Source: a virus
Virus record (IMG/VR): IMGVR_UViG_3300026484_000065
Coordinates: 1 to 64,000 of that record
Direction: 5' to 3' (one strand)
Length of the DNA: 64,000 bases
The stretch's first letter is position 1; every line of letters begins with the position of its first letter. Shown here piece by piece: positions 1-64,000 of this stretch. Made by a program: the position numbers and the translations under genes. The notes beneath the pieces are model-generated. The model did no database searches. It saw only the letters and a program-made list of their open reading frames with translations, and was not told the origin of the DNA.

Positions 1-3000
1 CGTTAGATGAAGAAACTATTAAATTGATAGAATCAGAGTCTAGCAATAAAGACAATAAGATGTTTTCAGAAGAACTTTACAAGAAGATTGTGCACAATTT
101 GCTTAATAAAGAAAATGACCTAACAAGAGAAAAGATAATAAACGAGGAAATGTTTAGTGATGGTCAACCAACTGGAACTGATGGTGATAGTAAATCAGAC
201 AACAAGACTGCAGAAGATGTGTATACTCAATTTTCATTGTATGATGAAGGCAGTACCAATCAACAAACAACTTTAAGCTCAAAGGATGAATCTTTAAAGT
301 TCTTTGACTCTCTCTTCAAGGGAGAGAGTCTATCTAGTATTTATGGTGATGTAAATCTTGGTACTCATTCATTGGATAAAATTATTCAAGATATGATCAA
401 TAGTGTTATTGCTAAATACGGAAAGATAAAAGTAGATGTTGGTGAAACAAGCAAGCAAGCTTTTGGGTACTCTAAAGGTGGTGGACATATAGGTATCTTT
501 AATTCAACAGCATCAACAATGATTCAGTCAACAAAAGAACTTATAGCTCACGAAATGATGCATGAGGGATTAAGAGAAGCCTTTAAAAAAGACAAGAAGC
601 TTCTACATGATGTTGCGAAACTAAAAGATGCTGTATACAAGGAACTTCTAAAAGATGAAAATAGAAAACATATATTTGCATCAGACAGTACCAAAACAAC
701 ACTAGAGGCAAGTGAAAGATTATATGAGTATTTATTTTCCGTAGATAGCAAAGCTGTTAACAAAACAGAAGAGTTTTTTATATATGCAATGACAAATCCA
801 AAACTAAATAGCTTTATTGTAAATTTAGATGGAAATGTTGATTCTCAATTGTTTGGAAAAATAGATACCTCTGAGGCAAAACTAAAAATAGTAAAACTTT
901 TCTATAAGGTCTTAAATAAAGTTATTGCTATGATAAACAGAATCTACAATAACTACAGACAAAGAAAGAATTACAAAGATGTTTTACTTGGTACATACAA
1001 CAAAGCTGTTGAGATTCAAACTGCAATACAAAACAATTCATATAATAAATCAAAATACGCTGATTTAATGACATACCTAAATAGCTCATCTTCTGGTTGG
1101 TTAAAAAAGATTATTTCAGTTGGGCACAATGATTTTAAAAACAGAGTATTAAATGGATTAGATGGGAATACTGCATTAGCTACAGCCTATGTGAAATACA
1201 AAGACAATAGGTCAGCGAGTCTTATCAAGTTTGTTATGGATTTGTACCACTCAACAGTTGACTCTGTAGAGCCTGAAAAATATAGAAAGTTCTATAAACT
1301 ATTTAATTACATCAAGCAAGTCAATGATGTTGAGAGAAATGCAGAAAAAGAAGCATTAAGAGTTGTTCTGAAGGATATGCTGAAGAGTTATAAAGAAGAT
1401 GAGTTTGGTACTCTAAAAGAATTACTAATTGATACGGATCTCAATGTGCTTCTTGATTCAATGAGCTATGACAAAGTTGTTGAGCTTGTGTCTAACAAGA
1501 ATAAGATAAACAATAGAATAGATATTCTTGAAGAGATTTTATACGATTCAGTTGAGTACCAAGAACATGATAAGTTCATTAATGCTGTGATTCAGCAGTC
1601 TAAGGGTCTTGCTAAATATATGATTCATAAAAAGATTTATTTAAAAAATCAAATGTTCAATCCAACATTGATTTCGATTGGTAAATTTATGACGAAAGAA
1701 GACTTTCAACAGCACCCTGAGCTAATTTCAGTACCAAACTTAGATACATCAGTTATAGATGAACTTGTTACATTGTATGCGCTGAAAGAAGTTGAATCGT
1801 GGAACAAAACAGAGTTGTTAACTAGAGACAAAGAAGCAATAGAAAATGTTTTGAAAGAACACGGAAGACAAGTTGAGCATCAATTAGAGATAGCATCAAA
1901 ATATGATGCCACATATTACGTTAAGGGAATCGAACATGCTGAATATGATATTGATTCAGATGTTGTTAGTACAAATGATGAGAAAAAGAAGAAGTGGTTA
2001 AGAAGAAGTGGATATAAAGAAATTTATTCAATAGAAGATGATTCTGTTTTTGCATATATTGGTACACATAAAAAAGCCTATACTAAAGGAATCATAGAAA
2101 TTGCTGATACAAAAACAGATATTGGTACTCATGCAGAAAGCAAACGTGAAGAAAGTGTTTATACTGATTTCTATACAAGGGAACTTCCAGATAAAGAAAC
2201 TTATGCATATAGACTTGACTCTCATAGCGTGAAAAGAGAGTTTAACTACAACAACCTAGAGAGAGTTATTTCAGTACCAAACTCAATAAGGGTCACATCA
2301 TTGAGAAAAAGCAATAATATTGTTGATGTACTTGTTGGAAATCTTTCAAATATGGAAGAGATTGAAGCTGGAGCAAAATACAATATGATGGCTATTGAAG
2401 AAGCAAATGAAGAATATAAAAGAGCAACTGATGTTGAAAAGAAAGCATTTTATAATATATCTCTAGGTTCAAAAGAATGGAAAAAGCTCCCAACTTACAC
2501 AAAGGATATGTTAAAGAAAAAAGGCATTGAAGATATTTATGTCAGAGCGAATATTCTTAATGACTTTATTGGGTACCAAAATATAAGAACAAGAGAGTTT
2601 ATAGAAAAGCTTAAAATTAAAAATCCAGCTGCATATAAAGGTGCATTGTTTCTAATGGATCATCTTGAAGACTTTATAAAAATATTGAAGCCAACACTTG
2701 TTATAAAAGATATTTTTGTTGTTGGTTCAAACTTCTTAAGTAACTTTTTTCATTTAGTTGCAAAAGGACTGAATCCTATTCAATCATCAAAAGATTTCTT
2801 TACAGCAGCAAGACTTTGGCAAGATTTAAAAAATGATTTAAGGGAGATAGCTAAATTAAAGGTTTTAAGAGGGTCAGACAATAGCAATAGATTAAACAGA
2901 CGTATTAATCATATCAAGGAAAGATTGCTTAATAACCCACTGTACGAGCTTCACAATAGAGGTTTGATATCATCAATGGTTGACGATGAGTCAGTGAGAG

Positions 3001-3554
3001 ATATGAAGGATAAAAACTTGGTACTTGATAAATTAAACAAGGTAGCATCAAGACTTGGAATACCAGAGGATTCAGCTATGAGAGATATTGTAAAAACAGT
3101 ATATGTTCATACAGATACAAAGTTTTTTAGATTCCTTCTTGATATGACTCAGTTAGGAGATGCTTCTGCAAGATATGCATATTATAATCATTTAAAAACA
3201 AATAGCAACATGAGTGAAGATGAGATTTATAGCAAAATAGCAAGTGAATTTGTAATGTACAACAAGAATGAAAATCCATTGATTCAGTTCTTTAACACCT
3301 TTGGGTTTGAAATGTTTACAAAATACTTATTTAAAAATATCGGGGTACAAGGAAGATTAATTCTCGAACATCCTGTTGGAGCTACACTTAGCTACATAGG
3401 TGTATCAGCTGGTCTTCCAACTCCAATGCAGACATTGTTAAGCATTGAGAATAGTGGTGTTGCTGATACTATTTCATATAGAAGTGTTGTTACTTCACCT
3501 ATAGACACTCTTGAAGCAGTTATAACACCTCCTCTAATAAGAGAGGTGCTTTAA
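1..3554 (+). CDS. Virion-encapsidated RNA polymerase (N4 gp50-like), C-terminal part; 5' end lies outside the window
   Basis: Frame open from position 3. AHEMMHEG (HExxH) motif and C-terminal blocks (LVIKDIFVVGSNFLSN, TQLGDASARYAYYNHL..SEFVMYN) resemble N4-type vRNAP C-termini. Last late gene, converging on the middle genes. Catalytic core not in window. Confidence 0.75.
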   Translation, partial: LDEETIKLIESESSNKDNKMFSEELYKKIVHNLLNKENDLTREKIINEEMFSDGQPTGTDGDSKSDNKTAEDVYTQFSLYDEGSTNQQTTLSSKDESLKFFDSLFKGESLSSIYGDVNLGTHSLDKIIQDMINSVIAKYGKIKVDVGETSKQAFGYSKGGGHIGIFNSTASTMIQSTKELIAHEMMHEGLREAFKKDKKLLHDVAKLKDAVYKELLKDENRKHIFASDSTKTTLEASERLYEYLFSVDSKAVNKTEEFFIYAMTNPKLNSFIVNLDGNVDSQLFGKIDTSEAKLKIVKLFYKVLNKVIAMINRIYNNYRQRKNYKDVLLGTYNKAVEIQTAIQNNSYNKSKYADLMTYLNSSSSGWLKKIISVGHNDFKNRVLNGLDGNTALATAYVKYKDNRSASLIKFVMDLYHSTVDSVEPEKYRKFYKLFNYIKQVNDVERNAEKEALRVVLKDMLKSYKEDEFGTLKELLIDTDLNVLLDSMSYDKVVELVSNKNKINNRIDILEEILYDSVEYQEHDKFINAVIQQSKGLAKYMIHKKIYLKNQMFNPTLISIGKFMTKEDFQQHPELISVPNLDTSVIDELVTLYALKEVESWNKTELLTRDKEAIENVLKEHGRQVEHQLEIASKYDATYYVKGIEHAEYDIDSDVVSTNDEKKKKWLRRSGYKEIYSIEDDSVFAYIGTHKKAYTKGIIEIADTKTDIGTHAESKREESVYTDFYTRELPDKETYAYRLDSHSVKREFNYNNLERVISVPNSIRVTSLRKSNNIVDVLVGNLSNMEEIEAGAKYNMMAIEEANEEYKRATDVEKKAFYNISLGSKEWKKLPTYTKDMLKKKGIEDIYVRANILNDFIGYQNIRTREFIEKLKIKNPAAYKGALFLMDHLEDFIKILKPTLVIKDIFVVGSNFLSNFFHLVAKGLNPIQSSKDFFTAARLWQDLKNDLREIAKLKVLRGSDNSNRLNRRINHIKERLLNNPLYELHNRGLISSMVDDESVRDMKDKNLVLDKLNKVASRLGIPEDSAMRDIVKTVYVHTDTKFFRFLLDMTQLGDASARYAYYNHLKTNSNMSEDEIYSKIASEFVMYNKNENPLIQFFNTFGFEMFTKYLFKNIGVQGRLILEHPVGATLSYIGVSAGLPTPMQTLLSIENSGVADTISYRSVVTSPIDTLEAVITPPLIREVL

Positions 3555-3706
3555 CTGTTAAATAATCTTTGCAAGGCTTCTTCTGAAGCTTTGTCTTGAT
3601 TGTCCTTGTACCAGCCAATACTTTTGATAGTACCAAACAAAACAATCATAATAATTAATATTAAAAAAACAACTAGTGATATGCCGAGTAATTCAAATAG
3701 AATCAT
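3551..3706 (-). CDS. Small membrane protein (51 aa, MILFELLGISLVVFLILIIMIVLFG...)
   Basis: Manually translated; one hydrophobic helix; ATGA overlap with the upstream small ORF. Confidence 0.55.
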   Translation of the reverse strand: MILFELLGISLVVFLILIIMIVLFGTIKSIGWYKDNQDKASEEALQRLFNS

Positions 3707-3804
3707 TTTATTTTGATCCAACCAAAGTTATTCATAGCATTCAGTATAATAAATACCTCAGCTATGAGCGTATGAACAATAAAGAACCATTGATATTTAT
3801 TCAT
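3703..3804 (-). CDS. Small hydrophobic peptide (33 aa)
   Basis: Manually translated MNKYQWFFIVHTLIAEVFIILNAMNNFGWIKIK; overlaps both neighbours in coupled fashion. Confidence 0.4.
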   Translation of the reverse strand: MNKYQWFFIVHTLIAEVFIILNAMNNFGWIKIK

Positions 3805-3997
3805 CAATATCTCCTTCACTTGGTTCAACTATAGCATCAGCTGTACTTTTAGTTATGACAGGCTTTTCACCTGTCAATGCTCTGAGTTCTTTTCTAAGTT
3901 TGGTACACAATTTATCTTTTAAGATTATGTCTGCATCTGATGTTTCACACATCTTTATTCTATGCATAATATGTGCTATCTCTGCTTTAGCATTCAT
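3797..3997 (-). CDS. Hypothetical protein (66 aa)
   Basis: ORF track; starts immediately after the nrdB stop. Confidence 0.6.
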   Translation of the reverse strand: MNAKAEIAHIMHRIKMCETSDADIILKDKLCTKLRKELRALTGEKPVITKSTADAIVEPSEGDIDE

Positions 3998-4423
3998 TTA
4001 AATGTCCTGAAGATTCTCATAGAAACTATCTGTAGTATCTTTATTGATGCTACCAACTAAATAATTTAATCCTGATGTTTCTTTCTGTGCAACTTGAACA
4101 GAAGAAATATTCTTAAATTCATTTAGCCATTTCATTGGATTTTCTTCAACTCTATTTATGAATGTTGGTACCAAACCAATACCCTGCATAACATTATAAG
4201 TGTTGTATTGACTATAAATCTTAGCAGACTGATTGTTTATACCTAATAATCTTGTTCCTTCTGGATATGTGTAATCTATCCATTCCAAATCAGCTTCATA
4301 AGCTTCTTTGTACATAGTTTCAACTTTGCCACTATTGACAACCTTATCAAATATGTACCCTAAATCATTAGACTTCTTTAATCTGTTAATGAGATATACA
4401 GTCATACCGTAATGTGATTGTTC
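3998..4423 (-). CDS. nrdB: Ribonucleotide reductase class Ia beta subunit, exon 2
   Basis: Begins GAA CAA TCA CAT TAC GGT ATG (EQSHYGM), completing the D-E-x-x-H iron ligand motif with exon 1; C-terminal VAQKETSGLNY. Confidence 0.92.
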   Translation of the reverse strand, partial: EQSHYGMTVYLINRLKKSNDLGYIFDKVVNSGKVETMYKEAYEADLEWIDYTYPEGTRLLGINNQSAKIYSQYNTYNVMQGIGLVPTFINRVEENPMKWLNEFKNISSVQVAQKETSGLNYLVGSINKDTTDSFYENLQDI

Positions 4424-4723
4424 CGCTTGTATTCATATTGCAATCGCTACTTTGCAATATCGAGCTTTTAACTCTGCTATATATTTCTATATAGGCTAGA
4501 CTATATCATAGCCCCCAGCACAACCTGGTAGGGCTCCTTGCTTTTCGACTCGCTTGAGTCTACTCTACTCGCTTCCATATGGTATTTTTTCAACACATAT
4601 GTGCTTTCGATAGTCGTTCGGCTTTTTATTTAGCACGGGATTGTCTTCGTCATTACACGGTCAGAGTTTCCCCGTTTAACAAGGTTTTCGATAGGCGTTA
4701 CTGCCTAAAGCGACTAATAGTTA
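4424..4723 (-). ncRNA. Group I self-splicing intron (300 nt, ORF-less) in nrdB
   Basis: 5' exon ends in U (GCCGAU) with an IGS-like AGUCGC early in the intron; R/S-like GAACGACUAU and GAUAUAGUCUAG; terminal G; removal restores the frame (INAD/EQSH). Confidence 0.92.
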
Positions 4724-5401
4724 ATCGGCATTAATCTTCGCAATTATCTTGGCTGGTCCATCCATCATTCCGTTCTTAGCAAATGCAAATGAAGTATTAA
4801 AAGATGTGTCAAATAGTATATTCTCAAGAATATTGAGTCCATATAAAGCCAAGACAAAAGACTCTTTATGCTTCTCTATATTGTATCCAGGATGCCCAGC
4901 TATCATCATTGCATTTTGTTGGTACAATTCTTCAAAGACTTCTATAATCATTCTGGCTCTACGCTGAATATTATCATTGACCATAATAGTGTCAAACTCT
5001 TTCTCAGCATTAATTGGAAGAGCTTTAACAATATCTGCATATGCTAATGAATGGATTGATTCTGTAAAACCATGCAGTACCCAAAACCTTTCCATCTGTG
5101 GATTAGTTGTAATGGGTAGGAACATTTCTACAACACTTCTAGTAGCTAAACTATCTACTTCTTGTTGGAACTCTAAATTCTTTAAATATAGAGCTTTTAA
5201 TTCATCCCTCATAGTTGCATAGTCTACACTTGCTTGTGATAAATCAAAGTCACTTGGAAACCATAGTTTTCCTTGTAGTCTATCTGTAGCTTTAGTTATC
5301 CACTCCTCTATAGACAAGTCTAGTCTTGCTATATTTCTTCCAGTACCAAAAAACAAAGGTTCTTTAGTAAAATCTATATGTTGCATTTTAAATAAACTCA
5401 T
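4724..5401 (-). CDS. nrdB: Ribonucleotide reductase class Ia beta subunit, exon 1
   Basis: EPLFFG, W48-equivalent LWFP, D84 (EVDSL), ESIHSLAY (E115/H118/Y122 equivalents), ILENILF. Confidence 0.93.
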
Positions 5402-5403
5402 TT

Positions 5404-7629
5404 TTAAACCTCACAATCTGTACATACTAATTTATTATCATCTTCGTTTGGAGAATAAACGTTATGATAATAGATAGATTTTATTCCATACTTTTTACAG
5501 AAATATAAATCACTAATTAATTTTGTCATTGGTACTTTATTATCTTGATATAACTCAGGATTATAAAATACATCTAGTGATATAGATTGATCTATCCATT
5601 TCTGCATAATAGCAGCAACCTTTAGATAGCCAGTATTAACTTCTTCCCTGTCATACACAAAGTCATAATTACCTGCTAGCTTGGCACATTCAGGAGCAAA
5701 GAATTTTGTAACTATATTGGAAGATGATTTTGTATAAACCAAATCTCTAATAGGATAGATACTATTAGTTTGTCCACCAATAACTGCACTTGTTTCCGAA
5801 GGAGGAATTGACGTCAAACAAGTATTTGCCATTCCATACTTTAATACTTGATTCTTTAACCAGTACCAATCTAAAGTAGTCTTGTGCTCTAATAATTTAT
5901 CTACATTCTTATTTCTTCTTTCATAAGGCATTACACCTCTGCTATAAGAAGTCAATCCAAATTTCTTTGGTACAAAATCATATTCTTTTGCATATTCCAT
6001 AGATGCTTTAATTAGATAGTATGTAAAGTGCTCCATGTACTCATCAATAACCTCTAGCGCCTTAGGAGATGTGTATCTGATTCCCTGTTTAGCTAAGAAG
6101 TAAGCTGTGTTAGATACACCAATGCCTAAAGCCATATATTGCTCAACAAATGCATTCGATTGTGACATAGGATGATTTTGCTTACGCACATTGTTATTAA
6201 GCATATACACCAATGATTTAGTTACCGATGGCAATTCCTCTAAGCTGACTTTTCCCATATTCACATTTGATAAAATACAGATAGCTATAGAAGGGTCATT
6301 TGGTAGAAACGACTGAACTGGTTTCGTTGGCAAAGCTATTTCAACACATGCTTGTGATTGAATAATATCTTCATCAAATGGCGTGTTATTGTTCATTTCA
6401 TCGATATGAACAATATAGTGTTTACCTATCTCCTGTCTGACTTCTGGTAATTGTTCCAATAGATACTTAGCATTAATCTTTTTATTGCTAACTCCTCTTG
6501 CTTCTAGTGCCTCATAAACAAGAACAAATTCTTCATAGTTTTTACTTGTGAATAACTCATACAGTACCAAACTATCTCTTGAACTAAATAGTGTTATATC
6601 TTCATTCTTAGCAGCTCTGTCATACAGCAACTGATTAACTTTGATTCCATAAGATAAATTAACTATACGTTTATTTGCTTCTGTTCTTGGTGAAGCTATA
6701 TTTAGTATTGTTTCTATCTCTGGATCAAAGAATGCTATAAAAGCTGTTCCTGTACCTCTTCTACCATTTTGCTGTGAAGCATTAACATCAGCTTCTAGTT
6801 TCTTTAGTAGTGGTACTTTCCCAGAATGCTTAATCTTGCCATTCTTGACCATATCACCTATAGATGCCACTAGTGAATAATCTAACCCAACACCTGAACT
6901 AGCTGCTGTATGATTTACCACAGCTTTACTAGCTTCATTCCAACTATCAATGTTGTCACCAACTGTAATTTTGGTACATGAAGCTAAAATAAATTCATTT
7001 GTTCTTATATGGTTCATAGCTGGTGAAGGTAAAGATATTTTGAAAGTTGATAGATCGTCATAAAATTCGATACATTCATCAATTTTACCTGGATGCAGTA
7101 CCAAAGCTATAGCAGCAAAGATTACATTAGGAGATTCAATTACTCTACCATCTTTGTTATGTATAGTATATTTCTTTTTGAGATACTCTATGCCTGCACC
7201 TGTAAAAGTAAAATCTCTATTGTGATCTATAACCTCATTAAATTTATCTAAATCTTCGTCTGTAAATGAATTCAGAATATCATCTACATAGTACCCTCTA
7301 TCAATCAAATCCTTGATAATAAGTTTTATATGCTTAAAGTCTTCATTCTTTGATATACCAAAAGCTTCTTTACGTATATTCAAGCTCATTAATCTTGCAT
7401 ATACAAAATCATAATTTGGTCTACGTAAATCAGCCATATCTTTGATAGTGTCCATAACTATTTTATCTATAGCTGATGTTTTAATCCCATCATAGAAGTG
7501 TATTTGTATATTAGCTTCTATATCTATTGTTGATACTTTATCTAAACCACTACATGCCCATTCAATAGACTTAGATATCTTACTAATATCTAATGGTTCA
7601 TATGTACCATTTTTCTTTAATACTTTCAT
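5404..7629 (-). CDS. nrdA: Ribonucleotide reductase class Ia alpha subunit with ATP cone
   Basis: N-terminal ATP cone, LASC, QSQACVEIALP, AICILS, PSETS, SIYY, C-terminal CTDC. Confidence 0.95.
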   Translation of the reverse strand: MKVLKKNGTYEPLDISKISKSIEWACSGLDKVSTIDIEANIQIHFYDGIKTSAIDKIVMDTIKDMADLRRPNYDFVYARLMSLNIRKEAFGISKNEDFKHIKLIIKDLIDRGYYVDDILNSFTDEDLDKFNEVIDHNRDFTFTGAGIEYLKKKYTIHNKDGRVIESPNVIFAAIALVLHPGKIDECIEFYDDLSTFKISLPSPAMNHIRTNEFILASCTKITVGDNIDSWNEASKAVVNHTAASSGVGLDYSLVASIGDMVKNGKIKHSGKVPLLKKLEADVNASQQNGRRGTGTAFIAFFDPEIETILNIASPRTEANKRIVNLSYGIKVNQLLYDRAAKNEDITLFSSRDSLVLYELFTSKNYEEFVLVYEALEARGVSNKKINAKYLLEQLPEVRQEIGKHYIVHIDEMNNNTPFDEDIIQSQACVEIALPTKPVQSFLPNDPSIAICILSNVNMGKVSLEELPSVTKSLVYMLNNNVRKQNHPMSQSNAFVEQYMALGIGVSNTAYFLAKQGIRYTSPKALEVIDEYMEHFTYYLIKASMEYAKEYDFVPKKFGLTSYSRGVMPYERRNKNVDKLLEHKTTLDWYWLKNQVLKYGMANTCLTSIPPSETSAVIGGQTNSIYPIRDLVYTKSSSNIVTKFFAPECAKLAGNYDFVYDREEVNTGYLKVAAIMQKWIDQSISLDVFYNPELYQDNKVPMTKLISDLYFCKKYGIKSIYYHNVYSPNEDDNKLVCTDCEV

Positions 7630-7680
7630 ATTAAACCTTTATATCTCTATTTTAATCACCTAAGTGATTACAATAAAAAT

Positions 7681-7705
7681 AAAGAGAGGAATTGTATCCT
7701 CTCTT
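7681..7705 (-). terminator. Intrinsic terminator
   Basis: AAGAGAGGA-tacaat-TCCTCTCTT followed by a T-rich tract on the minus strand. Confidence 0.6.
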
Positions 7706-7707
7706 AC

Positions 7708-8001
7708 TTATTGGATTGTTAACCCTGCAGCTTTATCTTTTAATGTTTTACTAACTTTAAATTTTACAGCCATTTTGTCTTTTGTTTGGTACTTTTTATT
7801 TGTTCTTGGCACAACACTAGTCTTGCCTTTTTTTTTGCAACGAAGTACCAAAACTACCAAAGCCTTCAATAGCAACAGAAATCTTTATTTAGTAACGCTT
7901 TCTCAATGGATGTAAATACATTACTAATAGCTTCTTCTGCTTCTTTTCTGTCTTAATAACTACCTATTTTCATTGATTTTCTCCACAAAGAATTCACCTT
8001 T
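7708..8001 (-). pseudogene. hup: Frameshifted HU (histone-like DNA-binding protein), Campylobacterota type
   Basis: Pieces in different frames: KGEFFVEKINE / DRKEAEEAISNVFTSIEKALLNKD / SVAIEGFGSFGTSLQK / GKTSVVPRTNKKYQTKDKMAVKFKVSKTLKDKA. Confidence 0.8.
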
Positions 8002-8256
8002 GCCTTCCGATTCAACATACTTGTCGAAAAGCTCAATATAATTGTCACGTTTAACAGTTATACTGCAAATCATATTCTCAACAACTTCTGATTTCAATAC
8101 TGAATTAAGCTCGCCTAGTTCATCAATAATGTTATCTAAGTCAACAGCTGCTAATTCTAATAGAAACATTGTGTTTCTGTCTTTACGTGTAATTTTTTTA
8201 CTCATATCTATCCTTTTGTTTTTTTCTATGGACTTACATGCAATAGGCAAAGCCAT
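7960..8256 (-). CDS. Hypothetical protein (true start probably MSKKITRK)
   Basis: ORF track; AAGG RBS before the internal Met. Confidence 0.55.
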   Translation of the reverse strand: MALPIACKSIEKNKRIDMSKKITRKDRNTMFLLELAAVDLDNIIDELGELNSVLKSEVVENMICSITVKRDNYIELFDKYVESEGKGEFFVEKINENR

Positions 8257-8267
8257 AGTTCATTCTA

Positions 8268-9122
8268 TTAGCTTCTCTTAGTGATGAGTGTTCTATAATT
8301 ATCTGGTGTAACTTTAATTATTTGTTGAGCTAATTCTCTAATCATAAAATAAGCAGCACCTGAATCTCTCAAATCAATAAAATGTTTCAATGATCTTGCA
8401 TTGAATGTAAGTACCAAGTCAACAGACCAATTATCTGTAACAATAAACTTGAATGGATCACCAATGTTTCTCTTTTGCTTAAGAGACATCATATGTTGGT
8501 ACTCTTTAGTGAATTCAACTTGAGATTGAAAATCTTTAAACTCTATGCTCTCTTCTATATCTTTAGATATATAATCTTTGTAATTAGGATTACGTAAAAA
8601 GAACATAGTTAGTTTTGCCCACATAGCATCTATCTCTAAATCAATAAGTGAACGATCTTCTAACGCAAACATATCCAATGACTGTATAGTTTTTGTAAAG
8701 AATGATTTATGCATATTTCTATTATGTATTTCTAGCCCAAGTATATAAGCATTAATAACATTAGACATTGTATATCTAGTTGATTGCACAGTTGGTGATA
8801 CATTTATCCTATGACGGCTAGTTTCTTGGAGCACTCCTCTACTTGTGCCCTGTATTAGATAAGACAATACGATATGCTCACTAATACTATTGTGATGAAA
8901 TACGTGTACCAAATCAACAACCAATCTACTATTCTCAATAGACTTTAATTTATCAACATCCAATAGATTTCCATTGCCAAAATCTTTGACAACATCATGT
9001 TCTGATTTATCATAGCTTTGGTACGCTGTTCTTGAAGCTAATTCAGCTACACCAATACCTGATGCATTAAGTAGTGTAACTGTTGGTGTTTTATAATAGA
9101 TATTATCTTTTATTAAACTCAT
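8268..9122 (-). CDS. thyX: Flavin-dependent thymidylate synthase
   Basis: HHNSISEH, SRGVLQETSRHR...STRY (RHRx7-8S motif), NARSLKHFIDLR. Confidence 0.93.
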   Translation of the reverse strand: MSLIKDNIYYKTPTVTLLNASGIGVAELASRTAYQSYDKSEHDVVKDFGNGNLLDVDKLKSIENSRLVVDLVHVFHHNSISEHIVLSYLIQGTSRGVLQETSRHRINVSPTVQSTRYTMSNVINAYILGLEIHNRNMHKSFFTKTIQSLDMFALEDRSLIDLEIDAMWAKLTMFFLRNPNYKDYISKDIEESIEFKDFQSQVEFTKEYQHMMSLKQKRNIGDPFKFIVTDNWSVDLVLTFNARSLKHFIDLRDSGAAYFMIRELAQQIIKVTPDNYRTLITKRS

Positions 9123-9133
9123 CTTTGTACCAA

Positions 9134-9358
9134 CTAATCAACACAATGAATAGAATCCAATAGATTCATAATATCATTCTTTAGCCTTCTTGTTGCAAAC
9201 ACTTCATCCTCAACAGATTCTCTATCGTTCTCATTCTCTAACGAATTTAGAAGACTACTAAAATTATGTTCATGATCCTGCAATGAATCAAACATAATTC
9301 TCAATTCCTCAATCTCTAAACTAACGTGTACTTTTGTTTCAATATTGTTAACTAACAT
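9134..9358 (-). CDS. Hypothetical protein (74 aa)
   Basis: ORF track; coupled to the helicase gene. Confidence 0.6.
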   Translation of the reverse strand: MLVNNIETKVHVSLEIEELRIMFDSLQDHEHNFSSLLNSLENENDRESVEDEVFATRRLKNDIMNLLDSIHCVD

Positions 9359-10794
9359 TTTTTATCCCTTATAAGTTTTATCATAAAGTTTAAATCAACT
9401 TCATGTTTTGCTCTTGTAGCAGCAACATATGCAAGCCTCATTGCTTCTGGATTATTTGAATTATCATAGAACCAACTAATAAGCTTGCTATCTAAAATTA
9501 CTTTATCAGCTGTTAAGCCTTTACTTGAATGAGCCGTAGATAGAACATATCTATGCTTTTCTTTTGTCTTGAAAGCCTCAGACGCAATATCTTTCAGTAT
9601 TACAAAATCTTCTATCTTTCTAGAGAAAGCTTGCTTTTTAAATATTGCATATTCTTCACTTTTTTCATATACCTCATCAAGATAATCATAACAACTTTTA
9701 TAATCCATTTTTAATAGTTGGGAGTTGTGGTACTCTTTAATATCTTCATTAAGATAAGACATGTCGCCAATAAGCTTGTTTGCTTTAGCACCAATTCCTC
9801 TAAAAGAGATATAGTCTTGAAATACAGCATCTAAATTTCTAGTGAGATTGAACTTTTTCCCTTCGCTTGTCATACTTAGAACATAATTTGCTAGCTCATT
9901 ATTTGTTCTTGTCAGTATTAATGTTGTATCTATAGAAGTATCTTCATGCTTAGTACCAACAAATACAAAGTCGTCATCAAAGAAGTCCTTGCCAAAATCT
10001 TGAACAACAGTAGCTATTGCTTCGTTGCATCTGTATGACTTAGTTAGCTTTAAATGTGTACCAACATCACTATAAAATTTAAACATTGATTCTGTATGCA
10101 TAAATCCAAATATCTCTTGGTTTTTATCTCCAACTACAATCTTCTGTTTTGCTTTTACATTTTCAAACAATATAGCTGTTGAACCAATAGCATCGTTAGC
10201 CTCATCAATAGCAAGAACATCTACTTCGTAATTAACTTGATTGCTTTGTACCAACAATGAAGCCCATTTAAGATATCCATTATGACTAAAGGCCTTGTTG
10301 TCTAGCATGAAGTACATAATCTTTTTTAATGCATTTGAGTAATTACTTTTATTAGCTAGATTTTCAAACGTATCAACAAAATCTTCAACTTTTTGTATAG
10401 ATGATGCACAATATCTATCTAGCAAATCAATAAGAATATCTGTGTCTGTTTTTTTGCTATACACTTTTGATAGATATATTATTTGCCTATTTGATTTAAT
10501 CTCAATAGTACCAACAAATGCTCTAACTATTTCATAAGCCAATGAGTGAATTGTTCTTGGATCAACATTTGATGGCATTGCTTCAATTGCTTCTTTTTGT
10601 TGCATCTTACTAAAGACAATATATTTAAATGTTCTGTTTGGATTATCATTTGCAATCATTTTTAATGTCGTTGATTTAGCTGAACCAGCAACAGAATCAA
10701 TAATAATTAACTCATCCCCACTTTTAAATGTATTTAAGATTGTTTGTTGTTCTTGTGATGGTACAAGTTTTATAGAATTTAACAGCTCATCCAT
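9352..10794 (-). CDS. SF1 UvrD/Rep-like DNA helicase
   Basis: AGSAKST Walker A, TIHSLA, IDEAND, VGDKNQEIFGF, LTKSYRC, STAHSSKGL, YVAATRAK. Confidence 0.9.
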   Translation of the reverse strand: MDELLNSIKLVPSQEQQTILNTFKSGDELIIIDSVAGSAKSTTLKMIANDNPNRTFKYIVFSKMQQKEAIEAMPSNVDPRTIHSLAYEIVRAFVGTIEIKSNRQIIYLSKVYSKKTDTDILIDLLDRYCASSIQKVEDFVDTFENLANKSNYSNALKKIMYFMLDNKAFSHNGYLKWASLLVQSNQVNYEVDVLAIDEANDAIGSTAILFENVKAKQKIVVGDKNQEIFGFMHTESMFKFYSDVGTHLKLTKSYRCNEAIATVVQDFGKDFFDDDFVFVGTKHEDTSIDTTLILTRTNNELANYVLSMTSEGKKFNLTRNLDAVFQDYISFRGIGAKANKLIGDMSYLNEDIKEYHNSQLLKMDYKSCYDYLDEVYEKSEEYAIFKKQAFSRKIEDFVILKDIASEAFKTKEKHRYVLSTAHSSKGLTADKVILDSKLISWFYDNSNNPEAMRLAYVAATRAKHEVDLNFMIKLIRDKKC

Positions 10795-10858
10795 TAGCTT
10801 ATTCTCCTGTGTTATATTTGACGTATATGGACTTTTAATCCATATACTATATTTGGTA

Positions 10859-11512
10859 CTACATTAAAGCTTTTGCAGCTTCAGCAGCAGCTGGTGATGC
10901 AGCAGTAGCAGTTGTAGTAGCTGATGCTTTATTGCCTTTTGCTTTCTTAACAAGTCTAGGTGTTTTCTCAAGTTTCTCTTTCCATTTAGCTAATGGTTCA
11001 TCTGAATAGTTTCCATCTTTGTCTTTGATTTTGCCTTCAACATCAGCAAACCCTTCAATGTCATTGTATACTTGGAATTGTTCTTTGTTTGGATCTTCAA
11101 TTTCACGCACTAATACAAGAACAGGACGTCCCTCAAGACTTAATTTAGTTCCTTGTACTTTTTTACCATACGCTTCAAATTCAGCTTGTGCAGTAGTGAT
11201 TTGAGCTGGTTCCATATGTAATGCATCAACAAGTGCTTTGAAAGCTTTTGTACCACTCTTGTTCTCAGTTACTTCATTAGTTTTTTTATCTACATACGAT
11301 GTATTGAAATAGAATACTCTATCTTTCTTAGATGTTTCATCTGTAAGTTCAATTTTAAGCATCTTAGCTTTCTTCTCTGTTTCAAATACAGCAACTTCTT
11401 TGATAACCATTTTATAAGCACCTGACTCTAATACGCTTGATTCTCCTGCTGGTGCAGCAACTGTTTCTGTATATGTCTCTTGGCTAATGCCCATTAAATT
11501 TAAAATATCCAT
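10859..11512 (-). CDS. Single-stranded DNA-binding protein (N4 gp45/DUF669-like)
   Basis: LESGAYKMVIKEV OB-fold-like start, Ala-rich tail, position downstream of the primase and Sak4-like genes as in N4. Confidence 0.7.
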   Translation of the reverse strand: MDILNLMGISQETYTETVAAPAGESSVLESGAYKMVIKEVAVFETEKKAKMLKIELTDETSKKDRVFYFNTSYVDKKTNEVTENKSGTKAFKALVDALHMEPAQITTAQAEFEAYGKKVQGTKLSLEGRPVLVLVREIEDPNKEQFQVYNDIEGFADVEGKIKDKDGNYSDEPLAKWKEKLEKTPRLVKKAKGNKASATTTATAASPAAAEAAKALM

Positions 11513-11659
11513 TGGATTTCCTTTGTTTTTATGTTTTTATTTTTTGATTGGATTTACATTGGTTGTGTACCAAATACCAAAATTGGGGTACAAATTGTAC
11601 CAACTCTATACTTTAATCTGTATCAGATTTTTGGCACTTCTTGAAAAGAAGGAGTACCA

Positions 11660-11821
11660 CTACTTCTTTCTTTCGTGAGGTTTCGTTTTTGGTTCTTTAT
11701 CAGCAACTAGATGAGCAATATACGCAGCCATCGACATTCCAGCTTCATGAGCCAGAATCTTAATTTTCTTATGAATATGTTCACGTACCAACATTGTTTT
11801 TAATTTTGCTTTCTTTTCCAT
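11660..11821 (-). CDS. Ribbon-helix-helix DNA-binding protein (53 aa)
   Basis: Manually translated MEKKAKLKTMLVREHIHKKIKILAHEAGMSMAAYIAHLV; GGAG RBS. Confidence 0.65.
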   Translation of the reverse strand: MEKKAKLKTMLVREHIHKKIKILAHEAGMSMAAYIAHLVADKEPKTKPHERKK

Positions 11822-11823
11822 TT

Positions 11824-12678
11824 CTATGCTCCCTTTTTAAATTGACAGATTTTTGATAATTCCTCAACAGTAACGTCAACATCAAAATCAAATTCCGATG
11901 GGTACGCTTCTGATAACAGATAATGCATAATCTTTATTTTCTCATTGAATGATGCTTTGTCTACGATATTTACAATTCCCCAGAATGTGTCGGCAACATA
12001 ATCATTAATGTCATATAGTGCCAAAGCGCTATTGTAATCAACAATATACTCCACATTTGGACCTTCTTTTGGTTCACCACCATTTGCTATATATTCATCA
12101 TATTTATCAAGCGTTGTTTTGATTGTTAACAAACCTGTTGAATATTTTACTTTATCAGTAACTTCTTCTGGAAGTCTCACAGCTTTTCTTTCTGATAATG
12201 TCTCTATATAATTATGAGTTATCGCATACTTGTTTTCACTTATTGTTTTTGCATAGCTTATATAATGTCTTTTAACTCCACTTTTAACTGCTGCCTGAGC
12301 AATGCTTAAATTGTGTCCAGCAACATATCTTCTGTAAGCTATAATTGCTTTCTGTGTTGTTGTTAGATCTTTGTTGATCATTTCTTTTGATGTTACAATG
12401 TCTTCAATGTCTTCTCTTGAATACACTGTCTTATCATATACATTTGCTTTTACTTTTAATCCCAATGCTAAACAAGCTTTACAGCGATGTCTTCCATCCA
12501 TCAGTTTGCCATTATAGACTATTATATTTTCGAGTTGTCCATTTTCTTTTATTGAATTTGCTAATGCACGTATTGCGTCCTCGTTAATCGGAGTTATTTC
12601 AGCAACAGATTCATCTATATTTTCTAGCAGCAGCCTTGGGTCCAACTCTTCAACTACAATATTTGAGTTTTTTATCAT
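11824..12678 (-). CDS. ParB-like protein 1 (ParB/Srx N-domain + HTH)
   Basis: LANSIKENGQLENIIV..LMDGRHRCKA; HTH-like SIAQAAVKSGVKRHYIS. Confidence 0.8.
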   Translation of the reverse strand: MIKNSNIVVEELDPRLLLENIDESVAEITPINEDAIRALANSIKENGQLENIIVYNGKLMDGRHRCKACLALGLKVKANVYDKTVYSREDIEDIVTSKEMINKDLTTTQKAIIAYRRYVAGHNLSIAQAAVKSGVKRHYISYAKTISENKYAITHNYIETLSERKAVRLPEEVTDKVKYSTGLLTIKTTLDKYDEYIANGGEPKEGPNVEYIVDYNSALALYDINDYVADTFWGIVNIVDKASFNEKIKIMHYLLSEAYPSEFDFDVDVTVEELSKICQFKKGA

Positions 12679-12789
12679 TTTTTTGATCCTTTTTTTTTAT
12701 TATTAATATGGACAGTTTACACTGTTTAAATTTAAAATTGGCTTAATTATGTATCTTTCATTTCTTAAAAGATATCATGAAACCTCAGT

Positions 12790-12882
12790 TGGCCCAGTGG
12801 GCCAGTTGGCCCAGTTGGCCAGTTTTCCCAAACAAGCTAGTTGGCCCAGTGGGCCAGTTTATTGAGTTGGCCCACTGGGCCA
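12790..12882. repeat. Four 15-bp GC-rich palindromes TGGCCCA-S-TKGGCCA (operator/parS-like)
   Basis: Copies at 12790, 12807, 12842 and 12868, upstream of ParB-like gene 1. Confidence 0.85.
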
Positions 12883-12998
12883 GTTTTTCTATTTAACTCT
12901 TTTTATTATTGCGCCCCCTTTATTTATATAATAAAGGAGACACTACTTAAAACGTTTTATTAAAATTAAACTAACCTTAAACCATTCCTTCTTTACCC

Positions 12999-13155
12999 CT
13001 ACCCCCTTTAGAGAGAAAGGCCAGAGTAAAATATCAGGATTTGAATAGCGAAAGTTTACCTGCGAAGCAGGGCAGCGTTAACGAAGCGTTAGCGGAGAGC
13101 TGCTTTCGATGTTCAAACCTTCCTGACTATTTTACGGCAGGTTTTTCTCTCTAAA
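12999..13155 (+). other. Long branched hairpin element E1 (ssi/origin-like)
   Basis: TTTAGAGAGAAA...TTTCTCTCTAAA closing stem, inner TCAGGA/TCCTGA and TTTGAA/TTCAAA, CCTGC-GAA-GCAGG mini-hairpin, CTACCCCC 5' flank. Confidence 0.6.
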
Positions 13156-13186
13156 AAGAAGCCTAGTGCTAACGATAAATATTCAC

Positions 13187-13257
13187 TCTCCCTTAATTAG
13201 TACCAAACATAAAAGTTGTTTAATTATTATTGTAGTGTTTGGTACTAATTAAGAGAG
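13187..13257. repeat. Inverted repeat built from two copies of the TGTTTGGTACT motif
   Basis: CTTAATTAGTACCAAACA ... TGTTTGGTACTAATTAAG between E1 and E2. Confidence 0.75.
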
Positions 13258-13284
13258 ATAAAAAGTTTTTCAAATCTAAAGTCA

Positions 13285-13435
13285 TTTTTGTTGTAACTGC
13301 TCTGCCGTCACTCAGTTCTTAATTTTTCAACAAGCAACTCTCCATCCATCCAAGGCTAACGCCTTGTATGTATGCAGCGACCCTTATTTAAAAACCAGCG
13401 AGCCTCGCTAGTCACGCAGTTACAAAAAGGGGTAG
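13285..13435 (-). other. Long branched hairpin element E2 (inverse orientation to E1)
   Basis: TTGTAACTGC...GCAGTTACAA stem, inner CAAGGC/GCCTTG and AGCGAG/CTCGCT, GGGGTAG flank (CTACCCC on minus). Confidence 0.55.
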
Positions 13436-13564
13436 TGGGAAAGAGGGGGTTGTTAGTTTGGTACTCAATCAACCTATATCTTCCCTAGAATTAATTTTTT
13501 ATCTAAAACGATAAATCTATCGAGAAGATATTTATCTTTCTTTCTAGGTACATTAGAATTAATC

Positions 13565-14014
13565 CTATAGAGTTTCTAAATCCACACCTTTGTATTCAAG
13601 GTACCCAATAACATATGGAGATGTTTTTAGAAACATAGGAGTGTTTGCACCAATGGCAAATACACCGTTATACACAAATGCTTTCCAAGAAACATAAGTA
13701 CCCCAACTAAAGAGCTTGTGTAGCTCTCTAGCTGCTGTAGATTTGTTTTCTTCTTCGAACGCAAGTTCAGCAGCTTTATTAAACATTTTTGTTCTTAGCT
13801 TTATCATCTCCACAAAGAAACTTTTGTCTACATGCAACTTATTATCTTTTTTAATAACTATGTCTTCAAAGTCATAGTGTTGTCTTTGTATGTAGAACGA
13901 TTGTCTTTTGATTCCAAAGTAATTCACAAATGTCTTAACATTGACAAAATCTCTTTTGCTTTTTTTTATGCAGACATCATAAATTTTTGGATGTATTCTT
14001 TTTTTCTTCTTCAT
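13565..14014 (-). CDS. Hypothetical basic protein, possibly DNA-binding
   Basis: ORF track; HTH-like VKTFVNYFGIKRQSFY. Confidence 0.6.
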   Translation of the reverse strand: MKKKKRIHPKIYDVCIKKSKRDFVNVKTFVNYFGIKRQSFYIQRQHYDFEDIVIKKDNKLHVDKSFFVEMIKLRTKMFNKAAELAFEEENKSTAARELHKLFSWGTYVSWKAFVYNGVFAIGANTPMFLKTSPYVIGYLEYKGVDLETL

Positions 14015-14018
14015 TTCT

Positions 14019-14747
14019 CTATGCTAAACCAAACTTCTTAGCAAGTTCTTTATCTTTAGCAAACAAAACATCTTTATCTTCCCAATCAATCTTATTACCA
14101 TTTAATCTATCAAAGATGAGAGATAAGTCATTGTTTGGTACTTTGTGAGGAAATAGCCCAAGAGGACTTCTTGCATTTGTATTTCTATTCTCTTGCCCTG
14201 GCTTTGTAACGAATCCGTACCCAACATAACTGCCAAATGGATTTGGTTCTGCTAAATCATATGTATATGTCTCTAATACAGTACCAAAGAAAGATTCTAA
14301 TCCAAGCTTAGAAAGTGAACCTTTAACCATTCCTTTTTTCTTTCCACCTGTTTCATCATTTGTATGGATAAAGAAGATCCAATTCTTTTTACTTTTCAAT
14401 CTTGCAAAATTCAATAGTTCTTTTCCCCATTGAGCATACAGCCCCCATGCAGCTCTAGTATCATCAGCTGTTAATACATGCATGCTCTCTAGCTGCTCAA
14501 ACCAAAAGCTAAGGCTATCGATTACAATTGTTTGGTACTCACTCTCTTCAAACGCTTGTAGTGACTGAATCACCTGAATGGGGTCCATCGGAATTATAAA
14601 TTTCCCAAATTCATCTTGCATATTAAAATCCATCTCATTCTTCCCATCCGTAGAAATATAAATGATTGATTTTAAATCCATATTTCTTAAACTCGCACTC
14701 TTCCCTGTTGAAGGCAAACCAGATACCATAATACAGTTCTTATTCAT
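14019..14747 (-). CDS. AAA_24/Sak4-like ATPase (N4 gp44-like)
   Basis: GLPSTGKS Walker A, IVIDSLS Walker B, RSPLGLF; start corrected to MNKNCIM (ATGA overlap). Confidence 0.8.
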   Translation of the reverse strand: MNKNCIMVSGLPSTGKSASLRNMDLKSIIYISTDGKNEMDFNMQDEFGKFIIPMDPIQVIQSLQAFEESEYQTIVIDSLSFWFEQLESMHVLTADDTRAAWGLYAQWGKELLNFARLKSKKNWIFFIHTNDETGGKKKGMVKGSLSKLGLESFFGTVLETYTYDLAEPNPFGSYVGYGFVTKPGQENRNTNARSPLGLFPHKVPNNDLSLIFDRLNGNKIDWEDKDVLFAKDKELAKKFGLA

Positions 14748-14860
14748 CTTTTTCTTCCTTTTACTAATTCTCTGTTTGTTTTGGTACATATTTTACATAT
14801 ACCATTTTCATTAACATCCTTTGTTGATGTACATATTTTGCAATTAACTTCTTTGTCCAT
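14744..14860 (-). CDS. Small zinc-finger protein (38 aa, CKIC..CKIC)
   Basis: Manually translated MDKEVNCKICTSTKDVNENGICKICTK; GGAGG RBS. Confidence 0.55.
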   Translation of the reverse strand: MDKEVNCKICTSTKDVNENGICKICTKTNRELVKGRKR

Positions 14861-17061
14861 TAGTTCCTCCTAGCTATTGAAGTTACTTCTTTATCGCTCA
14901 ACGGCTCAGAAAGTAGGTTATTTAGCTCAAACAGTACCAACTCAACATTATGTACTCCTATCTCCTCAAGAAGCTTCTTCGCAGAATATAGGTTACTATT
15001 TCTTGAACCTGTTGCTGTATTAACAACAAACCATTTCTTGATTCCTGCAACACGTCTTTCTACCTCATCTTCATAATCAACTCCAGAATCCATTAGTTTG
15101 TTAAGGATCTCTAATGCATGATTACCTTGTTCTGTTTCAGGTATAAACGCTTGAGCATTTAATTTTGTACCAACATTAGTAAATACCTCAGCTTCTGGAT
15201 TCGTGAACCAAAGTCTTGATATGTTGGTTGTAGCTTGGTCATATACCTTGAACCCAAAGAATTCAGCTATATTCTTATACATCTTCTTATGTTGTTCAGG
15301 ATCTACATAATACTTATTTGTTGTTGGTACTAAAATACGAAATCTATCACCTTGCATTTCACCATTTTTTTCTTTTCTATGAGACCTTGTTGTGTAGATG
15401 ATGTATGTATAGTCTTTTAAAAGCTCTCTAGCTTCTTTAAGGGTCATTCCATCATCTATATCGAATCCAATTAGATTTTGTCCCTTAATAGCATTATCTG
15501 CCCTTCTATGACCTGCTCCCTGAGTAGTTGCAAGTTTCTCAGACATAGCTGTTGGTTCATACCATGATGTAGTAAAGCTTTTTGCTTTATTGGAACGTAC
15601 CAAAGCTTCTATAGATGGAGCTTCTCCAAAGAAATTAACTTCCAATGGAAGAAAAGATGCAGATGCTTGAGGCTCTATCTTCTTTTGCTCATAATCATGA
15701 ACATCGATTGAACAAATAATCTTATCCATCTCTGTTTTAGATGGTTCTTCCATATAGAAATATCTTGTATTCTTTCCTGTAACATTAGGAACATAGCCTT
15801 TGTAATAAGCATAGTCTTTAAATAGCTCTATTGTCTCTTCACGTATTTGTTTGGTACTCCCCAGGTTAACACCATAAGAATCAAGCTCGTGTATAGACAA
15901 TTTTCTCTTAGCCAATTTCAGAACATTGAATAAATCTTTATGAATACTTATTGGATTGATTATATTTGAGATAGTCTCTCTTGACTCTTTAAAGATTGAA
16001 TATGCAGATTCTAAATGCTCTAAAGTTAATGTCATTGAGCTATCAAGAATGCATAATAAGTGAGCTATATTATCAATCATGTCAATTGAAGACACATCTA
16101 TTGTTAACCACTTATCAGCAAGATTGTCATTTGCCTTGTCTATTAGTTCGTCTTGTATTGAAACAAGTCTTTCTTTATAATCTTGTTGGTGCCCAAACTC
16201 TAAAGCTTCTTTGTAGTTCTTTGTGTTTGATTTGATAATAGCTTTTATTGAATCTATATAGCTAAATAGCTCATTAAGTTCTTCTTCTTGCATCTCAACA
16301 TTTTCACTGCTTTGACGTTCAATAGGTTTTGGCTCAAAGTTGAAGATTACAGATCTTCTGTATAGACCAGATTCAAGAAGCTTGAGTAATTGTTCTTTAT
16401 CTTTCTTTGATACACCAGCTTCAGAACCAAACAATAGTATATTTGTTGTAAGATTATCTACTTGAGGAGTGTTCTCAGATTTTGTTACTTTAGCTTTAAT
16501 GGTACCATCATATGCTTCTTTCAGCTTATTCAAAGCTTCTGCTGAATTTGTAACAATATCACCAAGTTCACTAACAGAAACATTGATGCTTGAAAATTGA
16601 GCAGCAGCAACTGCATATGATGTAGCAACAAAACCCTCTTTTGTACCCTCAATAGATACAGTTATATCTCTTGGAATATAATTCAACAAGGCATCTAAAC
16701 CTTTCTTTTCTCCAAGAACAAAACTATTCTCAACTTCATGTTTTAATCTTTCATCACCTTCAACATTCGCAATCAATTCTTGTTTCATAGCTTCATGATA
16801 TACAGTTCTGTTAAAGTTAAACACATCAGCAACAGTACCAAAACTAAAGTCCTTACCAAATCCACTTCCAGCAAGAGTTACACCAAAAAACTTTATATTC
16901 TTACCATTACTATTAAGTACCAAACCTGATGTTAAGTTTGCCAATATTGATGTATAAAACAATAATGGGTTTAGATAGATGTACCTATCTGATTTAAATT
17001 TACCTTGTATCTCAAGCTTATCAAGTATGTATTTTAAAGATTCTGTTTCTTTAATTTTCAT
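14860..17061 (-). CDS. N4 gp43-like helicase-domain/AEP primase(-polymerase)
   Basis: N-terminal AGSGFGKD P-loop; C-terminal AEP motifs FDIDDG, YTTRSH, RFRIL; PriCT-like GSRNSNLY..PLSDKEV. Confidence 0.85.
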   Translation of the reverse strand: MKIKETESLKYILDKLEIQGKFKSDRYIYLNPLLFYTSILANLTSGLVLNSNGKNIKFFGVTLAGSGFGKDFSFGTVADVFNFNRTVYHEAMKQELIANVEGDERLKHEVENSFVLGEKKGLDALLNYIPRDITVSIEGTKEGFVATSYAVAAAQFSSINVSVSELGDIVTNSAEALNKLKEAYDGTIKAKVTKSENTPQVDNLTTNILLFGSEAGVSKKDKEQLLKLLESGLYRRSVIFNFEPKPIERQSSENVEMQEEELNELFSYIDSIKAIIKSNTKNYKEALEFGHQQDYKERLVSIQDELIDKANDNLADKWLTIDVSSIDMIDNIAHLLCILDSSMTLTLEHLESAYSIFKESRETISNIINPISIHKDLFNVLKLAKRKLSIHELDSYGVNLGSTKQIREETIELFKDYAYYKGYVPNVTGKNTRYFYMEEPSKTEMDKIICSIDVHDYEQKKIEPQASASFLPLEVNFFGEAPSIEALVRSNKAKSFTTSWYEPTAMSEKLATTQGAGHRRADNAIKGQNLIGFDIDDGMTLKEARELLKDYTYIIYTTRSHRKEKNGEMQGDRFRILVPTTNKYYVDPEQHKKMYKNIAEFFGFKVYDQATTNISRLWFTNPEAEVFTNVGTKLNAQAFIPETEQGNHALEILNKLMDSGVDYEDEVERRVAGIKKWFVVNTATGSRNSNLYSAKKLLEEIGVHNVELVLFELNNLLSEPLSDKEVTSIARRN

Positions 17062-17105
17062 ACGTATCTCCTTTATGTTTTGGTACTATATAGTTTATTA
17101 TATAG

Positions 17106-17321
17106 TTAATCTTTTAATTCAATTGTCATTGAATCTGCCTTAAAAAGCTTAGTTGCTTTTCTTACAAAATCAAGTTCTTTTTTATCTGGATGAAGCTTGT
17201 TCATCATATCAGCAATCTCTTTTCCTTCAAGGTATTTCTCCTTGAAGTTATCTTTTGCATGAAACATTGGTTTACCATTTATATCTTCAGATATCAAATC
17301 AATCTTTATCTTATAGCTCAT
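17106..17321 (-). CDS. Hypothetical protein (71 aa)
   Basis: ORF track; GAGG RBS. Confidence 0.6.
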   Translation of the reverse strand: MSYKIKIDLISEDINGKPMFHAKDNFKEKYLEGKEIADMMNKLHPDKKELDFVRKATKLFKADSMTIELKD

Positions 17322-17324
17322 AAT

Positions 17325-17540
17325 CTAATCCTCATGTTTTTCTTGATGACAGCTTTTATATAATGTAATAAGATCATCAAGTTCTTCATTGTATAAAAAG
17401 TGTGACAATTGATGCTATAGCAAACAGTACCAATATATGCCATGTTTAAAAAGTGCTTTGAAGTACCATTGTTAGGAGCCAAAAAAGGCTTTGTTGCAAT
17501 ATTCTCTTTATACAAAAGAAGCAAATTCTTATTTATTTTA
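17325..17540 (-). pseudogene. Decayed HNH endonuclease remnant
   Basis: TVCYSINCH then, in another frame, FLYNEELDDLITLYKSCHQEKH, resembling the HNH C-terminal E.L.DLITLCxxCH motif. Confidence 0.45.
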
Positions 17541-17906
17541 ATAAATAGTATCCCATTCAATTTGGACAGCAGTAATATCTTTTGATTCCATTGTAGATGG
17601 AATATATACATATGGATTTAACTTATATACTAAAATATCTTCAACCTCTTTAACCTTTTTAATATAGTCCAATTCTTGGAATTTATCTAAAGTTTTAGAT
17701 ATTGTTTGATGGTTAACTTTTATATCTTTTGCAATCTCTGTTGGGTTCAGTGAAATAATTAGCTTATCCCTTGTAGCCATATCCATTAAAGCAAAAAATA
17801 ATATTCTCTCATTCTTATTGTTCAGAGCCATTACTAATTTCTCTAAAGCATCTATGTTTGCAAAATCCCAACCATCTTTAATAGTTGACTTAGTTTTCTT
17901 GTTCAT
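17538..17906 (-). CDS. Winged-HTH protein, RepL-like
   Basis: NPTEIAKDIKVNHQTISKTLDKFQELDYIKK...YKLNPYVY. Confidence 0.6.
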   Translation of the reverse strand: MNKKTKSTIKDGWDFANIDALEKLVMALNNKNERILFFALMDMATRDKLIISLNPTEIAKDIKVNHQTISKTLDKFQELDYIKKVKEVEDILVYKLNPYVYIPSTMESKDITAVQIEWDTIY

Positions 17907-17960
17907 TATTTATCCTTTTTATCAATTGTTTTTATTGTTGGTACTATTTAGAATAACTCC

Positions 17961-19772
17961 TTAAAATGGAATATCTTCATCTTCTATGTCATCGTTGTCA
18001 CTATTGTCTATAACACCCATATATCTTTTTTGTTCTTCAAGTTCATCAAGATATCTTTCTTCCAAGAACTCCAAAAAGAATGCCCATCCAAACATATTCT
18101 TGCCTTCCTTGATGATATTTGTGCCTCTTGTTTTTAAAGCCTTGAACCATCTTCTGTGTTGTCCATGGTACTTATCCCAAATAGGCATCATTTTCTTAAA
18201 GAAGAAATTTGATGAAGGTTTATATTCATATCCATCTTTGTTCTTAGGCAATCCATTGATATACACATGAATATCTATAAAAGCTTCAACAAGCACTTCT
18301 ATATTTACTGTAGTTTTGTATACCTTAATAATATCAGCTATACGTTCTTGAGGATTCTTGATTCGTACAATAGTATCATCTGTTTTTCTTTTTACAGTAC
18401 CAACATGAACTTGTTCAACTTCTTCTTTCTTTTTGTATAACTCTTTCTCAAGCTCTTCAAGTCTAGCTATGCGTTCATTGTACCAATCTCTACTTATCTC
18501 TTGTACCACAACATCTTTATCAATAAGTTCATCAAGATTGAGTAATGCTAATCTATCAACCTCTTTGGCAAGGTTTATTATGTTTTGTTCTCTATCTTCT
18601 GTTTTTGGTACTGGATTAAAGTCATCATAATAAAATCCAAATCTTGCAAAATTAGAACCACAATCAAGAAATCTCTTAGTTTCGACCTTATCTGTTCTAC
18701 GGAGATTTCTTCCCAAAATCTGTAGTTCTTTTGGTCTTGACCCTATTGATGTTGCAATAACTAAATCTTCAATCTCTGTGTCTGAGAAACCTGTTGATAA
18801 TGCATTTACATTGACCAAGCATTTTACAGTGAATACATTATTTTCAAATTCAGGTAGTGCTTGCTGTGCTGAATTTGGATCAATATACTTTTCTTGATTG
18901 ATAAATGATTTTAAAATTGCATCACGTTGTTTGTTTGGTACTTTTGAATGATATACCATAGAACTAAAACCATTTGCTTGAAGTACCTCATTCAGTACCT
19001 CTGCTGTATGAATTGATGATGTAAACAATAATACTTTTCTGTCTTGCATATTCATATGCTTCATCGTATTAACAACATTGTTTATATATGTATCTTTTTC
19101 AATTATATTATTTAACTGGTATTTGTCAAAGTCTCCTGATGAAGTCACTTTGATATTATCAAAATCTAATTTTTCAGCGAATGAAGCTACATATGTTTCA
19201 ATGTTTGGATGCCAAACTGATTTAGCCATTTCTGCATTAGTCATTGTTTGAATTGTTTTGTAAACATTGTCTAATTGATAGCCAAATGCATTGTAGGGAG
19301 TACCTGTCATACCTATTCTAATGCTATATCCGAATTGCTTCTTAAGTTTATTGATAGTACCACCACTTGAGAACTTATGTATTTCATCTTGAATTATGAT
19401 TGTTGGTACAAAATTCAAAGTACCCTTTTCAAGTCTTGATACAACAGATTGGAACATTCCTATTTGAATATTGCAATTTTCACATTGGTTATCATACCCA
19501 GAAGCAATAACGCCTACTTCAAGGTTTATCAGTTTTGCTGTGTCAACAAATTGTTCTATCAAAGCTCTGATTGGAAATACGATAAGCACTGTTTCAAACT
19601 CAGATAGCTTCTTTGCTATTTCAAGAATTGCTATGCTTTTCCCCCAGCTCACCTGAGCATCAAGGACAATAGTGTCTCTCTTTTCCCCTTCAAGGTCTTG
19701 GGCAAACATTAAATCGTTGACTGCTTCAAGTACTTTGTCGACAGCTTCTTGTTGATATGGACGTAACTTCAT
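17961..19772 (-). CDS. SF2 DExH helicase (RadD/UvsW-like) with SSB-like DDIPF tail
   Basis: LRPYQ Q-motif, SWGKS, DEIH, TGTP, LSTGFS, QILGRNLR; C-terminus DDIEDEDIPF. Confidence 0.88.
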   Translation of the reverse strand: MKLRPYQQEAVDKVLEAVNDLMFAQDLEGEKRDTIVLDAQVSWGKSIAILEIAKKLSEFETVLIVFPIRALIEQFVDTAKLINLEVGVIASGYDNQCENCNIQIGMFQSVVSRLEKGTLNFVPTIIIQDEIHKFSSGGTINKLKKQFGYSIRIGMTGTPYNAFGYQLDNVYKTIQTMTNAEMAKSVWHPNIETYVASFAEKLDFDNIKVTSSGDFDKYQLNNIIEKDTYINNVVNTMKHMNMQDRKVLLFTSSIHTAEVLNEVLQANGFSSMVYHSKVPNKQRDAILKSFINQEKYIDPNSAQQALPEFENNVFTVKCLVNVNALSTGFSDTEIEDLVIATSIGSRPKELQILGRNLRRTDKVETKRFLDCGSNFARFGFYYDDFNPVPKTEDREQNIINLAKEVDRLALLNLDELIDKDVVVQEISRDWYNERIARLEELEKELYKKKEEVEQVHVGTVKRKTDDTIVRIKNPQERIADIIKVYKTTVNIEVLVEAFIDIHVYINGLPKNKDGYEYKPSSNFFFKKMMPIWDKYHGQHRRWFKALKTRGTNIIKEGKNMFGWAFFLEFLEERYLDELEEQKRYMGVIDNSDNDDIEDEDIPF

Positions 19773-19815
19773 TCACTACTCCTTAATATATATTTTATTG
19801 ATGCAGAAGATATCT

Positions 19816-20556
19816 CTACATCAATAAGTTTTTAGTTGCAAAGTGATTGTTGGTACTATTTCTCTTTTTCCAGTACCCACACTTATCTCTCCAACCACAA
19901 TAATATGCACATCTGTTTGGTTGCTTTTCTTTGTTTTTACCAAACTTCCAGATATCGCATTCTAATACTTCATCAGGATGCTCTATTAAATATTCAATCT
20001 CATTTGTTTTATCAATAATCATATCTTCAACCAAATCGAAATCATATGTTTCAATATCTACAAATGTATATATATTCTTTAATACAGCAGAACCACCTTT
20101 GTTTAAAGCAAGTAGTTTGATTTGGTACTCTTCTCCAAGTTCTTTAAAAAGGAGATATCTATAGATATTTAATTGTGTTTCATAAGTACCAACATCACCA
20201 GATGCTACTTTTTTATAGCCTCCAGCAGACAATAACTTATAGTCATAGATAATCTTATCTTCGTGGTCAATTAAATCAACTGTGCCCGTTATTGTCCAAT
20301 TATTTACTTTGTGGCTGAGTGGTTTTTCTACCTCAAAACCATCCTTGCTTTTAAATATTTCCTCAAAGCCTTTATGAATAACAGAACCTAAAGTATTGTT
20401 ACCAAATTCATCATCATCTGATGGGTCTCCATTCTTCCATCTCAATAAGAGCTGTTGATTTTCAAGGCCAAAAGATGATGCAGATAAAGACTTTGTGTGT
20501 TTTGGTACTCCATTATATTTAGTACCCTCTATAACTGCTTTGATTATTCGTTCCAT
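19816..20556 (-). CDS. PD-(D/E)xK Cas4-like exonuclease
   Basis: GSVIHKGFE, ITGTVDLID..IYDYK, QLNIY, C-terminal CAYYCGWRDKC. Confidence 0.85.
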   Translation of the reverse strand: MERIIKAVIEGTKYNGVPKHTKSLSASSFGLENQQLLLRWKNGDPSDDDEFGNNTLGSVIHKGFEEIFKSKDGFEVEKPLSHKVNNWTITGTVDLIDHEDKIIYDYKLLSAGGYKKVASGDVGTYETQLNIYRYLLFKELGEEYQIKLLALNKGGSAVLKNIYTFVDIETYDFDLVEDMIIDKTNEIEYLIEHPDEVLECDIWKFGKNKEKQPNRCAYYCGWRDKCGYWKKRNSTNNHFATKNLLM

Positions 20557-20565
20557 TCATTTCTC

Positions 20566-21099
20566 CTATCTATGTCTTTTCCTATATACTTGTCCCCTAT
20601 AGCATTTATAAATATCATTAAACCAAATGCTTCTGACAAACGATCTCTGTTCATTAACAAAGCATTTATGTGTTTGATAATACTCAACCTGTTGTTGGAT
20701 ATCAATAGATAGTATAGACTTTGCATCTTCTTTTGTCTGCGTATCTATTGTTTTGGTACTACAATAGTTATCTATATCTTTTAATTGTAAAGCTAATACT
20801 TTTAATTCATCTTCATAAGAAAATGATAACTTTGAATGATAGTGATGATAATCGTGCCATACTCTAGCTTTTATATTCACAGCTTGATTCTCATAGATTG
20901 ATGATAGTGTACCGTCTCTACTGATAGTGAAGTACCCATCTTTATTTATTTCTTCTATAAACTCATTATAGTTATCTGTTGTTGTATCTTCTATCTCAAA
21001 TTTAATGTATCTTGTAATATCAAATACAACATCTATAAGTAAGTCTATAGCCTTATTCCATCTGTGATCTAATTGTTTATAGATTTCATTATGTGTCAT
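20566..21099 (-). CDS. Hypothetical phage protein
   Basis: ORF track; RVWHDYHH His-rich motif; GGAG RBS. Confidence 0.65.
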   Translation of the reverse strand: MTHNEIYKQLDHRWNKAIDLLIDVVFDITRYIKFEIEDTTTDNYNEFIEEINKDGYFTISRDGTLSSIYENQAVNIKARVWHDYHHYHSKLSFSYEDELKVLALQLKDIDNYCSTKTIDTQTKEDAKSILSIDIQQQVEYYQTHKCFVNEQRSFVRSIWFNDIYKCYRGQVYRKRHR

Positions 21100-21715
21100 T
21101 TTCTTTCTCCTTTAAATAGTTGTACCCAATCAAAAAAGACTCAGCTAATCCATCTTCTGATGATTTAAACTCTATGTTGTCTTTGGTACTATTTTTTTTA
21201 TCAAATATGTTGATAATCCAACCATCGTTTCTAAACTCATTTAAGAGCTCTATAGCAAGTTTTATTGCTTCAGACTTATCTTTGGATAGGTTAAGGTTTT
21301 TCTTCCATTTATTGGCAGGTATAGGTTGTATATCAACATTATTCAATTCTGCTACAGCTAATAACTTTCCATAGTTTCTAGCTACCGTAGAGCTGCTTCT
21401 ACTGCTGTTGCCAGTTGTAATGCCTGGTTGTTCTATCTGCAAAACATCTATGCCCTTAAATAAGTCATTTATACTGTGAACATCTAACTCATTATGAGAC
21501 TTCTCAGGTGTTTTGATTATCTTTTTATATGAACCTTTGTTGGGTCCTGACTTAATCATAATCTTATTGTTTTTGCCATCCTTGGCAAACACAGTTATAG
21601 CTTCCTTGTCTATAATTTTACGAATAGGCATTGGGACAACATTTATAATCTTCCTTGATTCATTTATGATTGTTATCCCTCCACTCAAACCAATATCGCA
21701 TCCTGCTACAATCAT
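21089..21715 (-). CDS. RuvC-like Holliday junction resolvase
   Basis: GCDIGLSGG, IEQP, PANKWKK, DGLAESFLI. Confidence 0.85.
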   Translation of the reverse strand: MIVAGCDIGLSGGITIINESRKIINVVPMPIRKIIDKEAITVFAKDGKNNKIMIKSGPNKGSYKKIIKTPEKSHNELDVHSINDLFKGIDVLQIEQPGITTGNSSRSSSTVARNYGKLLAVAELNNVDIQPIPANKWKKNLNLSKDKSEAIKLAIELLNEFRNDGWIINIFDKKNSTKDNIEFKSSEDGLAESFLIGYNYLKEKENDT

Positions 21716-22233
21716 TTTAATTCCTTGCCTTTTGTAAAGAATAATTTGAGTATTTCTAGTTTCGTTTCGTCATGTTTTTGTCCTTCATTTGGTTGTGACC
21801 AAATATCTGAAAATTCCAGACAATCATATAGTTTTTTTAGTTCTTCTAATATTTTATTTATAGTATTTTCATCTCTTTCTCTTTTGAGCTTCTTTTGAAT
21901 AATACCCTCTTTTAAGTTCAATATTGTTTTGTAGTCCAAAAACAATACTTTTGTTTTTGGTACTTGCTGAAGAAATAAATGTCTATGTTTGTTAGATACA
22001 TGGGACCTGTTTGCAGTTCGTTGGTTTACTACATACTTATCGTGTTCAATATTGTATTCAACAAGGGTATTTTTGTATGTTCTTAATACTATAGAGTCAC
22101 CAGTGAAATATATGGATAGATTTGAATACTTGTTTTCGTACACAATATTTATATCGTCAACATTGTCAATTGTTGCATCTTCGCATGTATTTATATACAA
22201 AGATACTACTTTCTCATTTGTTAGCCTAGACAT
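21712..22233 (-). CDS. Hypothetical protein
   Basis: ORF track; operon context. Confidence 0.6.
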   Translation of the reverse strand: MSRLTNEKVVSLYINTCEDATIDNVDDINIVYENKYSNLSIYFTGDSIVLRTYKNTLVEYNIEHDKYVVNQRTANRSHVSNKHRHLFLQQVPKTKVLFLDYKTILNLKEGIIQKKLKRERDENTINKILEELKKLYDCLEFSDIWSQPNEGQKHDETKLEILKLFFTKGKELK

Positions 22234-22237
22234 GGTG

Positions 22238-22636
22238 CTAATCCCATAGCTTTAGCTTAGTAGCTAATTCTTTGCACTCTTCCTGTTTAACAAGCAACAT
22301 ATCTTCATTTGTTTCATAGAAGCAATTGCGTATCTTTTCTTTGTACCCCAGTTGATTTAATACTTGCTCAACAATTTCATCAGGTGTTGCTTCAGTAAGC
22401 AGTCTATCGATTGCATAATGTACTGTCTTCTTTTTCTCTCTTAAAGAATTCGTACCGCTATGTCTTGAACCGATATTTGTTGTAAGAGATTTTGCCAGAT
22501 TTCCTTCGCTGAAGCTCCATTTCATATAGCGTGCTAAGGAGTCAATATCATCTACCCACTCTGGAAACTTGTAAAAATTGTTTTTACCGCCGTCTGATTT
22601 AATTTCTTTATTCATCTTATTTTCCTTTGCATTCAT
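22238..22636 (-). CDS. DUF3310-like phage protein
   Basis: SDGGKNNFY, SFSEGNLAK, KKTVHY pattern. Confidence 0.55.
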   Translation of the reverse strand: MNAKENKMNKEIKSDGGKNNFYKFPEWVDDIDSLARYMKWSFSEGNLAKSLTTNIGSRHSGTNSLREKKKTVHYAIDRLLTEATPDEIVEQVLNQLGYKEKIRNCFYETNEDMLLVKQEECKELATKLKLWD

Positions 22637-22639
22637 GTT

Positions 22640-23260
22640 CTATACAAGTCTATATTCGTTTTCTAGTTTTTGGTACAGTTCGATTTCAAAACTATCTAAT
22701 GAGCATTCGTCAGCTAATTTGAACGCAGACACGTTATCTTCTTCGCCGTTCCAAATCTTAATATATTCCCCTTCTTTATACCCATGTTCTTGTCTAAATC
22801 TATTTAATACATGTTTAGACATATAAGCTTTGTAGATATCTTCCACATCCATATCTAGCTTCTTGAATAAAACTCCTATTGCTTCGGTACTATTTGATTT
22901 AACAATATCATTAATAACAATAGTGCCAATATCAAAAACATTGACTAGTTGACTACCAATGCCATCAAAGATGTTATATCCAAATTCTTTATAGTTTGTA
23001 CCGCTTGCAATAGCATGGCTGATTGCAAAAAATAGAATATCAATAGCTTCTACTTTAACATTGAACCAATCTGCTTCATTCTTCTTCCAATGGTAGCAAT
23101 TAGGTAAACTTTCTAACAGTTCACATGCTTCAATAATTTTATATTTTTCCCATCTCTCTGGTGATACAAAGTTCTCATTGAACGATTTATCCCATCCAAT
23201 ACCAGCTGTTTGATTATTTAGTTCCATTTGTTTGTTAAACATTTTTTTAATTAAATTCAT
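22640..23260 (-). CDS. dut: Dimeric (all-alpha) dUTPase
   Basis: QMELN, EACELLES..HWKK, VEAIDILFF, YMSKHVLNRFRQEHGYKEGEYIKIWNGEEDN. Confidence 0.9.
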   Translation of the reverse strand: MNLIKKMFNKQMELNNQTAGIGWDKSFNENFVSPERWEKYKIIEACELLESLPNCYHWKKNEADWFNVKVEAIDILFFAISHAIASGTNYKEFGYNIFDGIGSQLVNVFDIGTIVINDIVKSNSTEAIGVLFKKLDMDVEDIYKAYMSKHVLNRFRQEHGYKEGEYIKIWNGEEDNVSAFKLADECSLDSFEIELYQKLENEYRLV

Positions 23261-23278
23261 TTTGTTTTTTCTCCAATA

Positions 23279-24097
23279 TTATAATTTCAGTTTATTTTTA
23301 AACTCTATATTCTCTACAACGCTGTCAGATAACTTTCCACCATTAATAAAGTATTGCGTGACAAGAGAACTAATTAATCTTGCACCAATTTGATTTTCTT
23401 TATATGTATTTTTTATTGCTTCTTGGATGTCGCATACTGCTTTAGCATGCTCAGTGTTATATAGTTCACAGTACATTTTTAGCTCGTTTGAATCATTTAC
23501 CATTTCTAGCATTGCTTCAAGTGACAGCTTTTCTATGTTAAACACCAATCCAACTCTACCAAGGAATTCTGTTTTGAGTCCAATATCCTGAAGCCTTTGT
23601 AAGTTTATATTATCTTCATTGTTAAACGCACCAGCAAACACGAATAATACTTTTGAGGTTTTGACTGTTACATACTTTCCGTAATCACCAAAAACTTGAG
23701 TACTGTCTCCTTCGAGAACTTTTAGGAATTCATTCTGAACTCCTGTCGTAGATTCGTGGGCCTTTGAATCGTTGGAATTTCCACTAATGAAAAGTTTATC
23801 GAACTCATCAACAAAAACAACCGTCAATCTATTTCCAGCTTCATTTAGTGGAGACAATGCCTTTGATAAACTGTTGCCAGCCATTCCTTCTTTTGTTAAT
23901 GCTGCTGCATTAATTTCAATGTAATTTAATTTCTTAATTTTACATATTTGTTTTATGGTATAAGATTTGCCACTTCCGCTTGGACCAGTTAGAATAAAGT
24001 GTGGACGCAGTAATCCTTCACTAGCTTTGAATATGTCAAATATTTTCACCATTTTATCACTAGTTGCCTGATATTTGTTTATTTTGTTTTGTTCCAT
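23279..24097 (-). CDS. ClpX-like AAA+ ATPase (truncated)
   Basis: GPSGSGKS, LTKEGMAG, VFVDEFDKL, GVQNEFLKVLEG, FVFAGAF, EFLGR, GAR. Confidence 0.85.
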   Translation of the reverse strand: MEQNKINKYQATSDKMVKIFDIFKASEGLLRPHFILTGPSGSGKSYTIKQICKIKKLNYIEINAAALTKEGMAGNSLSKALSPLNEAGNRLTVVFVDEFDKLFISGNSNDSKAHESTTGVQNEFLKVLEGDSTQVFGDYGKYVTVKTSKVLFVFAGAFNNEDNINLQRLQDIGLKTEFLGRVGLVFNIEKLSLEAMLEMVNDSNELKMYCELYNTEHAKAVCDIQEAIKNTYKENQIGARLISSLVTQYFINGGKLSDSVVENIEFKNKLKL

Positions 24098-24130
24098 TGC
24101 TTTGTTCCTTTTTTTTATTGTTTTTTTTCA

Positions 24131-24547
24131 CTATTGAATATCGTTCAATAATTCTTCTATATATTTAGTACCAAGTATCTCTTTCCCTAGTGCGCTGTCT
24201 AAAACATTATTTTCATATCCTATTCTGATACCATTTTTATATTCAATGTATTGAATATAATTATCGCCTTCCTCATATTCCATAAACTCCATGTTTAGTG
24301 TTGGTACTAATTTGAGTAAATCATTTATTAGTGGTTCTTCTTCACAAGACCACCTTCCATCACAATCAATCTTTATGTCATATTTAATATCGTCATCACT
24401 AACTAACTTTATGTTATTGACAACAATTTTATATCTGTGTATGAAAGTTGTATCATCTTGTTGTTCCACAAACAGTTTCTTCACATTGAGGGCATCAAAC
24501 ACATTTAAGTCATATATATCTATCTGCGCCGTTGACCAGTTCGCCAT
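24131..24547 (-). CDS. Phage protein (DUF1281/ferredoxin-fold-like)
   Basis: MANWS...GRWS...YEEG pattern. Confidence 0.5.
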   Translation of the reverse strand: MANWSTAQIDIYDLNVFDALNVKKLFVEQQDDTTFIHRYKIVVNNIKLVSDDDIKYDIKIDCDGRWSCEEEPLINDLLKLVPTLNMEFMEYEEGDNYIQYIEYKNGIRIGYENNVLDSALGKEILGTKYIEELLNDIQ

Positions 24548-24559
24548 TATCCATCCTTT

Positions 24560-25168
24560 TTACCACCATGCAGAATATTCATATACTCTATCATCATTCC
24601 ATCTAGCAAGCAGAGATTTTAAATCGTTAATATTTTCTTTCCTATCAAATTCATCTTGATACTCTTCGCAATACTCTATAGCTTTAGCAAGAACTTCTTT
24701 TGAAAAGAATACAGGTGATAGACTTTCTGCACCCAGTTCGTCACACATATAATTATTAAAGGTATGATGTTTTCTAAAGTAAAATTCTTCGTGTCGTTCA
24801 CCTTTCTTATGTCCAATATTCCTGTTTGTATCTCTTAGTTTTAACACTAACTCTTTTACTTTTTCTGCATATGGATTTTTTGTATTTGACAACAGCAATT
24901 GTGTAATTGCATAGTACCTATCTCTTCTTATCTCATTTTCCTCTAGATACGTAAATGGTAATCTAATATGATAAATCAATTCCTTTTTTGAAAATTCTTT
25001 AAATAGTTCTCTATTCTTTAGTGCAATAAGAGCAATCTCTTCTCTAAACTTATCAGTGTTGAACCACTCACTAAGAATAGATTCCAATTCGCCATCTAGC
25101 TTTGATTGCTCATCTTTAAGTTCTTTGTATGTTTTTGGGTACGAATAGATATTTTGATCTAGTTCCAT
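24560..25168 (-). CDS. Hypothetical protein
   Basis: ORF track; YFRKHH..NNYM and terminal YSAWW; AAGGAG RBS. Confidence 0.7.
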   Translation of the reverse strand: MELDQNIYSYPKTYKELKDEQSKLDGELESILSEWFNTDKFREEIALIALKNRELFKEFSKKELIYHIRLPFTYLEENEIRRDRYYAITQLLLSNTKNPYAEKVKELVLKLRDTNRNIGHKKGERHEEFYFRKHHTFNNYMCDELGAESLSPVFFSKEVLAKAIEYCEEYQDEFDRKENINDLKSLLARWNDDRVYEYSAWW

Positions 25169-25194
25169 TTTTACTCCTTAATATTCAGTTGTTT

Positions 25195-25228
25195 ATTTGT
25201 TGGCACTAGATAAATAGTGCCAACAAGT
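25195..25228. terminator. Stem-loop / probable terminator
   Basis: TTGTTGGCACTA-gataaa-TAGTGCCAACAA inverted repeat after the vWA gene. Confidence 0.5.
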
Positions 25229-25232
25229 ATAT

Positions 25233-26648
25233 CTACGGTAAAGTAATTTGCTTACCACCTACAATTTTTGGATTCATCTCTCTACCATCATTTGTTACCA
25301 GCCAGATAGGATGAGATTTTTTCAATGTTGGATAATTTCCAATTAAAGATTCAATATCACTATACATATCTGATAAACTAATGAAGATTAATTCATCTTT
25401 TGAATTCTTCATAATCTGTTCCGCTCTATCAAACACAGCTTTATGAGAAGTGCCACCACTACCATGTCTTGTAGAAAAAGCTTCTCTAAACATAGAGTCG
25501 TTTTTAATATCATACTCATCATTTAGGTGGTACTCTTTAATAATATCTGTTGTATGAATTAACACATGCACTTCATTAATCTTTTTAGATTTCTTTTTCA
25601 TAACATATAGAAGTTTCTGCAAGTCTTCTGTATGAAATGAGCCTGATTGGTCAATGGCAATAATGAGCTTTAATTTTGTGTCTGCATTAATCTCAGTAGG
25701 AGCTTTATAGATATGTCTTAATTCGCTATCAATATTTTCCCATGATTGATAAGACTCATGAGTCTTGTGATTAACTTGTACTTCAAAAGTACGTTTAAAA
25801 TCTTTAAACCAATCTACATTAATTTTTACTTCATCAAATACTTGTTGAAATAAAGTACCAATACTTGTACCTTTCGTTGCTGTAGAAATACTCTCTTCAA
25901 TGCGTTCAGCTAATGCAGCCAACGTTCTATCTCTATCATCTTTTTTGATAGATTGAGCACCTTTAAAAGAACCATTATCAATAGCTTTATCTTTCTGTTT
26001 CGTAACATAAGTTAAATCTGTATGTGTTACTTTTGCAAACTTACCTTTGAACTTTTTGATCTTTAGTTTGGTGCTATCTAATTGTGTAATGATAGTTTCT
26101 GCAGGTTCTAATTTGCCCCACGAATTAACAATGTAATCGATTGTCTTCCATTTATCTAACCCACTTGATTGACTAAGTAGCTCTTTAACAAATGTATTGA
26201 TAGCTAATGTATTTGCTAATTCAATAAGATAGAATGGTTCCTCCCTATCTTGTACCAATCTAAACATTTTAGCTTCATGCGCATAAGAAAAGTACCCTCT
26301 AACAATCCACTGAATAGATTTTAAATATTGATATGTAAAATAAATAGTATGCTTCTTGGAAACTTTTAAAATATGTTTTAGATGCTTATCATCTGCATAT
26401 AGAATTGTAAGCTCTACTGCTTCATCTGTTACTTCTACAGATATTAATTCATCTAATTGTTGCACATCAAGTTTTTTGGTACTCTCTACTTCATCCGACT
26501 CTTCAAGAATAATCTTGATTGGTAGCTCAAGAAACAAACCTGTAGACAAGAAAGCTGTTTTGCTTTGTCCCATAACTTGATTTAAATCTACTACAACTTC
26601 TTTAAGAACTTCTCTTCTAAACTCTTTGATAAACTTTTCTTTAGTCAT
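25233..26648 (-). CDS. vWA-domain protein (N4 gp25-like)
   Basis: IAIDQSGS MIDAS, GSGGTSH, LSDMYSD; paired with the upstream AAA ATPase. Confidence 0.8.
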   Translation of the reverse strand: MTKEKFIKEFRREVLKEVVVDLNQVMGQSKTAFLSTGLFLELPIKIILEESDEVESTKKLDVQQLDELISVEVTDEAVELTILYADDKHLKHILKVSKKHTIYFTYQYLKSIQWIVRGYFSYAHEAKMFRLVQDREEPFYLIELANTLAINTFVKELLSQSSGLDKWKTIDYIVNSWGKLEPAETIITQLDSTKLKIKKFKGKFAKVTHTDLTYVTKQKDKAIDNGSFKGAQSIKKDDRDRTLAALAERIEESISTATKGTSIGTLFQQVFDEVKINVDWFKDFKRTFEVQVNHKTHESYQSWENIDSELRHIYKAPTEINADTKLKLIIAIDQSGSFHTEDLQKLLYVMKKKSKKINEVHVLIHTTDIIKEYHLNDEYDIKNDSMFREAFSTRHGSGGTSHKAVFDRAEQIMKNSKDELIFISLSDMYSDIESLIGNYPTLKKSHPIWLVTNDGREMNPKIVGGKQITLP

Positions 26649-26725
26649 TTTTTTCTCCTGTTTTATTTAATAGAAAGTTTATAATAAACTCCCTATTTTT
26701 AGCGTTAAATATAGTGTCTAGTGCC

Positions 26726-27910
26726 CTACAGAATATAATTACTTATTTTTTGAAGGAATGTCTTTTTGTCTTTGAAATCAACTTTCTCTAAAGCTTTCTC
26801 ATCTTTCTTAGATAACTTGTATTTGGTACTATCAAATGTACCCATTAATTTCTCAAGCACAATTTGTTGCCCTTTGGTAATCTCTTCACCATTGACATTT
26901 TGAGAATATTTACTAGCCATTTCAGCAGACAAGAATCCAATAAACGTATCATTCTCATCTAATGCAGTATTGATAAGATCAAGCATATATTTTGCATCTA
27001 TAGGCTTAACTATATGATTAAAGATATATGAATATAAGATCTCATCAATAAAGTCCATGTCTTTGAAGTTTGGTACTATTTGTTTATTTACCTTTTCTTC
27101 AAAGTTGATAGAGTTAACATATTGCACATGTTTATTGAATTCTCTTGCAACATCATTAGACACAAAGCCTTTAGCAACCATATAAGCATTTTCACTAATA
27201 AATGCATTATCTAATGAATCTAGCATATTTGAAAAATATTCCCAGCTTCTTGGTGATGCTGAAGATTCAAGATCTTCTGTTTCTTCTTCGCTAATATAGC
27301 TTGGATTCTTTCTCACGAAAGATGAAACATACATATTTAGTTTGGCACCAAAATTATCAATCCAGTATTCGCTGTTTAACTCAACTTCAACTAGCTGCAT
27401 TCTATCTTTAACTGGTGTATCCATTAACTGCATACCAGCAGCTTCACTATCATTCATAGTTAGTACAATAGCTACTTTATCGTGCAGCCTATATTGTCCC
27501 ATACGTCTATCTAATAATAATTCGTATAGAACTGCTTGGGTAGATCTATTTACCTTATGAACATCATCTAGTAGTACCACACATCCACCATGCTTTTCAG
27601 CTTCAAGGTTAGCTCTAACAACTAATTCAGGAGCTGTCCACTCTGTAACCTTTGATTGTGTTAGTCCATCAATTTTGTATTTATTCAGTTCTTCTGCATC
27701 TACAAAATCTGGTAATCCTAAATAATATTGAATTCCTCGTGATGGCATAGATACTTCTACTGTTGGTACTCCTAATTCCTTAGCAATTGTTTTCACACTG
27801 CTTGATTTACCTAGTCCTGGCTTACTTTTTAAACAAATAGGCAGAACCTGTTTGTTATCTAATTGTGCTTTTACATTAGCTCTTAATAATTGCATTACCG
27901 TGTTATTCAT
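26726..27910 (-). CDS. MoxR-like AAA ATPase (N4 gp24-like)
   Basis: SKPGLGKSS, LLDDVH, LYELLLDRRMG, ASPRSWE. Confidence 0.85.
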   Translation of the reverse strand: MNNTVMQLLRANVKAQLDNKQVLPICLKSKPGLGKSSSVKTIAKELGVPTVEVSMPSRGIQYYLGLPDFVDAEELNKYKIDGLTQSKVTEWTAPELVVRANLEAEKHGGCVVLLDDVHKVNRSTQAVLYELLLDRRMGQYRLHDKVAIVLTMNDSEAAGMQLMDTPVKDRMQLVEVELNSEYWIDNFGAKLNMYVSSFVRKNPSYISEEETEDLESSASPRSWEYFSNMLDSLDNAFISENAYMVAKGFVSNDVAREFNKHVQYVNSINFEEKVNKQIVPNFKDMDFIDEILYSYIFNHIVKPIDAKYMLDLINTALDENDTFIGFLSAEMASKYSQNVNGEEITKGQQIVLEKLMGTFDSTKYKLSKKDEKALEKVDFKDKKTFLQKISNYIL

Positions 27911-28349
27911 TTGTTTCTCCTTGATTGTATAGTTTTAATAGCTCTTCAGCTTCTTTTGTTTCTTTATGAAAAATTAATTTCATCACATATGATTTGAATG
28001 TTTTATCTACTGTTGCGTAGTCTTTGTAGCTTACATTATCAAATGACTTCATTTTATTGATGTAAACAATCATTAGTCTTAATGGGTACTTCAAGTAGGC
28101 TACGGCTTTAACTTTGTCTTTTACAAAATCAATTGTTTTATAGTTGTTGGTAAATATATTTTCTCTTGTAAAACCAAGTGACATATCAAATGAAGGACTA
28201 TAAACTTTGTCTACTTTGTCAAATACGACTCTTTTTGTTTTATGTAATTTTGGATGTTTTGATAATTGTGTTTTTGAAGTTGTATTAAGGATGACTTCTT
28301 TTAGAGTTGCATACTCTAGTCCCGTCATAACTATTTGCTCATTATTCAT
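27903..28349 (-). CDS. Hypothetical protein
   Basis: ORF track; AAGGAG RBS; coupled overlap. Confidence 0.65.
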   Translation of the reverse strand: MNNEQIVMTGLEYATLKEVILNTTSKTQLSKHPKLHKTKRVVFDKVDKVYSPSFDMSLGFTRENIFTNNYKTIDFVKDKVKAVAYLKYPLRLMIVYINKMKSFDNVSYKDYATVDKTFKSYVMKLIFHKETKEAEELLKLYNQGETNE

Positions 28350-29241
28350 TTGTTTCTCCTTTTAATTCTCTTTGTAATCTTTTACCTAATTTGCCCAATA
28401 CATTTAAAGATTCTATAGCCTTGTCTAAATCTTCCAAAGTTATCTGTTTGTTTGATATATCTTCTAAATGCTCATTGATTTGATTGTGTATATTTTTAAA
28501 TTGCATATGGTTCTCTCCCAAGTAGAGTCTGAATACCAATAGCATAGCTATCTGTCCATTTCTGAACGATGTCTTTTTAAAGTCTAAGGTGTCTACTGTT
28601 AGATCTAAGGCTGCATGCACTTTGTTTGCAAATGTTTTATTTGCATCGCTAGTACAAAGTTTTAAATTCCACGTAAACCACAAGGCACTTCTATATCCGC
28701 TATGGTAAAAAACCTTTTTATCCACTTTGCTCAACACTTTACTAATGTAATTGAATTGATCATATCTGTTTCTATGTTCTGTTTCAAGCTGGATATTGAT
28801 GTTTCTATAGTACGTGCTTTTAAAATTAGTTAATCGAAGAATCAAAATACCTTTATTTACTGCATTTAAAAGAATATAGCTTTTATCATCTGTCAAATGT
28901 ATACTTTTTACAAATTCTGCAATATCATCCAGCATACTAGCAAATTGATTGCGCATTACATGAGTTAAAAATACTGTTTCTATTGTAAACGCATACTCAT
29001 CTAATTGTCTTTTACTTAAAACATCAAAAGACATAATCTTTTTAGATATGGTATATTTATGCAAAGCATTGGCCATCAATTTATTCAATAATGTTGCTTT
29101 GTATAGAAGAGGTATTTCTTTGTCGTTATATTCATGTATTTCATTAAACAAAGATTTAACTTTGGGCCTAGTCAAAGGTTCATTGATTTTGTTCTCTAAA
29201 ACTAAATAAACTAATCTATTAACTCTAAATTTCTTTTCCAT
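28342..29241 (-). CDS. Hypothetical protein (299 aa)
   Basis: ORF track; AAGGAG RBS. Confidence 0.7.
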   Translation of the reverse strand: MEKKFRVNRLVYLVLENKINEPLTRPKVKSLFNEIHEYNDKEIPLLYKATLLNKLMANALHKYTISKKIMSFDVLSKRQLDEYAFTIETVFLTHVMRNQFASMLDDIAEFVKSIHLTDDKSYILLNAVNKGILILRLTNFKSTYYRNINIQLETEHRNRYDQFNYISKVLSKVDKKVFYHSGYRSALWFTWNLKLCTSDANKTFANKVHAALDLTVDTLDFKKTSFRNGQIAMLLVFRLYLGENHMQFKNIHNQINEHLEDISNKQITLEDLDKAIESLNVLGKLGKRLQRELKGETNE

Positions 29242-29348
29242 TTGTTTCTCCTTAAAATTTTTATTGTCTTACATAGGACTCCAGCTAATACATCTGTATT
29301 GCTTTGCTTCAGCTTTTAACGTTAATCCAGCTTGGACGTATGATTAAG

Positions 29349-29939
29349 CTACATCAGCTTATTGAGCTTCTTCAGTGCCCTAAATATTTCAACTCTCGTT
29401 TTTTTATCACGTAATTCTTTTTTGTCCATAGACTTCATTGCTATCACAATGTTTTGATATCTATGTATAATATCTTTGTCTTTATGGGTATCAAATATAA
29501 ATAAGTTAATCTTTCTGTTGCTTACATCATAATAAATTAACAATTCTATGATATTGCGCCATTCTTTTCCTATTTTATCGTTGTTAATATTTTCATCTTT
29601 TGAATTAATTAAATCCACTATCAATATCTCTGATGGCACATTAGCAATAGTTACAGACTTTTTTAAACTATGTGAAATAGCAGCAATTGAACCATAGGTA
29701 TCCTTGTGTTGAACAGTATGATTTAAAATCTTGTTTTCTTTAGCATACTCTTTTATTATTGCTCTGCCATTGTTTAGAAAGTCATATTTGGTTACATTAT
29801 TAGACAATAATTTGCTAACATCATCACGACTTATTACAATATCGTAACCACTACTTTCAATCTCAACGCCAAGCGCTCTGCTTCCTATTAGTTCTCCACC
29901 GTTTGATAATAATTTTTCTACTGTCATCCTAGCTCCCAT
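29349..29939 (-). CDS. Pol-beta-superfamily nucleotidyltransferase-like protein (degenerate)
   Basis: LIGSRALGVEIESSGYDIVI resembles the GS...SDxD signature with the first Asp replaced by Gly. Confidence 0.5.
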   Translation of the reverse strand: MGARMTVEKLLSNGGELIGSRALGVEIESSGYDIVISRDDVSKLLSNNVTKYDFLNNGRAIIKEYAKENKILNHTVQHKDTYGSIAAISHSLKKSVTIANVPSEILIVDLINSKDENINNDKIGKEWRNIIELLIYYDVSNRKINLFIFDTHKDKDIIHRYQNIVIAMKSMDKKELRDKKTRVEIFRALKKLNKLM

Positions 29940-30130
29940 AATGCTTCACACAATTCACTTGGTTCAAAGTACCAACCATATGCATTTAATTGTTTATGCA
30001 ATCTCTTAATATCTTCAACTACAGTTAAAGCATTAAGCTCTTCCAGAGCAAATCCAAGTTCACCACGAAGACGTTTCTCGTAATCATATTCTTGTTTTAC
30101 TTGGTACTCTTTTTCTTCTTTACAATCCAT
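29924..30130 (-). CDS. Hypothetical protein (68 aa)
   Basis: ORF track; AAGGAG RBS. Confidence 0.6.
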   Translation of the reverse strand: MDCKEEKEYQVKQEYDYEKRLRGELGFALEELNALTVVEDIKRLHKQLNAYGWYFEPSELCEALWELG

Positions 30131-30491
30131 TTGAATTCTCCTTGTCTGCTACATTTAATAGAAATAACAACTTGTTTCTATCCATACCACTTAGTTTGTC
30201 AGCAATGTCTTTAGCATCTTGTCTATTTGCACTTTCTCGGACATTAAGTAGGCAAAGAAAACATCTACTATCTTCGCAAGTAGCATTAAAGCATGATACT
30301 CTATCGTCTATAAACAATGAAGCAATTCCGATTTCTACCTTACTATTTTTCATTGGAACAAGCAATCTGTTTTGTGCTTCCTCTGTAAACCTTAGATGAA
30401 GATGTCTATTATTCTTCTGCAACAAAATGCCGTTTATTAGACCATTATTATTTTTTACTGGTTTTATATCAAACCCATCCACTTGCAACAT
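30120..30491 (-). CDS. Cys-cluster paralog family member A
   Basis: CFNATCEDSRCFLCLL...KLLFLL shared with 31812 and 33052 ORFs. Confidence 0.65.
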   Translation of the reverse strand: MLQVDGFDIKPVKNNNGLINGILLQKNNRHLHLRFTEEAQNRLLVPMKNSKVEIGIASLFIDDRVSCFNATCEDSRCFLCLLNVRESANRQDAKDIADKLSGMDRNKLLFLLNVADKENSNGL

Positions 30492-30520
30492 TCTTTACTC
30501 CTTAATATTGTGTTGACACA

Positions 30521-30826
30521 AGATGCCTTACTAGAGAAGTATAAGCTACTAATATAAATTATCTTAGTTGTAAATTATGAAAATAATTACATTTATATTC
30601 AGCAAGAGTGTTCATCATATAGGATTTTGGTTGAATAAATAGTTGCCTCAAAAACTTTTAAGAAAGGAGCTTTGTTTTCTAAGACCGTACACATAACAAA
30701 ATTGAAAAGGTAAAAAAATTATATGATTATTTTAATTACCTATATGATTACTAACCCAAATGAAAACTCTTTTTATTCTTATTAGGAATATTATATTTTC
30801 ACTTATACTTCTCAAATAAGACATCT
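30521..30826 (-). ncRNA. Putative structured noncoding RNA closed by a 25-bp imperfect stem
   Basis: AGATGCCTTACTAGAGAAGTATAAG (30521-45) pairs with CTTATACTTCTCAAATAAGACATCT (30802-26); no ORF in the ORF track. Confidence 0.45.
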
Positions 30827-30835
30827 TTATATGTC

Positions 30836-31075
30836 TCACATGTGTTTTAAAACTATTTTAGGTAATACTTTAGCTTCAGCTTTAAATTTGCACGCCATTA
30901 TGTCTTTGTACTTTGAGCACGCAAGTATATTTAGTACCAACCTATGTATAGTTGTATCTGATAGAAAACCAAACTTTAACTCAGTAAAAAACAAATTGTT
31001 GTAATACTTTATTAATTTTTTGTATTTTCTATATGTCATATACTTTACGTATAAACGCTTTAACTTGTTAAACAT
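30836..31075 (-). CDS. Hypothetical basic protein (79 aa)
   Basis: ORF track; AAGGA RBS. Confidence 0.55.
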   Translation of the reverse strand: MFNKLKRLYVKYMTYRKYKKLIKYYNNLFFTELKFGFLSDTTIHRLVLNILACSKYKDIMACKFKAEAKVLPKIVLKHM

Positions 31076-31103
31076 ATAAATTCCTTTGTAGATTTAATTA
31101 ATG

Positions 31104-31326
31104 CCTTCTGTGGTACTTATAATGTCATATGCAATAGCTCGTCAATACTGCACATGTAAAAGATTATACTGTCAAAAATAAGGAAAATACTATGTCAAAA
31201 AAATTCACATCTAAAGGTCGCATGAAAAAAAAATGTAAATATAAAGCAACACAGAAGGACTTACATAACCAAGCTATAAGCTATAGGGAAATATAGTGGC
31301 AACAAATAAAAACTATAGCTTTGTAA
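31104..31326 (-). ncRNA. Putative structured noncoding RNA (two stem-closed domains)
   Basis: CCTTCTGTG/CACAGAAGG and AAGCTATAG/CTATAGCTT stems; loops carry opposite-strand RBS+start motifs. Confidence 0.45.
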
Positions 31327-31330
31327 CTCT

Positions 31331-31358
31331 TAAGCAGTTTAATGACGTACTTAGGTCA
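31331..31358 (-). ncRNA. Compact H-type pseudoknot
   Basis: UGAC-C-UAAGUA-C-GUCA-UUAAAC-UGCUUA; covaries with the copy at 41250. Confidence 0.6.
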
Positions 31359-31363
31359 AACAT

Positions 31364-31807
31364 CTATGAAACTAATTCATCTACAGCTTTATCTATATTA
31401 GATATTAGGTTTTTAGCTACAAGTCTTGTATCTTCAATAGCTTGTTTTGGTACTGCCTCATTATGAAGCTTAGTTGATGCAGCTAGAAATATATCTATCT
31501 CTTTTTGATTGAATATATCTTCTGTATCGAGTGCCAAACATTCAATCAATTCACCTGCAGCTAACATTAAAGATTCATCTTTCTCTTTAAAACTAACACT
31601 ATCTTTCCATAATCTATTAGTTAATTCTTGCAACTCTTTATATTCTGTACCTAGCACATTAACAATATCATTATCATTCATGCTTGTTGTAAGCTGTTTA
31701 GCTTTGATATATGAACCTTTTGTTTTATATTTCTTGCTTACCATATCATCTAATATAAATAGTATATAGGTTGAATATAGTACTCTCTTTAACTGCTTAC
31801 TTCTCAT
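31364..31807 (-). CDS. Hypothetical protein
   Basis: ORF track; AAGGAG RBS. Confidence 0.65.
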   Translation of the reverse strand: MRSKQLKRVLYSTYILFILDDMVSKKYKTKGSYIKAKQLTTSMNDNDIVNVLGTEYKELQELTNRLWKDSVSFKEKDESLMLAAGELIECLALDTEDIFNQKEIDIFLAASTKLHNEAVPKQAIEDTRLVAKNLISNIDKAVDELVS

Positions 31808-31811
31808 CTCC

Positions 31812-32219
31812 TTACTCCTTAATACTTTTCTCTGCTTTTAATATGAAATAATATTTATTTAATGGAATTGTATTTAGTATGTCTCTTAGCTCTCTCACGT
31901 TTTGTTCTTCTTTGTAAATAGCACTACTGAGAAGACACACATCTCTAACTACTCCTGCACATACCATATTGACGCATTCTAGTTTATTGCTCAATTTGTC
32001 TTTAATGATTATATCTGAGTACCTTGTATCTAAAAGTCTTTTAATCTTAAAAGGATTATATTCTTCAGCGATTGGTATTCCTATATAATTTAAGTCTTTT
32101 CTATTCCCTAACCAAAGTATTATCACCTCTACCCCATCCACTTCTTCTAAAACAATATTTATATTATCTTTCAGCAACATCTCCTTGCCCATCATAAATT
32201 CCTTTTGAATCCTTGACAT
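31812..32219 (-). CDS. Cys-cluster paralog family member B (start probably MMGKE)
   Basis: CVNMVCAGVVRDVCLL...KYYFIL. Confidence 0.6.
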   Translation of the reverse strand: MSRIQKEFMMGKEMLLKDNINIVLEEVDGVEVIILWLGNRKDLNYIGIPIAEEYNPFKIKRLLDTRYSDIIIKDKLSNKLECVNMVCAGVVRDVCLLSSAIYKEEQNVRELRDILNTIPLNKYYFILKAEKSIKE

Positions 32220-32530
32220 CCAATAACAGCACCATCTTTATCTCTAATAACATTGCCTGGACATACAATATCATCTCTTTTGTCTTGTAGGTACTTCATT
32301 ACCAATGCAGAGACTATATAAATGGTTCCTTCTTCTTTTTCAGGCATATTCACTATTAATTTTAATTTAGATTCATATACCCCTATGCCTAGATTATTTA
32401 ATGGATGTTCTACTATTTCATTAGATTCCATGATTGCTCTTGCAACCTTTCCAGATTGCTGGAATCTAAGTCCTGTATTTACATCATGTACTTCATGAGG
32501 TGTTACATTTACTATTTTAACTTTACCCAT
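32192..32530 (-). CDS. Conserved phage protein
   Basis: NVTPH...IVSALV...RDD...RDKDGAVIGCQGF pattern recognised from uncharacterised phage proteins. Confidence 0.7.
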   Translation of the reverse strand: MGKVKIVNVTPHEVHDVNTGLRFQQSGKVARAIMESNEIVEHPLNNLGIGVYESKLKLIVNMPEKEEGTIYIVSALVMKYLQDKRDDIVCPGNVIRDKDGAVIGCQGFKRNL

Positions 32531-32532
32531 AT

Positions 32533-32886
32533 CTACTCCTTTAATCTATAGATATACTTTATGGCTTCTTCTAGATTATCAAATGATTTCTTTGCTTTAA
32601 CTAGTAAAGTACCCTTAATGCCTTTAACTCTATAACCGACACTATCTTTATTTAGTACCACATCTAATCTAACCCCATGATTAAAGTAAGCATATCCATC
32701 AATAACAATATTAACTGTCTTAGCTTTCTTTACTAATGTTGATTGTTTGGTACTATGTAGTTCACCTTTAATCTTCTTGATGAGATTATATTGTTGCATT
32801 CCAACGACTGTTTGAACAACTACCTTACCTTTGTTATCAAGTAAATCATATATCTCATAAACTTTCTCTTCTCCTATCTTGAACAT
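32533..32886 (-). CDS. Hypothetical protein
   Basis: ORF track; AAGGAG RBS. Confidence 0.65.
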   Translation of the reverse strand: MFKIGEEKVYEIYDLLDNKGKVVVQTVVGMQQYNLIKKIKGELHSTKQSTLVKKAKTVNIVIDGYAYFNHGVRLDVVLNKDSVGYRVKGIKGTLLVKAKKSFDNLEEAIKYIYRLKE

Positions 32887-32901
32887 ATTTACTCCTTAAT
32901 A

Positions 32902-33051
32902 TTATTTAGCTAGTCTCTTTTTTAATCTTCTAAATTCTCTACTTAATAAGAATAACTTTGTATTGGTACTCTCTAATTTATATTTAGTTAGTACCCAACC
33001 TAATAATGTAACCAAATTAGTTACAACTAATACCTCATCTATTAATGTCAT
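32902..33051 (-). CDS. Small membrane-anchored basic protein (49 aa)
   Basis: Manually translated MTLIDEVLVVTNLVTLLGWVLTKYK...; AAGGAG RBS. Confidence 0.5.
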   Translation of the reverse strand: MTLIDEVLVVTNLVTLLGWVLTKYKLESTNTKLFLLSREFRRLKKRLAK

Positions 33052-33495
33052 CTATTTCTCCTTTTGTGCATATAATTTAATCATAAACAATAGCTTGCCT
33101 ATTAATTCATCTGTAGCCCAGCTACGGTTGTTTTTATTATCTCCTATACACATTTCGCACGTAATGCCGCTACATGCTAAATAAACATCCGACACCTCAT
33201 AAGATATATTGCATAACGGAATGTCTTTGTATATTTTTTCAATCTTGTCAATGGCTGTATAGATATCTTCAGAAACATATAGAATGGGTGCTTTCTTTTT
33301 AAAATTACTGCTTTCCGCTAACAATCGCATTATTGCATTTTCTATATCTTTTGCTTCGGAAAAAAAATCATCTTTTGGAATTTCATCTGCTTCTACCTGA
33401 ACAACAATAAGACCATAATCATTTAATATTTCTATAGTATAGATTTTTTCCACTTTGTCTATGTCTATATCACTTGCGTCTATTTCTTCAATCAT
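33052..33495 (-). CDS. Cys-cluster paralog family member C
   Basis: LACSGITCEMCIG...KLLFMIKL. Confidence 0.6.
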   Translation of the reverse strand: MIEEIDASDIDIDKVEKIYTIEILNDYGLIVVQVEADEIPKDDFFSEAKDIENAIMRLLAESSNFKKKAPILYVSEDIYTAIDKIEKIYKDIPLCNISYEVSDVYLACSGITCEMCIGDNKNNRSWATDELIGKLLFMIKLYAQKEK

Positions 33496-33801
33496 CTAGT
33501 TCCCCTTTAGTTTTTCCTCTATAACATCTAATTCTTTTAATGTCTTATTGAATAGATTAATTCTATGGACAACACTTCCACTTCTATCTGATTTATATAA
33601 TTTGTCAAGATAGAACTCCACAGCTTCTCTTATAAGCTTTGTGTCCAATATTCTTAAGGCTCTTGTGTACCCATTTTTATCTACAATTGTTTTGTATTTT
33701 GGTTCTAAATGATTAAGATAGTTATAGTCATATCTAAGCAACTTATTAAATAGAACTTCCTTTAACCCTTTATCTCTAAAATCCTGTCTTGTGAATTCCA
33801 T
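33496..33801 (-). CDS. Hypothetical protein
   Basis: ORF track; AAGGAG RBS. Confidence 0.65.
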   Translation of the reverse strand: MEFTRQDFRDKGLKEVLFNKLLRYDYNYLNHLEPKYKTIVDKNGYTRALRILDTKLIREAVEFYLDKLYKSDRSGSVVHRINLFNKTLKELDVIEEKLKGN

Positions 33802-33893
33802 TCTCTACTCCTTAAAATTTGTACCAACATATACATAAAGATATATAAGTTATATTGGTACTGTTTGACTTTATTAAACCATCTCTTTACTCA

Positions 33894-34628
33894 TCATCTT
33901 CGACGGAATTTAAAATTGGCCAGATCGCCAAGCATATTTAATAATAAAAGATCATTTGTTAAACCAAGTGATTTTCTTGTATTTAACTGTTCGTAGAACC
34001 AATCTTTTCCTGCTTGTGTTTTTATCTTTGCATTTACATCGTATCCATATTCTTCTTTTGGCTTCTTGACTTTCTCTTCCAGTCTTTTAAGATGTGCATA
34101 TACAGCAGATACTTTAGAAGATGCAACCTCTTTTCCATCTTTGTTCACTATCTCTACAGCCATACCGTCAAATAAAGCCTGTGCAATGAATTTATCATGT
34201 TCCCAGATATATTTAGCATTTTTAAACAAGCCTTCGCTTATGGACCAGCTAGCAGCTATATCAGATGCTTTTCTGTTATCTATCTTGTCTATTTTTGATT
34301 TTGCACCAGACATTGCTTTTTGAGTTATAGTAAGATTTCTTCTTGTGTTTACTGATTTAACAAAAGCAATAACTTCTTTTTCTGTTAAGTCCTCATCTAA
34401 TTCCTTATAATCTATTGACCATCCAAGAGATTCGAGTGCTTTTAATCTACATCTACCATCTACGACTTTCCCTCTCCACAGAACTATAGGTTCTCTTTGT
34501 TGGTTCAATCTTATATCTTCTGTTAATGCAGCCTGTTCTTCTGGTGTAGCCATAGGAACTAATCCTGCAAGTTCGTGGTTTATAATGAACTTTTCTTCAT
34601 TTGGCAATCTCTTTTTTATAATATTCAT
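33894..34628 (-). CDS. ParB-like protein 2 (ParB/Srx N-domain + HTH)
   Basis: HELAGLVPM..LTEDIRLNQQREPIVLW..VVDGRCRLKA, NTRRNLTITQKA. Confidence 0.85.
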   Translation of the reverse strand: MNIIKKRLPNEEKFIINHELAGLVPMATPEEQAALTEDIRLNQQREPIVLWRGKVVDGRCRLKALESLGWSIDYKELDEDLTEKEVIAFVKSVNTRRNLTITQKAMSGAKSKIDKIDNRKASDIAASWSISEGLFKNAKYIWEHDKFIAQALFDGMAVEIVNKDGKEVASSKVSAVYAHLKRLEEKVKKPKEEYGYDVNAKIKTQAGKDWFYEQLNTRKSLGLTNDLLLLNMLGDLANFKFRRR

Positions 34629-34709
34629 TAAAAAGATCCTTTTTTGTTTGTTTTTATAACAAAAACTATATAGTTTTATGTCTTAACATCATCTTAATCT
34701 CCAGAAAAA

Positions 34710-34835
34710 CTAGACATTTTTAAGATATACGTAAGTCTAATTAGACAAAAATGTCTAATTTTTTTAATATTTTTTTTGATTTCTAAGTATGTCAGACAAA
34801 ACATACTTTATATATTTCTATTATGTTTTGTCCGA
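34710..34835. repeat. TAGAC/GTCTA palindromic operator-like cluster upstream of ParB-like gene 2
   Basis: TTAGACA-aaaa-TGTCTAA (34741-58), GTCTAATTAGAC, extra TAGACA and TGTCAGACA half-sites. Confidence 0.55.
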
Positions 34836-34880
34836 TTTAGTATTTCTTAATCAAAACTTAAACCATCTCTCTCTTCTTCT

Positions 34881-35040
34881 CTACCCCTCTTCGTGGAGCT
34901 GGTTCCAGTGCGAGCGCACGGAAGAAACAAAGACAAGTCACAAGCCTTGTCTGCGTAGCAGAAAAAATCCGTAGGATTTTTGGTTGGGAGCTTGTCTTTT
35001 TTCTGAGTACGATTGCTCTGGATAAAGTTCCACAGAAAGA
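34881..35040 (+). other. Long branched hairpin element E3
   Basis: CTACCCC flank; GTGGAGCT/AGTTCCAC, TCCAG/CTGGA and AAAGACAAG/CTTGTCTTT stems; TCTGC-GTA-GCAGA and AAAATCC-GTA-GGATTTT mini-hairpins. Confidence 0.55.
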
Positions 35041-35065
35041 AATGACTTTAGATTGAAAAACCTTT

Positions 35066-35254
35066 TTATTCCTCGCTTGAAATAGAACCTAAATAAAACA
35101 ACATTAAATCAGCTCCTAAATTTATATGCACAAGAAAAATACGGATAGCATTATCTCTGTGATACATAAGAGTATCTATTGCAAATAAATGAGCTAATAT
35201 AAAAAATGTTGCAAGAACAACAAATATCCATATGGAGTAGCTTTCCATTTTCAT
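35066..35254 (-). CDS. Small two-TM membrane protein
   Basis: ORF track; two hydrophobic segments. Confidence 0.55.
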   Translation of the reverse strand: MKMESYSIWIFVVLATFFILAHLFAIDTLMYHRDNAIRIFLVHINLGADLMLFYLGSISSEE

Positions 35255-35412
35255 TTTATTTCCCCTATATAAATTTTTATCTCCAATACATCTAAATGTA
35301 CCAATAAAGATATATCTTCATGATTTGATACCTTAGAATTAATTCTATAACCTATCAATTAGTACCAACAATATCATTCTATAAAGAGTAGTTATGTTTG
35401 GTACTCAATCAA

Positions 35413-36198
35413 TTATAATTTAGTTCTGGTATCATCAAGTCTAGTTCTTATTAAATCCATAAGCCAATCAATATCATCAACAAACATTTTTACGAATTTA
35501 TTGTCAAATCCATGTTTGTGAAATATGTACCCAGCAAGAAGTTTGTAGGTATATCTATATAGCTCTTTCTTTTCAATTTGTTTTGCTTGAACCAAATCTC
35601 GAACATAATAGAAGATTATTTCATTTACAATAACTATATTGCTAATTTCATCACCTGTATTATAAAACATCAATTTATCGTGATACTCTTTATGAGGACT
35701 ATAATACATATCATAAATTATTTGCGGTTCTTTTATCTTATTGCTAAATACCAATAAATCTTCTATAGCTTTAGTTTCCCATCTATCAATCAAATTTGTA
35801 ATATTATCTATGCCAATATTATCTATGCTCTGTAGAGTACTAGTATCAAACTCATAGTCAAGTAGTTTTAAATAAATATCATACAGAACATCTCTTGGCA
35901 CATAATTCTCTCTCAGGAGCTTTATTTGGTCATCTGAAAGACTTTTATAATTCAATATAAATTTGTTATACAAAACTATAAAATATCTAAAAAACTTTTT
36001 AGTTAAGAAATTTGTTTTCTTTATTTCATTTGTTCTTTTAAAAAGAGAATATATCCCTATAAATACATTAGCTTGGATTTTATAATCTCCATATTTGTAT
36101 CTAAAAGAATATAATTCATCCGCCATAATCTCAAAATCTTTTATCGCTTCCATCTCATCAACTTTTGCTACAAAAGATAATAACTGTATTCCATTCAT
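35413..36198 (-). CDS. Hypothetical protein, tandem paralog 1
   Basis: Shares QIKLLxENYVxRD and DLLVFSNKIKEPQIIYDMYY with 36404..37168. Confidence 0.75.
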   Translation of the reverse strand: MNGIQLLSFVAKVDEMEAIKDFEIMADELYSFRYKYGDYKIQANVFIGIYSLFKRTNEIKKTNFLTKKFFRYFIVLYNKFILNYKSLSDDQIKLLRENYVPRDVLYDIYLKLLDYEFDTSTLQSIDNIGIDNITNLIDRWETKAIEDLLVFSNKIKEPQIIYDMYYSPHKEYHDKLMFYNTGDEISNIVIVNEIIFYYVRDLVQAKQIEKKELYRYTYKLLAGYIFHKHGFDNKFVKMFVDDIDWLMDLIRTRLDDTRTKL

Positions 36199-36403
36199 AA
36201 TCTACTCCTTTGGATTGTTTGTTTGGTACTTAATTAGAATAACCCATATCTTCTCTACAAGAGAACTTTGTACCAATACAATAAAAACATATGTATAGAG
36301 ATATATCTTTGCTGTTTTGATACTTAAGAATTAATTTAATAAGGTATAGATAATCTAGTACCAAACAATACAGATAGGTTAGTTTTGTTTGGTACTAGAT
36401 TAA

Positions 36404-37168
36404 TTATAATTTATTTTTGATTTCTTCAAAAGCACTTTTGATTAGATTCATAAGCTCATTAATATCGCCAACAAACATTTTTACAAGCTCATTATCAAAC
36501 TTATATTTGTAAAATACATATCCTGCAAGAAGCTTGTAGGTATATTCATAGAATTCTGGCTCTCTTAATTGATTGGTTTTAATTAGGTTTGAAGCATAAT
36601 TGAATATTATTTCATTTACAATAACTACATTCATAAACTCATTTGTTGTATCGTAAAACACTCCTTTGCAATGTCTTTTATTTTTGCCGTAGTACATATC
36701 ATAAATAATTTGCGGTTCTTTTATTTTGTTACTAAATACCAATAAATCTTTTATGTTTCCGCCTTCTCTCTTGTCGATTAACTTTACAACATCATTTAAA
36801 TTCTGCACAGCATACATATTAAGTTCGTGCCCAAGTTCTAAATAAATATCATATATAATATCTCTTGATACATAATTCTCTTTTAAGAGCTTTATTTGTT
36901 CATCTGTAATGTTTTTATAATTCATTAAGAACACATCATACAAGACTGTAAAAGTTGTAGAGAATTCTTCATTTAAAAGCTCTATTTCTTTTATCTCTTT
37001 TGATTTTTTGATGACAGAATATATTCCTATAAGTATATTGAATTTAGCATGTTCATCATAATTTTGATACTTGGAGTAATTTAACTTTTTCAAGATGTGC
37101 CCTAATTCTACTCTTGTTCTGGTGTGACGAACGCCTTCCAGGAAAGACATTAGCTGTAGTTCATTCAT
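36404..37168 (-). CDS. Hypothetical protein, tandem paralog 2
   Basis: Obvious similarity to 35413..36198. Confidence 0.75.
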   Translation of the reverse strand: MNELQLMSFLEGVRHTRTRVELGHILKKLNYSKYQNYDEHAKFNILIGIYSVIKKSKEIKEIELLNEEFSTTFTVLYDVFLMNYKNITDEQIKLLKENYVSRDIIYDIYLELGHELNMYAVQNLNDVVKLIDKREGGNIKDLLVFSNKIKEPQIIYDMYYGKNKRHCKGVFYDTTNEFMNVVIVNEIIFNYASNLIKTNQLREPEFYEYTYKLLAGYVFYKYKFDNELVKMFVGDINELMNLIKSAFEEIKNKL

Positions 37169-37221
37169 TGCATAGTCCTTGTGTATTTTTTTTAAAAGAA
37201 TTAATAAGATAATTTTTCTTT

Positions 37222-37397
37222 TTTTTTGTTGTTATAGCTTTTCACCGCCATTCGCTCCGTTGCGTTTGGTACTCTTTTGATGGCTATTCGCTTCGCTCAT
37301 TAAACGCCACCCTTCGGGCAGGTCAAAAAGTACCAATCCCCGACTCACTCATTTGTGAACGCTATAACAAAAAAGGGAGTAAGAGAGAGCAGAGAGA
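37222..37397 (-). other. Long branched hairpin element E4 (inverse orientation to E3)
   Basis: TTGTTATAGC/GCTATAACAA, TTCAC/GTGAA and TTGGTACT..TTTTGA/TCAAAA.AGTACCAA stems; purine-rich GGGAGTAAGAGAGAG flank. Confidence 0.55.
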
Positions 37398-39356
37398 TTA
37401 ATTCAGCTTAGGTAGCTTTGATTTCAAATAATCCCAATATCTATCATAGAAATCAGCACCATGATTAAACAGAGTGTTAAAATTATCTCTGGTTAAGCTC
37501 TTCCATTCATTCCATGTTTTTTTTGCATATCCTATCCTTAGGTATTCATCTAGCTCTGTAACTAATATTCCATTATATAGATATTCACTAAAGTATGTTT
37601 TATCTTGTCTGCATATGTCATCTATGTATGCAGGAGTTACAAAATAAGCACCATCAGAAAGAAAAGCATTACCAGTTACTTTTATGTACGCACTATTATT
37701 TTCTAGCTGATTGTATACACCCACGTTGTCTCTTAATATTGCATTGCCATCAACTATAGAATTTCTGTATACATAAACTTTATTATGTAGTTCTGCATTA
37801 CCTAAGACAATTCCGTTGTATCTAATTGTTGGGTAATTTGCTCCATCACCAGTAACTATTGCATTCCCACCTATCAAGGCATTGTCTTGCAGATAACAAC
37901 TTCCCTCCAAGTATGCGTGCTCTGAAACTGTTGCATTGTCCAATATATTTATTTTAAACCACTTTATGTTTCCGTTTATTCTTGCTAAATCTTTGACTGT
38001 TGAGCTTCCAGATATATAAAATCTTCCATTTAATATGACTTCGTCTTTTATTTTTGCATATTTGTTCACAACAGAATATGTTTTATCAACACCTCTTATT
38101 CTAACTTTGTCTAGCACCATTGCATTGTCCTTCACTGAACAATAAGCTATATCTATGTATCTTCCTATGTGTGTTTTGGTACTGAGATAACATTTGTATA
38201 CAGAGCCTTTAAAGTTGTTAAAGTACATACCTGCTTTACGATAAGAATAAACGCTATACAAGACGCGAACATTGGAATCTGATACATTATATCCTGTTAC
38301 AGAATCTTCAAGCTCAGAGTCGTCTATTGTTGTGTCTCTTATATTTATAATGTTATCTATATAGTCACTTTCGAGTGTGACAAATGACTTAAACTTGTTG
38401 TTTGAATTAACACGCAATGTGCACTCTTTAAAGACGCCGCTGGATATCTCAACTGTGTCATTGTTGATTGAATTGAATTGATACATATAAATTGGTTTAT
38501 TAATATTGAATTCATCATCATCAATATTTTTATTTGTAACATTTTTCAATGTTGAACGTATTACTTGTATAGCACATGTATCTATTGAGTCATTATCCAT
38601 TAGTTTGAATTCTACATTGTCCAATGTTGAATTATCTATAGTACTTGTTGATAAACTACTATAAGAATTATGAAACAACCAATAGCTACCAGAATTGTAT
38701 TCTTTTGATGTATCTTCTTTTGAATAAACATGAAGTCTATTTGTTAATAGCTTACTATTTCTAATAGAAGAAGAATGTACGTATGAACTTGTTATTTTTG
38801 AATCAACTATTGTATCAGTTCTAAAGCATTCTATTCTTGTATCGCCATAAGCTTTTATGTTTTGGTACACAACATTTTCTTCAATATTGTGAAAAAATAG
38901 TCCATTATCTCTTGAATATTTACCATCATCAAATGAATCGCTTATCAATTGTATATCTGTATCGTCACCAGATATTGTTACTTCATGTTCTCCGCTAAGT
39001 GTTACAATATAGCCATATCCATCATATTTGCCGTTGTCTTTGATTATTAATTTACAGTCACTATTGTTACCATATAATTTTATATTGCCTGAGATAGCTG
39101 GAGCATCATCTATTTGGACATGATTGCCAATTATTGCATTATCAGATATTCTAGCATCTGAGTTTTTTACTAAGCCATCAGGCCATACCCAACAAGTTCC
39201 ATTATCTAAATCATTATCTAAACAGTCCTCTGATGCTATTAATCCACCGTCATCCCCTTCGTTTATTTGTGTGCCATCAATTAGTGTGAAATCAGTAGAA
39301 GCTGTTATTCTTAAATAATCACCCTCTTCCGATGTTGTATATTTTGTTGTAGCCAT
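37398..39356 (-). CDS. Left-handed beta-helix (hexapeptide-repeat) phage protein
   Basis: YLRITA..DF...EGDDGGLI...CWVW N-terminus followed by many (D/G)NAxV/I hexapeptide repeats. Confidence 0.75.
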   Translation of the reverse strand: MATTKYTTSEEGDYLRITASTDFTLIDGTQINEGDDGGLIASEDCLDNDLDNGTCWVWPDGLVKNSDARISDNAIIGNHVQIDDAPAISGNIKLYGNNSDCKLIIKDNGKYDGYGYIVTLSGEHEVTISGDDTDIQLISDSFDDGKYSRDNGLFFHNIEENVVYQNIKAYGDTRIECFRTDTIVDSKITSSYVHSSSIRNSKLLTNRLHVYSKEDTSKEYNSGSYWLFHNSYSSLSTSTIDNSTLDNVEFKLMDNDSIDTCAIQVIRSTLKNVTNKNIDDDEFNINKPIYMYQFNSINNDTVEISSGVFKECTLRVNSNNKFKSFVTLESDYIDNIINIRDTTIDDSELEDSVTGYNVSDSNVRVLYSVYSYRKAGMYFNNFKGSVYKCYLSTKTHIGRYIDIAYCSVKDNAMVLDKVRIRGVDKTYSVVNKYAKIKDEVILNGRFYISGSSTVKDLARINGNIKWFKINILDNATVSEHAYLEGSCYLQDNALIGGNAIVTGDGANYPTIRYNGIVLGNAELHNKVYVYRNSIVDGNAILRDNVGVYNQLENNSAYIKVTGNAFLSDGAYFVTPAYIDDICRQDKTYFSEYLYNGILVTELDEYLRIGYAKKTWNEWKSLTRDNFNTLFNHGADFYDRYWDYLKSKLPKLN

Positions 39357-39416
39357 ACCTATGCCTTTGTTTGTATTTTATTTGGTACTGCAATTATAAG
39401 ATAAAAAAAAATAAGA

Positions 39417-39478
39417 TCAGAGCGTAAGCTCTGATATACCTTTAAAAAAAAATAAAACCCCACCCGTAGGTGGAGTTA
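39417..39478 (-). terminator. Two tandem intrinsic terminators after the RNAP gene
   Basis: AACTCCACC-TACG-GGTGGGGTT-T-rich and ATCAGAGC-TTAC-GCTCTGAT-T-rich. Confidence 0.7.
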
Positions 39479-39479
39479 T

Positions 39480-41225
39480 TTACTTCATACACTTTCCAGA
39501 TATCACATCATCGTCATTAAGCATTTGTACATTATGCTCAATAAATTCTTTAGATTTTGTATCTGAAATACCTATAGATGTGAAATAGTTGTGCAATATC
39601 TCTTTTCTATTATCATAGATATACTCCATGAAGTTAACAGCTTTTTGCTTAGCTTCTTCAACTTGATTACCAGATAGCACAATAGCATCATGAATAGATA
39701 TGCCATTAACATGTTTCATGATATAGTTAATCAATTGACTATCTAGATTATGTATTAATGCAGTTATGAAGAATCTTTTGAACTGTTTAAGATTTGGTAC
39801 TTTCTTAATGCTAGTATTGCAGAAAGACACAATCTCTTTATCTGAAGTATATGTATAGTATTTGATAGTATGTTCACCAACAATATCAAACCTATTACAA
39901 TCTACAGTAATAGTTTCTCTACCTATTTTCAGTTCCATAGTTTCTTTTGGTACTACATTATCAAGAATGAAGTCTCCAAAATTCATAGCGTTTTTAAACA
40001 CACCGTTTTTGGCCTCAAACTTAATTTTGGCAACATCCAAAGAGTTGAACTCAAGTTTGTTCTTTCTCCAGAGTTCCTGTGGAGAAGCTTGAGAGCCATA
40101 CAGATGAGGAGTAAAGTATTTCTTCACTTGTTCACGTTCTAGGCCATCGATAGTCCAAACATCAGATAGAGTGTCTCCAATAACGTTTGTAGATTCAAGC
40201 ATATCCCTATCACCAAGCAATAGACCTTCAACAACAAGCATAGATGCTGTAAAGTCTATTTCTACTGGTGTAGTAAATAGATGATTGTTATCTAAGTACC
40301 AACCGTCTAACTCTGCATATAGTCTTTCCAACCAGATATCTTCGTGTATATGTTTGGTACTTGAAGAGTTGTTGAATAGTCTCTGCTTGTAAGCCTTGAA
40401 TCCAGCTTTTTGTTTACTGAATTCAGTTTCAGCCTTAATACCTAGTAATTCAGCAATAAATAGGTGCATATACTTAATGTTTTCAGTATTCATCTTGTAA
40501 GGCTCAACAACCATCAATGCTCTTGCATCTTTATTGGATACAGGATTGAATACCTTCTTTAACATGTCATAGACTTGACGGCCTCTTGAGTCAACAAGAG
40601 AGTCTCCTGCATAGTACCAACTGTTACCTTGAATAATAGCTTTTATAATCATAGAGCTTATCTCTGTATAATGAAGTTCATCTCTTAGAGATTTATATTT
40701 CTTCATCATCTCGATAAGGTCATTATTCAGATTAGATTCTATTTGAGAATAGTATTTCTTAATCATTTCAGTATCAAATCTGAATTTGAATTCAGCATTA
40801 CGTTTAAAACCATCTCTTTCATTGTTGAAAGATTTGATTCCAGATGGTCTTTTACACAATACCTTGTTATTGATGTTTGGTACTGTATCGGATAACATAT
40901 ATTGCTGACCTTTGAGCTTGATTCTTAGGTCGCTCAAAGCCTTATCATCAAGCCAAATAGCTTCACGTTTTAATATCATTGTTGCGTAGTCACCACGAAC
41001 TTCGCTGTTAATGATATTATTGTCAACTAAATACTTTTGAGCTTTCAGAAAGTCTTTAGTAGATTTAAACTTGTTATGCCAATGAGGCACAGATACACTG
41101 TCCATTTTAAGTAAATACTTATAGACAATAGCCTCTGCCATTTCAATGAAAGTTTCTACAGACTCTTTATGTTTAAAATTAACTTTAGTTTCAAATTCCT
41201 CTTCAATGTTTATATAAAATAACAT
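39480..41225 (-). CDS. T7-family single-subunit RNA polymerase (N4 RNAPII counterpart), 581 aa
   Basis: DSRGRQVY, PVEIDFTASML (motif A), REQVKKYFTPHLYGS (motif B), IHNLDS, SIHDAI (motif C). Confidence 0.88.
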   Translation of the reverse strand: MLFYINIEEEFETKVNFKHKESVETFIEMAEAIVYKYLLKMDSVSVPHWHNKFKSTKDFLKAQKYLVDNNIINSEVRGDYATMILKREAIWLDDKALSDLRIKLKGQQYMLSDTVPNINNKVLCKRPSGIKSFNNERDGFKRNAEFKFRFDTEMIKKYYSQIESNLNNDLIEMMKKYKSLRDELHYTEISSMIIKAIIQGNSWYYAGDSLVDSRGRQVYDMLKKVFNPVSNKDARALMVVEPYKMNTENIKYMHLFIAELLGIKAETEFSKQKAGFKAYKQRLFNNSSSTKHIHEDIWLERLYAELDGWYLDNNHLFTTPVEIDFTASMLVVEGLLLGDRDMLESTNVIGDTLSDVWTIDGLEREQVKKYFTPHLYGSQASPQELWRKNKLEFNSLDVAKIKFEAKNGVFKNAMNFGDFILDNVVPKETMELKIGRETITVDCNRFDIVGEHTIKYYTYTSDKEIVSFCNTSIKKVPNLKQFKRFFITALIHNLDSQLINYIMKHVNGISIHDAIVLSGNQVEEAKQKAVNFMEYIYDNRKEILHNYFTSIGISDTKSKEFIEHNVQMLNDDDVISGKCMK

Positions 41226-41249
41226 TGTGTACTCCTTAAAATTAAAAAA

Positions 41250-41279
41250 TAGGTAAGTTTATAGACATTACCTAGGTCT
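41250..41279 (-). ncRNA. Compact H-type pseudoknot in the RNAP 5' leader
   Basis: AGAC-C-UAGGUAA-U-GUCU-AUAAAC-UUACCUA. Confidence 0.6.
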
Positions 41280-41295
41280 TTTGATGTTTGGTACT

Positions 41296-41877
41296 CTAGT
41301 CTTCTAAGTCAAACGCTTCTTGGTCGTCGAAGCGTTTTTGTGCTCTCTCTAGAGCTTTAGAGTTTAGAACTTTCCATTGTTCGAGAGTACCAGTCTCGAT
41401 TAATTCTGGATTTAAACCAAGACTAATCGATGCCTCTTTGATTAGAGGTTCTAATGCTTCGAAACTTGATTCAACTCCATTAATAACTACATGGTTGTTC
41501 TTGCTGTAATAAGCAAGGTTACCAGCGTTATCAATGATGTCCTCAGCTAAGTCTTCAGATATATTGATAGCACTAAGGGCAAGCTCTCTGTCTTCAATTT
41601 TAGAGAAGTATGCAGATTTTAAAAGTCCTACGATTTTATTTGCGTAACGAGACAGTCCTTGATGAAACTGTAGTTTTCCAACAGTTGCTTCAACGATAGC
41701 TTCTAACTCTTTTAATCTATCGTTAAGAAGAGCATACTGTTCTCTTTTAGCAAATGCTTCAGTTCCAATTGTATTAAGTTCAGCAGTAAGAACTGCAACT
41801 TCATATTGTTCTTTCGCTTGTTCTTTAAAAGCCTTTTTCTTGGCTTCCAACTCTTTTAATAGTTGTTCTTTAGTCAT
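41296..41877 (-). CDS. Early protein, hypothetical (start corrected to MTKEQLL)
   Basis: AAGGAG RBS before ATG at 41877; coiled-coil N-terminus. Confidence 0.7.
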   Translation of the reverse strand: MTKEQLLKELEAKKKAFKEQAKEQYEVAVLTAELNTIGTEAFAKREQYALLNDRLKELEAIVEATVGKLQFHQGLSRYANKIVGLLKSAYFSKIEDRELALSAINISEDLAEDIIDNAGNLAYYSKNNHVVINGVESSFEALEPLIKEASISLGLNPELIETGTLEQWKVLNSKALERAQKRFDDQEAFDLED

Positions 41878-41925
41878 TTGGTACTCCTTAAAATTTATTT
41901 GTTGTAGGTCGACTAAAACCTCAGT

Positions 41926-41938
41926 AGATCCATGTCTT
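41926..41938 (-). promoter_or_regulatory. Putative early promoter AAGACATGGATCT
   Basis: Repeated upstream of three early genes. Confidence 0.55.
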
Positions 41939-41988
41939 AAAAAAAAAGACACTGTTGTGTGTTGGATATTGTTGTGTTAAAAAAAAGT

Positions 41989-42032
41989 GCAGTAGTAGTC
42001 ATTTATATACCGTGCCCTACTGCTGACACGGT
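41989..42032 (-). ncRNA. 44-nt H-type pseudoknot copy 1 (CptI-like)
   Basis: ACCGUG-UCA-GCAGUAG-GG-CACGGU-AUAUAAAUGACUA-CUACUGC. Confidence 0.7.
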
Positions 42033-42038
42033 TGAAGC

Positions 42039-42395
42039 TTATTGCTTCTTTTCAATGTTGATTGTAAAACTACAATCAACATCCTCTTCAAAAGCCTCAA
42101 TTAGCTTTTGAATGCTTTCAAAAGCATCGAGAACGTCGTTCTCAGTTATACTATTTGGGTGGTTCGAATACTTGAACCCCCCAATATATTTGATGCCTTT
42201 GTGTTTATGGAGACGCACAGTCCCCAATTGTATGCGCTCAGGAGCATAATAGTCTCCTGGTATATTCGCCTGGAGCTTTACAGCCCCAGAATATAACGCT
42301 TCGAAGTTTTCTACAACGAATTTGTTTAATTTCTCATACTGATTATATATTTTGTTAGCACCGCCTTTACTAATTGTTAATTCTAATGTTTTCAT
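42039..42395 (-). CDS. Early hypothetical protein
   Basis: ORF track; AAGGA RBS. Confidence 0.65.
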   Translation of the reverse strand: MKTLELTISKGGANKIYNQYEKLNKFVVENFEALYSGAVKLQANIPGDYYAPERIQLGTVRLHKHKGIKYIGGFKYSNHPNSITENDVLDAFESIQKLIEAFEEDVDCSFTINIEKKQ

Positions 42396-42422
42396 AATTT
42401 ATTTCCTTGTTTAGTTTTATTT

Positions 42423-42466
42423 GGTACTGCAATCATTTATATACCGCACCCAGTACCTGTTGCGGC
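42423..42466 (-). ncRNA. 44-nt H-type pseudoknot copy 2 (CptI-like)
   Basis: GCCGCA-ACA-GGUACUG-GG-UGCGGU-AUAUAAAUGAUUG-CAGUACC; compensatory changes versus copy 1. Confidence 0.7.
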
Positions 42467-42475
42467 TGGAGAGGT

Positions 42476-42640
42476 CTAGTACCAGTCGGCGTAGACCTTT
42501 TCATTTAACAACTCTCTAATTGAGAGTCTATCAGCAAAGTCTAACTTACTGATAGACTTCTCTGCTTCTTCTCTCGAAGAGAAGAATTTGTTGGACGCGA
42601 TTGCGCCCTTGTTATCGATGATGATGAAAATTGAGTTCAT
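42476..42640 (-). CDS. Early hypothetical protein (start MNSIFII)
   Basis: AAGGAG RBS before ATG at 42640. Confidence 0.6.
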   Translation of the reverse strand: MNSIFIIIDNKGAIASNKFFSSREEAEKSISKLDFADRLSIRELLNEKVYADWY

Positions 42641-42682
42641 CTCTTTCTCCTTAAAATTAGTGTGGCTTTGAACCACTTCAAG

Positions 42683-42710
42683 AGATCCATGTCTTTTAAT
42701 CCATGTCTTA
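42683..42710 (-). promoter_or_regulatory. Putative early promoter, tandem copies
   Basis: AGATCCATGTCTT and AATCCATGTCTTA on the + strand. Confidence 0.55.
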
Positions 42711-42798
42711 AAAAAAAATGTGAATACCCTAATTGAAGGGTATCCACATTGGTGAACTCACCAGCACCATGAACCATAGTGCTGGTGATAAAATAAAT

Positions 42799-42969
42799 CT
42801 AATCATTTTCAATCACCTCTATTATATAATCGTAGAGGTGATCTATCCAGTCGAGCATGTCCCGCTCGACCTCGTCCATTCTTCCATTTCTAGCCTCTTC
42901 AAGAGTGCAAAAATCCCATTCCCCTAATATTCTTTCAGTCTTTTTATTTATCTTAATTAATTTATACAT
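42799..42969 (-). CDS. Early hypothetical protein (56 aa)
   Basis: Manually translated MYKLIKINKKTERILGEWDFCTLEEA...; AAGGAG RBS. Confidence 0.6.
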   Translation of the reverse strand: MYKLIKINKKTERILGEWDFCTLEEARNGRMDEVERDMLDWIDHLYDYIIEVIEND

Positions 42970-43416
42970 AATGAACTCCTTAATATTTACATAGGCTGTG
43001 GTACTCCACTTATGAAGACCTATGGTAATCTTTATAGCTAGATTACAAAGCTGTTAAATGTACCCTTTGAGTGTATAGCTTCTTGTGTATGGTAAAGAAG
43101 TATACTTTAGGGTACAACTAATGGGTTATGTTGTGCACTATAGTTGGGTGAGTGTACTGCTAAGTGTCCTGCAAAGGACTTTGGGAAGAGCTGGGGAAAA
43201 AGCCAGACCTCTCTAGCAAGACCTCTATAGTTCCCTGTTTTAGGGGCTTTCAAGCAACTCCAGAACTAACCCAACCAATTGACTAAACCTCCATAAACCT
43301 CAATCACCCCGTGTGGTACTATCTCAATAACCTTATAGAGTATTAACGCTCTATGTTAATTATTGTTGTTAGATAGTACCAACAGGATTATTGTTGTGGT
43401 GGTAAACGAATGGGGA

Positions 43417-43530
43417 CTACTTTTCGTCCCCATCCATTAGACCTTTAAAGGTCTCTACGTAGGCGCTTAACGCCTTGTTAACGATTTTATAGAACACTAC
43501 ACTAAACCCGAATATAATTGCTAATTCCAT
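43417..43530 (-). CDS. First early gene, small membrane peptide (37 aa)
   Basis: MELAIIFGFSVVFYKIV...; AAGGAG RBS; downstream of the promoter motif. Confidence 0.5.
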   Translation of the reverse strand: MELAIIFGFSVVFYKIVNKALSAYVETFKGLMDGDEK

Positions 43531-43556
43531 ATTAGCTCCTTTATTTTTATTTCAAT

Positions 43557-43569
43557 AGATCCTTGTCTT
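43557..43569 (-). promoter_or_regulatory. Putative early promoter AAGACAAGGATCT
   Basis: One-mismatch copy of the motif. Confidence 0.5.
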
Positions 43570-43575
43570 ATTGTT

Positions 43576-43815
43576 GGGGGGGGGAGTGAAAGATGAGGAA
43601 TGTGTATATAGTGTATAATGCCTCTAGACTTAATTATTAAATTTCCTGTCAAAACCGTTTTATGATCGCTTCATCGACTTGCTCTTAGACTTAATTTTTA
43701 AAATTTACGTATATAGCTTTTAACTTACTTCTAGACCTAATTATTAGTTTTCTTGCTATATAGTTTTCTGTTTTACCTCTAGACCTAATTATTGAATTTT
43801 ACGTACATAGCTTTA
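43576..43815. repeat. Probable genome-terminus/packaging region: G9 tract plus four TAGACYTAATT repeats
   Basis: Copies at about 43624, 43685, 43731 and 43779, in the divergent gap between early genes and the terminase genes. Confidence 0.6.
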
Positions 43816-43874
43816 TGGCTTAACCCTTCTTAGTACCACGATGCTTTATTTGGATTTATTGGTACAAGTTGATA

Positions 43875-43883
43875 TGATATAAT
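43875..43883 (+). promoter_or_regulatory. Host sigma70 extended -10 promoter (late)
   Basis: TGATATAAT about 28 nt upstream of the ATG; the same element occurs near 62684. Confidence 0.6.
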
Positions 43884-43910
43884 ATTTCAAATTACACACA
43901 GGAGACAGCA

Positions 43911-44627
43911 ATGGGGTTAAAGATGCCACAGAAAGAAAGAAGCTATAGCAAAAGAGCTTTTGTCAAGAATATGCCTTATAAGAGTGGTACTCGCAAGAAG
44001 AAGAATGTATCACAGAAGGCATATGATAAAGTTATGGAGATGTTGCAAGATGGAGATATGGACTTCAGAAATGACTTTATGACATTTAGCAAAGTATTCT
44101 CTGAGAAGAAGATATCTCTTCAACATTATGCAGAGGCTGTTAAGTTTGTTGGGTACAGATTGTTAGGGTACAAGAATGTAGAAGCATTTAGAAGGGTTTT
44201 TCCAGAAAGAGCTGAAGCATTAGAAGAGGTTAGTTTCGAGAACTTATCTTTCGTTGCAACAAGATATGGGAACAATAAGACAGTTACTGAACTAATGTCA
44301 ATGGCTATGGTGCCAACATGGATAGCAAATATGGATTATTATCAAGAGGCTATTAATGTTAATGTTATGCTTATGCGTAATGCTAAGAGTGAGATGGTTA
44401 AACATCAAGCAGCTAAGACACTAATGGAAGAATTAAGACCTCCTGAACCTGTTAAGGAGATACAGGAAGATACAATCACAATAACAAAAGAGGATACACT
44501 TCAAGCCTTAGAAAATGCAATATTTAATCTTGCAGAAAAACAAGTTCAAGGTATAGAGGATGGGATTATTTCAACAGCTGATGCAATAGATGTTCAATTG
44601 GTTGGTACTAAAAATGAAGAAGATTAG
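43911..44627 (+). CDS. N4 gp69-like protein (putative terminase small subunit)
   Basis: YAEAVKFVGYRLLG, QEAINV..LMRNAKSEMVKHQAA; directly upstream of TerL. Confidence 0.7.
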   Translation: MGLKMPQKERSYSKRAFVKNMPYKSGTRKKKNVSQKAYDKVMEMLQDGDMDFRNDFMTFSKVFSEKKISLQHYAEAVKFVGYRLLGYKNVEAFRRVFPERAEALEEVSFENLSFVATRYGNNKTVTELMSMAMVPTWIANMDYYQEAINVNVMLMRNAKSEMVKHQAAKTLMEELRPPEPVKEIQEDTITITKEDTLQALENAIFNLAEKQVQGIEDGIISTADAIDVQLVGTKNEED

Positions 44628-46182
44628 TGTAGATGAGCATTTAGACAACATAGATTATACATCGCAGTATAGTCCAACAGTTAGTAGTGTTTATTTCACA
44701 AACTTCATAAAGCTTGTTGAAGATGGAGAGCCTGAAAATAAAACACCAGTTGTTCACCTGAGGATACTTGATAGTATTTTTACTAGGCATCAAAGTACCG
44801 CAATCATGAGCCACAGGGGTATTGCAAAGTCAACATTGATGGAATATATATTGTGGCATTGTGCAGTGTTTGGATATATACCTGATGGTGTTGGAAAGTT
44901 TAAAGTTGATTTCGCTTTATATATTTCAGATGCAATAGACAATGGTGTTAAGACAATGAGGAAATCTATTGATAGTAGATTTGAGAGAAGCAACTTCTTA
45001 AGAAAGCATATCAAGGAAATTAAAACAACAGAGACAAGGCTAGAGTTCACAAGGATTAATGGTACAAAGTTTATAGTTAGAATGTATGGTGCTGCAACTG
45101 GTGTTCGTGGTGCCAGAGAACTAGGGCAAAGACCAACATTGGCAATACTGGATGACTTGGTGCAAAAGGAAGAACTAGCTAGAAGTAAGCCATTTATAGA
45201 AAGTATTAATTCAACAGTATATTCTGATGTTGAAGATGCAATGCACCCTACTAAAAGAAAGGTTATTTGGCTTGGTACTCCCTTTAATCAAGGGGATCCT
45301 TTATACGAGGCAATTGAGTCTGGCGCATGGAAAACAAGTGTGTACCCAATAGCAGAGAGATTCCCATGCACAAGAGAAGAATTTAAAGGCTCTTGGGAAG
45401 AAAGATTTACGTATGATGCGGTAATGACAACATACAAGAAACGTCTTGCTGCTGGGCTTGTAGATAAGTTCTATAGGGAACTTATGCTTAAGGTAAGTTC
45501 AGAAGATGAACAGGTATTGGATGTTAATGATATTATAGAGGTAAGCGAACTAGATATTTCTAGTTGCAATATATATATAACAACAGATTTTGCAACAAGT
45601 GAAAAAGAGAAAGCGGATTATAGCGTTATAAGTGTTTGGGCGCTAACACAGGATAAAGAATATGTCTTGATAGATGGTATATGCAAAAGACAATTGATGG
45701 ATGCAAACGTAGAAGACCTTATGGAATTTATAGCTAGATACAGACCATTTGGAGTAAGTATAGAAAGAAGTGGTGCTCAAAAAGGGTTTATAGAATGGAT
45801 AAAAGGAAAGATGATTGAGAGAGGATTATACACTCAAATATTAGGAAATATAGGTTCTAATCAAGAAGGCGTGTACCCAAGCAAGGATAAGTTAAGTAGG
45901 TTTATGGAGGTTGTTCCTTTGTTTAGATCTGGAAAAGTAAAGTATCTAAGTTCATTGGATAGCTCTTATAAATCTGAATTACTCAACGAGCTAAAGAACG
46001 TAACAATATCTGGAATAAAGTCAAAGCATGATGATGTTTTAGATACAATATCTATGCTAATTCTTTCAGAGTTGATTTTTCCAGATAGTGGTGGAAACTA
46101 TTCGGAGGACCAAACAGTTCACAGGTATGATGAAATAGGTATAGAAAGCAACAATGAATTAATAAGTTTATTTGAGGATTAA
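44590..46182 (+). CDS. Terminase large subunit
   Basis: HRGIAKST Walker A, RPTLAILDD, GTP, TTDFATS..ADYS RNase H-fold nuclease, KHDDVLD. Confidence 0.95.
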   Translation: MFNWLVLKMKKISVDEHLDNIDYTSQYSPTVSSVYFTNFIKLVEDGEPENKTPVVHLRILDSIFTRHQSTAIMSHRGIAKSTLMEYILWHCAVFGYIPDGVGKFKVDFALYISDAIDNGVKTMRKSIDSRFERSNFLRKHIKEIKTTETRLEFTRINGTKFIVRMYGAATGVRGARELGQRPTLAILDDLVQKEELARSKPFIESINSTVYSDVEDAMHPTKRKVIWLGTPFNQGDPLYEAIESGAWKTSVYPIAERFPCTREEFKGSWEERFTYDAVMTTYKKRLAAGLVDKFYRELMLKVSSEDEQVLDVNDIIEVSELDISSCNIYITTDFATSEKEKADYSVISVWALTQDKEYVLIDGICKRQLMDANVEDLMEFIARYRPFGVSIERSGAQKGFIEWIKGKMIERGLYTQILGNIGSNQEGVYPSKDKLSRFMEVVPLFRSGKVKYLSSLDSSYKSELLNELKNVTISGIKSKHDDVLDTISMLILSELIFPDSGGNYSEDQTVHRYDEIGIESNNELISLFED

Positions 46183-46185
46183 AAA

Positions 46186-46863
46186 ATGGACATAACTAAA
46201 TATAGAGTTTTTGTAAAAGATTATGGGTTGACTGATGATGAGTTTGAAACTATTGCTTCTGTTGTTCTAGGTGATATATTTGTTGGTACTGAGACAAACT
46301 ATACAGGTATTAGTTCGACACTAAAGCATGATGAAAAAGAGATTGATTTGATGAAGAAAATAGATTCAAGTTCAGATACTGAATTAGTCTATAGTCTTGG
46401 AAAAAGTATTCCTGTTACAACAACTTCCACAACAGATATTCAGATTATCTCAATCATAGATGCAACTGTAACTTATGAGAACAATAATGTTAAAGAAGAG
46501 ATCTCTTTAATATATGATGGATTCTTAGTGAATGAAAGTGGAAATAAATATATTGTAAATACTGATGCATTAAAATCTTTATTTGGTACTGAATACAATA
46601 TAGATATAAAAATAATTGCCACAGTAAGTATTGCGCATGGCTTGATTGATGAAACGATGGAAGAGAAGATAAGAAATGCTTTTATTGCTGGTATTCAATA
46701 TTATGCTAGTACCACAATGCAATCAGCGCAAGATACGCAAACTGAACAGTTTAACTCACAAGTCTACTACAGAGCAAAACAAGCTCTTATGTATAGATAT
46801 GGAAATCAATATAGTGTTGTTGACCATAGAACAGTAGAAAACTCATGGAAACTTAGAGGATAA
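46186..46863 (+). CDS. Virion protein, putative head-tail adaptor (N4 gp67 position)
   Basis: Synteny after TerL. Confidence 0.5.
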   Translation: MDITKYRVFVKDYGLTDDEFETIASVVLGDIFVGTETNYTGISSTLKHDEKEIDLMKKIDSSSDTELVYSLGKSIPVTTTSTTDIQIISIIDATVTYENNNVKEEISLIYDGFLVNESGNKYIVNTDALKSLFGTEYNIDIKIIATVSIAHGLIDETMEEKIRNAFIAGIQYYASTTMQSAQDTQTEQFNSQVYYRAKQALMYRYGNQYSVVDHRTVENSWKLRG

Positions 46864-46866
46864 AGT

Positions 46867-49458
46867 ATGAGAGTTCATATTTTCAATAAATTCTCTGACA
46901 AGAGAAAAAAGATTTATGAGTGGGACAATAATGATTCGATATTCTATATTCATTATTTATTAGCTAAGTATCTCATTGATGGTAGTGAATCATATGTATC
47001 GAAACTGTACAAGAAGATAGATTTAAGTGTTGGTACTCTTGATAATATGTATATTAAGAAGTTTATCAACGCATTAACTATGTCTGATAGCTCACTTGAA
47101 GTTACAGCAACTAGCAAATGCTTATCACAGGAACAAGCTCTGGATACTAATGGTTTATATTCTTTACCTGAAACAACAGTTCAAAAAGGAACAAATACAT
47201 TGACTCAATTATTTGGTGGTGTTAGTTTTAGAGGGTACTCAAATAATGGTGGAAGCAGATTGATACTTGGTACTAAAGATGATGATAAATTTGTTTACAG
47301 AGATATTGATTGTAGAAAGCAAGTTGATGTTGGATTTGATGTTGATATTTCAACTCTTCCTGCAGGTGTAGTATATGCTCTGTATTTGGTACCAATGAAG
47401 TTCTATGATGAAGACACTATAAAAGATACAATAAAAAATAATGCTGTAGGAGATATTGTCCTTGATGATGATGGGCACTTCAATGGTCTTGAGGATGAAT
47501 GGGGAATAGGTTATGGGGATGCACAGTATATCCAAGATATGGGAACTATAGAGATAGATATACTTGAATGCTCTACAACTGGTATGCAAGCTACTTTACA
47601 TGGGTACATAAGAAATGATGGCGATGACATAATAGAAGATGATGATGGCGTACCGCAATTGGATAGAGCTGGTATATGGAAGTCTATTCACGGAATGTGC
47701 CAAACAGACCAAAATAGATTTGAAGACAATGCTGTTATTTATACTGATTCTTATGGTGACTATAATGCAATGACTTTTGGTCCAGGAGAAAGCTTTAAAA
47801 TAAATTCACTAAAGCCTTTTAGAGTTGAATGTTCGATTTATGGAGGCGAACACCCTCATCATGGAAAAGATGATGTCATTAAGATGCAGGTATCAATAAT
47901 GCAAGGTTCTGAATGTTTCATAATTGAGGTTGAATCAAAAGGATTTCCAGTTGATGCACTAGAAAAAATGCATCTTGTTAGTGCTATATGGGCTACTGAA
48001 CATCAGGATTCGATAGGGCAAGATGAAATATTTAAGACATCATGGTGGCTTGATGGTTTTAGATGGGACAAGGAACCACCAAGAGATTTTAGAGGATGGT
48101 GTACCACAAATAGTTCTCATTCAAACATCAAGATAGTACCACATCTAACAAGTGAGGAGAGGTATAGATTTTATTCATATGCAAATAAATCAATGTTTTT
48201 AATAGAGCACAATGATACAAACAGCTATGATAGCTTATTGCCTGTGTATTCTCAGATGTCAAACCTTTCAATAGTATGTGATACAGATAATGATGTTATA
48301 GATAACGATGATGTTTGGGTACTAGATTATATGTATAGAGGACTCTCTAGCCAGAGCAGTCTGAATAATTGGCATGGAACATATGGTTCAACATATGGCG
48401 TATTTTTTAATAATAAAGATTTAATTTCTGGTGGTAAGAATTATCTATCAAAATATATGGTTAATGTTGATGCTGGTACAAGCAAAAAGGCTTATATTGA
48501 TAAATTAAATACAAATTGGAACGTAGAAGATTCTTTCACTAAGTCACTAAGAAAAACATTGTCTACTGATGGTGTAGCTCCAGCAAATGAAAACATTGAG
48601 ACAACTTTCGATGAAGGAAGTTCTGATGCAAATGTAATAAAAACAACTTTTAAATCAATAGAAGTAAAAACAATACGTGATGCAGATTTGTGTATAAACT
48701 ATGACGATACAGTTCTCGATGTGAAAGTAGAGGATGAGGAGAACGGAAAAGATTTTTATGAGTGGTACTTTGATTTTGAAGATGAAACAAAAAGCTCAAC
48801 TTCAATGCATCCATTATGGGATGAACCTTATAGTACCAAAATATGTACTTTTACAACACCAGAGTTTATTGATTCAAGTGAGCCAAATGCAAGAAAATGG
48901 TATATGAAGAAAAATGGAGATGATAACCATTACTCATTCAGTATAAACGATACAGATTATCTTGAAGATGTTGGTACTCTATCTTTTGAGATACTTTCAG
49001 TTGATATGTCTGCATCAACAATTGAGGAACGAGCTGAATCTGCTGAAAATAATTGGCTAAGCGGAAACGGATATGGTGAATACAGTCTCAGAGTTGATAG
49101 TTATGGAAGAATTGTTATTAATTATCTTAAATGGAATGGTTCTAGCTTTTCTGGAACATCATGGCATAGCAGGGAATATACAATACTTGTAAACACAAAA
49201 TATATAGTAACGTTTGTTTTTACGGACAATAAAGAAAAGTTGAATCTGTATTTAAATGGTGTACCTATCGTTGTATTGGACAGAGGAACTCCTGGAGCTA
49301 TATTTAAAAATACATCTATGAAATTTGGTCCTGCTGCTGATAGTGGAAAAGTAAACATAACTGCCAGCATAGATAAAATCTATATCTCAAACAAGATTCT
49401 TGATAAAAATGAAGTTTTTGAGCTGGCAAACAATAAATACAAAATCAAATCGTATTGA
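46867..49458 (+). CDS. Virion/tail protein with GH7-like glycoside hydrolase domain and C-terminal LamG/ConA domain
   Basis: GSRLIL, FDVDISTLPAG...ALYLVPM, GIGYGDAQ, EIDILE..H, FGPGESFKINSLKPFRV, LVSAIW, WLDG; C-terminal LNLYLNG..IDKIYISNKIL. Confidence 0.75.
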   Translation: MRVHIFNKFSDKRKKIYEWDNNDSIFYIHYLLAKYLIDGSESYVSKLYKKIDLSVGTLDNMYIKKFINALTMSDSSLEVTATSKCLSQEQALDTNGLYSLPETTVQKGTNTLTQLFGGVSFRGYSNNGGSRLILGTKDDDKFVYRDIDCRKQVDVGFDVDISTLPAGVVYALYLVPMKFYDEDTIKDTIKNNAVGDIVLDDDGHFNGLEDEWGIGYGDAQYIQDMGTIEIDILECSTTGMQATLHGYIRNDGDDIIEDDDGVPQLDRAGIWKSIHGMCQTDQNRFEDNAVIYTDSYGDYNAMTFGPGESFKINSLKPFRVECSIYGGEHPHHGKDDVIKMQVSIMQGSECFIIEVESKGFPVDALEKMHLVSAIWATEHQDSIGQDEIFKTSWWLDGFRWDKEPPRDFRGWCTTNSSHSNIKIVPHLTSEERYRFYSYANKSMFLIEHNDTNSYDSLLPVYSQMSNLSIVCDTDNDVIDNDDVWVLDYMYRGLSSQSSLNNWHGTYGSTYGVFFNNKDLISGGKNYLSKYMVNVDAGTSKKAYIDKLNTNWNVEDSFTKSLRKTLSTDGVAPANENIETTFDEGSSDANVIKTTFKSIEVKTIRDADLCINYDDTVLDVKVEDEENGKDFYEWYFDFEDETKSSTSMHPLWDEPYSTKICTFTTPEFIDSSEPNARKWYMKKNGDDNHYSFSINDTDYLEDVGTLSFEILSVDMSASTIEERAESAENNWLSGNGYGEYSLRVDSYGRIVINYLKWNGSSFSGTSWHSREYTILVNTKYIVTFVFTDNKEKLNLYLNGVPIVVLDRGTPGAIFKNTSMKFGPAADSGKVNITASIDKIYISNKILDKNEVFELANNKYKIKSY

Positions 49459-49514
49459 TTTATGTATAATTACAGAATTGCTGTATGCAATAAAACAAAC
49501 ACAAAGGAACACAT

Positions 49515-49757
49515 ATGAGAAGTGTTAAGTTAAAATACAAACAATGGGTACAGGTGAGTGATGATAAATGCTCGTACCAAAACAGAGCAAAGCATGAAGT
49601 TCTTATGAGCACAAGTGTTGATGAGCCAGTAAGCACAGAAGAAGCTTTTACTTTCAAGGCAGGAGAGTTTGGGTCTTTTGAGTCGTCAAATAGTTCAAAG
49701 CTATGGGCATATAGCGATGTGTTAAGCAATGGATATATTTCCGTAGAGGATGAATAA
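49515..49757 (+). CDS. Small virion-associated protein
   Basis: ORF track; AAGGA RBS. Confidence 0.6.
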   Translation: MRSVKLKYKQWVQVSDDKCSYQNRAKHEVLMSTSVDEPVSTEEAFTFKAGEFGSFESSNSSKLWAYSDVLSNGYISVEDE

Positions 49758-52700
49758 ATGATTGCTAAAGGATTTGATAATAAAACAGGAATCACGCTAG
49801 GTAGCGGGTCTGATGTTTCTAAAGATAAAGCAATTTATGATGCTTCAGATTCAATAGATGGCATACTGGATATTTCGTATAATGCTTATGGGTACACAAA
49901 AGAACTGAAGAAAAGTGAAAGGTTTGAGGAGACAAATACTCCTTATATTATTCAAGAAAAGGGTGGAGACGCCATTAGATTTAGTAAAGGATTAGTAAAA
50001 AGAAATAATGCAGAAAACATTCATTTGCCCTTAGCTCCTTTTGCTGATGGTTCAACAGATGAGTTGCTGAGCCATAGTGACAATGGTTTTGAAACACAGG
50101 TGGACCACAAAGCTGGAGACATTATTCATTGTGGAGATGGTGCAGAGTTGGTTAGTAATGGTACGTTTGACAGTGATGTAGATGGATGGGAGGCACATAA
50201 TGCAGATATTAGCTCAGAAAGTGGAAAGCTAAAGGTTGATGACAGTGCAGATAGTGGAGGCAATAGTTGTGCTTCGCAAAGCTTAAGCCTAGTTGCTGGT
50301 GTTAAATATTTAATACGAGTAGATTTAATTGATGCTACTGATACTACATATGTTCAAATAGGCTCATCATCATCAAAATATGAAACGTTAGAGAGAGTGC
50401 TTTCGCTTGGAGACAACTCGTTTGAGTTTACCGCAGATGATAAATCTACAAACATAAACTTAGTGGTTGCAAACGACAAGATAGCTTACTTTGACAACAT
50501 CTCAGTAAAACCAGTTGAACAAACATATCAATCATTAGTACCAACAACTAGCGGAGATTTAGTCACAGATGGTACAAGGTTCTCAAAGATTGATTTTGTT
50601 TCAAGACAAGATGTAATCTTCATTGGAGAAGATGGTAAATATAAAACAATCAAAGGTTATCATAACTTCCCAGCTGGCTTTAGTGCAGATGATGTAGCTA
50701 ATGCTTATGGGTTTACTAAAAAAGGTAAAGGTTTATTTGAAGTAAATGATTTAGAATGTGTTGGAGATGATGGAGTTGCAACTACTTATACTGGAGAGAT
50801 TACAAGCATTAGTTTAGTTAGCAGATTGAATGCAGGTGCTTATCATCCTGCTCACAACGCATTTGGTACTTCAGCAACTTCCGAAACTGATGACCCTGGC
50901 AGTATTTCCGCAAGAAGCTGGTATTCTCGTGACGCCTACAACATTACAAGCACTTACGAAACATTTGAGACCTGTGAGCTTGAAGATGATGTAGCAAAAG
51001 GCAGTAGAAATTACCGAAACTACATAAATGAGTCTGAAGATAACTCATATAGACCTGATAAGAAACATTGTGATAAAGTTTATTTTGAGGGACTTGGTGG
51101 ATTAATTTTCAGAAATACGTTGGCTATTAAACCAAATAAAAAAGATTTATTGGAAGATGAAACTAACGAGCTAGTTGATGTTGATGAGATGAATGAAGAG
51201 TGTGGTGTTAGGTGTAAAATGATTAAAGGTAACTCGGCTTACCTGTGGGGTTCAAATAATGGAAAAACAAATGAGGTTAGATTTACAGGATTAGTAGATA
51301 CTTCTACAATAAGCATTGGAACTGGTTTGAGTGGATACTACTTAGTATCAGGCACAGTACACGCAGTTAGAGGAACTGTTACATCTATGCTAGATAATAG
51401 TTGGGTTACAATAACAGTAGATAGTGGTTTGACCAATGGAAATACTGGTGCATCAGATAGATATGGTGTTGATGCAGTGCTGACAACACCATTGAATCAG
51501 CTCCTTCAACAGGGCAAAGTATTAACTATTGATGTTGTAGGTAATCCAGCTAAATATTCTATTTCAGATAGCCCAGATGAATTACATTCAGACTCAACAG
51601 ATAGTGGAGAGTTATTGAGACACGGTGCATTGTGTTGGAATGTAGACACAAATAAAATGTATATTTACCTAGATACAGATGACAGAGACAATGTGGATAT
51701 GACAGCTGAAGACTTTAATGATGTAGCCAAATATAAGTATGTTATTGGACGCTATCCTGATAGTTGGCACAATAGATTAGATAGTGGTCTGAGTTTGCCT
51801 TTTAATCCGTTACTAGTTGGGCAAGAGGGTAAGAATTACATACCTAGAGATATATCGAATCTCACAATACTTAGTAAAAAATCAAAACAATACTATTTGC
51901 TTTCGTGGAATGTAAAGGATAGTGATAAAACATTTTTTAATCGAGGAATTTATCCCCCACACCTAGAATCTAGCAAGGTGAATCACGTTTTACAACGCGG
52001 CACTTTTAAAACAAATATGGTTAGTGCCATTTTTTATCATTCTCTACCAACTCCAACAACACAATCAGACCCTAAACAGGTATTGATGGTAAGTGATAAA
52101 GTATTGGCATCGAATTCACTTTCTTGGTATCAAGGTGGGGGCATTGTTAATGCTGTAACTGGCAAGGTAAGTGTAGGAAACAACGAAATTACAGAAGTGA
52201 ATAGTCTAAATGGTTCCGTATGCGCAGATGGCTCAATAAAAGGAAAACTAGGGCACTCAACAATAAACCTAGACAATAGCAACTCTCCAGCTGCTAAAGC
52301 ATTTACAACTTTGTGTGTAGATGATAATGATGAGTTGCTTATAGGTCTTGTTGGTGAGGAGATAGTATGGGATTTTGAAGATGGTACACCGCATACATTT
52401 ATTAGCTGGGACAAGGATGATGATGAAGAAATAACATTGGTTAAAAATAGCATATATGTGTTCATACCAGAAAATCCAAATGGTACAAATAAAAATAGGA
52501 TTGATAATATATTCGCTAACAGAGTATATAGATATATTGGCGATGGGATGACAATAAACAGAAATGATGTTTATAGCTTAAAATTTAAGCTAGACAACGG
52601 TGGAGGTTCAAACTTTGGAAACATGATGATTCTTCCAGACGGAACACTTATGTACACTGGTGGAGCAAAATGTATTAACTTTGAGCTGTGGGGCGGCAAT

Positions 52701-52814
52701 GGCTTTGGAGATAATCGAAAATTCAATCAGTTGGCAAATGGAACTGTGACCGACCTAAATGGAAATGCAGTTAGAACATACAATGGTTTTAAAAGAACTG
52801 GTTACTATATTTAA
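49758..52814 (+). CDS. Tail fibre / receptor-binding protein with carbohydrate-binding-like module
   Basis: ELVSNGTFDSDVDGW...SQSLSLVAGVKY..FDNISVK CBM-like segment; followed by a fibre-assembly gene. Confidence 0.7.
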   Translation: MIAKGFDNKTGITLGSGSDVSKDKAIYDASDSIDGILDISYNAYGYTKELKKSERFEETNTPYIIQEKGGDAIRFSKGLVKRNNAENIHLPLAPFADGSTDELLSHSDNGFETQVDHKAGDIIHCGDGAELVSNGTFDSDVDGWEAHNADISSESGKLKVDDSADSGGNSCASQSLSLVAGVKYLIRVDLIDATDTTYVQIGSSSSKYETLERVLSLGDNSFEFTADDKSTNINLVVANDKIAYFDNISVKPVEQTYQSLVPTTSGDLVTDGTRFSKIDFVSRQDVIFIGEDGKYKTIKGYHNFPAGFSADDVANAYGFTKKGKGLFEVNDLECVGDDGVATTYTGEITSISLVSRLNAGAYHPAHNAFGTSATSETDDPGSISARSWYSRDAYNITSTYETFETCELEDDVAKGSRNYRNYINESEDNSYRPDKKHCDKVYFEGLGGLIFRNTLAIKPNKKDLLEDETNELVDVDEMNEECGVRCKMIKGNSAYLWGSNNGKTNEVRFTGLVDTSTISIGTGLSGYYLVSGTVHAVRGTVTSMLDNSWVTITVDSGLTNGNTGASDRYGVDAVLTTPLNQLLQQGKVLTIDVVGNPAKYSISDSPDELHSDSTDSGELLRHGALCWNVDTNKMYIYLDTDDRDNVDMTAEDFNDVAKYKYVIGRYPDSWHNRLDSGLSLPFNPLLVGQEGKNYIPRDISNLTILSKKSKQYYLLSWNVKDSDKTFFNRGIYPPHLESSKVNHVLQRGTFKTNMVSAIFYHSLPTPTTQSDPKQVLMVSDKVLASNSLSWYQGGGIVNAVTGKVSVGNNEITEVNSLNGSVCADGSIKGKLGHSTINLDNSNSPAAKAFTTLCVDDNDELLIGLVGEEIVWDFEDGTPHTFISWDKDDDEEITLVKNSIYVFIPENPNGTNKNRIDNIFANRVYRYIGDGMTINRNDVYSLKFKLDNGGGSNFGNMMILPDGTLMYTGGAKCINFELWGGNGFGDNRKFNQLANGTVTDLNGNAVRTYNGFKRTGYYI

Positions 52815-52821
52815 AGGGTGA

Positions 52822-53436
52822 ATGATGCTAGATAGAATTAAATTAGCTTTAGAACAAAATAAAGAAAAAGGTGCAAAGGTTCTCATTAGAGAATACTTTG
52901 CCAACCAGCATAAAGATAAATGGCTAGAAGATAAACGTAAAAACTATGAAGAGCTTAAATTAGATATTACATTTGATGAATGGTTAAACGAAGAAGTTGT
53001 GGTACAAGAAGCTACGGAAGATGAGCCAGAGATTACTGAATTAGTCAGAGAATATATGCTGCCGACCGATGAAGAATTTGAAGAATATTTAAATAACTCT
53101 TATTTATGGAAAGAGTACCAAACAAAGAAAGCTAAAGAAGCAAAAGCTAATTTACTAGCTACTATGAAAGTAGAGTTAGACAACTTAGAACTACAAGCTG
53201 ATAGTACTTCATTAGTATATATGAATAGTGTTGGTACTATTGCAAGTAAATATTTTAACAAATTGCTTGCTAGCGGAGCAAATGCAGAAGATGCTTATAG
53301 AACTATTTATATAGAGACAACTATCGACTGGAAAGATGCAAATAACACAGTCAATCCAGTTAGCGTAGAAACTATTATTGATGGACTAGAATTAGCTGTT
53401 AGAAAGGTAGGCGAAATTGTTAAACAAAATTCTTAG
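52822..53436 (+). CDS. Tail fibre assembly protein (DUF4376-like)
   Basis: LQADSTS...TIDWKDANN. Confidence 0.65.
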   Translation: MMLDRIKLALEQNKEKGAKVLIREYFANQHKDKWLEDKRKNYEELKLDITFDEWLNEEVVVQEATEDEPEITELVREYMLPTDEEFEEYLNNSYLWKEYQTKKAKEAKANLLATMKVELDNLELQADSTSLVYMNSVGTIASKYFNKLLASGANAEDAYRTIYIETTIDWKDANNTVNPVSVETIIDGLELAVRKVGEIVKQNS

Positions 53437-53701
53437 ATACCCAGAAAAAATCCCATCGGATAAAAGACTTCACGCCTTAATCGGCGTTGTCTTGTCATCT
53501 ATATTGCTAAGCCTCAATATTAATCTGTATATTTTTATTGCAGTTTTATTTATTGTAGCTTGGGGAATTGAGTATTACCAACTCGCTACAAAGAGTGGAA
53601 ACTTTGACCACTATGATGCAATAGCAGTGGTTGTTGGAGGATTGTTGGTGCTAGCTCCATATCTATTGAAGGGCTATAATGAAGTTAATTTTTTATGGTA
53701 A
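53417..53701 (+). CDS. VanZ-like small membrane protein
   Basis: DKRLHA...WGIEYYQ...FDHYDAIA; three TM segments. Confidence 0.6.
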   Translation: MLNKILRYPEKIPSDKRLHALIGVVLSSILLSLNINLYIFIAVLFIVAWGIEYYQLATKSGNFDHYDAIAVVVGGLLVLAPYLLKGYNEVNFLW

Positions 53702-54209
53702 TCAAAAAGGGAACTGGATAGATAAACTAATTAGATGGTGGACTTCTCCACTATCTTGGAAGCTTAACGGTGATTGGAAGTATGCTCCTAGTCACGTAGA
53801 GATACTTTTCAGCGATGGGTTAATGTTTTCTGCTAGTGGAAGAGAAAATAAAGCAAGATTTAAAAAGCATAATCCAAAAGGTAAAGCTTGGATAAGAGTT
53901 CCTAGCGAAACAGACAGAGCTAGTGAAGCAATTGTAAGATTGTTTTGTACTAGTTTGGCTGGAAGAAGTTACGATTATGCTGGTGTATCTGGCTTTGCAT
54001 TGCCGATTAAGCAAGATAAACGAAAATGGTTTTGTAGTGAAATAACTACAAGAGCATTACAGCAACTAGATATTAGTGAACTAAAGTGCTTGGTACCACA
54101 CAAAACAAGCCCGTTAGATTTATTATTGGCTACTGGAGCCGAATTTGATAGTAAATTTAAAGAGTGGAAAATCAAGCCATTAAAGGTTTTAAATGAACTT
54201 GGAAGTTAG
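53679..54209 (+). CDS. Permuted papain-like NlpC/P60 (YiiX-type) protein
   Basis: SHVEI, YDYAG, WFCSE. Confidence 0.8.
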   Translation: MKLIFYGNQKGNWIDKLIRWWTSPLSWKLNGDWKYAPSHVEILFSDGLMFSASGRENKARFKKHNPKGKAWIRVPSETDRASEAIVRLFCTSLAGRSYDYAGVSGFALPIKQDKRKWFCSEITTRALQQLDISELKCLVPHKTSPLDLLLATGAEFDSKFKEWKIKPLKVLNELGS

Positions 54210-54591
54210 TACATTAATAGAGATAGTTGGGGTTATATTTGCTATATACGGTAGCTTTGTTGTATCTAAATTTAAAGTGTCGGCACTTGAGGAAAGAATG
54301 GAAAAAATGAACGCCCAAATAGATATTGCAAACGACTTTATGACGAGTAATGTTAGAAGACTTGAGCATTATGACAAAATAGAAGATGCTATGTTTAGAA
54401 AATTAGATAGGTACGGCACGGATATAACAACGTTAAAAGAAGCTGTAAATCAGAGTGTAACAATAAAAGACGTAAGTGACCAATTTACACATATATCTGA
54501 ATATTTAGCACAAAAAGAGTGTATGAACTCAGATATAAAGAAGTTGGAACATAGAATTCATAGACTAGAAGAAAGAATATATCATAGCTAG
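54193..54591 (+). CDS. Membrane-anchored coiled-coil protein (lysis accessory?)
   Basis: N-terminal TM then coiled coil; upstream of the lysis gene. Confidence 0.55.
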   Translation: MNLEVSTLIEIVGVIFAIYGSFVVSKFKVSALEERMEKMNAQIDIANDFMTSNVRRLEHYDKIEDAMFRKLDRYGTDITTLKEAVNQSVTIKDVSDQFTHISEYLAQKECMNSDIKKLEHRIHRLEERIYHS

Positions 54592-54612
54592 AGTTCAATT
54601 AAAGGATAAATA

Positions 54613-55539
54613 ATGTTTGGATTAAGTATTTTAGAGACCGTAGTAGATGGAGTAAAAGACCACTTTAAAGGCAAGCAAGAATTGAAGAAGCTAGAGGCAG
54701 AAGCCAAAAAGAAAATCTTAGAAGTTGAAACACAAGCTAAGGTTGCAACACAACAAGCTAAGATTGACATGTTGAGAGCTTCACAAGACAATGATTTTAA
54801 GCTAGATATGATAGCTATGCAGTCTATGAACAAGTCTTGGAAAGATGAATTTATACTAGCAGTATTCACAGCGCCATTAGTTTTAGCATTTGTACCATCA
54901 GCACAAGGCTATATAATGGGAGGGTTTCAACTAATGGAGTTTATACCCGAATGGTGGATTTATCTAGTTATAGGCATGGTTGTGAGTATTATGGGACTTA
55001 GAGGACTACTTCACGAGTTTATGAAGAATAAGCCTAAACTTAGTTTTGGTGGCAAATCAGTACCAAAAAAAGAAGTGTTTCATTCTCCAGCTAATCCAAA
55101 GGAATTAGTTAGCAACTACAAGTCTAAGTACTTTAAGATTGAAGAGTTGGTACCAAAAGAGTTATATGAGAAACACAGTGAAAATGAATTATGGAGCATG
55201 TTAGATGATAGGTTGTTAAAAGATTTAGACAAGCTAAAAGAAGTATTTGACAAAGGAACAATGACTATTAATAATTGGAAATGGGGCGGTAATCGTAACT
55301 GGTCTGGGATAAGAACAGAAGGCAGTCCTTACTATAGTTCAGGAAGTATGCACTCATTTGGCAAAGCCTTTGATATCATATTTAGTGATTATGGGGCAGA
55401 GGAAGTTAGAAAGCACATAAAGGAACATAAAGAAGAATTTCCGGCTATTAAAGGTTTGGAACACAAAAAGAATGGCGAGCCGATTAGTTGGGTACACTTA
55501 GATACTAAAGACAGAGGACATCTGTTTTTTAATGTTTAA
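54613..55539 (+). CDS. Holin-like domain fused to M15 peptidase endolysin
   Basis: N-half SWKDEF plus TM helices; C-half YFKIEELVP, SMHSFGKAFD, SWVHLD. Confidence 0.8.
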   Translation: MFGLSILETVVDGVKDHFKGKQELKKLEAEAKKKILEVETQAKVATQQAKIDMLRASQDNDFKLDMIAMQSMNKSWKDEFILAVFTAPLVLAFVPSAQGYIMGGFQLMEFIPEWWIYLVIGMVVSIMGLRGLLHEFMKNKPKLSFGGKSVPKKEVFHSPANPKELVSNYKSKYFKIEELVPKELYEKHSENELWSMLDDRLLKDLDKLKEVFDKGTMTINNWKWGGNRNWSGIRTEGSPYYSSGSMHSFGKAFDIIFSDYGAEEVRKHIKEHKEEFPAIKGLEHKKNGEPISWVHLDTKDRGHLFFNV

Positions 55540-55555
55540 CACAAAAGGATAAAAA

Positions 55556-56152
55556 ATGAGTTATTATGAAACAATACAAGAGACATATGATGCTCTTAAA
55601 GACAAAGTTATATCAGATCTTAATGATCAGTTTACAGCTGGTAGAATAAGAGGTACTGAGTATGCAGACGTGTATGCTCAGCTAATGCAGATAATTATAC
55701 AAGAATCATCTAGAGCTCCAGAGGCTGTATACAATGCTGAAAATATTCTTCCTGCACAAAAACTAAAAATTGATTCAGAGATAAAGAATATGGAAACTGC
55801 AACTTCTAAGGTTAATCTTGAGATGACTACATTGGTACCAGCTCAAGAAGCTAAATATAGATCAGACATTGCGTACCAAAACAAGATGACAGATAAAACA
55901 GCATATGAATTATCTTTTATACTTCCTAAGCAAAGAGATCAATTGGAAGCTAGTTCAATGGCTAATAATGCTCAAGCTGCATTAACAACAAGACAGACAA
56001 AAGCTTTTGATGACAATGTAAAGCAGAAGGCTCTTGAGACTGTTATTGGTGTATGGGGTGTTGCTTATTCAGCTGGAAAAACAGAAACTATGCTAAGCAT
56101 AGCATCTGATGCAAATGTGTCTGACCTGTATAATTCATTAATAAATACATAG
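55556..56152 (+). CDS. N4-like virion structural protein
   Basis: QFTAGRIRGTEYADVY and QTKAFDD motifs; late module. Confidence 0.6.
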   Translation: MSYYETIQETYDALKDKVISDLNDQFTAGRIRGTEYADVYAQLMQIIIQESSRAPEAVYNAENILPAQKLKIDSEIKNMETATSKVNLEMTTLVPAQEAKYRSDIAYQNKMTDKTAYELSFILPKQRDQLEASSMANNAQAALTTRQTKAFDDNVKQKALETVIGVWGVAYSAGKTETMLSIASDANVSDLYNSLINT

Positions 56153-56162
56153 GTACAAAACA

Positions 56163-58025
56163 ATGAATATCAGTGGAGGATGGAAGGCTTTCAATAAGAA
56201 GTTTGGATTGTTTCAAAATAAAAAGAAAACAATCCTTGCTTCTTCTTTTGTACCACTCTTTGATGAGTCAGCGACAGCAGGCAAGATGCTGTCAAATAAG
56301 ATTATTGAAGGTGATGATAGCACGAAAGTGCTAGTTGGTACTTTTATGCAGGAGGCGTCAAACAATAATCCAAAAAGGATTGACTCTTTGAAACCTATAT
56401 ACACTTGGGACAATGCCACTAGTCAAGCAAACAAAGGGTTTTACACGTTAAGAAAAGATAATCAATACTTGGATGTGTTTGAGAAAATGTACTATAGAGC
56501 ATATGTCAAGAAGGCTACAAATGTCTATAGAGATATAGAAGATACAGAAGAGGTTGAAGAGCATCAACTTAGAGTAAAATTTATTCTTTCTATGCTTGAA
56601 TCAAATAACTCAAACGAGCAGAGTGTAAAGATAAAATCATCGCTAAAAGAATACAATTACAATGTGTACCAATACAAATGTAAATGTGATGATGATACAT
56701 TTTATAGTCCAATACTAGATGGTGATTATATAAAGACAAGAAATGGTGACTATTATGCATCAATAGAGATAGCATTTGATATTGATGGCAATGAAGAATA
56801 TATCCTATTTAAAGATGGTGATTGCTTTTTTGATATTGGTACTATCCCAACTAAATTTTCAAATTACCATGTAGAATTCGACGGATTGGTACATGAATAT
56901 AGTATTAGTACTGCTGCACATAGAGATCTTGCTTCTAACTACTTCATCCAGCCAACAAGTCTTTTTCTTCCAGTAAAAGTTGAATCAACTGATTTTATTA
57001 TAAAACCTGGTACGCAATATTCAGCGTATTTAAAATCGCTTGGTATAGATATCAACAACATGGCTGGTATCCTTGAAGATGACAAAATTAAATATGCATT
57101 TATTACATATGCAGCGAAGAAAGATGATCCGTTAATTGAAAAGACTCTTGGTGCAACATATGATAATTTAATTGGGTACACAGAACTATTCAATCTTGTT
57201 GGCAAGCCAGAAAATTTTGAAAGCTACTTTGCTGCAAGGTTTTATGTTGACGATGGTGATGTTAAGTGTAAAGTTCACAACTTGTTTTTGCCAGGTTCTG
57301 GTCCTGCGGAGGTTATTGTCGATAGAGTACCAATTCCAGTACCAACATATAACTCTGGGTTTTACAAAATATCATCATCTGTATATGGCAATGAAAATAC
57401 AGTACCAAACAATACATTTTCGTTAACAGATTTTAGACTTAAGAATTTATGTTTGTATGTAGTTACAGAAGAGGAAGTTGATATATCTTTTATGGCAACA
57501 GCTGATGGTAGAGCGTTCCAGTTTGCACTTTCAAGCGTTGGTACTATTGCCGCATTAGCATCTGGAAATCCATATTTAGCGGCAATGGCCCTAACAGGAA
57601 TGATGGCCAACCAATACAGAACTGAGATGCATAGTAATGATTACAGTAATTTACAGATAGGGCTAACTATAGCCTCGCTTGGTGCAGGTGGATACTCTAT
57701 ATATAAGCAAGGCTTTAATATGTCATCAGCCATACATGCGGGAAACATGGCGGTAGATGTGTACAGTATTTATACAGAACAAATGTTTAACGATAAGTTT
57801 AAAAAACAGCTAACTGAAAAAAAAGAAATAGAAAAGGAAGACAGAGACCTTCAAAGAGAACTCGATGAACTGCTAAATCCTTTTATGTTAAGCCCATTTA
57901 AAAAAATAGATACTTATTTCGACACTGTATTTGAGCTGCCTTCCATTACGACATCTATTCCTGATATAATGTTGCAATTACCTAAAGCGGAGATAAATGA
58001 TGAGCAAGTTAAAAAACTCTATTGA
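56163..58025 (+). CDS. Virion structural protein (tail/ejection-related)
   Basis: 620 aa, C-terminal Gly/Ala-rich hydrophobic helices; late module. Confidence 0.55.
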   Translation: MNISGGWKAFNKKFGLFQNKKKTILASSFVPLFDESATAGKMLSNKIIEGDDSTKVLVGTFMQEASNNNPKRIDSLKPIYTWDNATSQANKGFYTLRKDNQYLDVFEKMYYRAYVKKATNVYRDIEDTEEVEEHQLRVKFILSMLESNNSNEQSVKIKSSLKEYNYNVYQYKCKCDDDTFYSPILDGDYIKTRNGDYYASIEIAFDIDGNEEYILFKDGDCFFDIGTIPTKFSNYHVEFDGLVHEYSISTAAHRDLASNYFIQPTSLFLPVKVESTDFIIKPGTQYSAYLKSLGIDINNMAGILEDDKIKYAFITYAAKKDDPLIEKTLGATYDNLIGYTELFNLVGKPENFESYFAARFYVDDGDVKCKVHNLFLPGSGPAEVIVDRVPIPVPTYNSGFYKISSSVYGNENTVPNNTFSLTDFRLKNLCLYVVTEEEVDISFMATADGRAFQFALSSVGTIAALASGNPYLAAMALTGMMANQYRTEMHSNDYSNLQIGLTIASLGAGGYSIYKQGFNMSSAIHAGNMAVDVYSIYTEQMFNDKFKKQLTEKKEIEKEDRDLQRELDELLNPFMLSPFKKIDTYFDTVFELPSITTSIPDIMLQLPKAEINDEQVKKLY

Positions 58026-59937
58026 AAATATGAGTCACGAAGAACAACTAAAAATAGTTGACACTCTCTCTAAGGATTTGAGAGATTGTCTTCCAGTAAA
58101 AACTGAGATTGATAAATATGTGTCAGATATGAGAGACATTTATGAAGGAAGATTAGATACCAAAACAGGTGTATCTAACTATATAAGCAGAGATGTGTTT
58201 AAGCAGATTGAATGGGCAAAAGCTCAATATAAAAATCCTTTTATTTCTAATGATACAATCGTTAGATTGCAGCCAAATGCTATGTCAAAAAGAGACCAAA
58301 CTGTTCAAACAGAAAAGTTAGTTAACCACTTCTATATTAAAAAGTTTGATAGATATAACTTTATGACAGACTATCTTGACGCTCTACTCATTGATGGTAC
58401 TACAGTGATAAGAACTGGTTGGGATTACGAGAGCGAAACAAAGATTGTTCAAGAGGAAGTTAAAGACCCATTGACAAATCAAGTGATAGATATAGCCGAA
58501 ACAGAAGTTGAAGTACCAATAGTGAATGTACCAACATCAGAACTATATAAAATAGAAAACTGTTTTATAGATCCAACAGCAACAAAAAATAGTGAGATAA
58601 CTTTTATTGGTACTAAGAAAGAAGTATCAATTAATGAATTGGAAAAAGATGGAATCTATTTCAACCTAGATAAAATAAACAAAGACCATAACGATTTGAT
58701 ATCTCAGACAGCAACAACATCTGTGTTTGATTTGGAATTCAATAGAGATAATCTAATTTCAAACTTTGAAGATGACAAACGTAAAAAGTTATCTATGTAT
58801 GAATATTGGGGTACTGTTGAACTAGATGGTGAGCTTCATAATATTGTTGCTTGCTTTATTGGTACTACATTAATAAGGCTAGATGAAAATCCATATCCAG
58901 ATGGAAAGATACCTTTTATAATCAATCAATGCTACAGACAGCCGCACACGTTATATGGTAAAAGTATGGTAGATATGCTTAGTGATTATCAATATGTGAA
59001 GACTGCCCTGTATAGGGGAATCTTTGACAATATCGCTTTATCCAATAGCACACAAATAGGAATCCCAAAAGGCATGCTATCTCCTAAAGAAGAAGAGAGA
59101 TATATTGATGGAAAAGTGTTTCATTTTAATGGAAGCAACTTTACTCCATACAAAGGGCAATACAACAGAATTCCAAACGAAGTATTTGGAATGCTTGATA
59201 AGATAGATACTGAATCAAACTTAACTTCAGGTGTGGTACCAGCTCAAGGAGGGCAAGGCTCACAAGGAATCTATGGTTCTCAAGCAGGAAAAGCTGGACA
59301 GCTAAATTCCTTAGCATTAAGAGAATTAGACATGGTCATTAATATATCCGACAATCTAATCAAGCCAATGTTCAGAAAATGGATTGGGTACATGTATGAG
59401 TATATGGACAGAAACCAAATAGAGGATATTACAGGTGTTGATTATGTTGATGTTGAGAAAGATTATTCTGAGCACAGAAACGACTTCATGATTGATATTA
59501 GTACCCAACATACAGATGAAGTTAAAGCGAGCGAATTGTCATTCCTTCTTCAAACACTTGGACAATCAATGCCTGAAGAACTAACTAGATTGATTATGAG
59601 TGAAATAGTTAGACTTAAAAAGATGCCTGATTTTGCTGAGACTATTAAGCAGTATCAACCAGAGCCTGATCCTTTTGAGCAGCAAATGAAACAACTTGAA
59701 CTTCAAAAGCTTCAAGCTGAAATACAAGCAATAGGTTCTTCTATTCAGTCTGGACAAGCAGATGCTAATCTTAAAGCAGCTAAAGCTAGAGAGGCAGAAG
59801 CAAAAGCAATTGATACAAATATATCTGCGGTTAGAAAGAAATATGGTATTGATGCAAAAGAACAAAGAGAGGTTATAACAGCTAAAGCAAATGCTGATAG
59901 AGATAACCTAATCACTAAAGCTGCCTATTCAGGTTAG
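57997..59937 (+). CDS. Portal protein (N4 gp59-like)
   Basis: KQIEW..PF, DGTTVIRTGW, IDPTA, YEYWG, IRLDENPYPDGKIPF, ELSFLLQTLG, PEPDP. Confidence 0.92.
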   Translation: MMSKLKNSIENMSHEEQLKIVDTLSKDLRDCLPVKTEIDKYVSDMRDIYEGRLDTKTGVSNYISRDVFKQIEWAKAQYKNPFISNDTIVRLQPNAMSKRDQTVQTEKLVNHFYIKKFDRYNFMTDYLDALLIDGTTVIRTGWDYESETKIVQEEVKDPLTNQVIDIAETEVEVPIVNVPTSELYKIENCFIDPTATKNSEITFIGTKKEVSINELEKDGIYFNLDKINKDHNDLISQTATTSVFDLEFNRDNLISNFEDDKRKKLSMYEYWGTVELDGELHNIVACFIGTTLIRLDENPYPDGKIPFIINQCYRQPHTLYGKSMVDMLSDYQYVKTALYRGIFDNIALSNSTQIGIPKGMLSPKEEERYIDGKVFHFNGSNFTPYKGQYNRIPNEVFGMLDKIDTESNLTSGVVPAQGGQGSQGIYGSQAGKAGQLNSLALRELDMVINISDNLIKPMFRKWIGYMYEYMDRNQIEDITGVDYVDVEKDYSEHRNDFMIDISTQHTDEVKASELSFLLQTLGQSMPEELTRLIMSEIVRLKKMPDFAETIKQYQPEPDPFEQQMKQLELQKLQAEIQAIGSSIQSGQADANLKAAKAREAEAKAIDTNISAVRKKYGIDAKEQREVITAKANADRDNLITKAAYSG

Positions 59938-59996
59938 CTTTAATTTATTTTTTATGGTACTATTTTAGACGAACATTAAAACACAGGAGAAGAAAA

Positions 59997-60269
59997 ATGA
60001 ATAATGTTAACGAGATCAATGAGTTTAAAGCTGCGATAGGTGAAGCTGAGTACAATGAACAAGAGAAGTTATTAGCTGAGGCGTTAGTGCGTTTAGACGA
60101 CAATGAAGATTTTAAATTATTAGTTGATACATACACTAAAGACTTAGTAATGGATTCTGCACAGTTGGCTTCTTTAGCTCCAGATCAAAGACCTCAACAC
60201 TTTGAGACAATCCTAAATGCAATGGCATTCAAAAACTATCTTGAAAATATTAGATACGTTTTAAGATAG
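59997..60269 (+). CDS. N4 gp58-like protein
   Basis: ALVRLDDNEDFKLLV; synteny between portal and scaffold. Confidence 0.65.
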   Translation: MNNVNEINEFKAAIGEAEYNEQEKLLAEALVRLDDNEDFKLLVDTYTKDLVMDSAQLASLAPDQRPQHFETILNAMAFKNYLENIRYVLR

Positions 60270-60282
60270 GCAGGGTTCTACA

Positions 60283-61314
60283 ATGTCTAAACCAATTAAG
60301 CTTGATAGTATTGATGATAACGCTTTATCTAGTGAAGAAGCTTCACTAGATAGAATGGATGACATAGGTGATTCTGAATATGAAGATGACTCTATTGAGT
60401 ACCAACAAGAAGAAACTACTGAAGATGAAGAAGAGTTTGGTACTGAAGATGAAAGCGAATATGAAGATGAAGAATCTGAAGAGGAACCTGAAAAAGAGGA
60501 AGAGTCTACTGAAGAATTAGAACCTGAATCTGACGATGAGCCTGATACTGAAGTGGTACCAAAAAGAACTATCATTGTAGACGGTAAAGAGATTGAGATT
60601 GATTCAGAAGAAGAGCTTGTTAAATTGGCTGAAACTGGATTAAAGACAAAGTCTAAATATGACAAAAGCAAAGAAGACATAGCTATCCTTGAGGGGATTA
60701 GAGAACAGGGATTATCTGAGCAAGACTTATATTTACTTGTTGAAGCTAAAAAAGGAAATCCAAAAGCATTAGCCAAGCTGCTAAAAGATTCAGAAGTATC
60801 ATTAGATGATATAGAAGATGTGGATCCAGAGGATTATGTTCCAAACGAATATAAAGCTGATCAAAATGTGATTGAAGTAAAATCAATCCTAAGTGATATT
60901 GAAAAGTCTAAAAACTACGATACTTTCGAAGGTCTAATCAAACAAGATTTTGACTCTGAATCAAAAAGAAAACTATTTGAAAACCCAGATGCATTAAAAT
61001 ATGTTGCAGATATGGTTGATACTGGTATCTTTGACAAGATCTCTGGACAGTACACAAAGAATAAACTTCTTGGTGCTAACAGCCTTGATGCATTAGTTAG
61101 TGCTTATGATGCTTATAGAGAAGAGTACCAAAGCACACAAAAGAAGCAAATCAGCAAGAAGAAGAAAGCTTCTGATGATAAAGCTATTAAACGCAAAAAA
61201 GCTTCTGTTGGTACCAAAGGCAGAAAACCAGCAAGTACCAAAGTAAAGTCTGTTGAAGAGATGACAGATGAAGAATTTGAAGCATATTATAAAAATGTAA
61301 CAGAACAATTTTAG
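60283..61314 (+). CDS. Scaffold/'tape measure' protein (N4 gp57-like)
   Basis: Acidic N-terminus, KKGNPKALAKL, MTDEEF C-terminus; precedes MCP. Confidence 0.75.
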   Translation: MSKPIKLDSIDDNALSSEEASLDRMDDIGDSEYEDDSIEYQQEETTEDEEEFGTEDESEYEDEESEEEPEKEEESTEELEPESDDEPDTEVVPKRTIIVDGKEIEIDSEEELVKLAETGLKTKSKYDKSKEDIAILEGIREQGLSEQDLYLLVEAKKGNPKALAKLLKDSEVSLDDIEDVDPEDYVPNEYKADQNVIEVKSILSDIEKSKNYDTFEGLIKQDFDSESKRKLFENPDALKYVADMVDTGIFDKISGQYTKNKLLGANSLDALVSAYDAYREEYQSTQKKQISKKKKASDDKAIKRKKASVGTKGRKPASTKVKSVEEMTDEEFEAYYKNVTEQF

Positions 61315-61400
61315 TTTCTAGTACCATCTACGGATGGTACAATGAAGCTAAGCTTTTAGTTAAGTTTCAAAAAATAAAATAAAATTTGGAGGTAGTCACA

Positions 61401-62621
61401 ATGGCTATTTACGTATACTCAAAGGATAGTACTAGCGGTAATAGTACACAAGGTATGCAAGTACAGACTTTTTACTCAAGAATTGCTAGAAGAACAATCG
61501 ATCAAGATTTTAGCTTTTCTAAATTCTGTAACTTTCAAGACATGATGAAACAAAAGTCAGGTGAGACTTTTAAAGTTTCTACTTACTATTGGTCAATCTA
61601 TAGAAATGTTGTTGCTGATGATGGATCTTATGCTGGTGTAGATGGTGGTTATATTTCTGCACGTGATATGAAAGATATTGATAGCAAACTTCAAAGTATG
61701 ACTGTAACTCAAGAAGGTGTTTATAACAAGTCAGACATCTACCAACTTGGTACATTCCGTAAAGTTACTTTTGAAACACGCATGAAGAAATTTGCTGGTA
61801 TCGTAGAATTAACAGAAGATGCAGAAACTTACTCTGAAGATGCAGTTAGAGCTCTTACAATTGAAGATGTTACTAAGCAAATGAACCTTGCTTACAATGA
61901 CTTAATTATGAAAGATATTTTATCTTCTACGTTCAAAGTTTACGGTGGGGATGCAACATCTCGTGGTGATCTTGGTGGTACTGACGATAGCACTGCTAAA
62001 AACTATAGATTAACAGAAGCACTAACTACTAAAGTCTATGGTACTCTAATTGAGAACAAAGCTAAACCTATGGCACGCATTATTGCTGGTCAAAACAAAA
62101 TTGGAACTAAGCCAGTACCAAAATCATTCTATGTAGTTGTTGGTACACGTATGCATAATGCATTAATCAATAAAGATTTATTCCCTGAATTCCAATCTTT
62201 TGAAGAGTACCCAGACCCTTCAGTTCGCATGGTGATGGATGGACTTGAAGAAATCGGACGTATTGGACGTTTCCGCATTTTATTCTCTGAACTACTACCT
62301 GAGTACAAGCACCAGGGACATTTAGTTAACGATGATGGTGAGAACCAATCAAACACTTGTTGGTCATCACAAGACGAGGACGATGATGATAAATGGAAAT
62401 ATGATGTTGCTCCTATCGTTGTAATGTCTCAAGATGCTATTTCTACTGTTGGTTTACAAGGTAAAACAAAACATATGATTTATACTCAATTCCCTGAGCA
62501 AATTGACGGTACAAACCCAATTGGTGAACGTGGTTATATTGCATTCAAATTCCGTTATGCATCTGTAATTACTAAACCTGAATCTCTTGCTGTTATGGAA
62601 GTTGTAACTCCTATCGCATAA
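61401..62621 (+). CDS. Major capsid protein (N4 gp56-like)
   Basis: GGAGG RBS then ATG at 61401; KIGTKPV, EIGRIGRFRI, YDVAPIVV, NPIGERG. Confidence 0.92.
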   Translation: MAIYVYSKDSTSGNSTQGMQVQTFYSRIARRTIDQDFSFSKFCNFQDMMKQKSGETFKVSTYYWSIYRNVVADDGSYAGVDGGYISARDMKDIDSKLQSMTVTQEGVYNKSDIYQLGTFRKVTFETRMKKFAGIVELTEDAETYSEDAVRALTIEDVTKQMNLAYNDLIMKDILSSTFKVYGGDATSRGDLGGTDDSTAKNYRLTEALTTKVYGTLIENKAKPMARIIAGQNKIGTKPVPKSFYVVVGTRMHNALINKDLFPEFQSFEEYPDPSVRMVMDGLEEIGRIGRFRILFSELLPEYKHQGHLVNDDGENQSNTCWSSQDEDDDDKWKYDVAPIVVMSQDAISTVGLQGKTKHMIYTQFPEQIDGTNPIGERGYIAFKFRYASVITKPESLAVMEVVTPIA

Positions 62622-62635
62622 CATCTCAGAGTAAC

Positions 62636-62670
62636 TTAGTGCCTATTCATTCTCCTGTGGTAGGCACTAA
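62636..62670 (+). terminator. Stem-loop after MCP
   Basis: TTAGTGCCTA...TAGGCACTAA. Confidence 0.5.
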
Positions 62671-62724
62671 TGAAAAAGTTTTATGATATAATCTGCAAAT
62701 CATAAAACAACAGGAGATCCAAAT

Positions 62725-63156
62725 ATGGAAACAAAAAAACTACAAAAACTCACACTTGGCGAACTAAGAACAGAATGTACAAAAGAAGGTATTGAATTTA
62801 CAGACAAAGATACTAGAGCTGTTTTAATTGCAAAGCTATCAGAAGACAGAAGTCACAAAGTAAAAAATGCTGGTGGAATTGCATCAGTACAGGAAAGATT
62901 CAAAAAGAAAGTAAAAATTATTGTTACAAGAATGAATCCAGAAGATTCTAGAGATTCTTACATGCATACAATTATTAATCAGTATGGTACTTTTAGATTT
63001 CCTATTACATTTAACAAAGAAATTGAAGTTCCTGAGCCATTCGTTAAGTCTCTTGAAGAAATAACTTATCAAGGGTACAGAAAAGTTACTACAAAAATGG
63101 GTGTGTTTGATGAAGCTTTTACAGCTCCTGCGTTCATTGTAAAAGTTATGGGATAA
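62725..63156 (+). CDS. N4 gp55-like protein
   Basis: KVKIIVTRMNP...PITFN; synteny after MCP. Confidence 0.65.
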   Translation: METKKLQKLTLGELRTECTKEGIEFTDKDTRAVLIAKLSEDRSHKVKNAGGIASVQERFKKKVKIIVTRMNPEDSRDSYMHTIINQYGTFRFPITFNKEIEVPEPFVKSLEEITYQGYRKVTTKMGVFDEAFTAPAFIVKVMG

Positions 63157-63161
63157 GAGCA

Positions 63162-63659
63162 ATGAGCTTTCCAGAAGATGAAAACTTTGATTCATTATTC
63201 AATAAAGGGCTAAACAAATCAAGTCCTATTGGATTCACTGGAACAAATGGATCAGAATACACACAATTGGCAAATATAGATAATTACAATACAGAGGAAT
63301 TAAGAAACCTTGTTGAAGACTATAGAAAACAAGGAATTAGTACCACAATTATAGGCAATAAGCTATATAATAAAAAAGAATTAGGTTTCCTTGATAAATA
63401 CGGACAAGGGATCAAGCTAGGCCTAGGAGCAGCAAATCTTGGATTCAATGTATTCCAAACAGGTGTTAACACAGCTCTTAAGAAAAGAGAGCTATCTGCA
63501 ATAGAAGACGCCAATGCTCAAGGTTGGGAAAATGTAGATCTTAAAAAACAAGAGCTAAATAGACTTCATGAAGTTATTGCAAGAAACGATGCAAAGATTT
63601 CAGGAAAACCTCAACGTAAAGTTAAAAAATATAAACTTCATTCAGAAAAAACAAACTAA
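63162..63659 (+). CDS. Internal virion/ejection protein (putative)
   Basis: GIKLGLGAANLGFN amphipathic segment; late module. Confidence 0.5.
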   Translation: MSFPEDENFDSLFNKGLNKSSPIGFTGTNGSEYTQLANIDNYNTEELRNLVEDYRKQGISTTIIGNKLYNKKELGFLDKYGQGIKLGLGAANLGFNVFQTGVNTALKKRELSAIEDANAQGWENVDLKKQELNRLHEVIARNDAKISGKPQRKVKKYKLHSEKTN

Positions 63660-63698
63660 GATATAATAACACTCATATTAAACACAAAGGAAACAAAT

Positions 63699-64000
63699 AT
63701 GAGTGTTATATCATACAAAGACCTCAAACCCTCAGCAAATGTAAATTCAGCAGTAGCAAATATAATCAATGCATTACCAGACAAGAAAGAATCAAATATT
63801 GATTCCATTAATGCAAAATATATGGCAGAACAAGAAAGGCTTATCTCCAAGAAAGCTTCACTTGAGAATAATTTGAAATTAGATGGTACCAAAGAAGAGA
63901 TTATTAAAAGTGATGGTACCTTTAGTGAAAAAAGAGACAAACTAAACAAACTGTATACATCTTATATTTCAGCTCAAGCAGCAGCAGGAAACACCTCTGA
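63699..64000 (+). CDS. Virion protein, truncated by the window end
   Basis: AAGGA RBS; MSVISYKDLKPSANVNSAVANII... open to the end. Confidence 0.65.
   Translation, partial: MSVISYKDLKPSANVNSAVANIINALPDKKESNIDSINAKYMAEQERLISKKASLENNLKLDGTKEEIIKSDGTFSEKRDKLNKLYTSYISAQAAAGNTS

What the first reader, a model, noticed from the sequence alone, without database searches (positions are those of the whole stretch)
1..64000. Genome-wide saturation with a TTGGTAC/GTACCAA signal (extended consensus TGTTTGGTACT)
Seen: the heptamer occurs in both orientations, inside genes (V-G-T, F-G-T, V-P-N/K codons) and in intergenic gaps. My manual tally gave about 30 copies in the first 10 kb. About 1 is expected from base composition at roughly 31% GC. 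Full-length copies form inverted pairs at 13187-13257, 36358-36398 and within hairpin E4. Known: phages usually avoid 4-bp palindromes such as GTAC, and dispersed motifs (DUS, HIP1, Chi, RAATTY in C. jejuni) mark protein-DNA systems. Inference: a dispersed self-recognition code, for example sites for a phage DNA-coating or protecting protein, a packaging/ejection signal, or a modification target separating phage from host DNA. No methyltransferase is visible in the window.
Basis: partly seen in the sequence, partly recalled or inferred. Interest (0 to 1): 0.85.

Follow-up and report, generated by a model that had tools for sequence, protein, structure and literature searches.

The report
Switched dispersed DNA word in N4-like phage
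This uncultured relative of coliphage N4 writes the short DNA word TTGGTACT about every 400 bases on both strands, a local dialect of a word (TGGTTC) that N4 and its relatives share, and the phage's own primer-making enzyme is the most likely reader, though no experiment shows this.

Summary
TTGGTAC occurs 152 times in the window, against 5.3 in dinucleotide shuffles. It occurs 177 times in the 73.5-kb record, against 62 under a synonymous-codon shuffle. It lies on both strands, in all reading frames and between genes. It fills 42-71% of the coding positions that could carry it, against 4-17% for control words.

It is not specific to this phage or host. N4 itself carries TGGTTC 220 times (100 expected after synonymous shuffle). 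Close relatives carry TGGTTC, TGGATC, TGGCTC or mixtures. The family word is therefore TGG-NN-C, at about 3-4 copies per kb, and its middle letters changed in this lineage. A 50-kb E. coli sample is not enriched.

Same-strand copies avoid each other, while the two strands are independent. This suggests the word is read one strand at a time.

My best guess (0.4) is a start signal for the conserved gp43-type AEP primase. Evidence against it: there is no lagging-strand skew, and one relative has the primase but lacks the word.

This scan had already reported the N4-family TGGTTC word on three other genomes. What is new here is the switched word.

The parts
1..64000 (.). Dispersed word T-T-G-G-T-A-C-(T/A): 152 copies of TTGGTAC in the window (83 +, 69 -) and 205 copies of the hexamer core TGGTAC
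   Evidence: counts and logo; codon-preserving shuffles; frames; share of synonymous opportunities used
14860..17061 (-). gp43-type replication protein (733 aa). It has an N-terminal P-loop NTPase part and a C-terminal archaeo-eukaryotic primase (AEP/PrimPol) domain. It is my proposed reader of the word.
   Evidence: phrog_2135 'DNA primase' E 1.6e-56. It aligns with the annotated DNA primases of N4, LUZ7, DSS3phi2, Vibrio phi 1 and Presley, with invariant G67/G69/K70, D534, D536, H561 and D608. AF2 model of aa 469-733 has pLDDT 82. The best structural match is the cyanophage S-2L PrimPol AEP domain 6zp9 (Foldseek E 1.8e-4; Z 7.9, rmsd 3.5 over 126 residues).
17961..19772 (-). SF2 (ResIII/SNF2-like) helicase of the replication module
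   Evidence: Pfam ResIII 4.5e-17, Helicase_C 2e-7; phrog_16
19816..20556 (-). PD-(D/E)xK / Cas4-like exonuclease. With the helicase it is a candidate reader under the rival 'phage Chi-like' explanation.
   Evidence: phrog_1706 1e-10, phrog_2139 4.4e-8
14019..14789 (-). Sak4-like AAA_24 protein (counterpart of N4 gp44)
   Evidence: Pfam AAA_24 2e-8; tblastn 32% identity to N4 at gp44
13187..13258 (.). Long inverted repeat. The 23-bp arms each contain the word (TTAATTAGTACCAAACA...).
   Evidence: -19.4 kcal/mol, z = -7.63, 0 of 200 shuffles fold as well
36351..36402 (.). Long inverted repeat. The 18-bp arms each contain the word.
   Evidence: -16.6 kcal/mol, z = -7.67, 0 of 200 shuffles fold as well

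Best explanation
The word is this lineage's version of a dispersed signal, TGG-NN-C, that is common to N4-like phages. I propose that it is read on single-stranded DNA, one strand at a time, as the preferred start site of the phage's own gp43-type AEP primase. On this model the template 5'-TTGGTAC(T)-3' would direct a primer beginning 5'-GUACCAA. Selection keeps about one site per 600-800 bases on each strand, so that lagging-strand synthesis can start wherever a fork runs.

Shown: the enrichment, its independence of coding, its occurrence across the family, its near-constant density, the turnover of site positions, the same-strand spacing, and the presence of a conserved AEP primase.

Inferred: In this phage the two middle letters changed from the family's usual TT to TA. 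Its nearest primase relatives still use TT.
For: 1. The word is selected at the DNA level. It fills 101 of 170 sense and 101 of 243 antisense positions where synonymous codons allow TGGTAC. For TTGGTAC the figures are 67 of 94, and for GTACCAA 83 of 147. Ten control words fill 4-17%. TTGGTAC is about twice as dense between genes: 27 of 177 copies lie in the 8.4% of the record that is non-coding.

- N4: TGGTTC 220 copies against 98-100 after synonymous shuffle.
- G002: TTGGATC 157 and TTGGTTC 67, each against 4.6 expected.
- G003: TTGGTTCT 85 against 1.3.
- G004: TTGGTTCT 96 and TTGGTACT 53, each against 2.4.
- L071: TGGCTC at 35.7x.
- Vibrio phi 1: TTGGTTC 95 against 5.9.
- TGGTTC is the best TGG-NN-C variant in 29 of 47 primase-bearing IMG/VR loci of at least 15 kb.
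- A 50-kb E. coli sample has TGGTTC at 0.82x.

3. The density of the core is similar in five genomes (3.1-4.3 per kb), but the sites in orthologous capsid, portal and terminase genes are mostly at different positions. This indicates that number, not place, is selected.

4. Reading appears to be strand-wise. The per-strand spacing CV is 0.74-0.90 in 8 of 10 strand sets (p < 0.05 in 6 of 10), while the pooled strands give a CV of 0.89-1.03. Same-strand pairs within 70 bp number 47 against 83.0 expected, summed over five genomes. Opposite-strand pairs number 99 against 82.0.

5. Among the proteins shared with N4, the primase is the one whose known relatives need frequent short template words. Its AEP fold and catalytic residues are supported.

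6. Control: the phage T7 primase word TGGTC (recalled from the literature) sits in T7's most enriched 5-mer and 6-mer (GGTCA 157 against 75; TGGTCA 55 against 19).

7. Three earlier reports of this scan reached the same reading on other N4-like genomes. These are not independent evidence.
Against: No experiment links gp43 to any sequence.

The word is equally common on both strands and shows no replichore-like skew. In the change-point test, 18 of 100 permutations reach the observed value for this phage, 63 for G002, 95 for N4 and 93 for G003. Only G004 is low, at 2 of 100. A simple origin-to-terminus lagging-strand model is therefore not met.

G001 encodes a phrog_2135 primase (E 7e-95) yet has no TGG-NN-C word. 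Its strongest word after synonymous shuffle is a weak TTAGAT (189 against 117).

Primases known to me read 3-5 bases, not 7-8.

Strand-wise spacing would fit any single-strand reader, for example a helicase-nuclease.

Co-variation of primase sequence with word could not be separated from shared descent.
Confidence: 0.4

Rival explanations
1. A phage-specific Chi-like 'self' mark. A phage-encoded helicase-nuclease (here the SF2 helicase 17961-19772 with the Cas4/RecB-like exonuclease 19816-20556, or the RecD-like SF1 helicase 9352-10794) tracks along one strand from DNA ends. The word switches it from degradation to recombination or protection. Word-rich phage DNA would then be spared and word-poor DNA would not.
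For: This needs a dispersed, frequent word that is read strand-wise on both strands and whose number rather than position matters. All of that is seen. Helicase and PD-(D/E)xK exonuclease genes sit next to each other, and an exonuclease is annotated beside the primase in N4, LUZ7, DSS3phi2 and phi 1.
Against: I know of no phage-encoded nuclease with its own Chi (from my own knowledge). The word is not the host's Chi, since it is nearly the same in phages of E. coli, Vibrio and Roseobacter hosts. There is no end-directed polarity of orientation. By tblastn, the SF2 helicase and the exonuclease of this phage have no N4 counterpart.
Confidence: 0.15
2. A binding site for a sequence-specific double-strand DNA-binding protein of the phage, for genome organisation, coating or protection, or transcription control. 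This is essentially the first reader's proposal.
For: Intergenic copies carry a longer consensus (tgtTTGGTACTaatta-like) and are about twice as dense as coding copies. In the sense orientation, GTACCAAA lies 0-34 nt upstream of the start codons of several early and middle genes. Two long inverted repeats carry the word in both arms.
Against: Same-strand copies repel each other while opposite-strand copies do not. A double-strand reader of an asymmetric site would not produce that pattern unless orientation mattered. By tblastn, the ParB-like genes and ORF 17538 have no counterpart in N4, and the ORFs at 11660 (RHH) and 13565 have none in any of the five genomes compared. 150 of the 177 copies are inside genes, in both orientations. 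G001 shares the virion module but not the word.
Confidence: 0.15
3. A target of a DNA modification or restriction-like system, where the word marks phage DNA chemically.
For: The words of this phage and of G002 contain the 4-bp palindromes GTAC and GATC. GTAC outside the word is scarce (64 against 155 expected). Other palindromes are strongly avoided (CCGG 1 against 52, CGCG 3 against 52).
Against: No match to Pfam N6_N4_Mtase, DNA_methylase or MethyltransfD12 in the whole record. The commonest family word, TGGTTC, is not palindromic. An enzyme's target does not need to be enriched 20-40 fold.
Confidence: 0.05
4. No function: a by-product of codon or dipeptide usage or of mutation bias.
For: Part of the raw excess is codon-driven. 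The synonymous shuffle still gives 62 copies against 8.2 from composition. AGCT-type 'words' in relatives vanish under the same shuffle.
Against: The count of 177 against 62.1 +/- 4.5 survives the shuffle. All frames, both orientations and intergenic DNA carry the word. 42-71% of synonymous opportunities are used, against 4-17% for controls. Different lineages enrich different single words at the same density.
Confidence: 0.03

Closest known systems
Phage T7 gene 4 primase recognition sites (5'-GTC-3' core; extended GGGTC, TGGTC, GTGTC; recalled from the literature)
   Same: A short asymmetric word read on single-stranded template and needed on both strands. The letters are similar (TGGTC against TGG-NN-C). 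T7's own most enriched 5-mer and 6-mer contain TGGTC.
   Different: The T7 primase is a DnaG/TOPRIM enzyme with a zinc finger, whereas gp43 here has an AEP fold and I saw no zinc ribbon in the sequence. The T7 excess is only 2-3 fold, against 10-45 fold for a 6-8 base word here. No biochemistry exists for gp43.
Family-wide TGGTTC/GAACCA word of N4-like phages, as reported earlier in this scan (e1-5796612, e1-5796621, e1-6090678). My literature searches found no paper on it.
   Same: The architecture, density, strand balance and frame independence are the same, as is the proposed reader. I confirmed N4's own word here.
   Different: This phage has replaced TGGTTC (left at 2.0x) with TGGTAC and extended it to TTGGTACT. 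Its clade also shows TGGATC and TGGCTC and lacks a family A DNA polymerase.
Sequence-specific AEP primases: pRN1 ORF904 (GTG) and RSF1010 RepB' at ssiA/ssiB (recalled). RepB' is a structural match here (3h25, Z 5.8).
   Same: An AEP-fold enzyme that starts only at a defined template sequence.
   Different: Those act at one or a few origin sites, or at a 3-base word, not at about 200 dispersed 7-8 base words.
Chi sites (E. coli GCTGGTGG; recalled) and their enrichment in some phages
   Same: A dispersed, over-represented, strand-read octamer whose number matters more than its place.
   Different: Chi is defined by the host's RecBCD/AddAB and differs between hosts. This word is shared by phages of unrelated hosts, and N4's form of it is not enriched in a 50-kb E. 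coli sample. It has no polarity.
DNA uptake sequences (Neisseria DUS, Haemophilus USS; recalled)
   Same: A genome-saturating short word in both orientations, inside genes and between them.
   Different: Those belong to competent bacteria and their chromosomes. This one belongs to a lytic phage family. N4's host sample lacks it.

Membership tests
N4-like phages (Schitoviridae) | Giant virion-packaged RNA polymerase gene | tested here: met
   phrog_2206 'virion RNA polymerase' E 1.8e-68 for window 3-3554. The frame continues from record 65434 to the record end.
N4-like phages (Schitoviridae) | N4-type structural and packaging genes | tested here: met
   TerL is 44-49% identical to N4-like phages, with 479 of 488 matching records covering at least 80% of the query. 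Relatives of the capsid protein are named 'N4-gp56 family major capsid protein' by their source. The portal is 27% identical to N4.
N4-like phages (Schitoviridae) | N4-type replication genes (gp43 primase, gp44 Sak4-like, family A polymerase gp39) | tested here: inconclusive
   The primase and the Sak4-like protein are present. Pfam DNA_pol_A and DNA_pol_B find nothing in the record, which CheckV rates 95% complete.
N4-like phages (Schitoviridae) | Heterodimeric RNAPII genes | tested here: inconclusive
   None was recognised by the PHROGs or Pfam scans of 40 different ORFs. The genome search with PF00940 rang in no control genome, so it is uninformative.
N4-family dispersed TGG-NN-C word | One TGG-NN-C hexamer strongly over-represented and surviving a synonymous shuffle | tested here: met
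   TGGTAC 237 against 24.4 from composition and against 113.7 after synonymous shuffle, z = 23.5.
N4-family dispersed TGG-NN-C word | Both strands, all frames and intergenic DNA, at about 3-4 copies per kb | tested here: met
   126 + and 111 -; 3.2 per kb, against 3.1-4.3 per kb in G002, G003, G004 and N4; frames.
N4-family dispersed TGG-NN-C word | The word itself is TGGTTC | tested here: not met
   TGGTTC is only 2.0x here, while TGGTAC is 9.7x. The nearest primase relatives, L061 and L068, use TGGTTC. This is a dialect of the family word, not the canonical word.
Primase recognition sites | The genome encodes a primase | tested here: met
   AEP fold and conserved D-x-D, H and D residues.
Primase recognition sites | Primers start at the word | not testable with these tools
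   This needs primer-synthesis assays or mapping of nascent-strand 5' ends.
Primase recognition sites | Excess on the lagging-strand template relative to an origin | tested here: not met
   No significant orientation change-point (18 of 100 permutations reach the observed value). This is compatible only with forks running both ways.
Primase recognition sites | Per-strand spacing suited to Okazaki-size fragments | tested here: met
   One TGGTAC per 583 bases (+ strand) and 662 bases (- strand). The + strand CV is 0.74 (p < 0.001) and the - strand CV is 1.0. Close same-strand pairs are depleted in all five genomes.
Chi-like sites | Word defined by the host's helicase-nuclease and enriched in the host chromosome | tested here: not met
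   Similar words occur in phages of unrelated hosts. A 50-kb E. coli sample has TGGTTC at 0.82x. The host of this phage is unknown.
Modification / restriction-modification target | Cognate DNA methyltransferase or modifying enzyme encoded | tested here: not met
   0 matches for PF01555, PF00145 and PF02086 in the record. Other modification chemistries were not tested.

The most novel reading that the evidence does not exclude
N4-like phages use a genome-wide 'start code' read by their gp43-type AEP primase. In a polymerase-less, low-GC clade that includes this phage, the code has lengthened to 8-9 bases. Its two middle letters have switched several times (TT to TA, AT, CT), sometimes through two-word intermediates such as G004 (TT+TA) and G002 (AT+TT). 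This would be a natural series of specificity swaps in which an enzyme and some 200 sites per genome co-evolve. A bolder extension is that fixed-sequence primers left in the DNA help to spread the word.
Probability: 0.33. Interest if true: 0.75.

Novelty: new variant of a known kind. Interest (0 to 1): 0.6.

Why it matters
If the primase reading is right, N4 is a 60-year-old model phage whose replication priming is uncharacterised, and it and its large family would carry a readable map of lagging-strand start sites. It would also be the first long-word, genome-saturating specificity reported for an AEP primase.

The dialects found here (TAC, ATC and CTC against TTC) give ready-made swap experiments: which protein must be exchanged for a phage to accept another word?

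In practice, the word is a strong sequence signature for recognising and sub-typing N4-like contigs in metagenomes. It also explains why such phages tolerate hundreds of GTAC or GATC sites.

If the primase reading is wrong, the family still carries a strongly selected signal with no known reader.

Tried and rejected
Host-shared signal. The host is unknown. The only strong holder of the DNA is a coded run labelled hydrothermal vent metagenome, which may be the source itself. No tRNA genes were found in the window. I therefore tested only N4's host.

Close relatives for a site-conservation test. There is no nucleotide match in the phage collection. The best TerL identity is 49%. The single-protein MCP scan of viral contigs found nothing. 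An alignment-based scan found relatives at 54-67% MCP identity.

Laying contigs of runs X1 and X2 gave only 200-270-base pieces of relatives in X2 and strain variants in X1. That was too little to compare substitution rates inside and outside the word. No RNA holder was listed.

Replichore-like orientation switch: not significant.

Promoter reading. The N4 RNAPII minimal promoter is AT-rich, spanning -7 to +2 (PMC4496689, section 2.2 read). LUZ7 middle promoters are GC-rich hairpins (PMC9163698, passages). Neither resembles the word.

Sequence search of the primase against PDB chains: only chance-level matches (E >= 0.5). Pfam found nothing for it.

Gene-content contrast using the word-less relative G001. 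It has the primase and a family A polymerase, so it did not single out a reader. G001 is rated only 35% complete.

Literature. I made six full-text searches. I saw only listings, plus passages of PMC7145618 (its TGGTTC hit is a PCR primer), PMC4889955, PMC4496689 and PMC9163698. None describes the word. Supplementary files were not consulted and may hold k-mer tables I could not see.

Full report
WHAT THE WINDOW IS

The window is 64 kb of a single 73,470-bp viral record with 32.7% G+C. It is an N4-like phage:
- A virion RNA polymerase fragment lies at 3-3554 (phrog_2206, E 1.8e-68).
- TerL lies at 44590-46182.
- A gp43-type 'DNA primase' lies at 14860-17061 (phrog_2135, E 1.6e-56).
- TerL is 44-49% identical to many N4-like phages.
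- The capsid protein's relatives are named N4-gp56 family by their source.

No close relative exists in the phage collection. The only strong holder among public runs is a coded run labelled hydrothermal vent metagenome, which may be the source itself. The host is unknown.

TTGGTAC occurs 152 times in the window (83 +, 69 -), and 32 of these lie in the first 10 kb. Dinucleotide shuffles give 5.26 +/- 2.18, and 0 of 100 reach 152.

In the whole record there are 177 copies against 8.2 expected from composition. The octamer TTGGTACT occurs 128 times against 2.8. The logo built on 313 GGTAC sites is T-T-G-G-T-A-C-(T/A), with little information beyond it.

Of 364 GTAC sites, 300 lie inside GGTAC/GTACC. 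GTAC outside the word is scarce, at 64 against 155 expected.

IT IS A DNA-LEVEL SIGNAL

Copies fall in all six frame/orientation classes and between genes: 66 sense, 84 antisense, and 27 intergenic or at gene edges, out of 177. Non-coding DNA is 8.4% of the record, so the word is about twice as dense there.

Shuffling synonymous codons within each gene leaves 62.1 +/- 4.5 copies (max 75 in 100 shuffles) against 177 observed. Permuting codons leaves 41.1 +/- 2.4.

The genome uses 101 of 170 (sense) and 101 of 243 (antisense) positions where the protein sequence would allow TGGTAC. For TTGGTAC the figure is 67 of 94, and for GTACCAA it is 83 of 147. Ten control words use 4-17%. 'Saturation' is a fair description.

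IT IS NOT PRIVATE TO THIS PHAGE

This is the main new context.

Fragments of other N4-like contigs showed their own top octamers of the form TTGG-NN-C.

N4 itself carries TGGTTC 220 times in 70 kb. That is 7x composition, and 100 +/- 7 or 98 are expected after synonymous shuffle. It lies on both strands (90/130) and in all frames.

Relatives with 54-67% capsid identity, four of which I fetched in full, show the following:
- G002: TTGGATC 157 and TTGGTTC 67, each against 4.6 expected.
- G003: TTGGTTCT 85 against 1.3.
- G004: TTGGTTCT 96 and TTGGTACT 53, each against 2.4.

Among 47 primase-bearing IMG/VR loci of at least 15 kb, TGGTTC is the best TGG-NN-C variant in 29. L071 uses TGGCTC (35.7x), and L069, L070 and L072 use CTC plus TTC. 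Vibrio phi 1 (TTGGTTC 95 against 5.9) and DSS3phi2 (TGGTTC 4.2x) carry the word. In LUZ7 the top variants are TGGTTT (5.2x) and TGGCTT (5.0x), and in Presley the signal is weak (TTGGTT 3.0x).

A 50-kb sample of E. coli K-12 has TGGTTC at 0.82x.

The core density is similar in five genomes (3.1-4.3 per kb). The positions in orthologous capsid, portal and terminase genes mostly differ between lineages. Number is conserved; place is not.

THE DIALECT

On a tree of the primase, a long-branched clade of 16 rows (support 100) holds all the strongly marked, low-GC phages. This phage (TA) groups with L061 and L068 (TT) at support 97. G002 (AT+TT) groups with TT users. G004 (TT+TA) sits elsewhere. TT is also the outgroups' word.

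The middle letters have therefore changed several times, while TGG and C stay fixed. In this phage TGGTTC is left at 2.0x.

The same clade has no family A polymerase near the primase: 0 of 11 loci, against 26 of 36 other loci. There is also none in the whole records G000, G002 and G004, and no family B polymerase in G000.

HOW IT IS READ

Sense and antisense copies are equal in number. An orientation change-point test is not significant for this phage (18 of 100 permutations), nor for G002, G003 or N4. G004 gives 2 of 100.

On each strand taken alone, the spacing is more even than random. The CV is 0.74-0.90 in 8 of 10 strand sets, with p < 0.05 in 6 of 10. The - strand here and the + strand of G004 are about 1.0. 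Pooled strands are close to Poisson, with a CV of 0.89-1.03.

Same-strand pairs within 70 bp are fewer than expected in all five genomes (47 against 83.0 in total). Opposite-strand pairs are not (99 against 82.0). This fits a reader that works on one strand at a time and for which a second nearby site on that strand is redundant.

WHO READS IT

Proteins of this phage with N4 counterparts are TerS, TerL, portal, capsid, vRNAP, the Sak4-like protein, the primase, the gp24-like ATPase, a gp25-like VWA/HNH protein, an SSB-like protein and an exonuclease.

G001 shares the capsid and portal module (64% and 52% identity) but has no TGG-NN-C word. This argues against a virion or packaging reader.

The gp43-type protein aligns across the family, with an invariant P-loop and invariant D534, D536, H561 and D608. 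A model of its C-terminal 265 residues (pLDDT 82) matches AEP primase-polymerases best:
- S-2L PrimPol: Foldseek E 1.8e-4; Z 7.9, rmsd 3.5 over 126 residues.
- Then RepB', Prim-PolC and the LigD polymerase domain.
Z is under 8, so the fold call rests on the run of AEP hits together with the conserved catalytic residues.

A primase is the kind of enzyme that needs a short template word on both strands every few hundred bases. T7's known primase word TGGTC (recalled from the literature) sits in T7's most enriched 5-mer and 6-mer, though at only 2-3x.

WHAT SPEAKS AGAINST THE PRIMASE

No lagging-strand skew was found. G001 carries a phrog_2135 primase (E 7e-95) without the word; its best word after shuffling is a weak TTAGAT/TTAGTT. 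The word is longer than any primase site I know of. Strand-wise spacing would also suit a phage helicase-nuclease reading a Chi-like mark.

I therefore give the primase reading 0.4. I give 0.15 each to a phage-specific Chi-like mark and to a double-strand binding protein, 0.05 to a modification target (no methyltransferase of three families), and 0.03 to no function.

INTERGENIC COPIES

These carry a longer consensus (tgtTTGGTACTaatta-like). In the sense orientation, GTACCAAA sits 0-34 nt upstream of several start codons of leftward genes. Two long inverted repeats have the word in both arms. These copies may have a second use, for example in promoters or terminators. I did not resolve this.

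EARLIER WORK IN THIS SCAN AND THE LITERATURE

After I had found the N4 word myself, a look-up showed three earlier follow-up reports on other N4-like genomes with the same family word and the same primase proposal. Another first-reader note on this same genome describes the heptamer TGGTACT. These are not independent evidence.

Six literature searches found no paper describing the word.

VERDICT

This is a new dialect of a family-wide signal whose reader is probably, but not demonstrably, the AEP primase.

Noticed in passing
whole record G000 (window 1-64000 plus 64001-73470); G002, G004; loci L061-L075: No family A or B DNA polymerase is detectable in this phage, whose record CheckV rates 95% complete. 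None is detectable in G002 (100% complete) or G004 either. 0 of 11 loci of this clade have a PolA within 10 kb of the primase, against 26 of 36 other N4-like loci. The clade may rely on the host polymerase or on the AEP primase-polymerase itself.
   Followed up: partly
window 1-3554 and record 65434-73470: Both ends of the record fall inside the virion RNA polymerase gene: an open frame of about 2680 aa runs off the 3' end, and an 1183-aa frame is open at the 5' end. The contig is therefore cut, or circularly permuted, within that gene. The two parts are in different frames if the ends are simply joined.
   Followed up: partly
whole record G000: Several 4-bp palindromes are strongly avoided: CCGG 1 against 52 expected, CGCG 3 against 52, GATC 0.32x, TCGA 0.37x. 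N4 has 1 GATC against 258 expected, G004 has 6 CTAG against 183, and G002 has 3 ACGT against 132.
   Followed up: no
window 17080, 36223, 39382, 41288, 41878, 42421, 7786: In the sense orientation of the leftward genes, GTACCAAA lies 0-34 nt upstream of the start codons. The copies at 39382 and 42421 share a longer identical stretch (ATTGCAGTACCAAATAAAA). These may be promoter or leader elements that reuse the word.
   Followed up: partly
G001 (IMG/VR record behind L031), whole 50.7 kb: This relative shares the capsid and portal genes (64% and 52% identity), a phrog_2135 primase and a PolA, but has no TGG-NN-C word. After synonymous shuffle its top words are TTAGAT (189 against 117) and TTAGTT. 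This may be a further diverged dialect, or nothing.
   Followed up: partly
L056 (phage T7): T7's most enriched 5-mer (GGTCA, 157 against 75) and one of its top 6-mers (TGGTCA, 55 against 19) contain its known primase site TGGTC.
   Followed up: no
window 53408-53762 and 54366-54504: Contigs of run X1 show a second, diverged variant of these stretches (51 differences in 355 bases, and a dense run of differences at higher depth). This suggests strain micro-diversity or a related phage in the same sample.
   Followed up: no
window 37398-39356: A 652-aa early-region protein has weak left-handed beta-helix/hexapeptide and bactofilin-like repeat hits only (Pfam E 3.6e-5 to 3.6e-3, all below the curated cut-offs). 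Its function is unknown.
   Followed up: no
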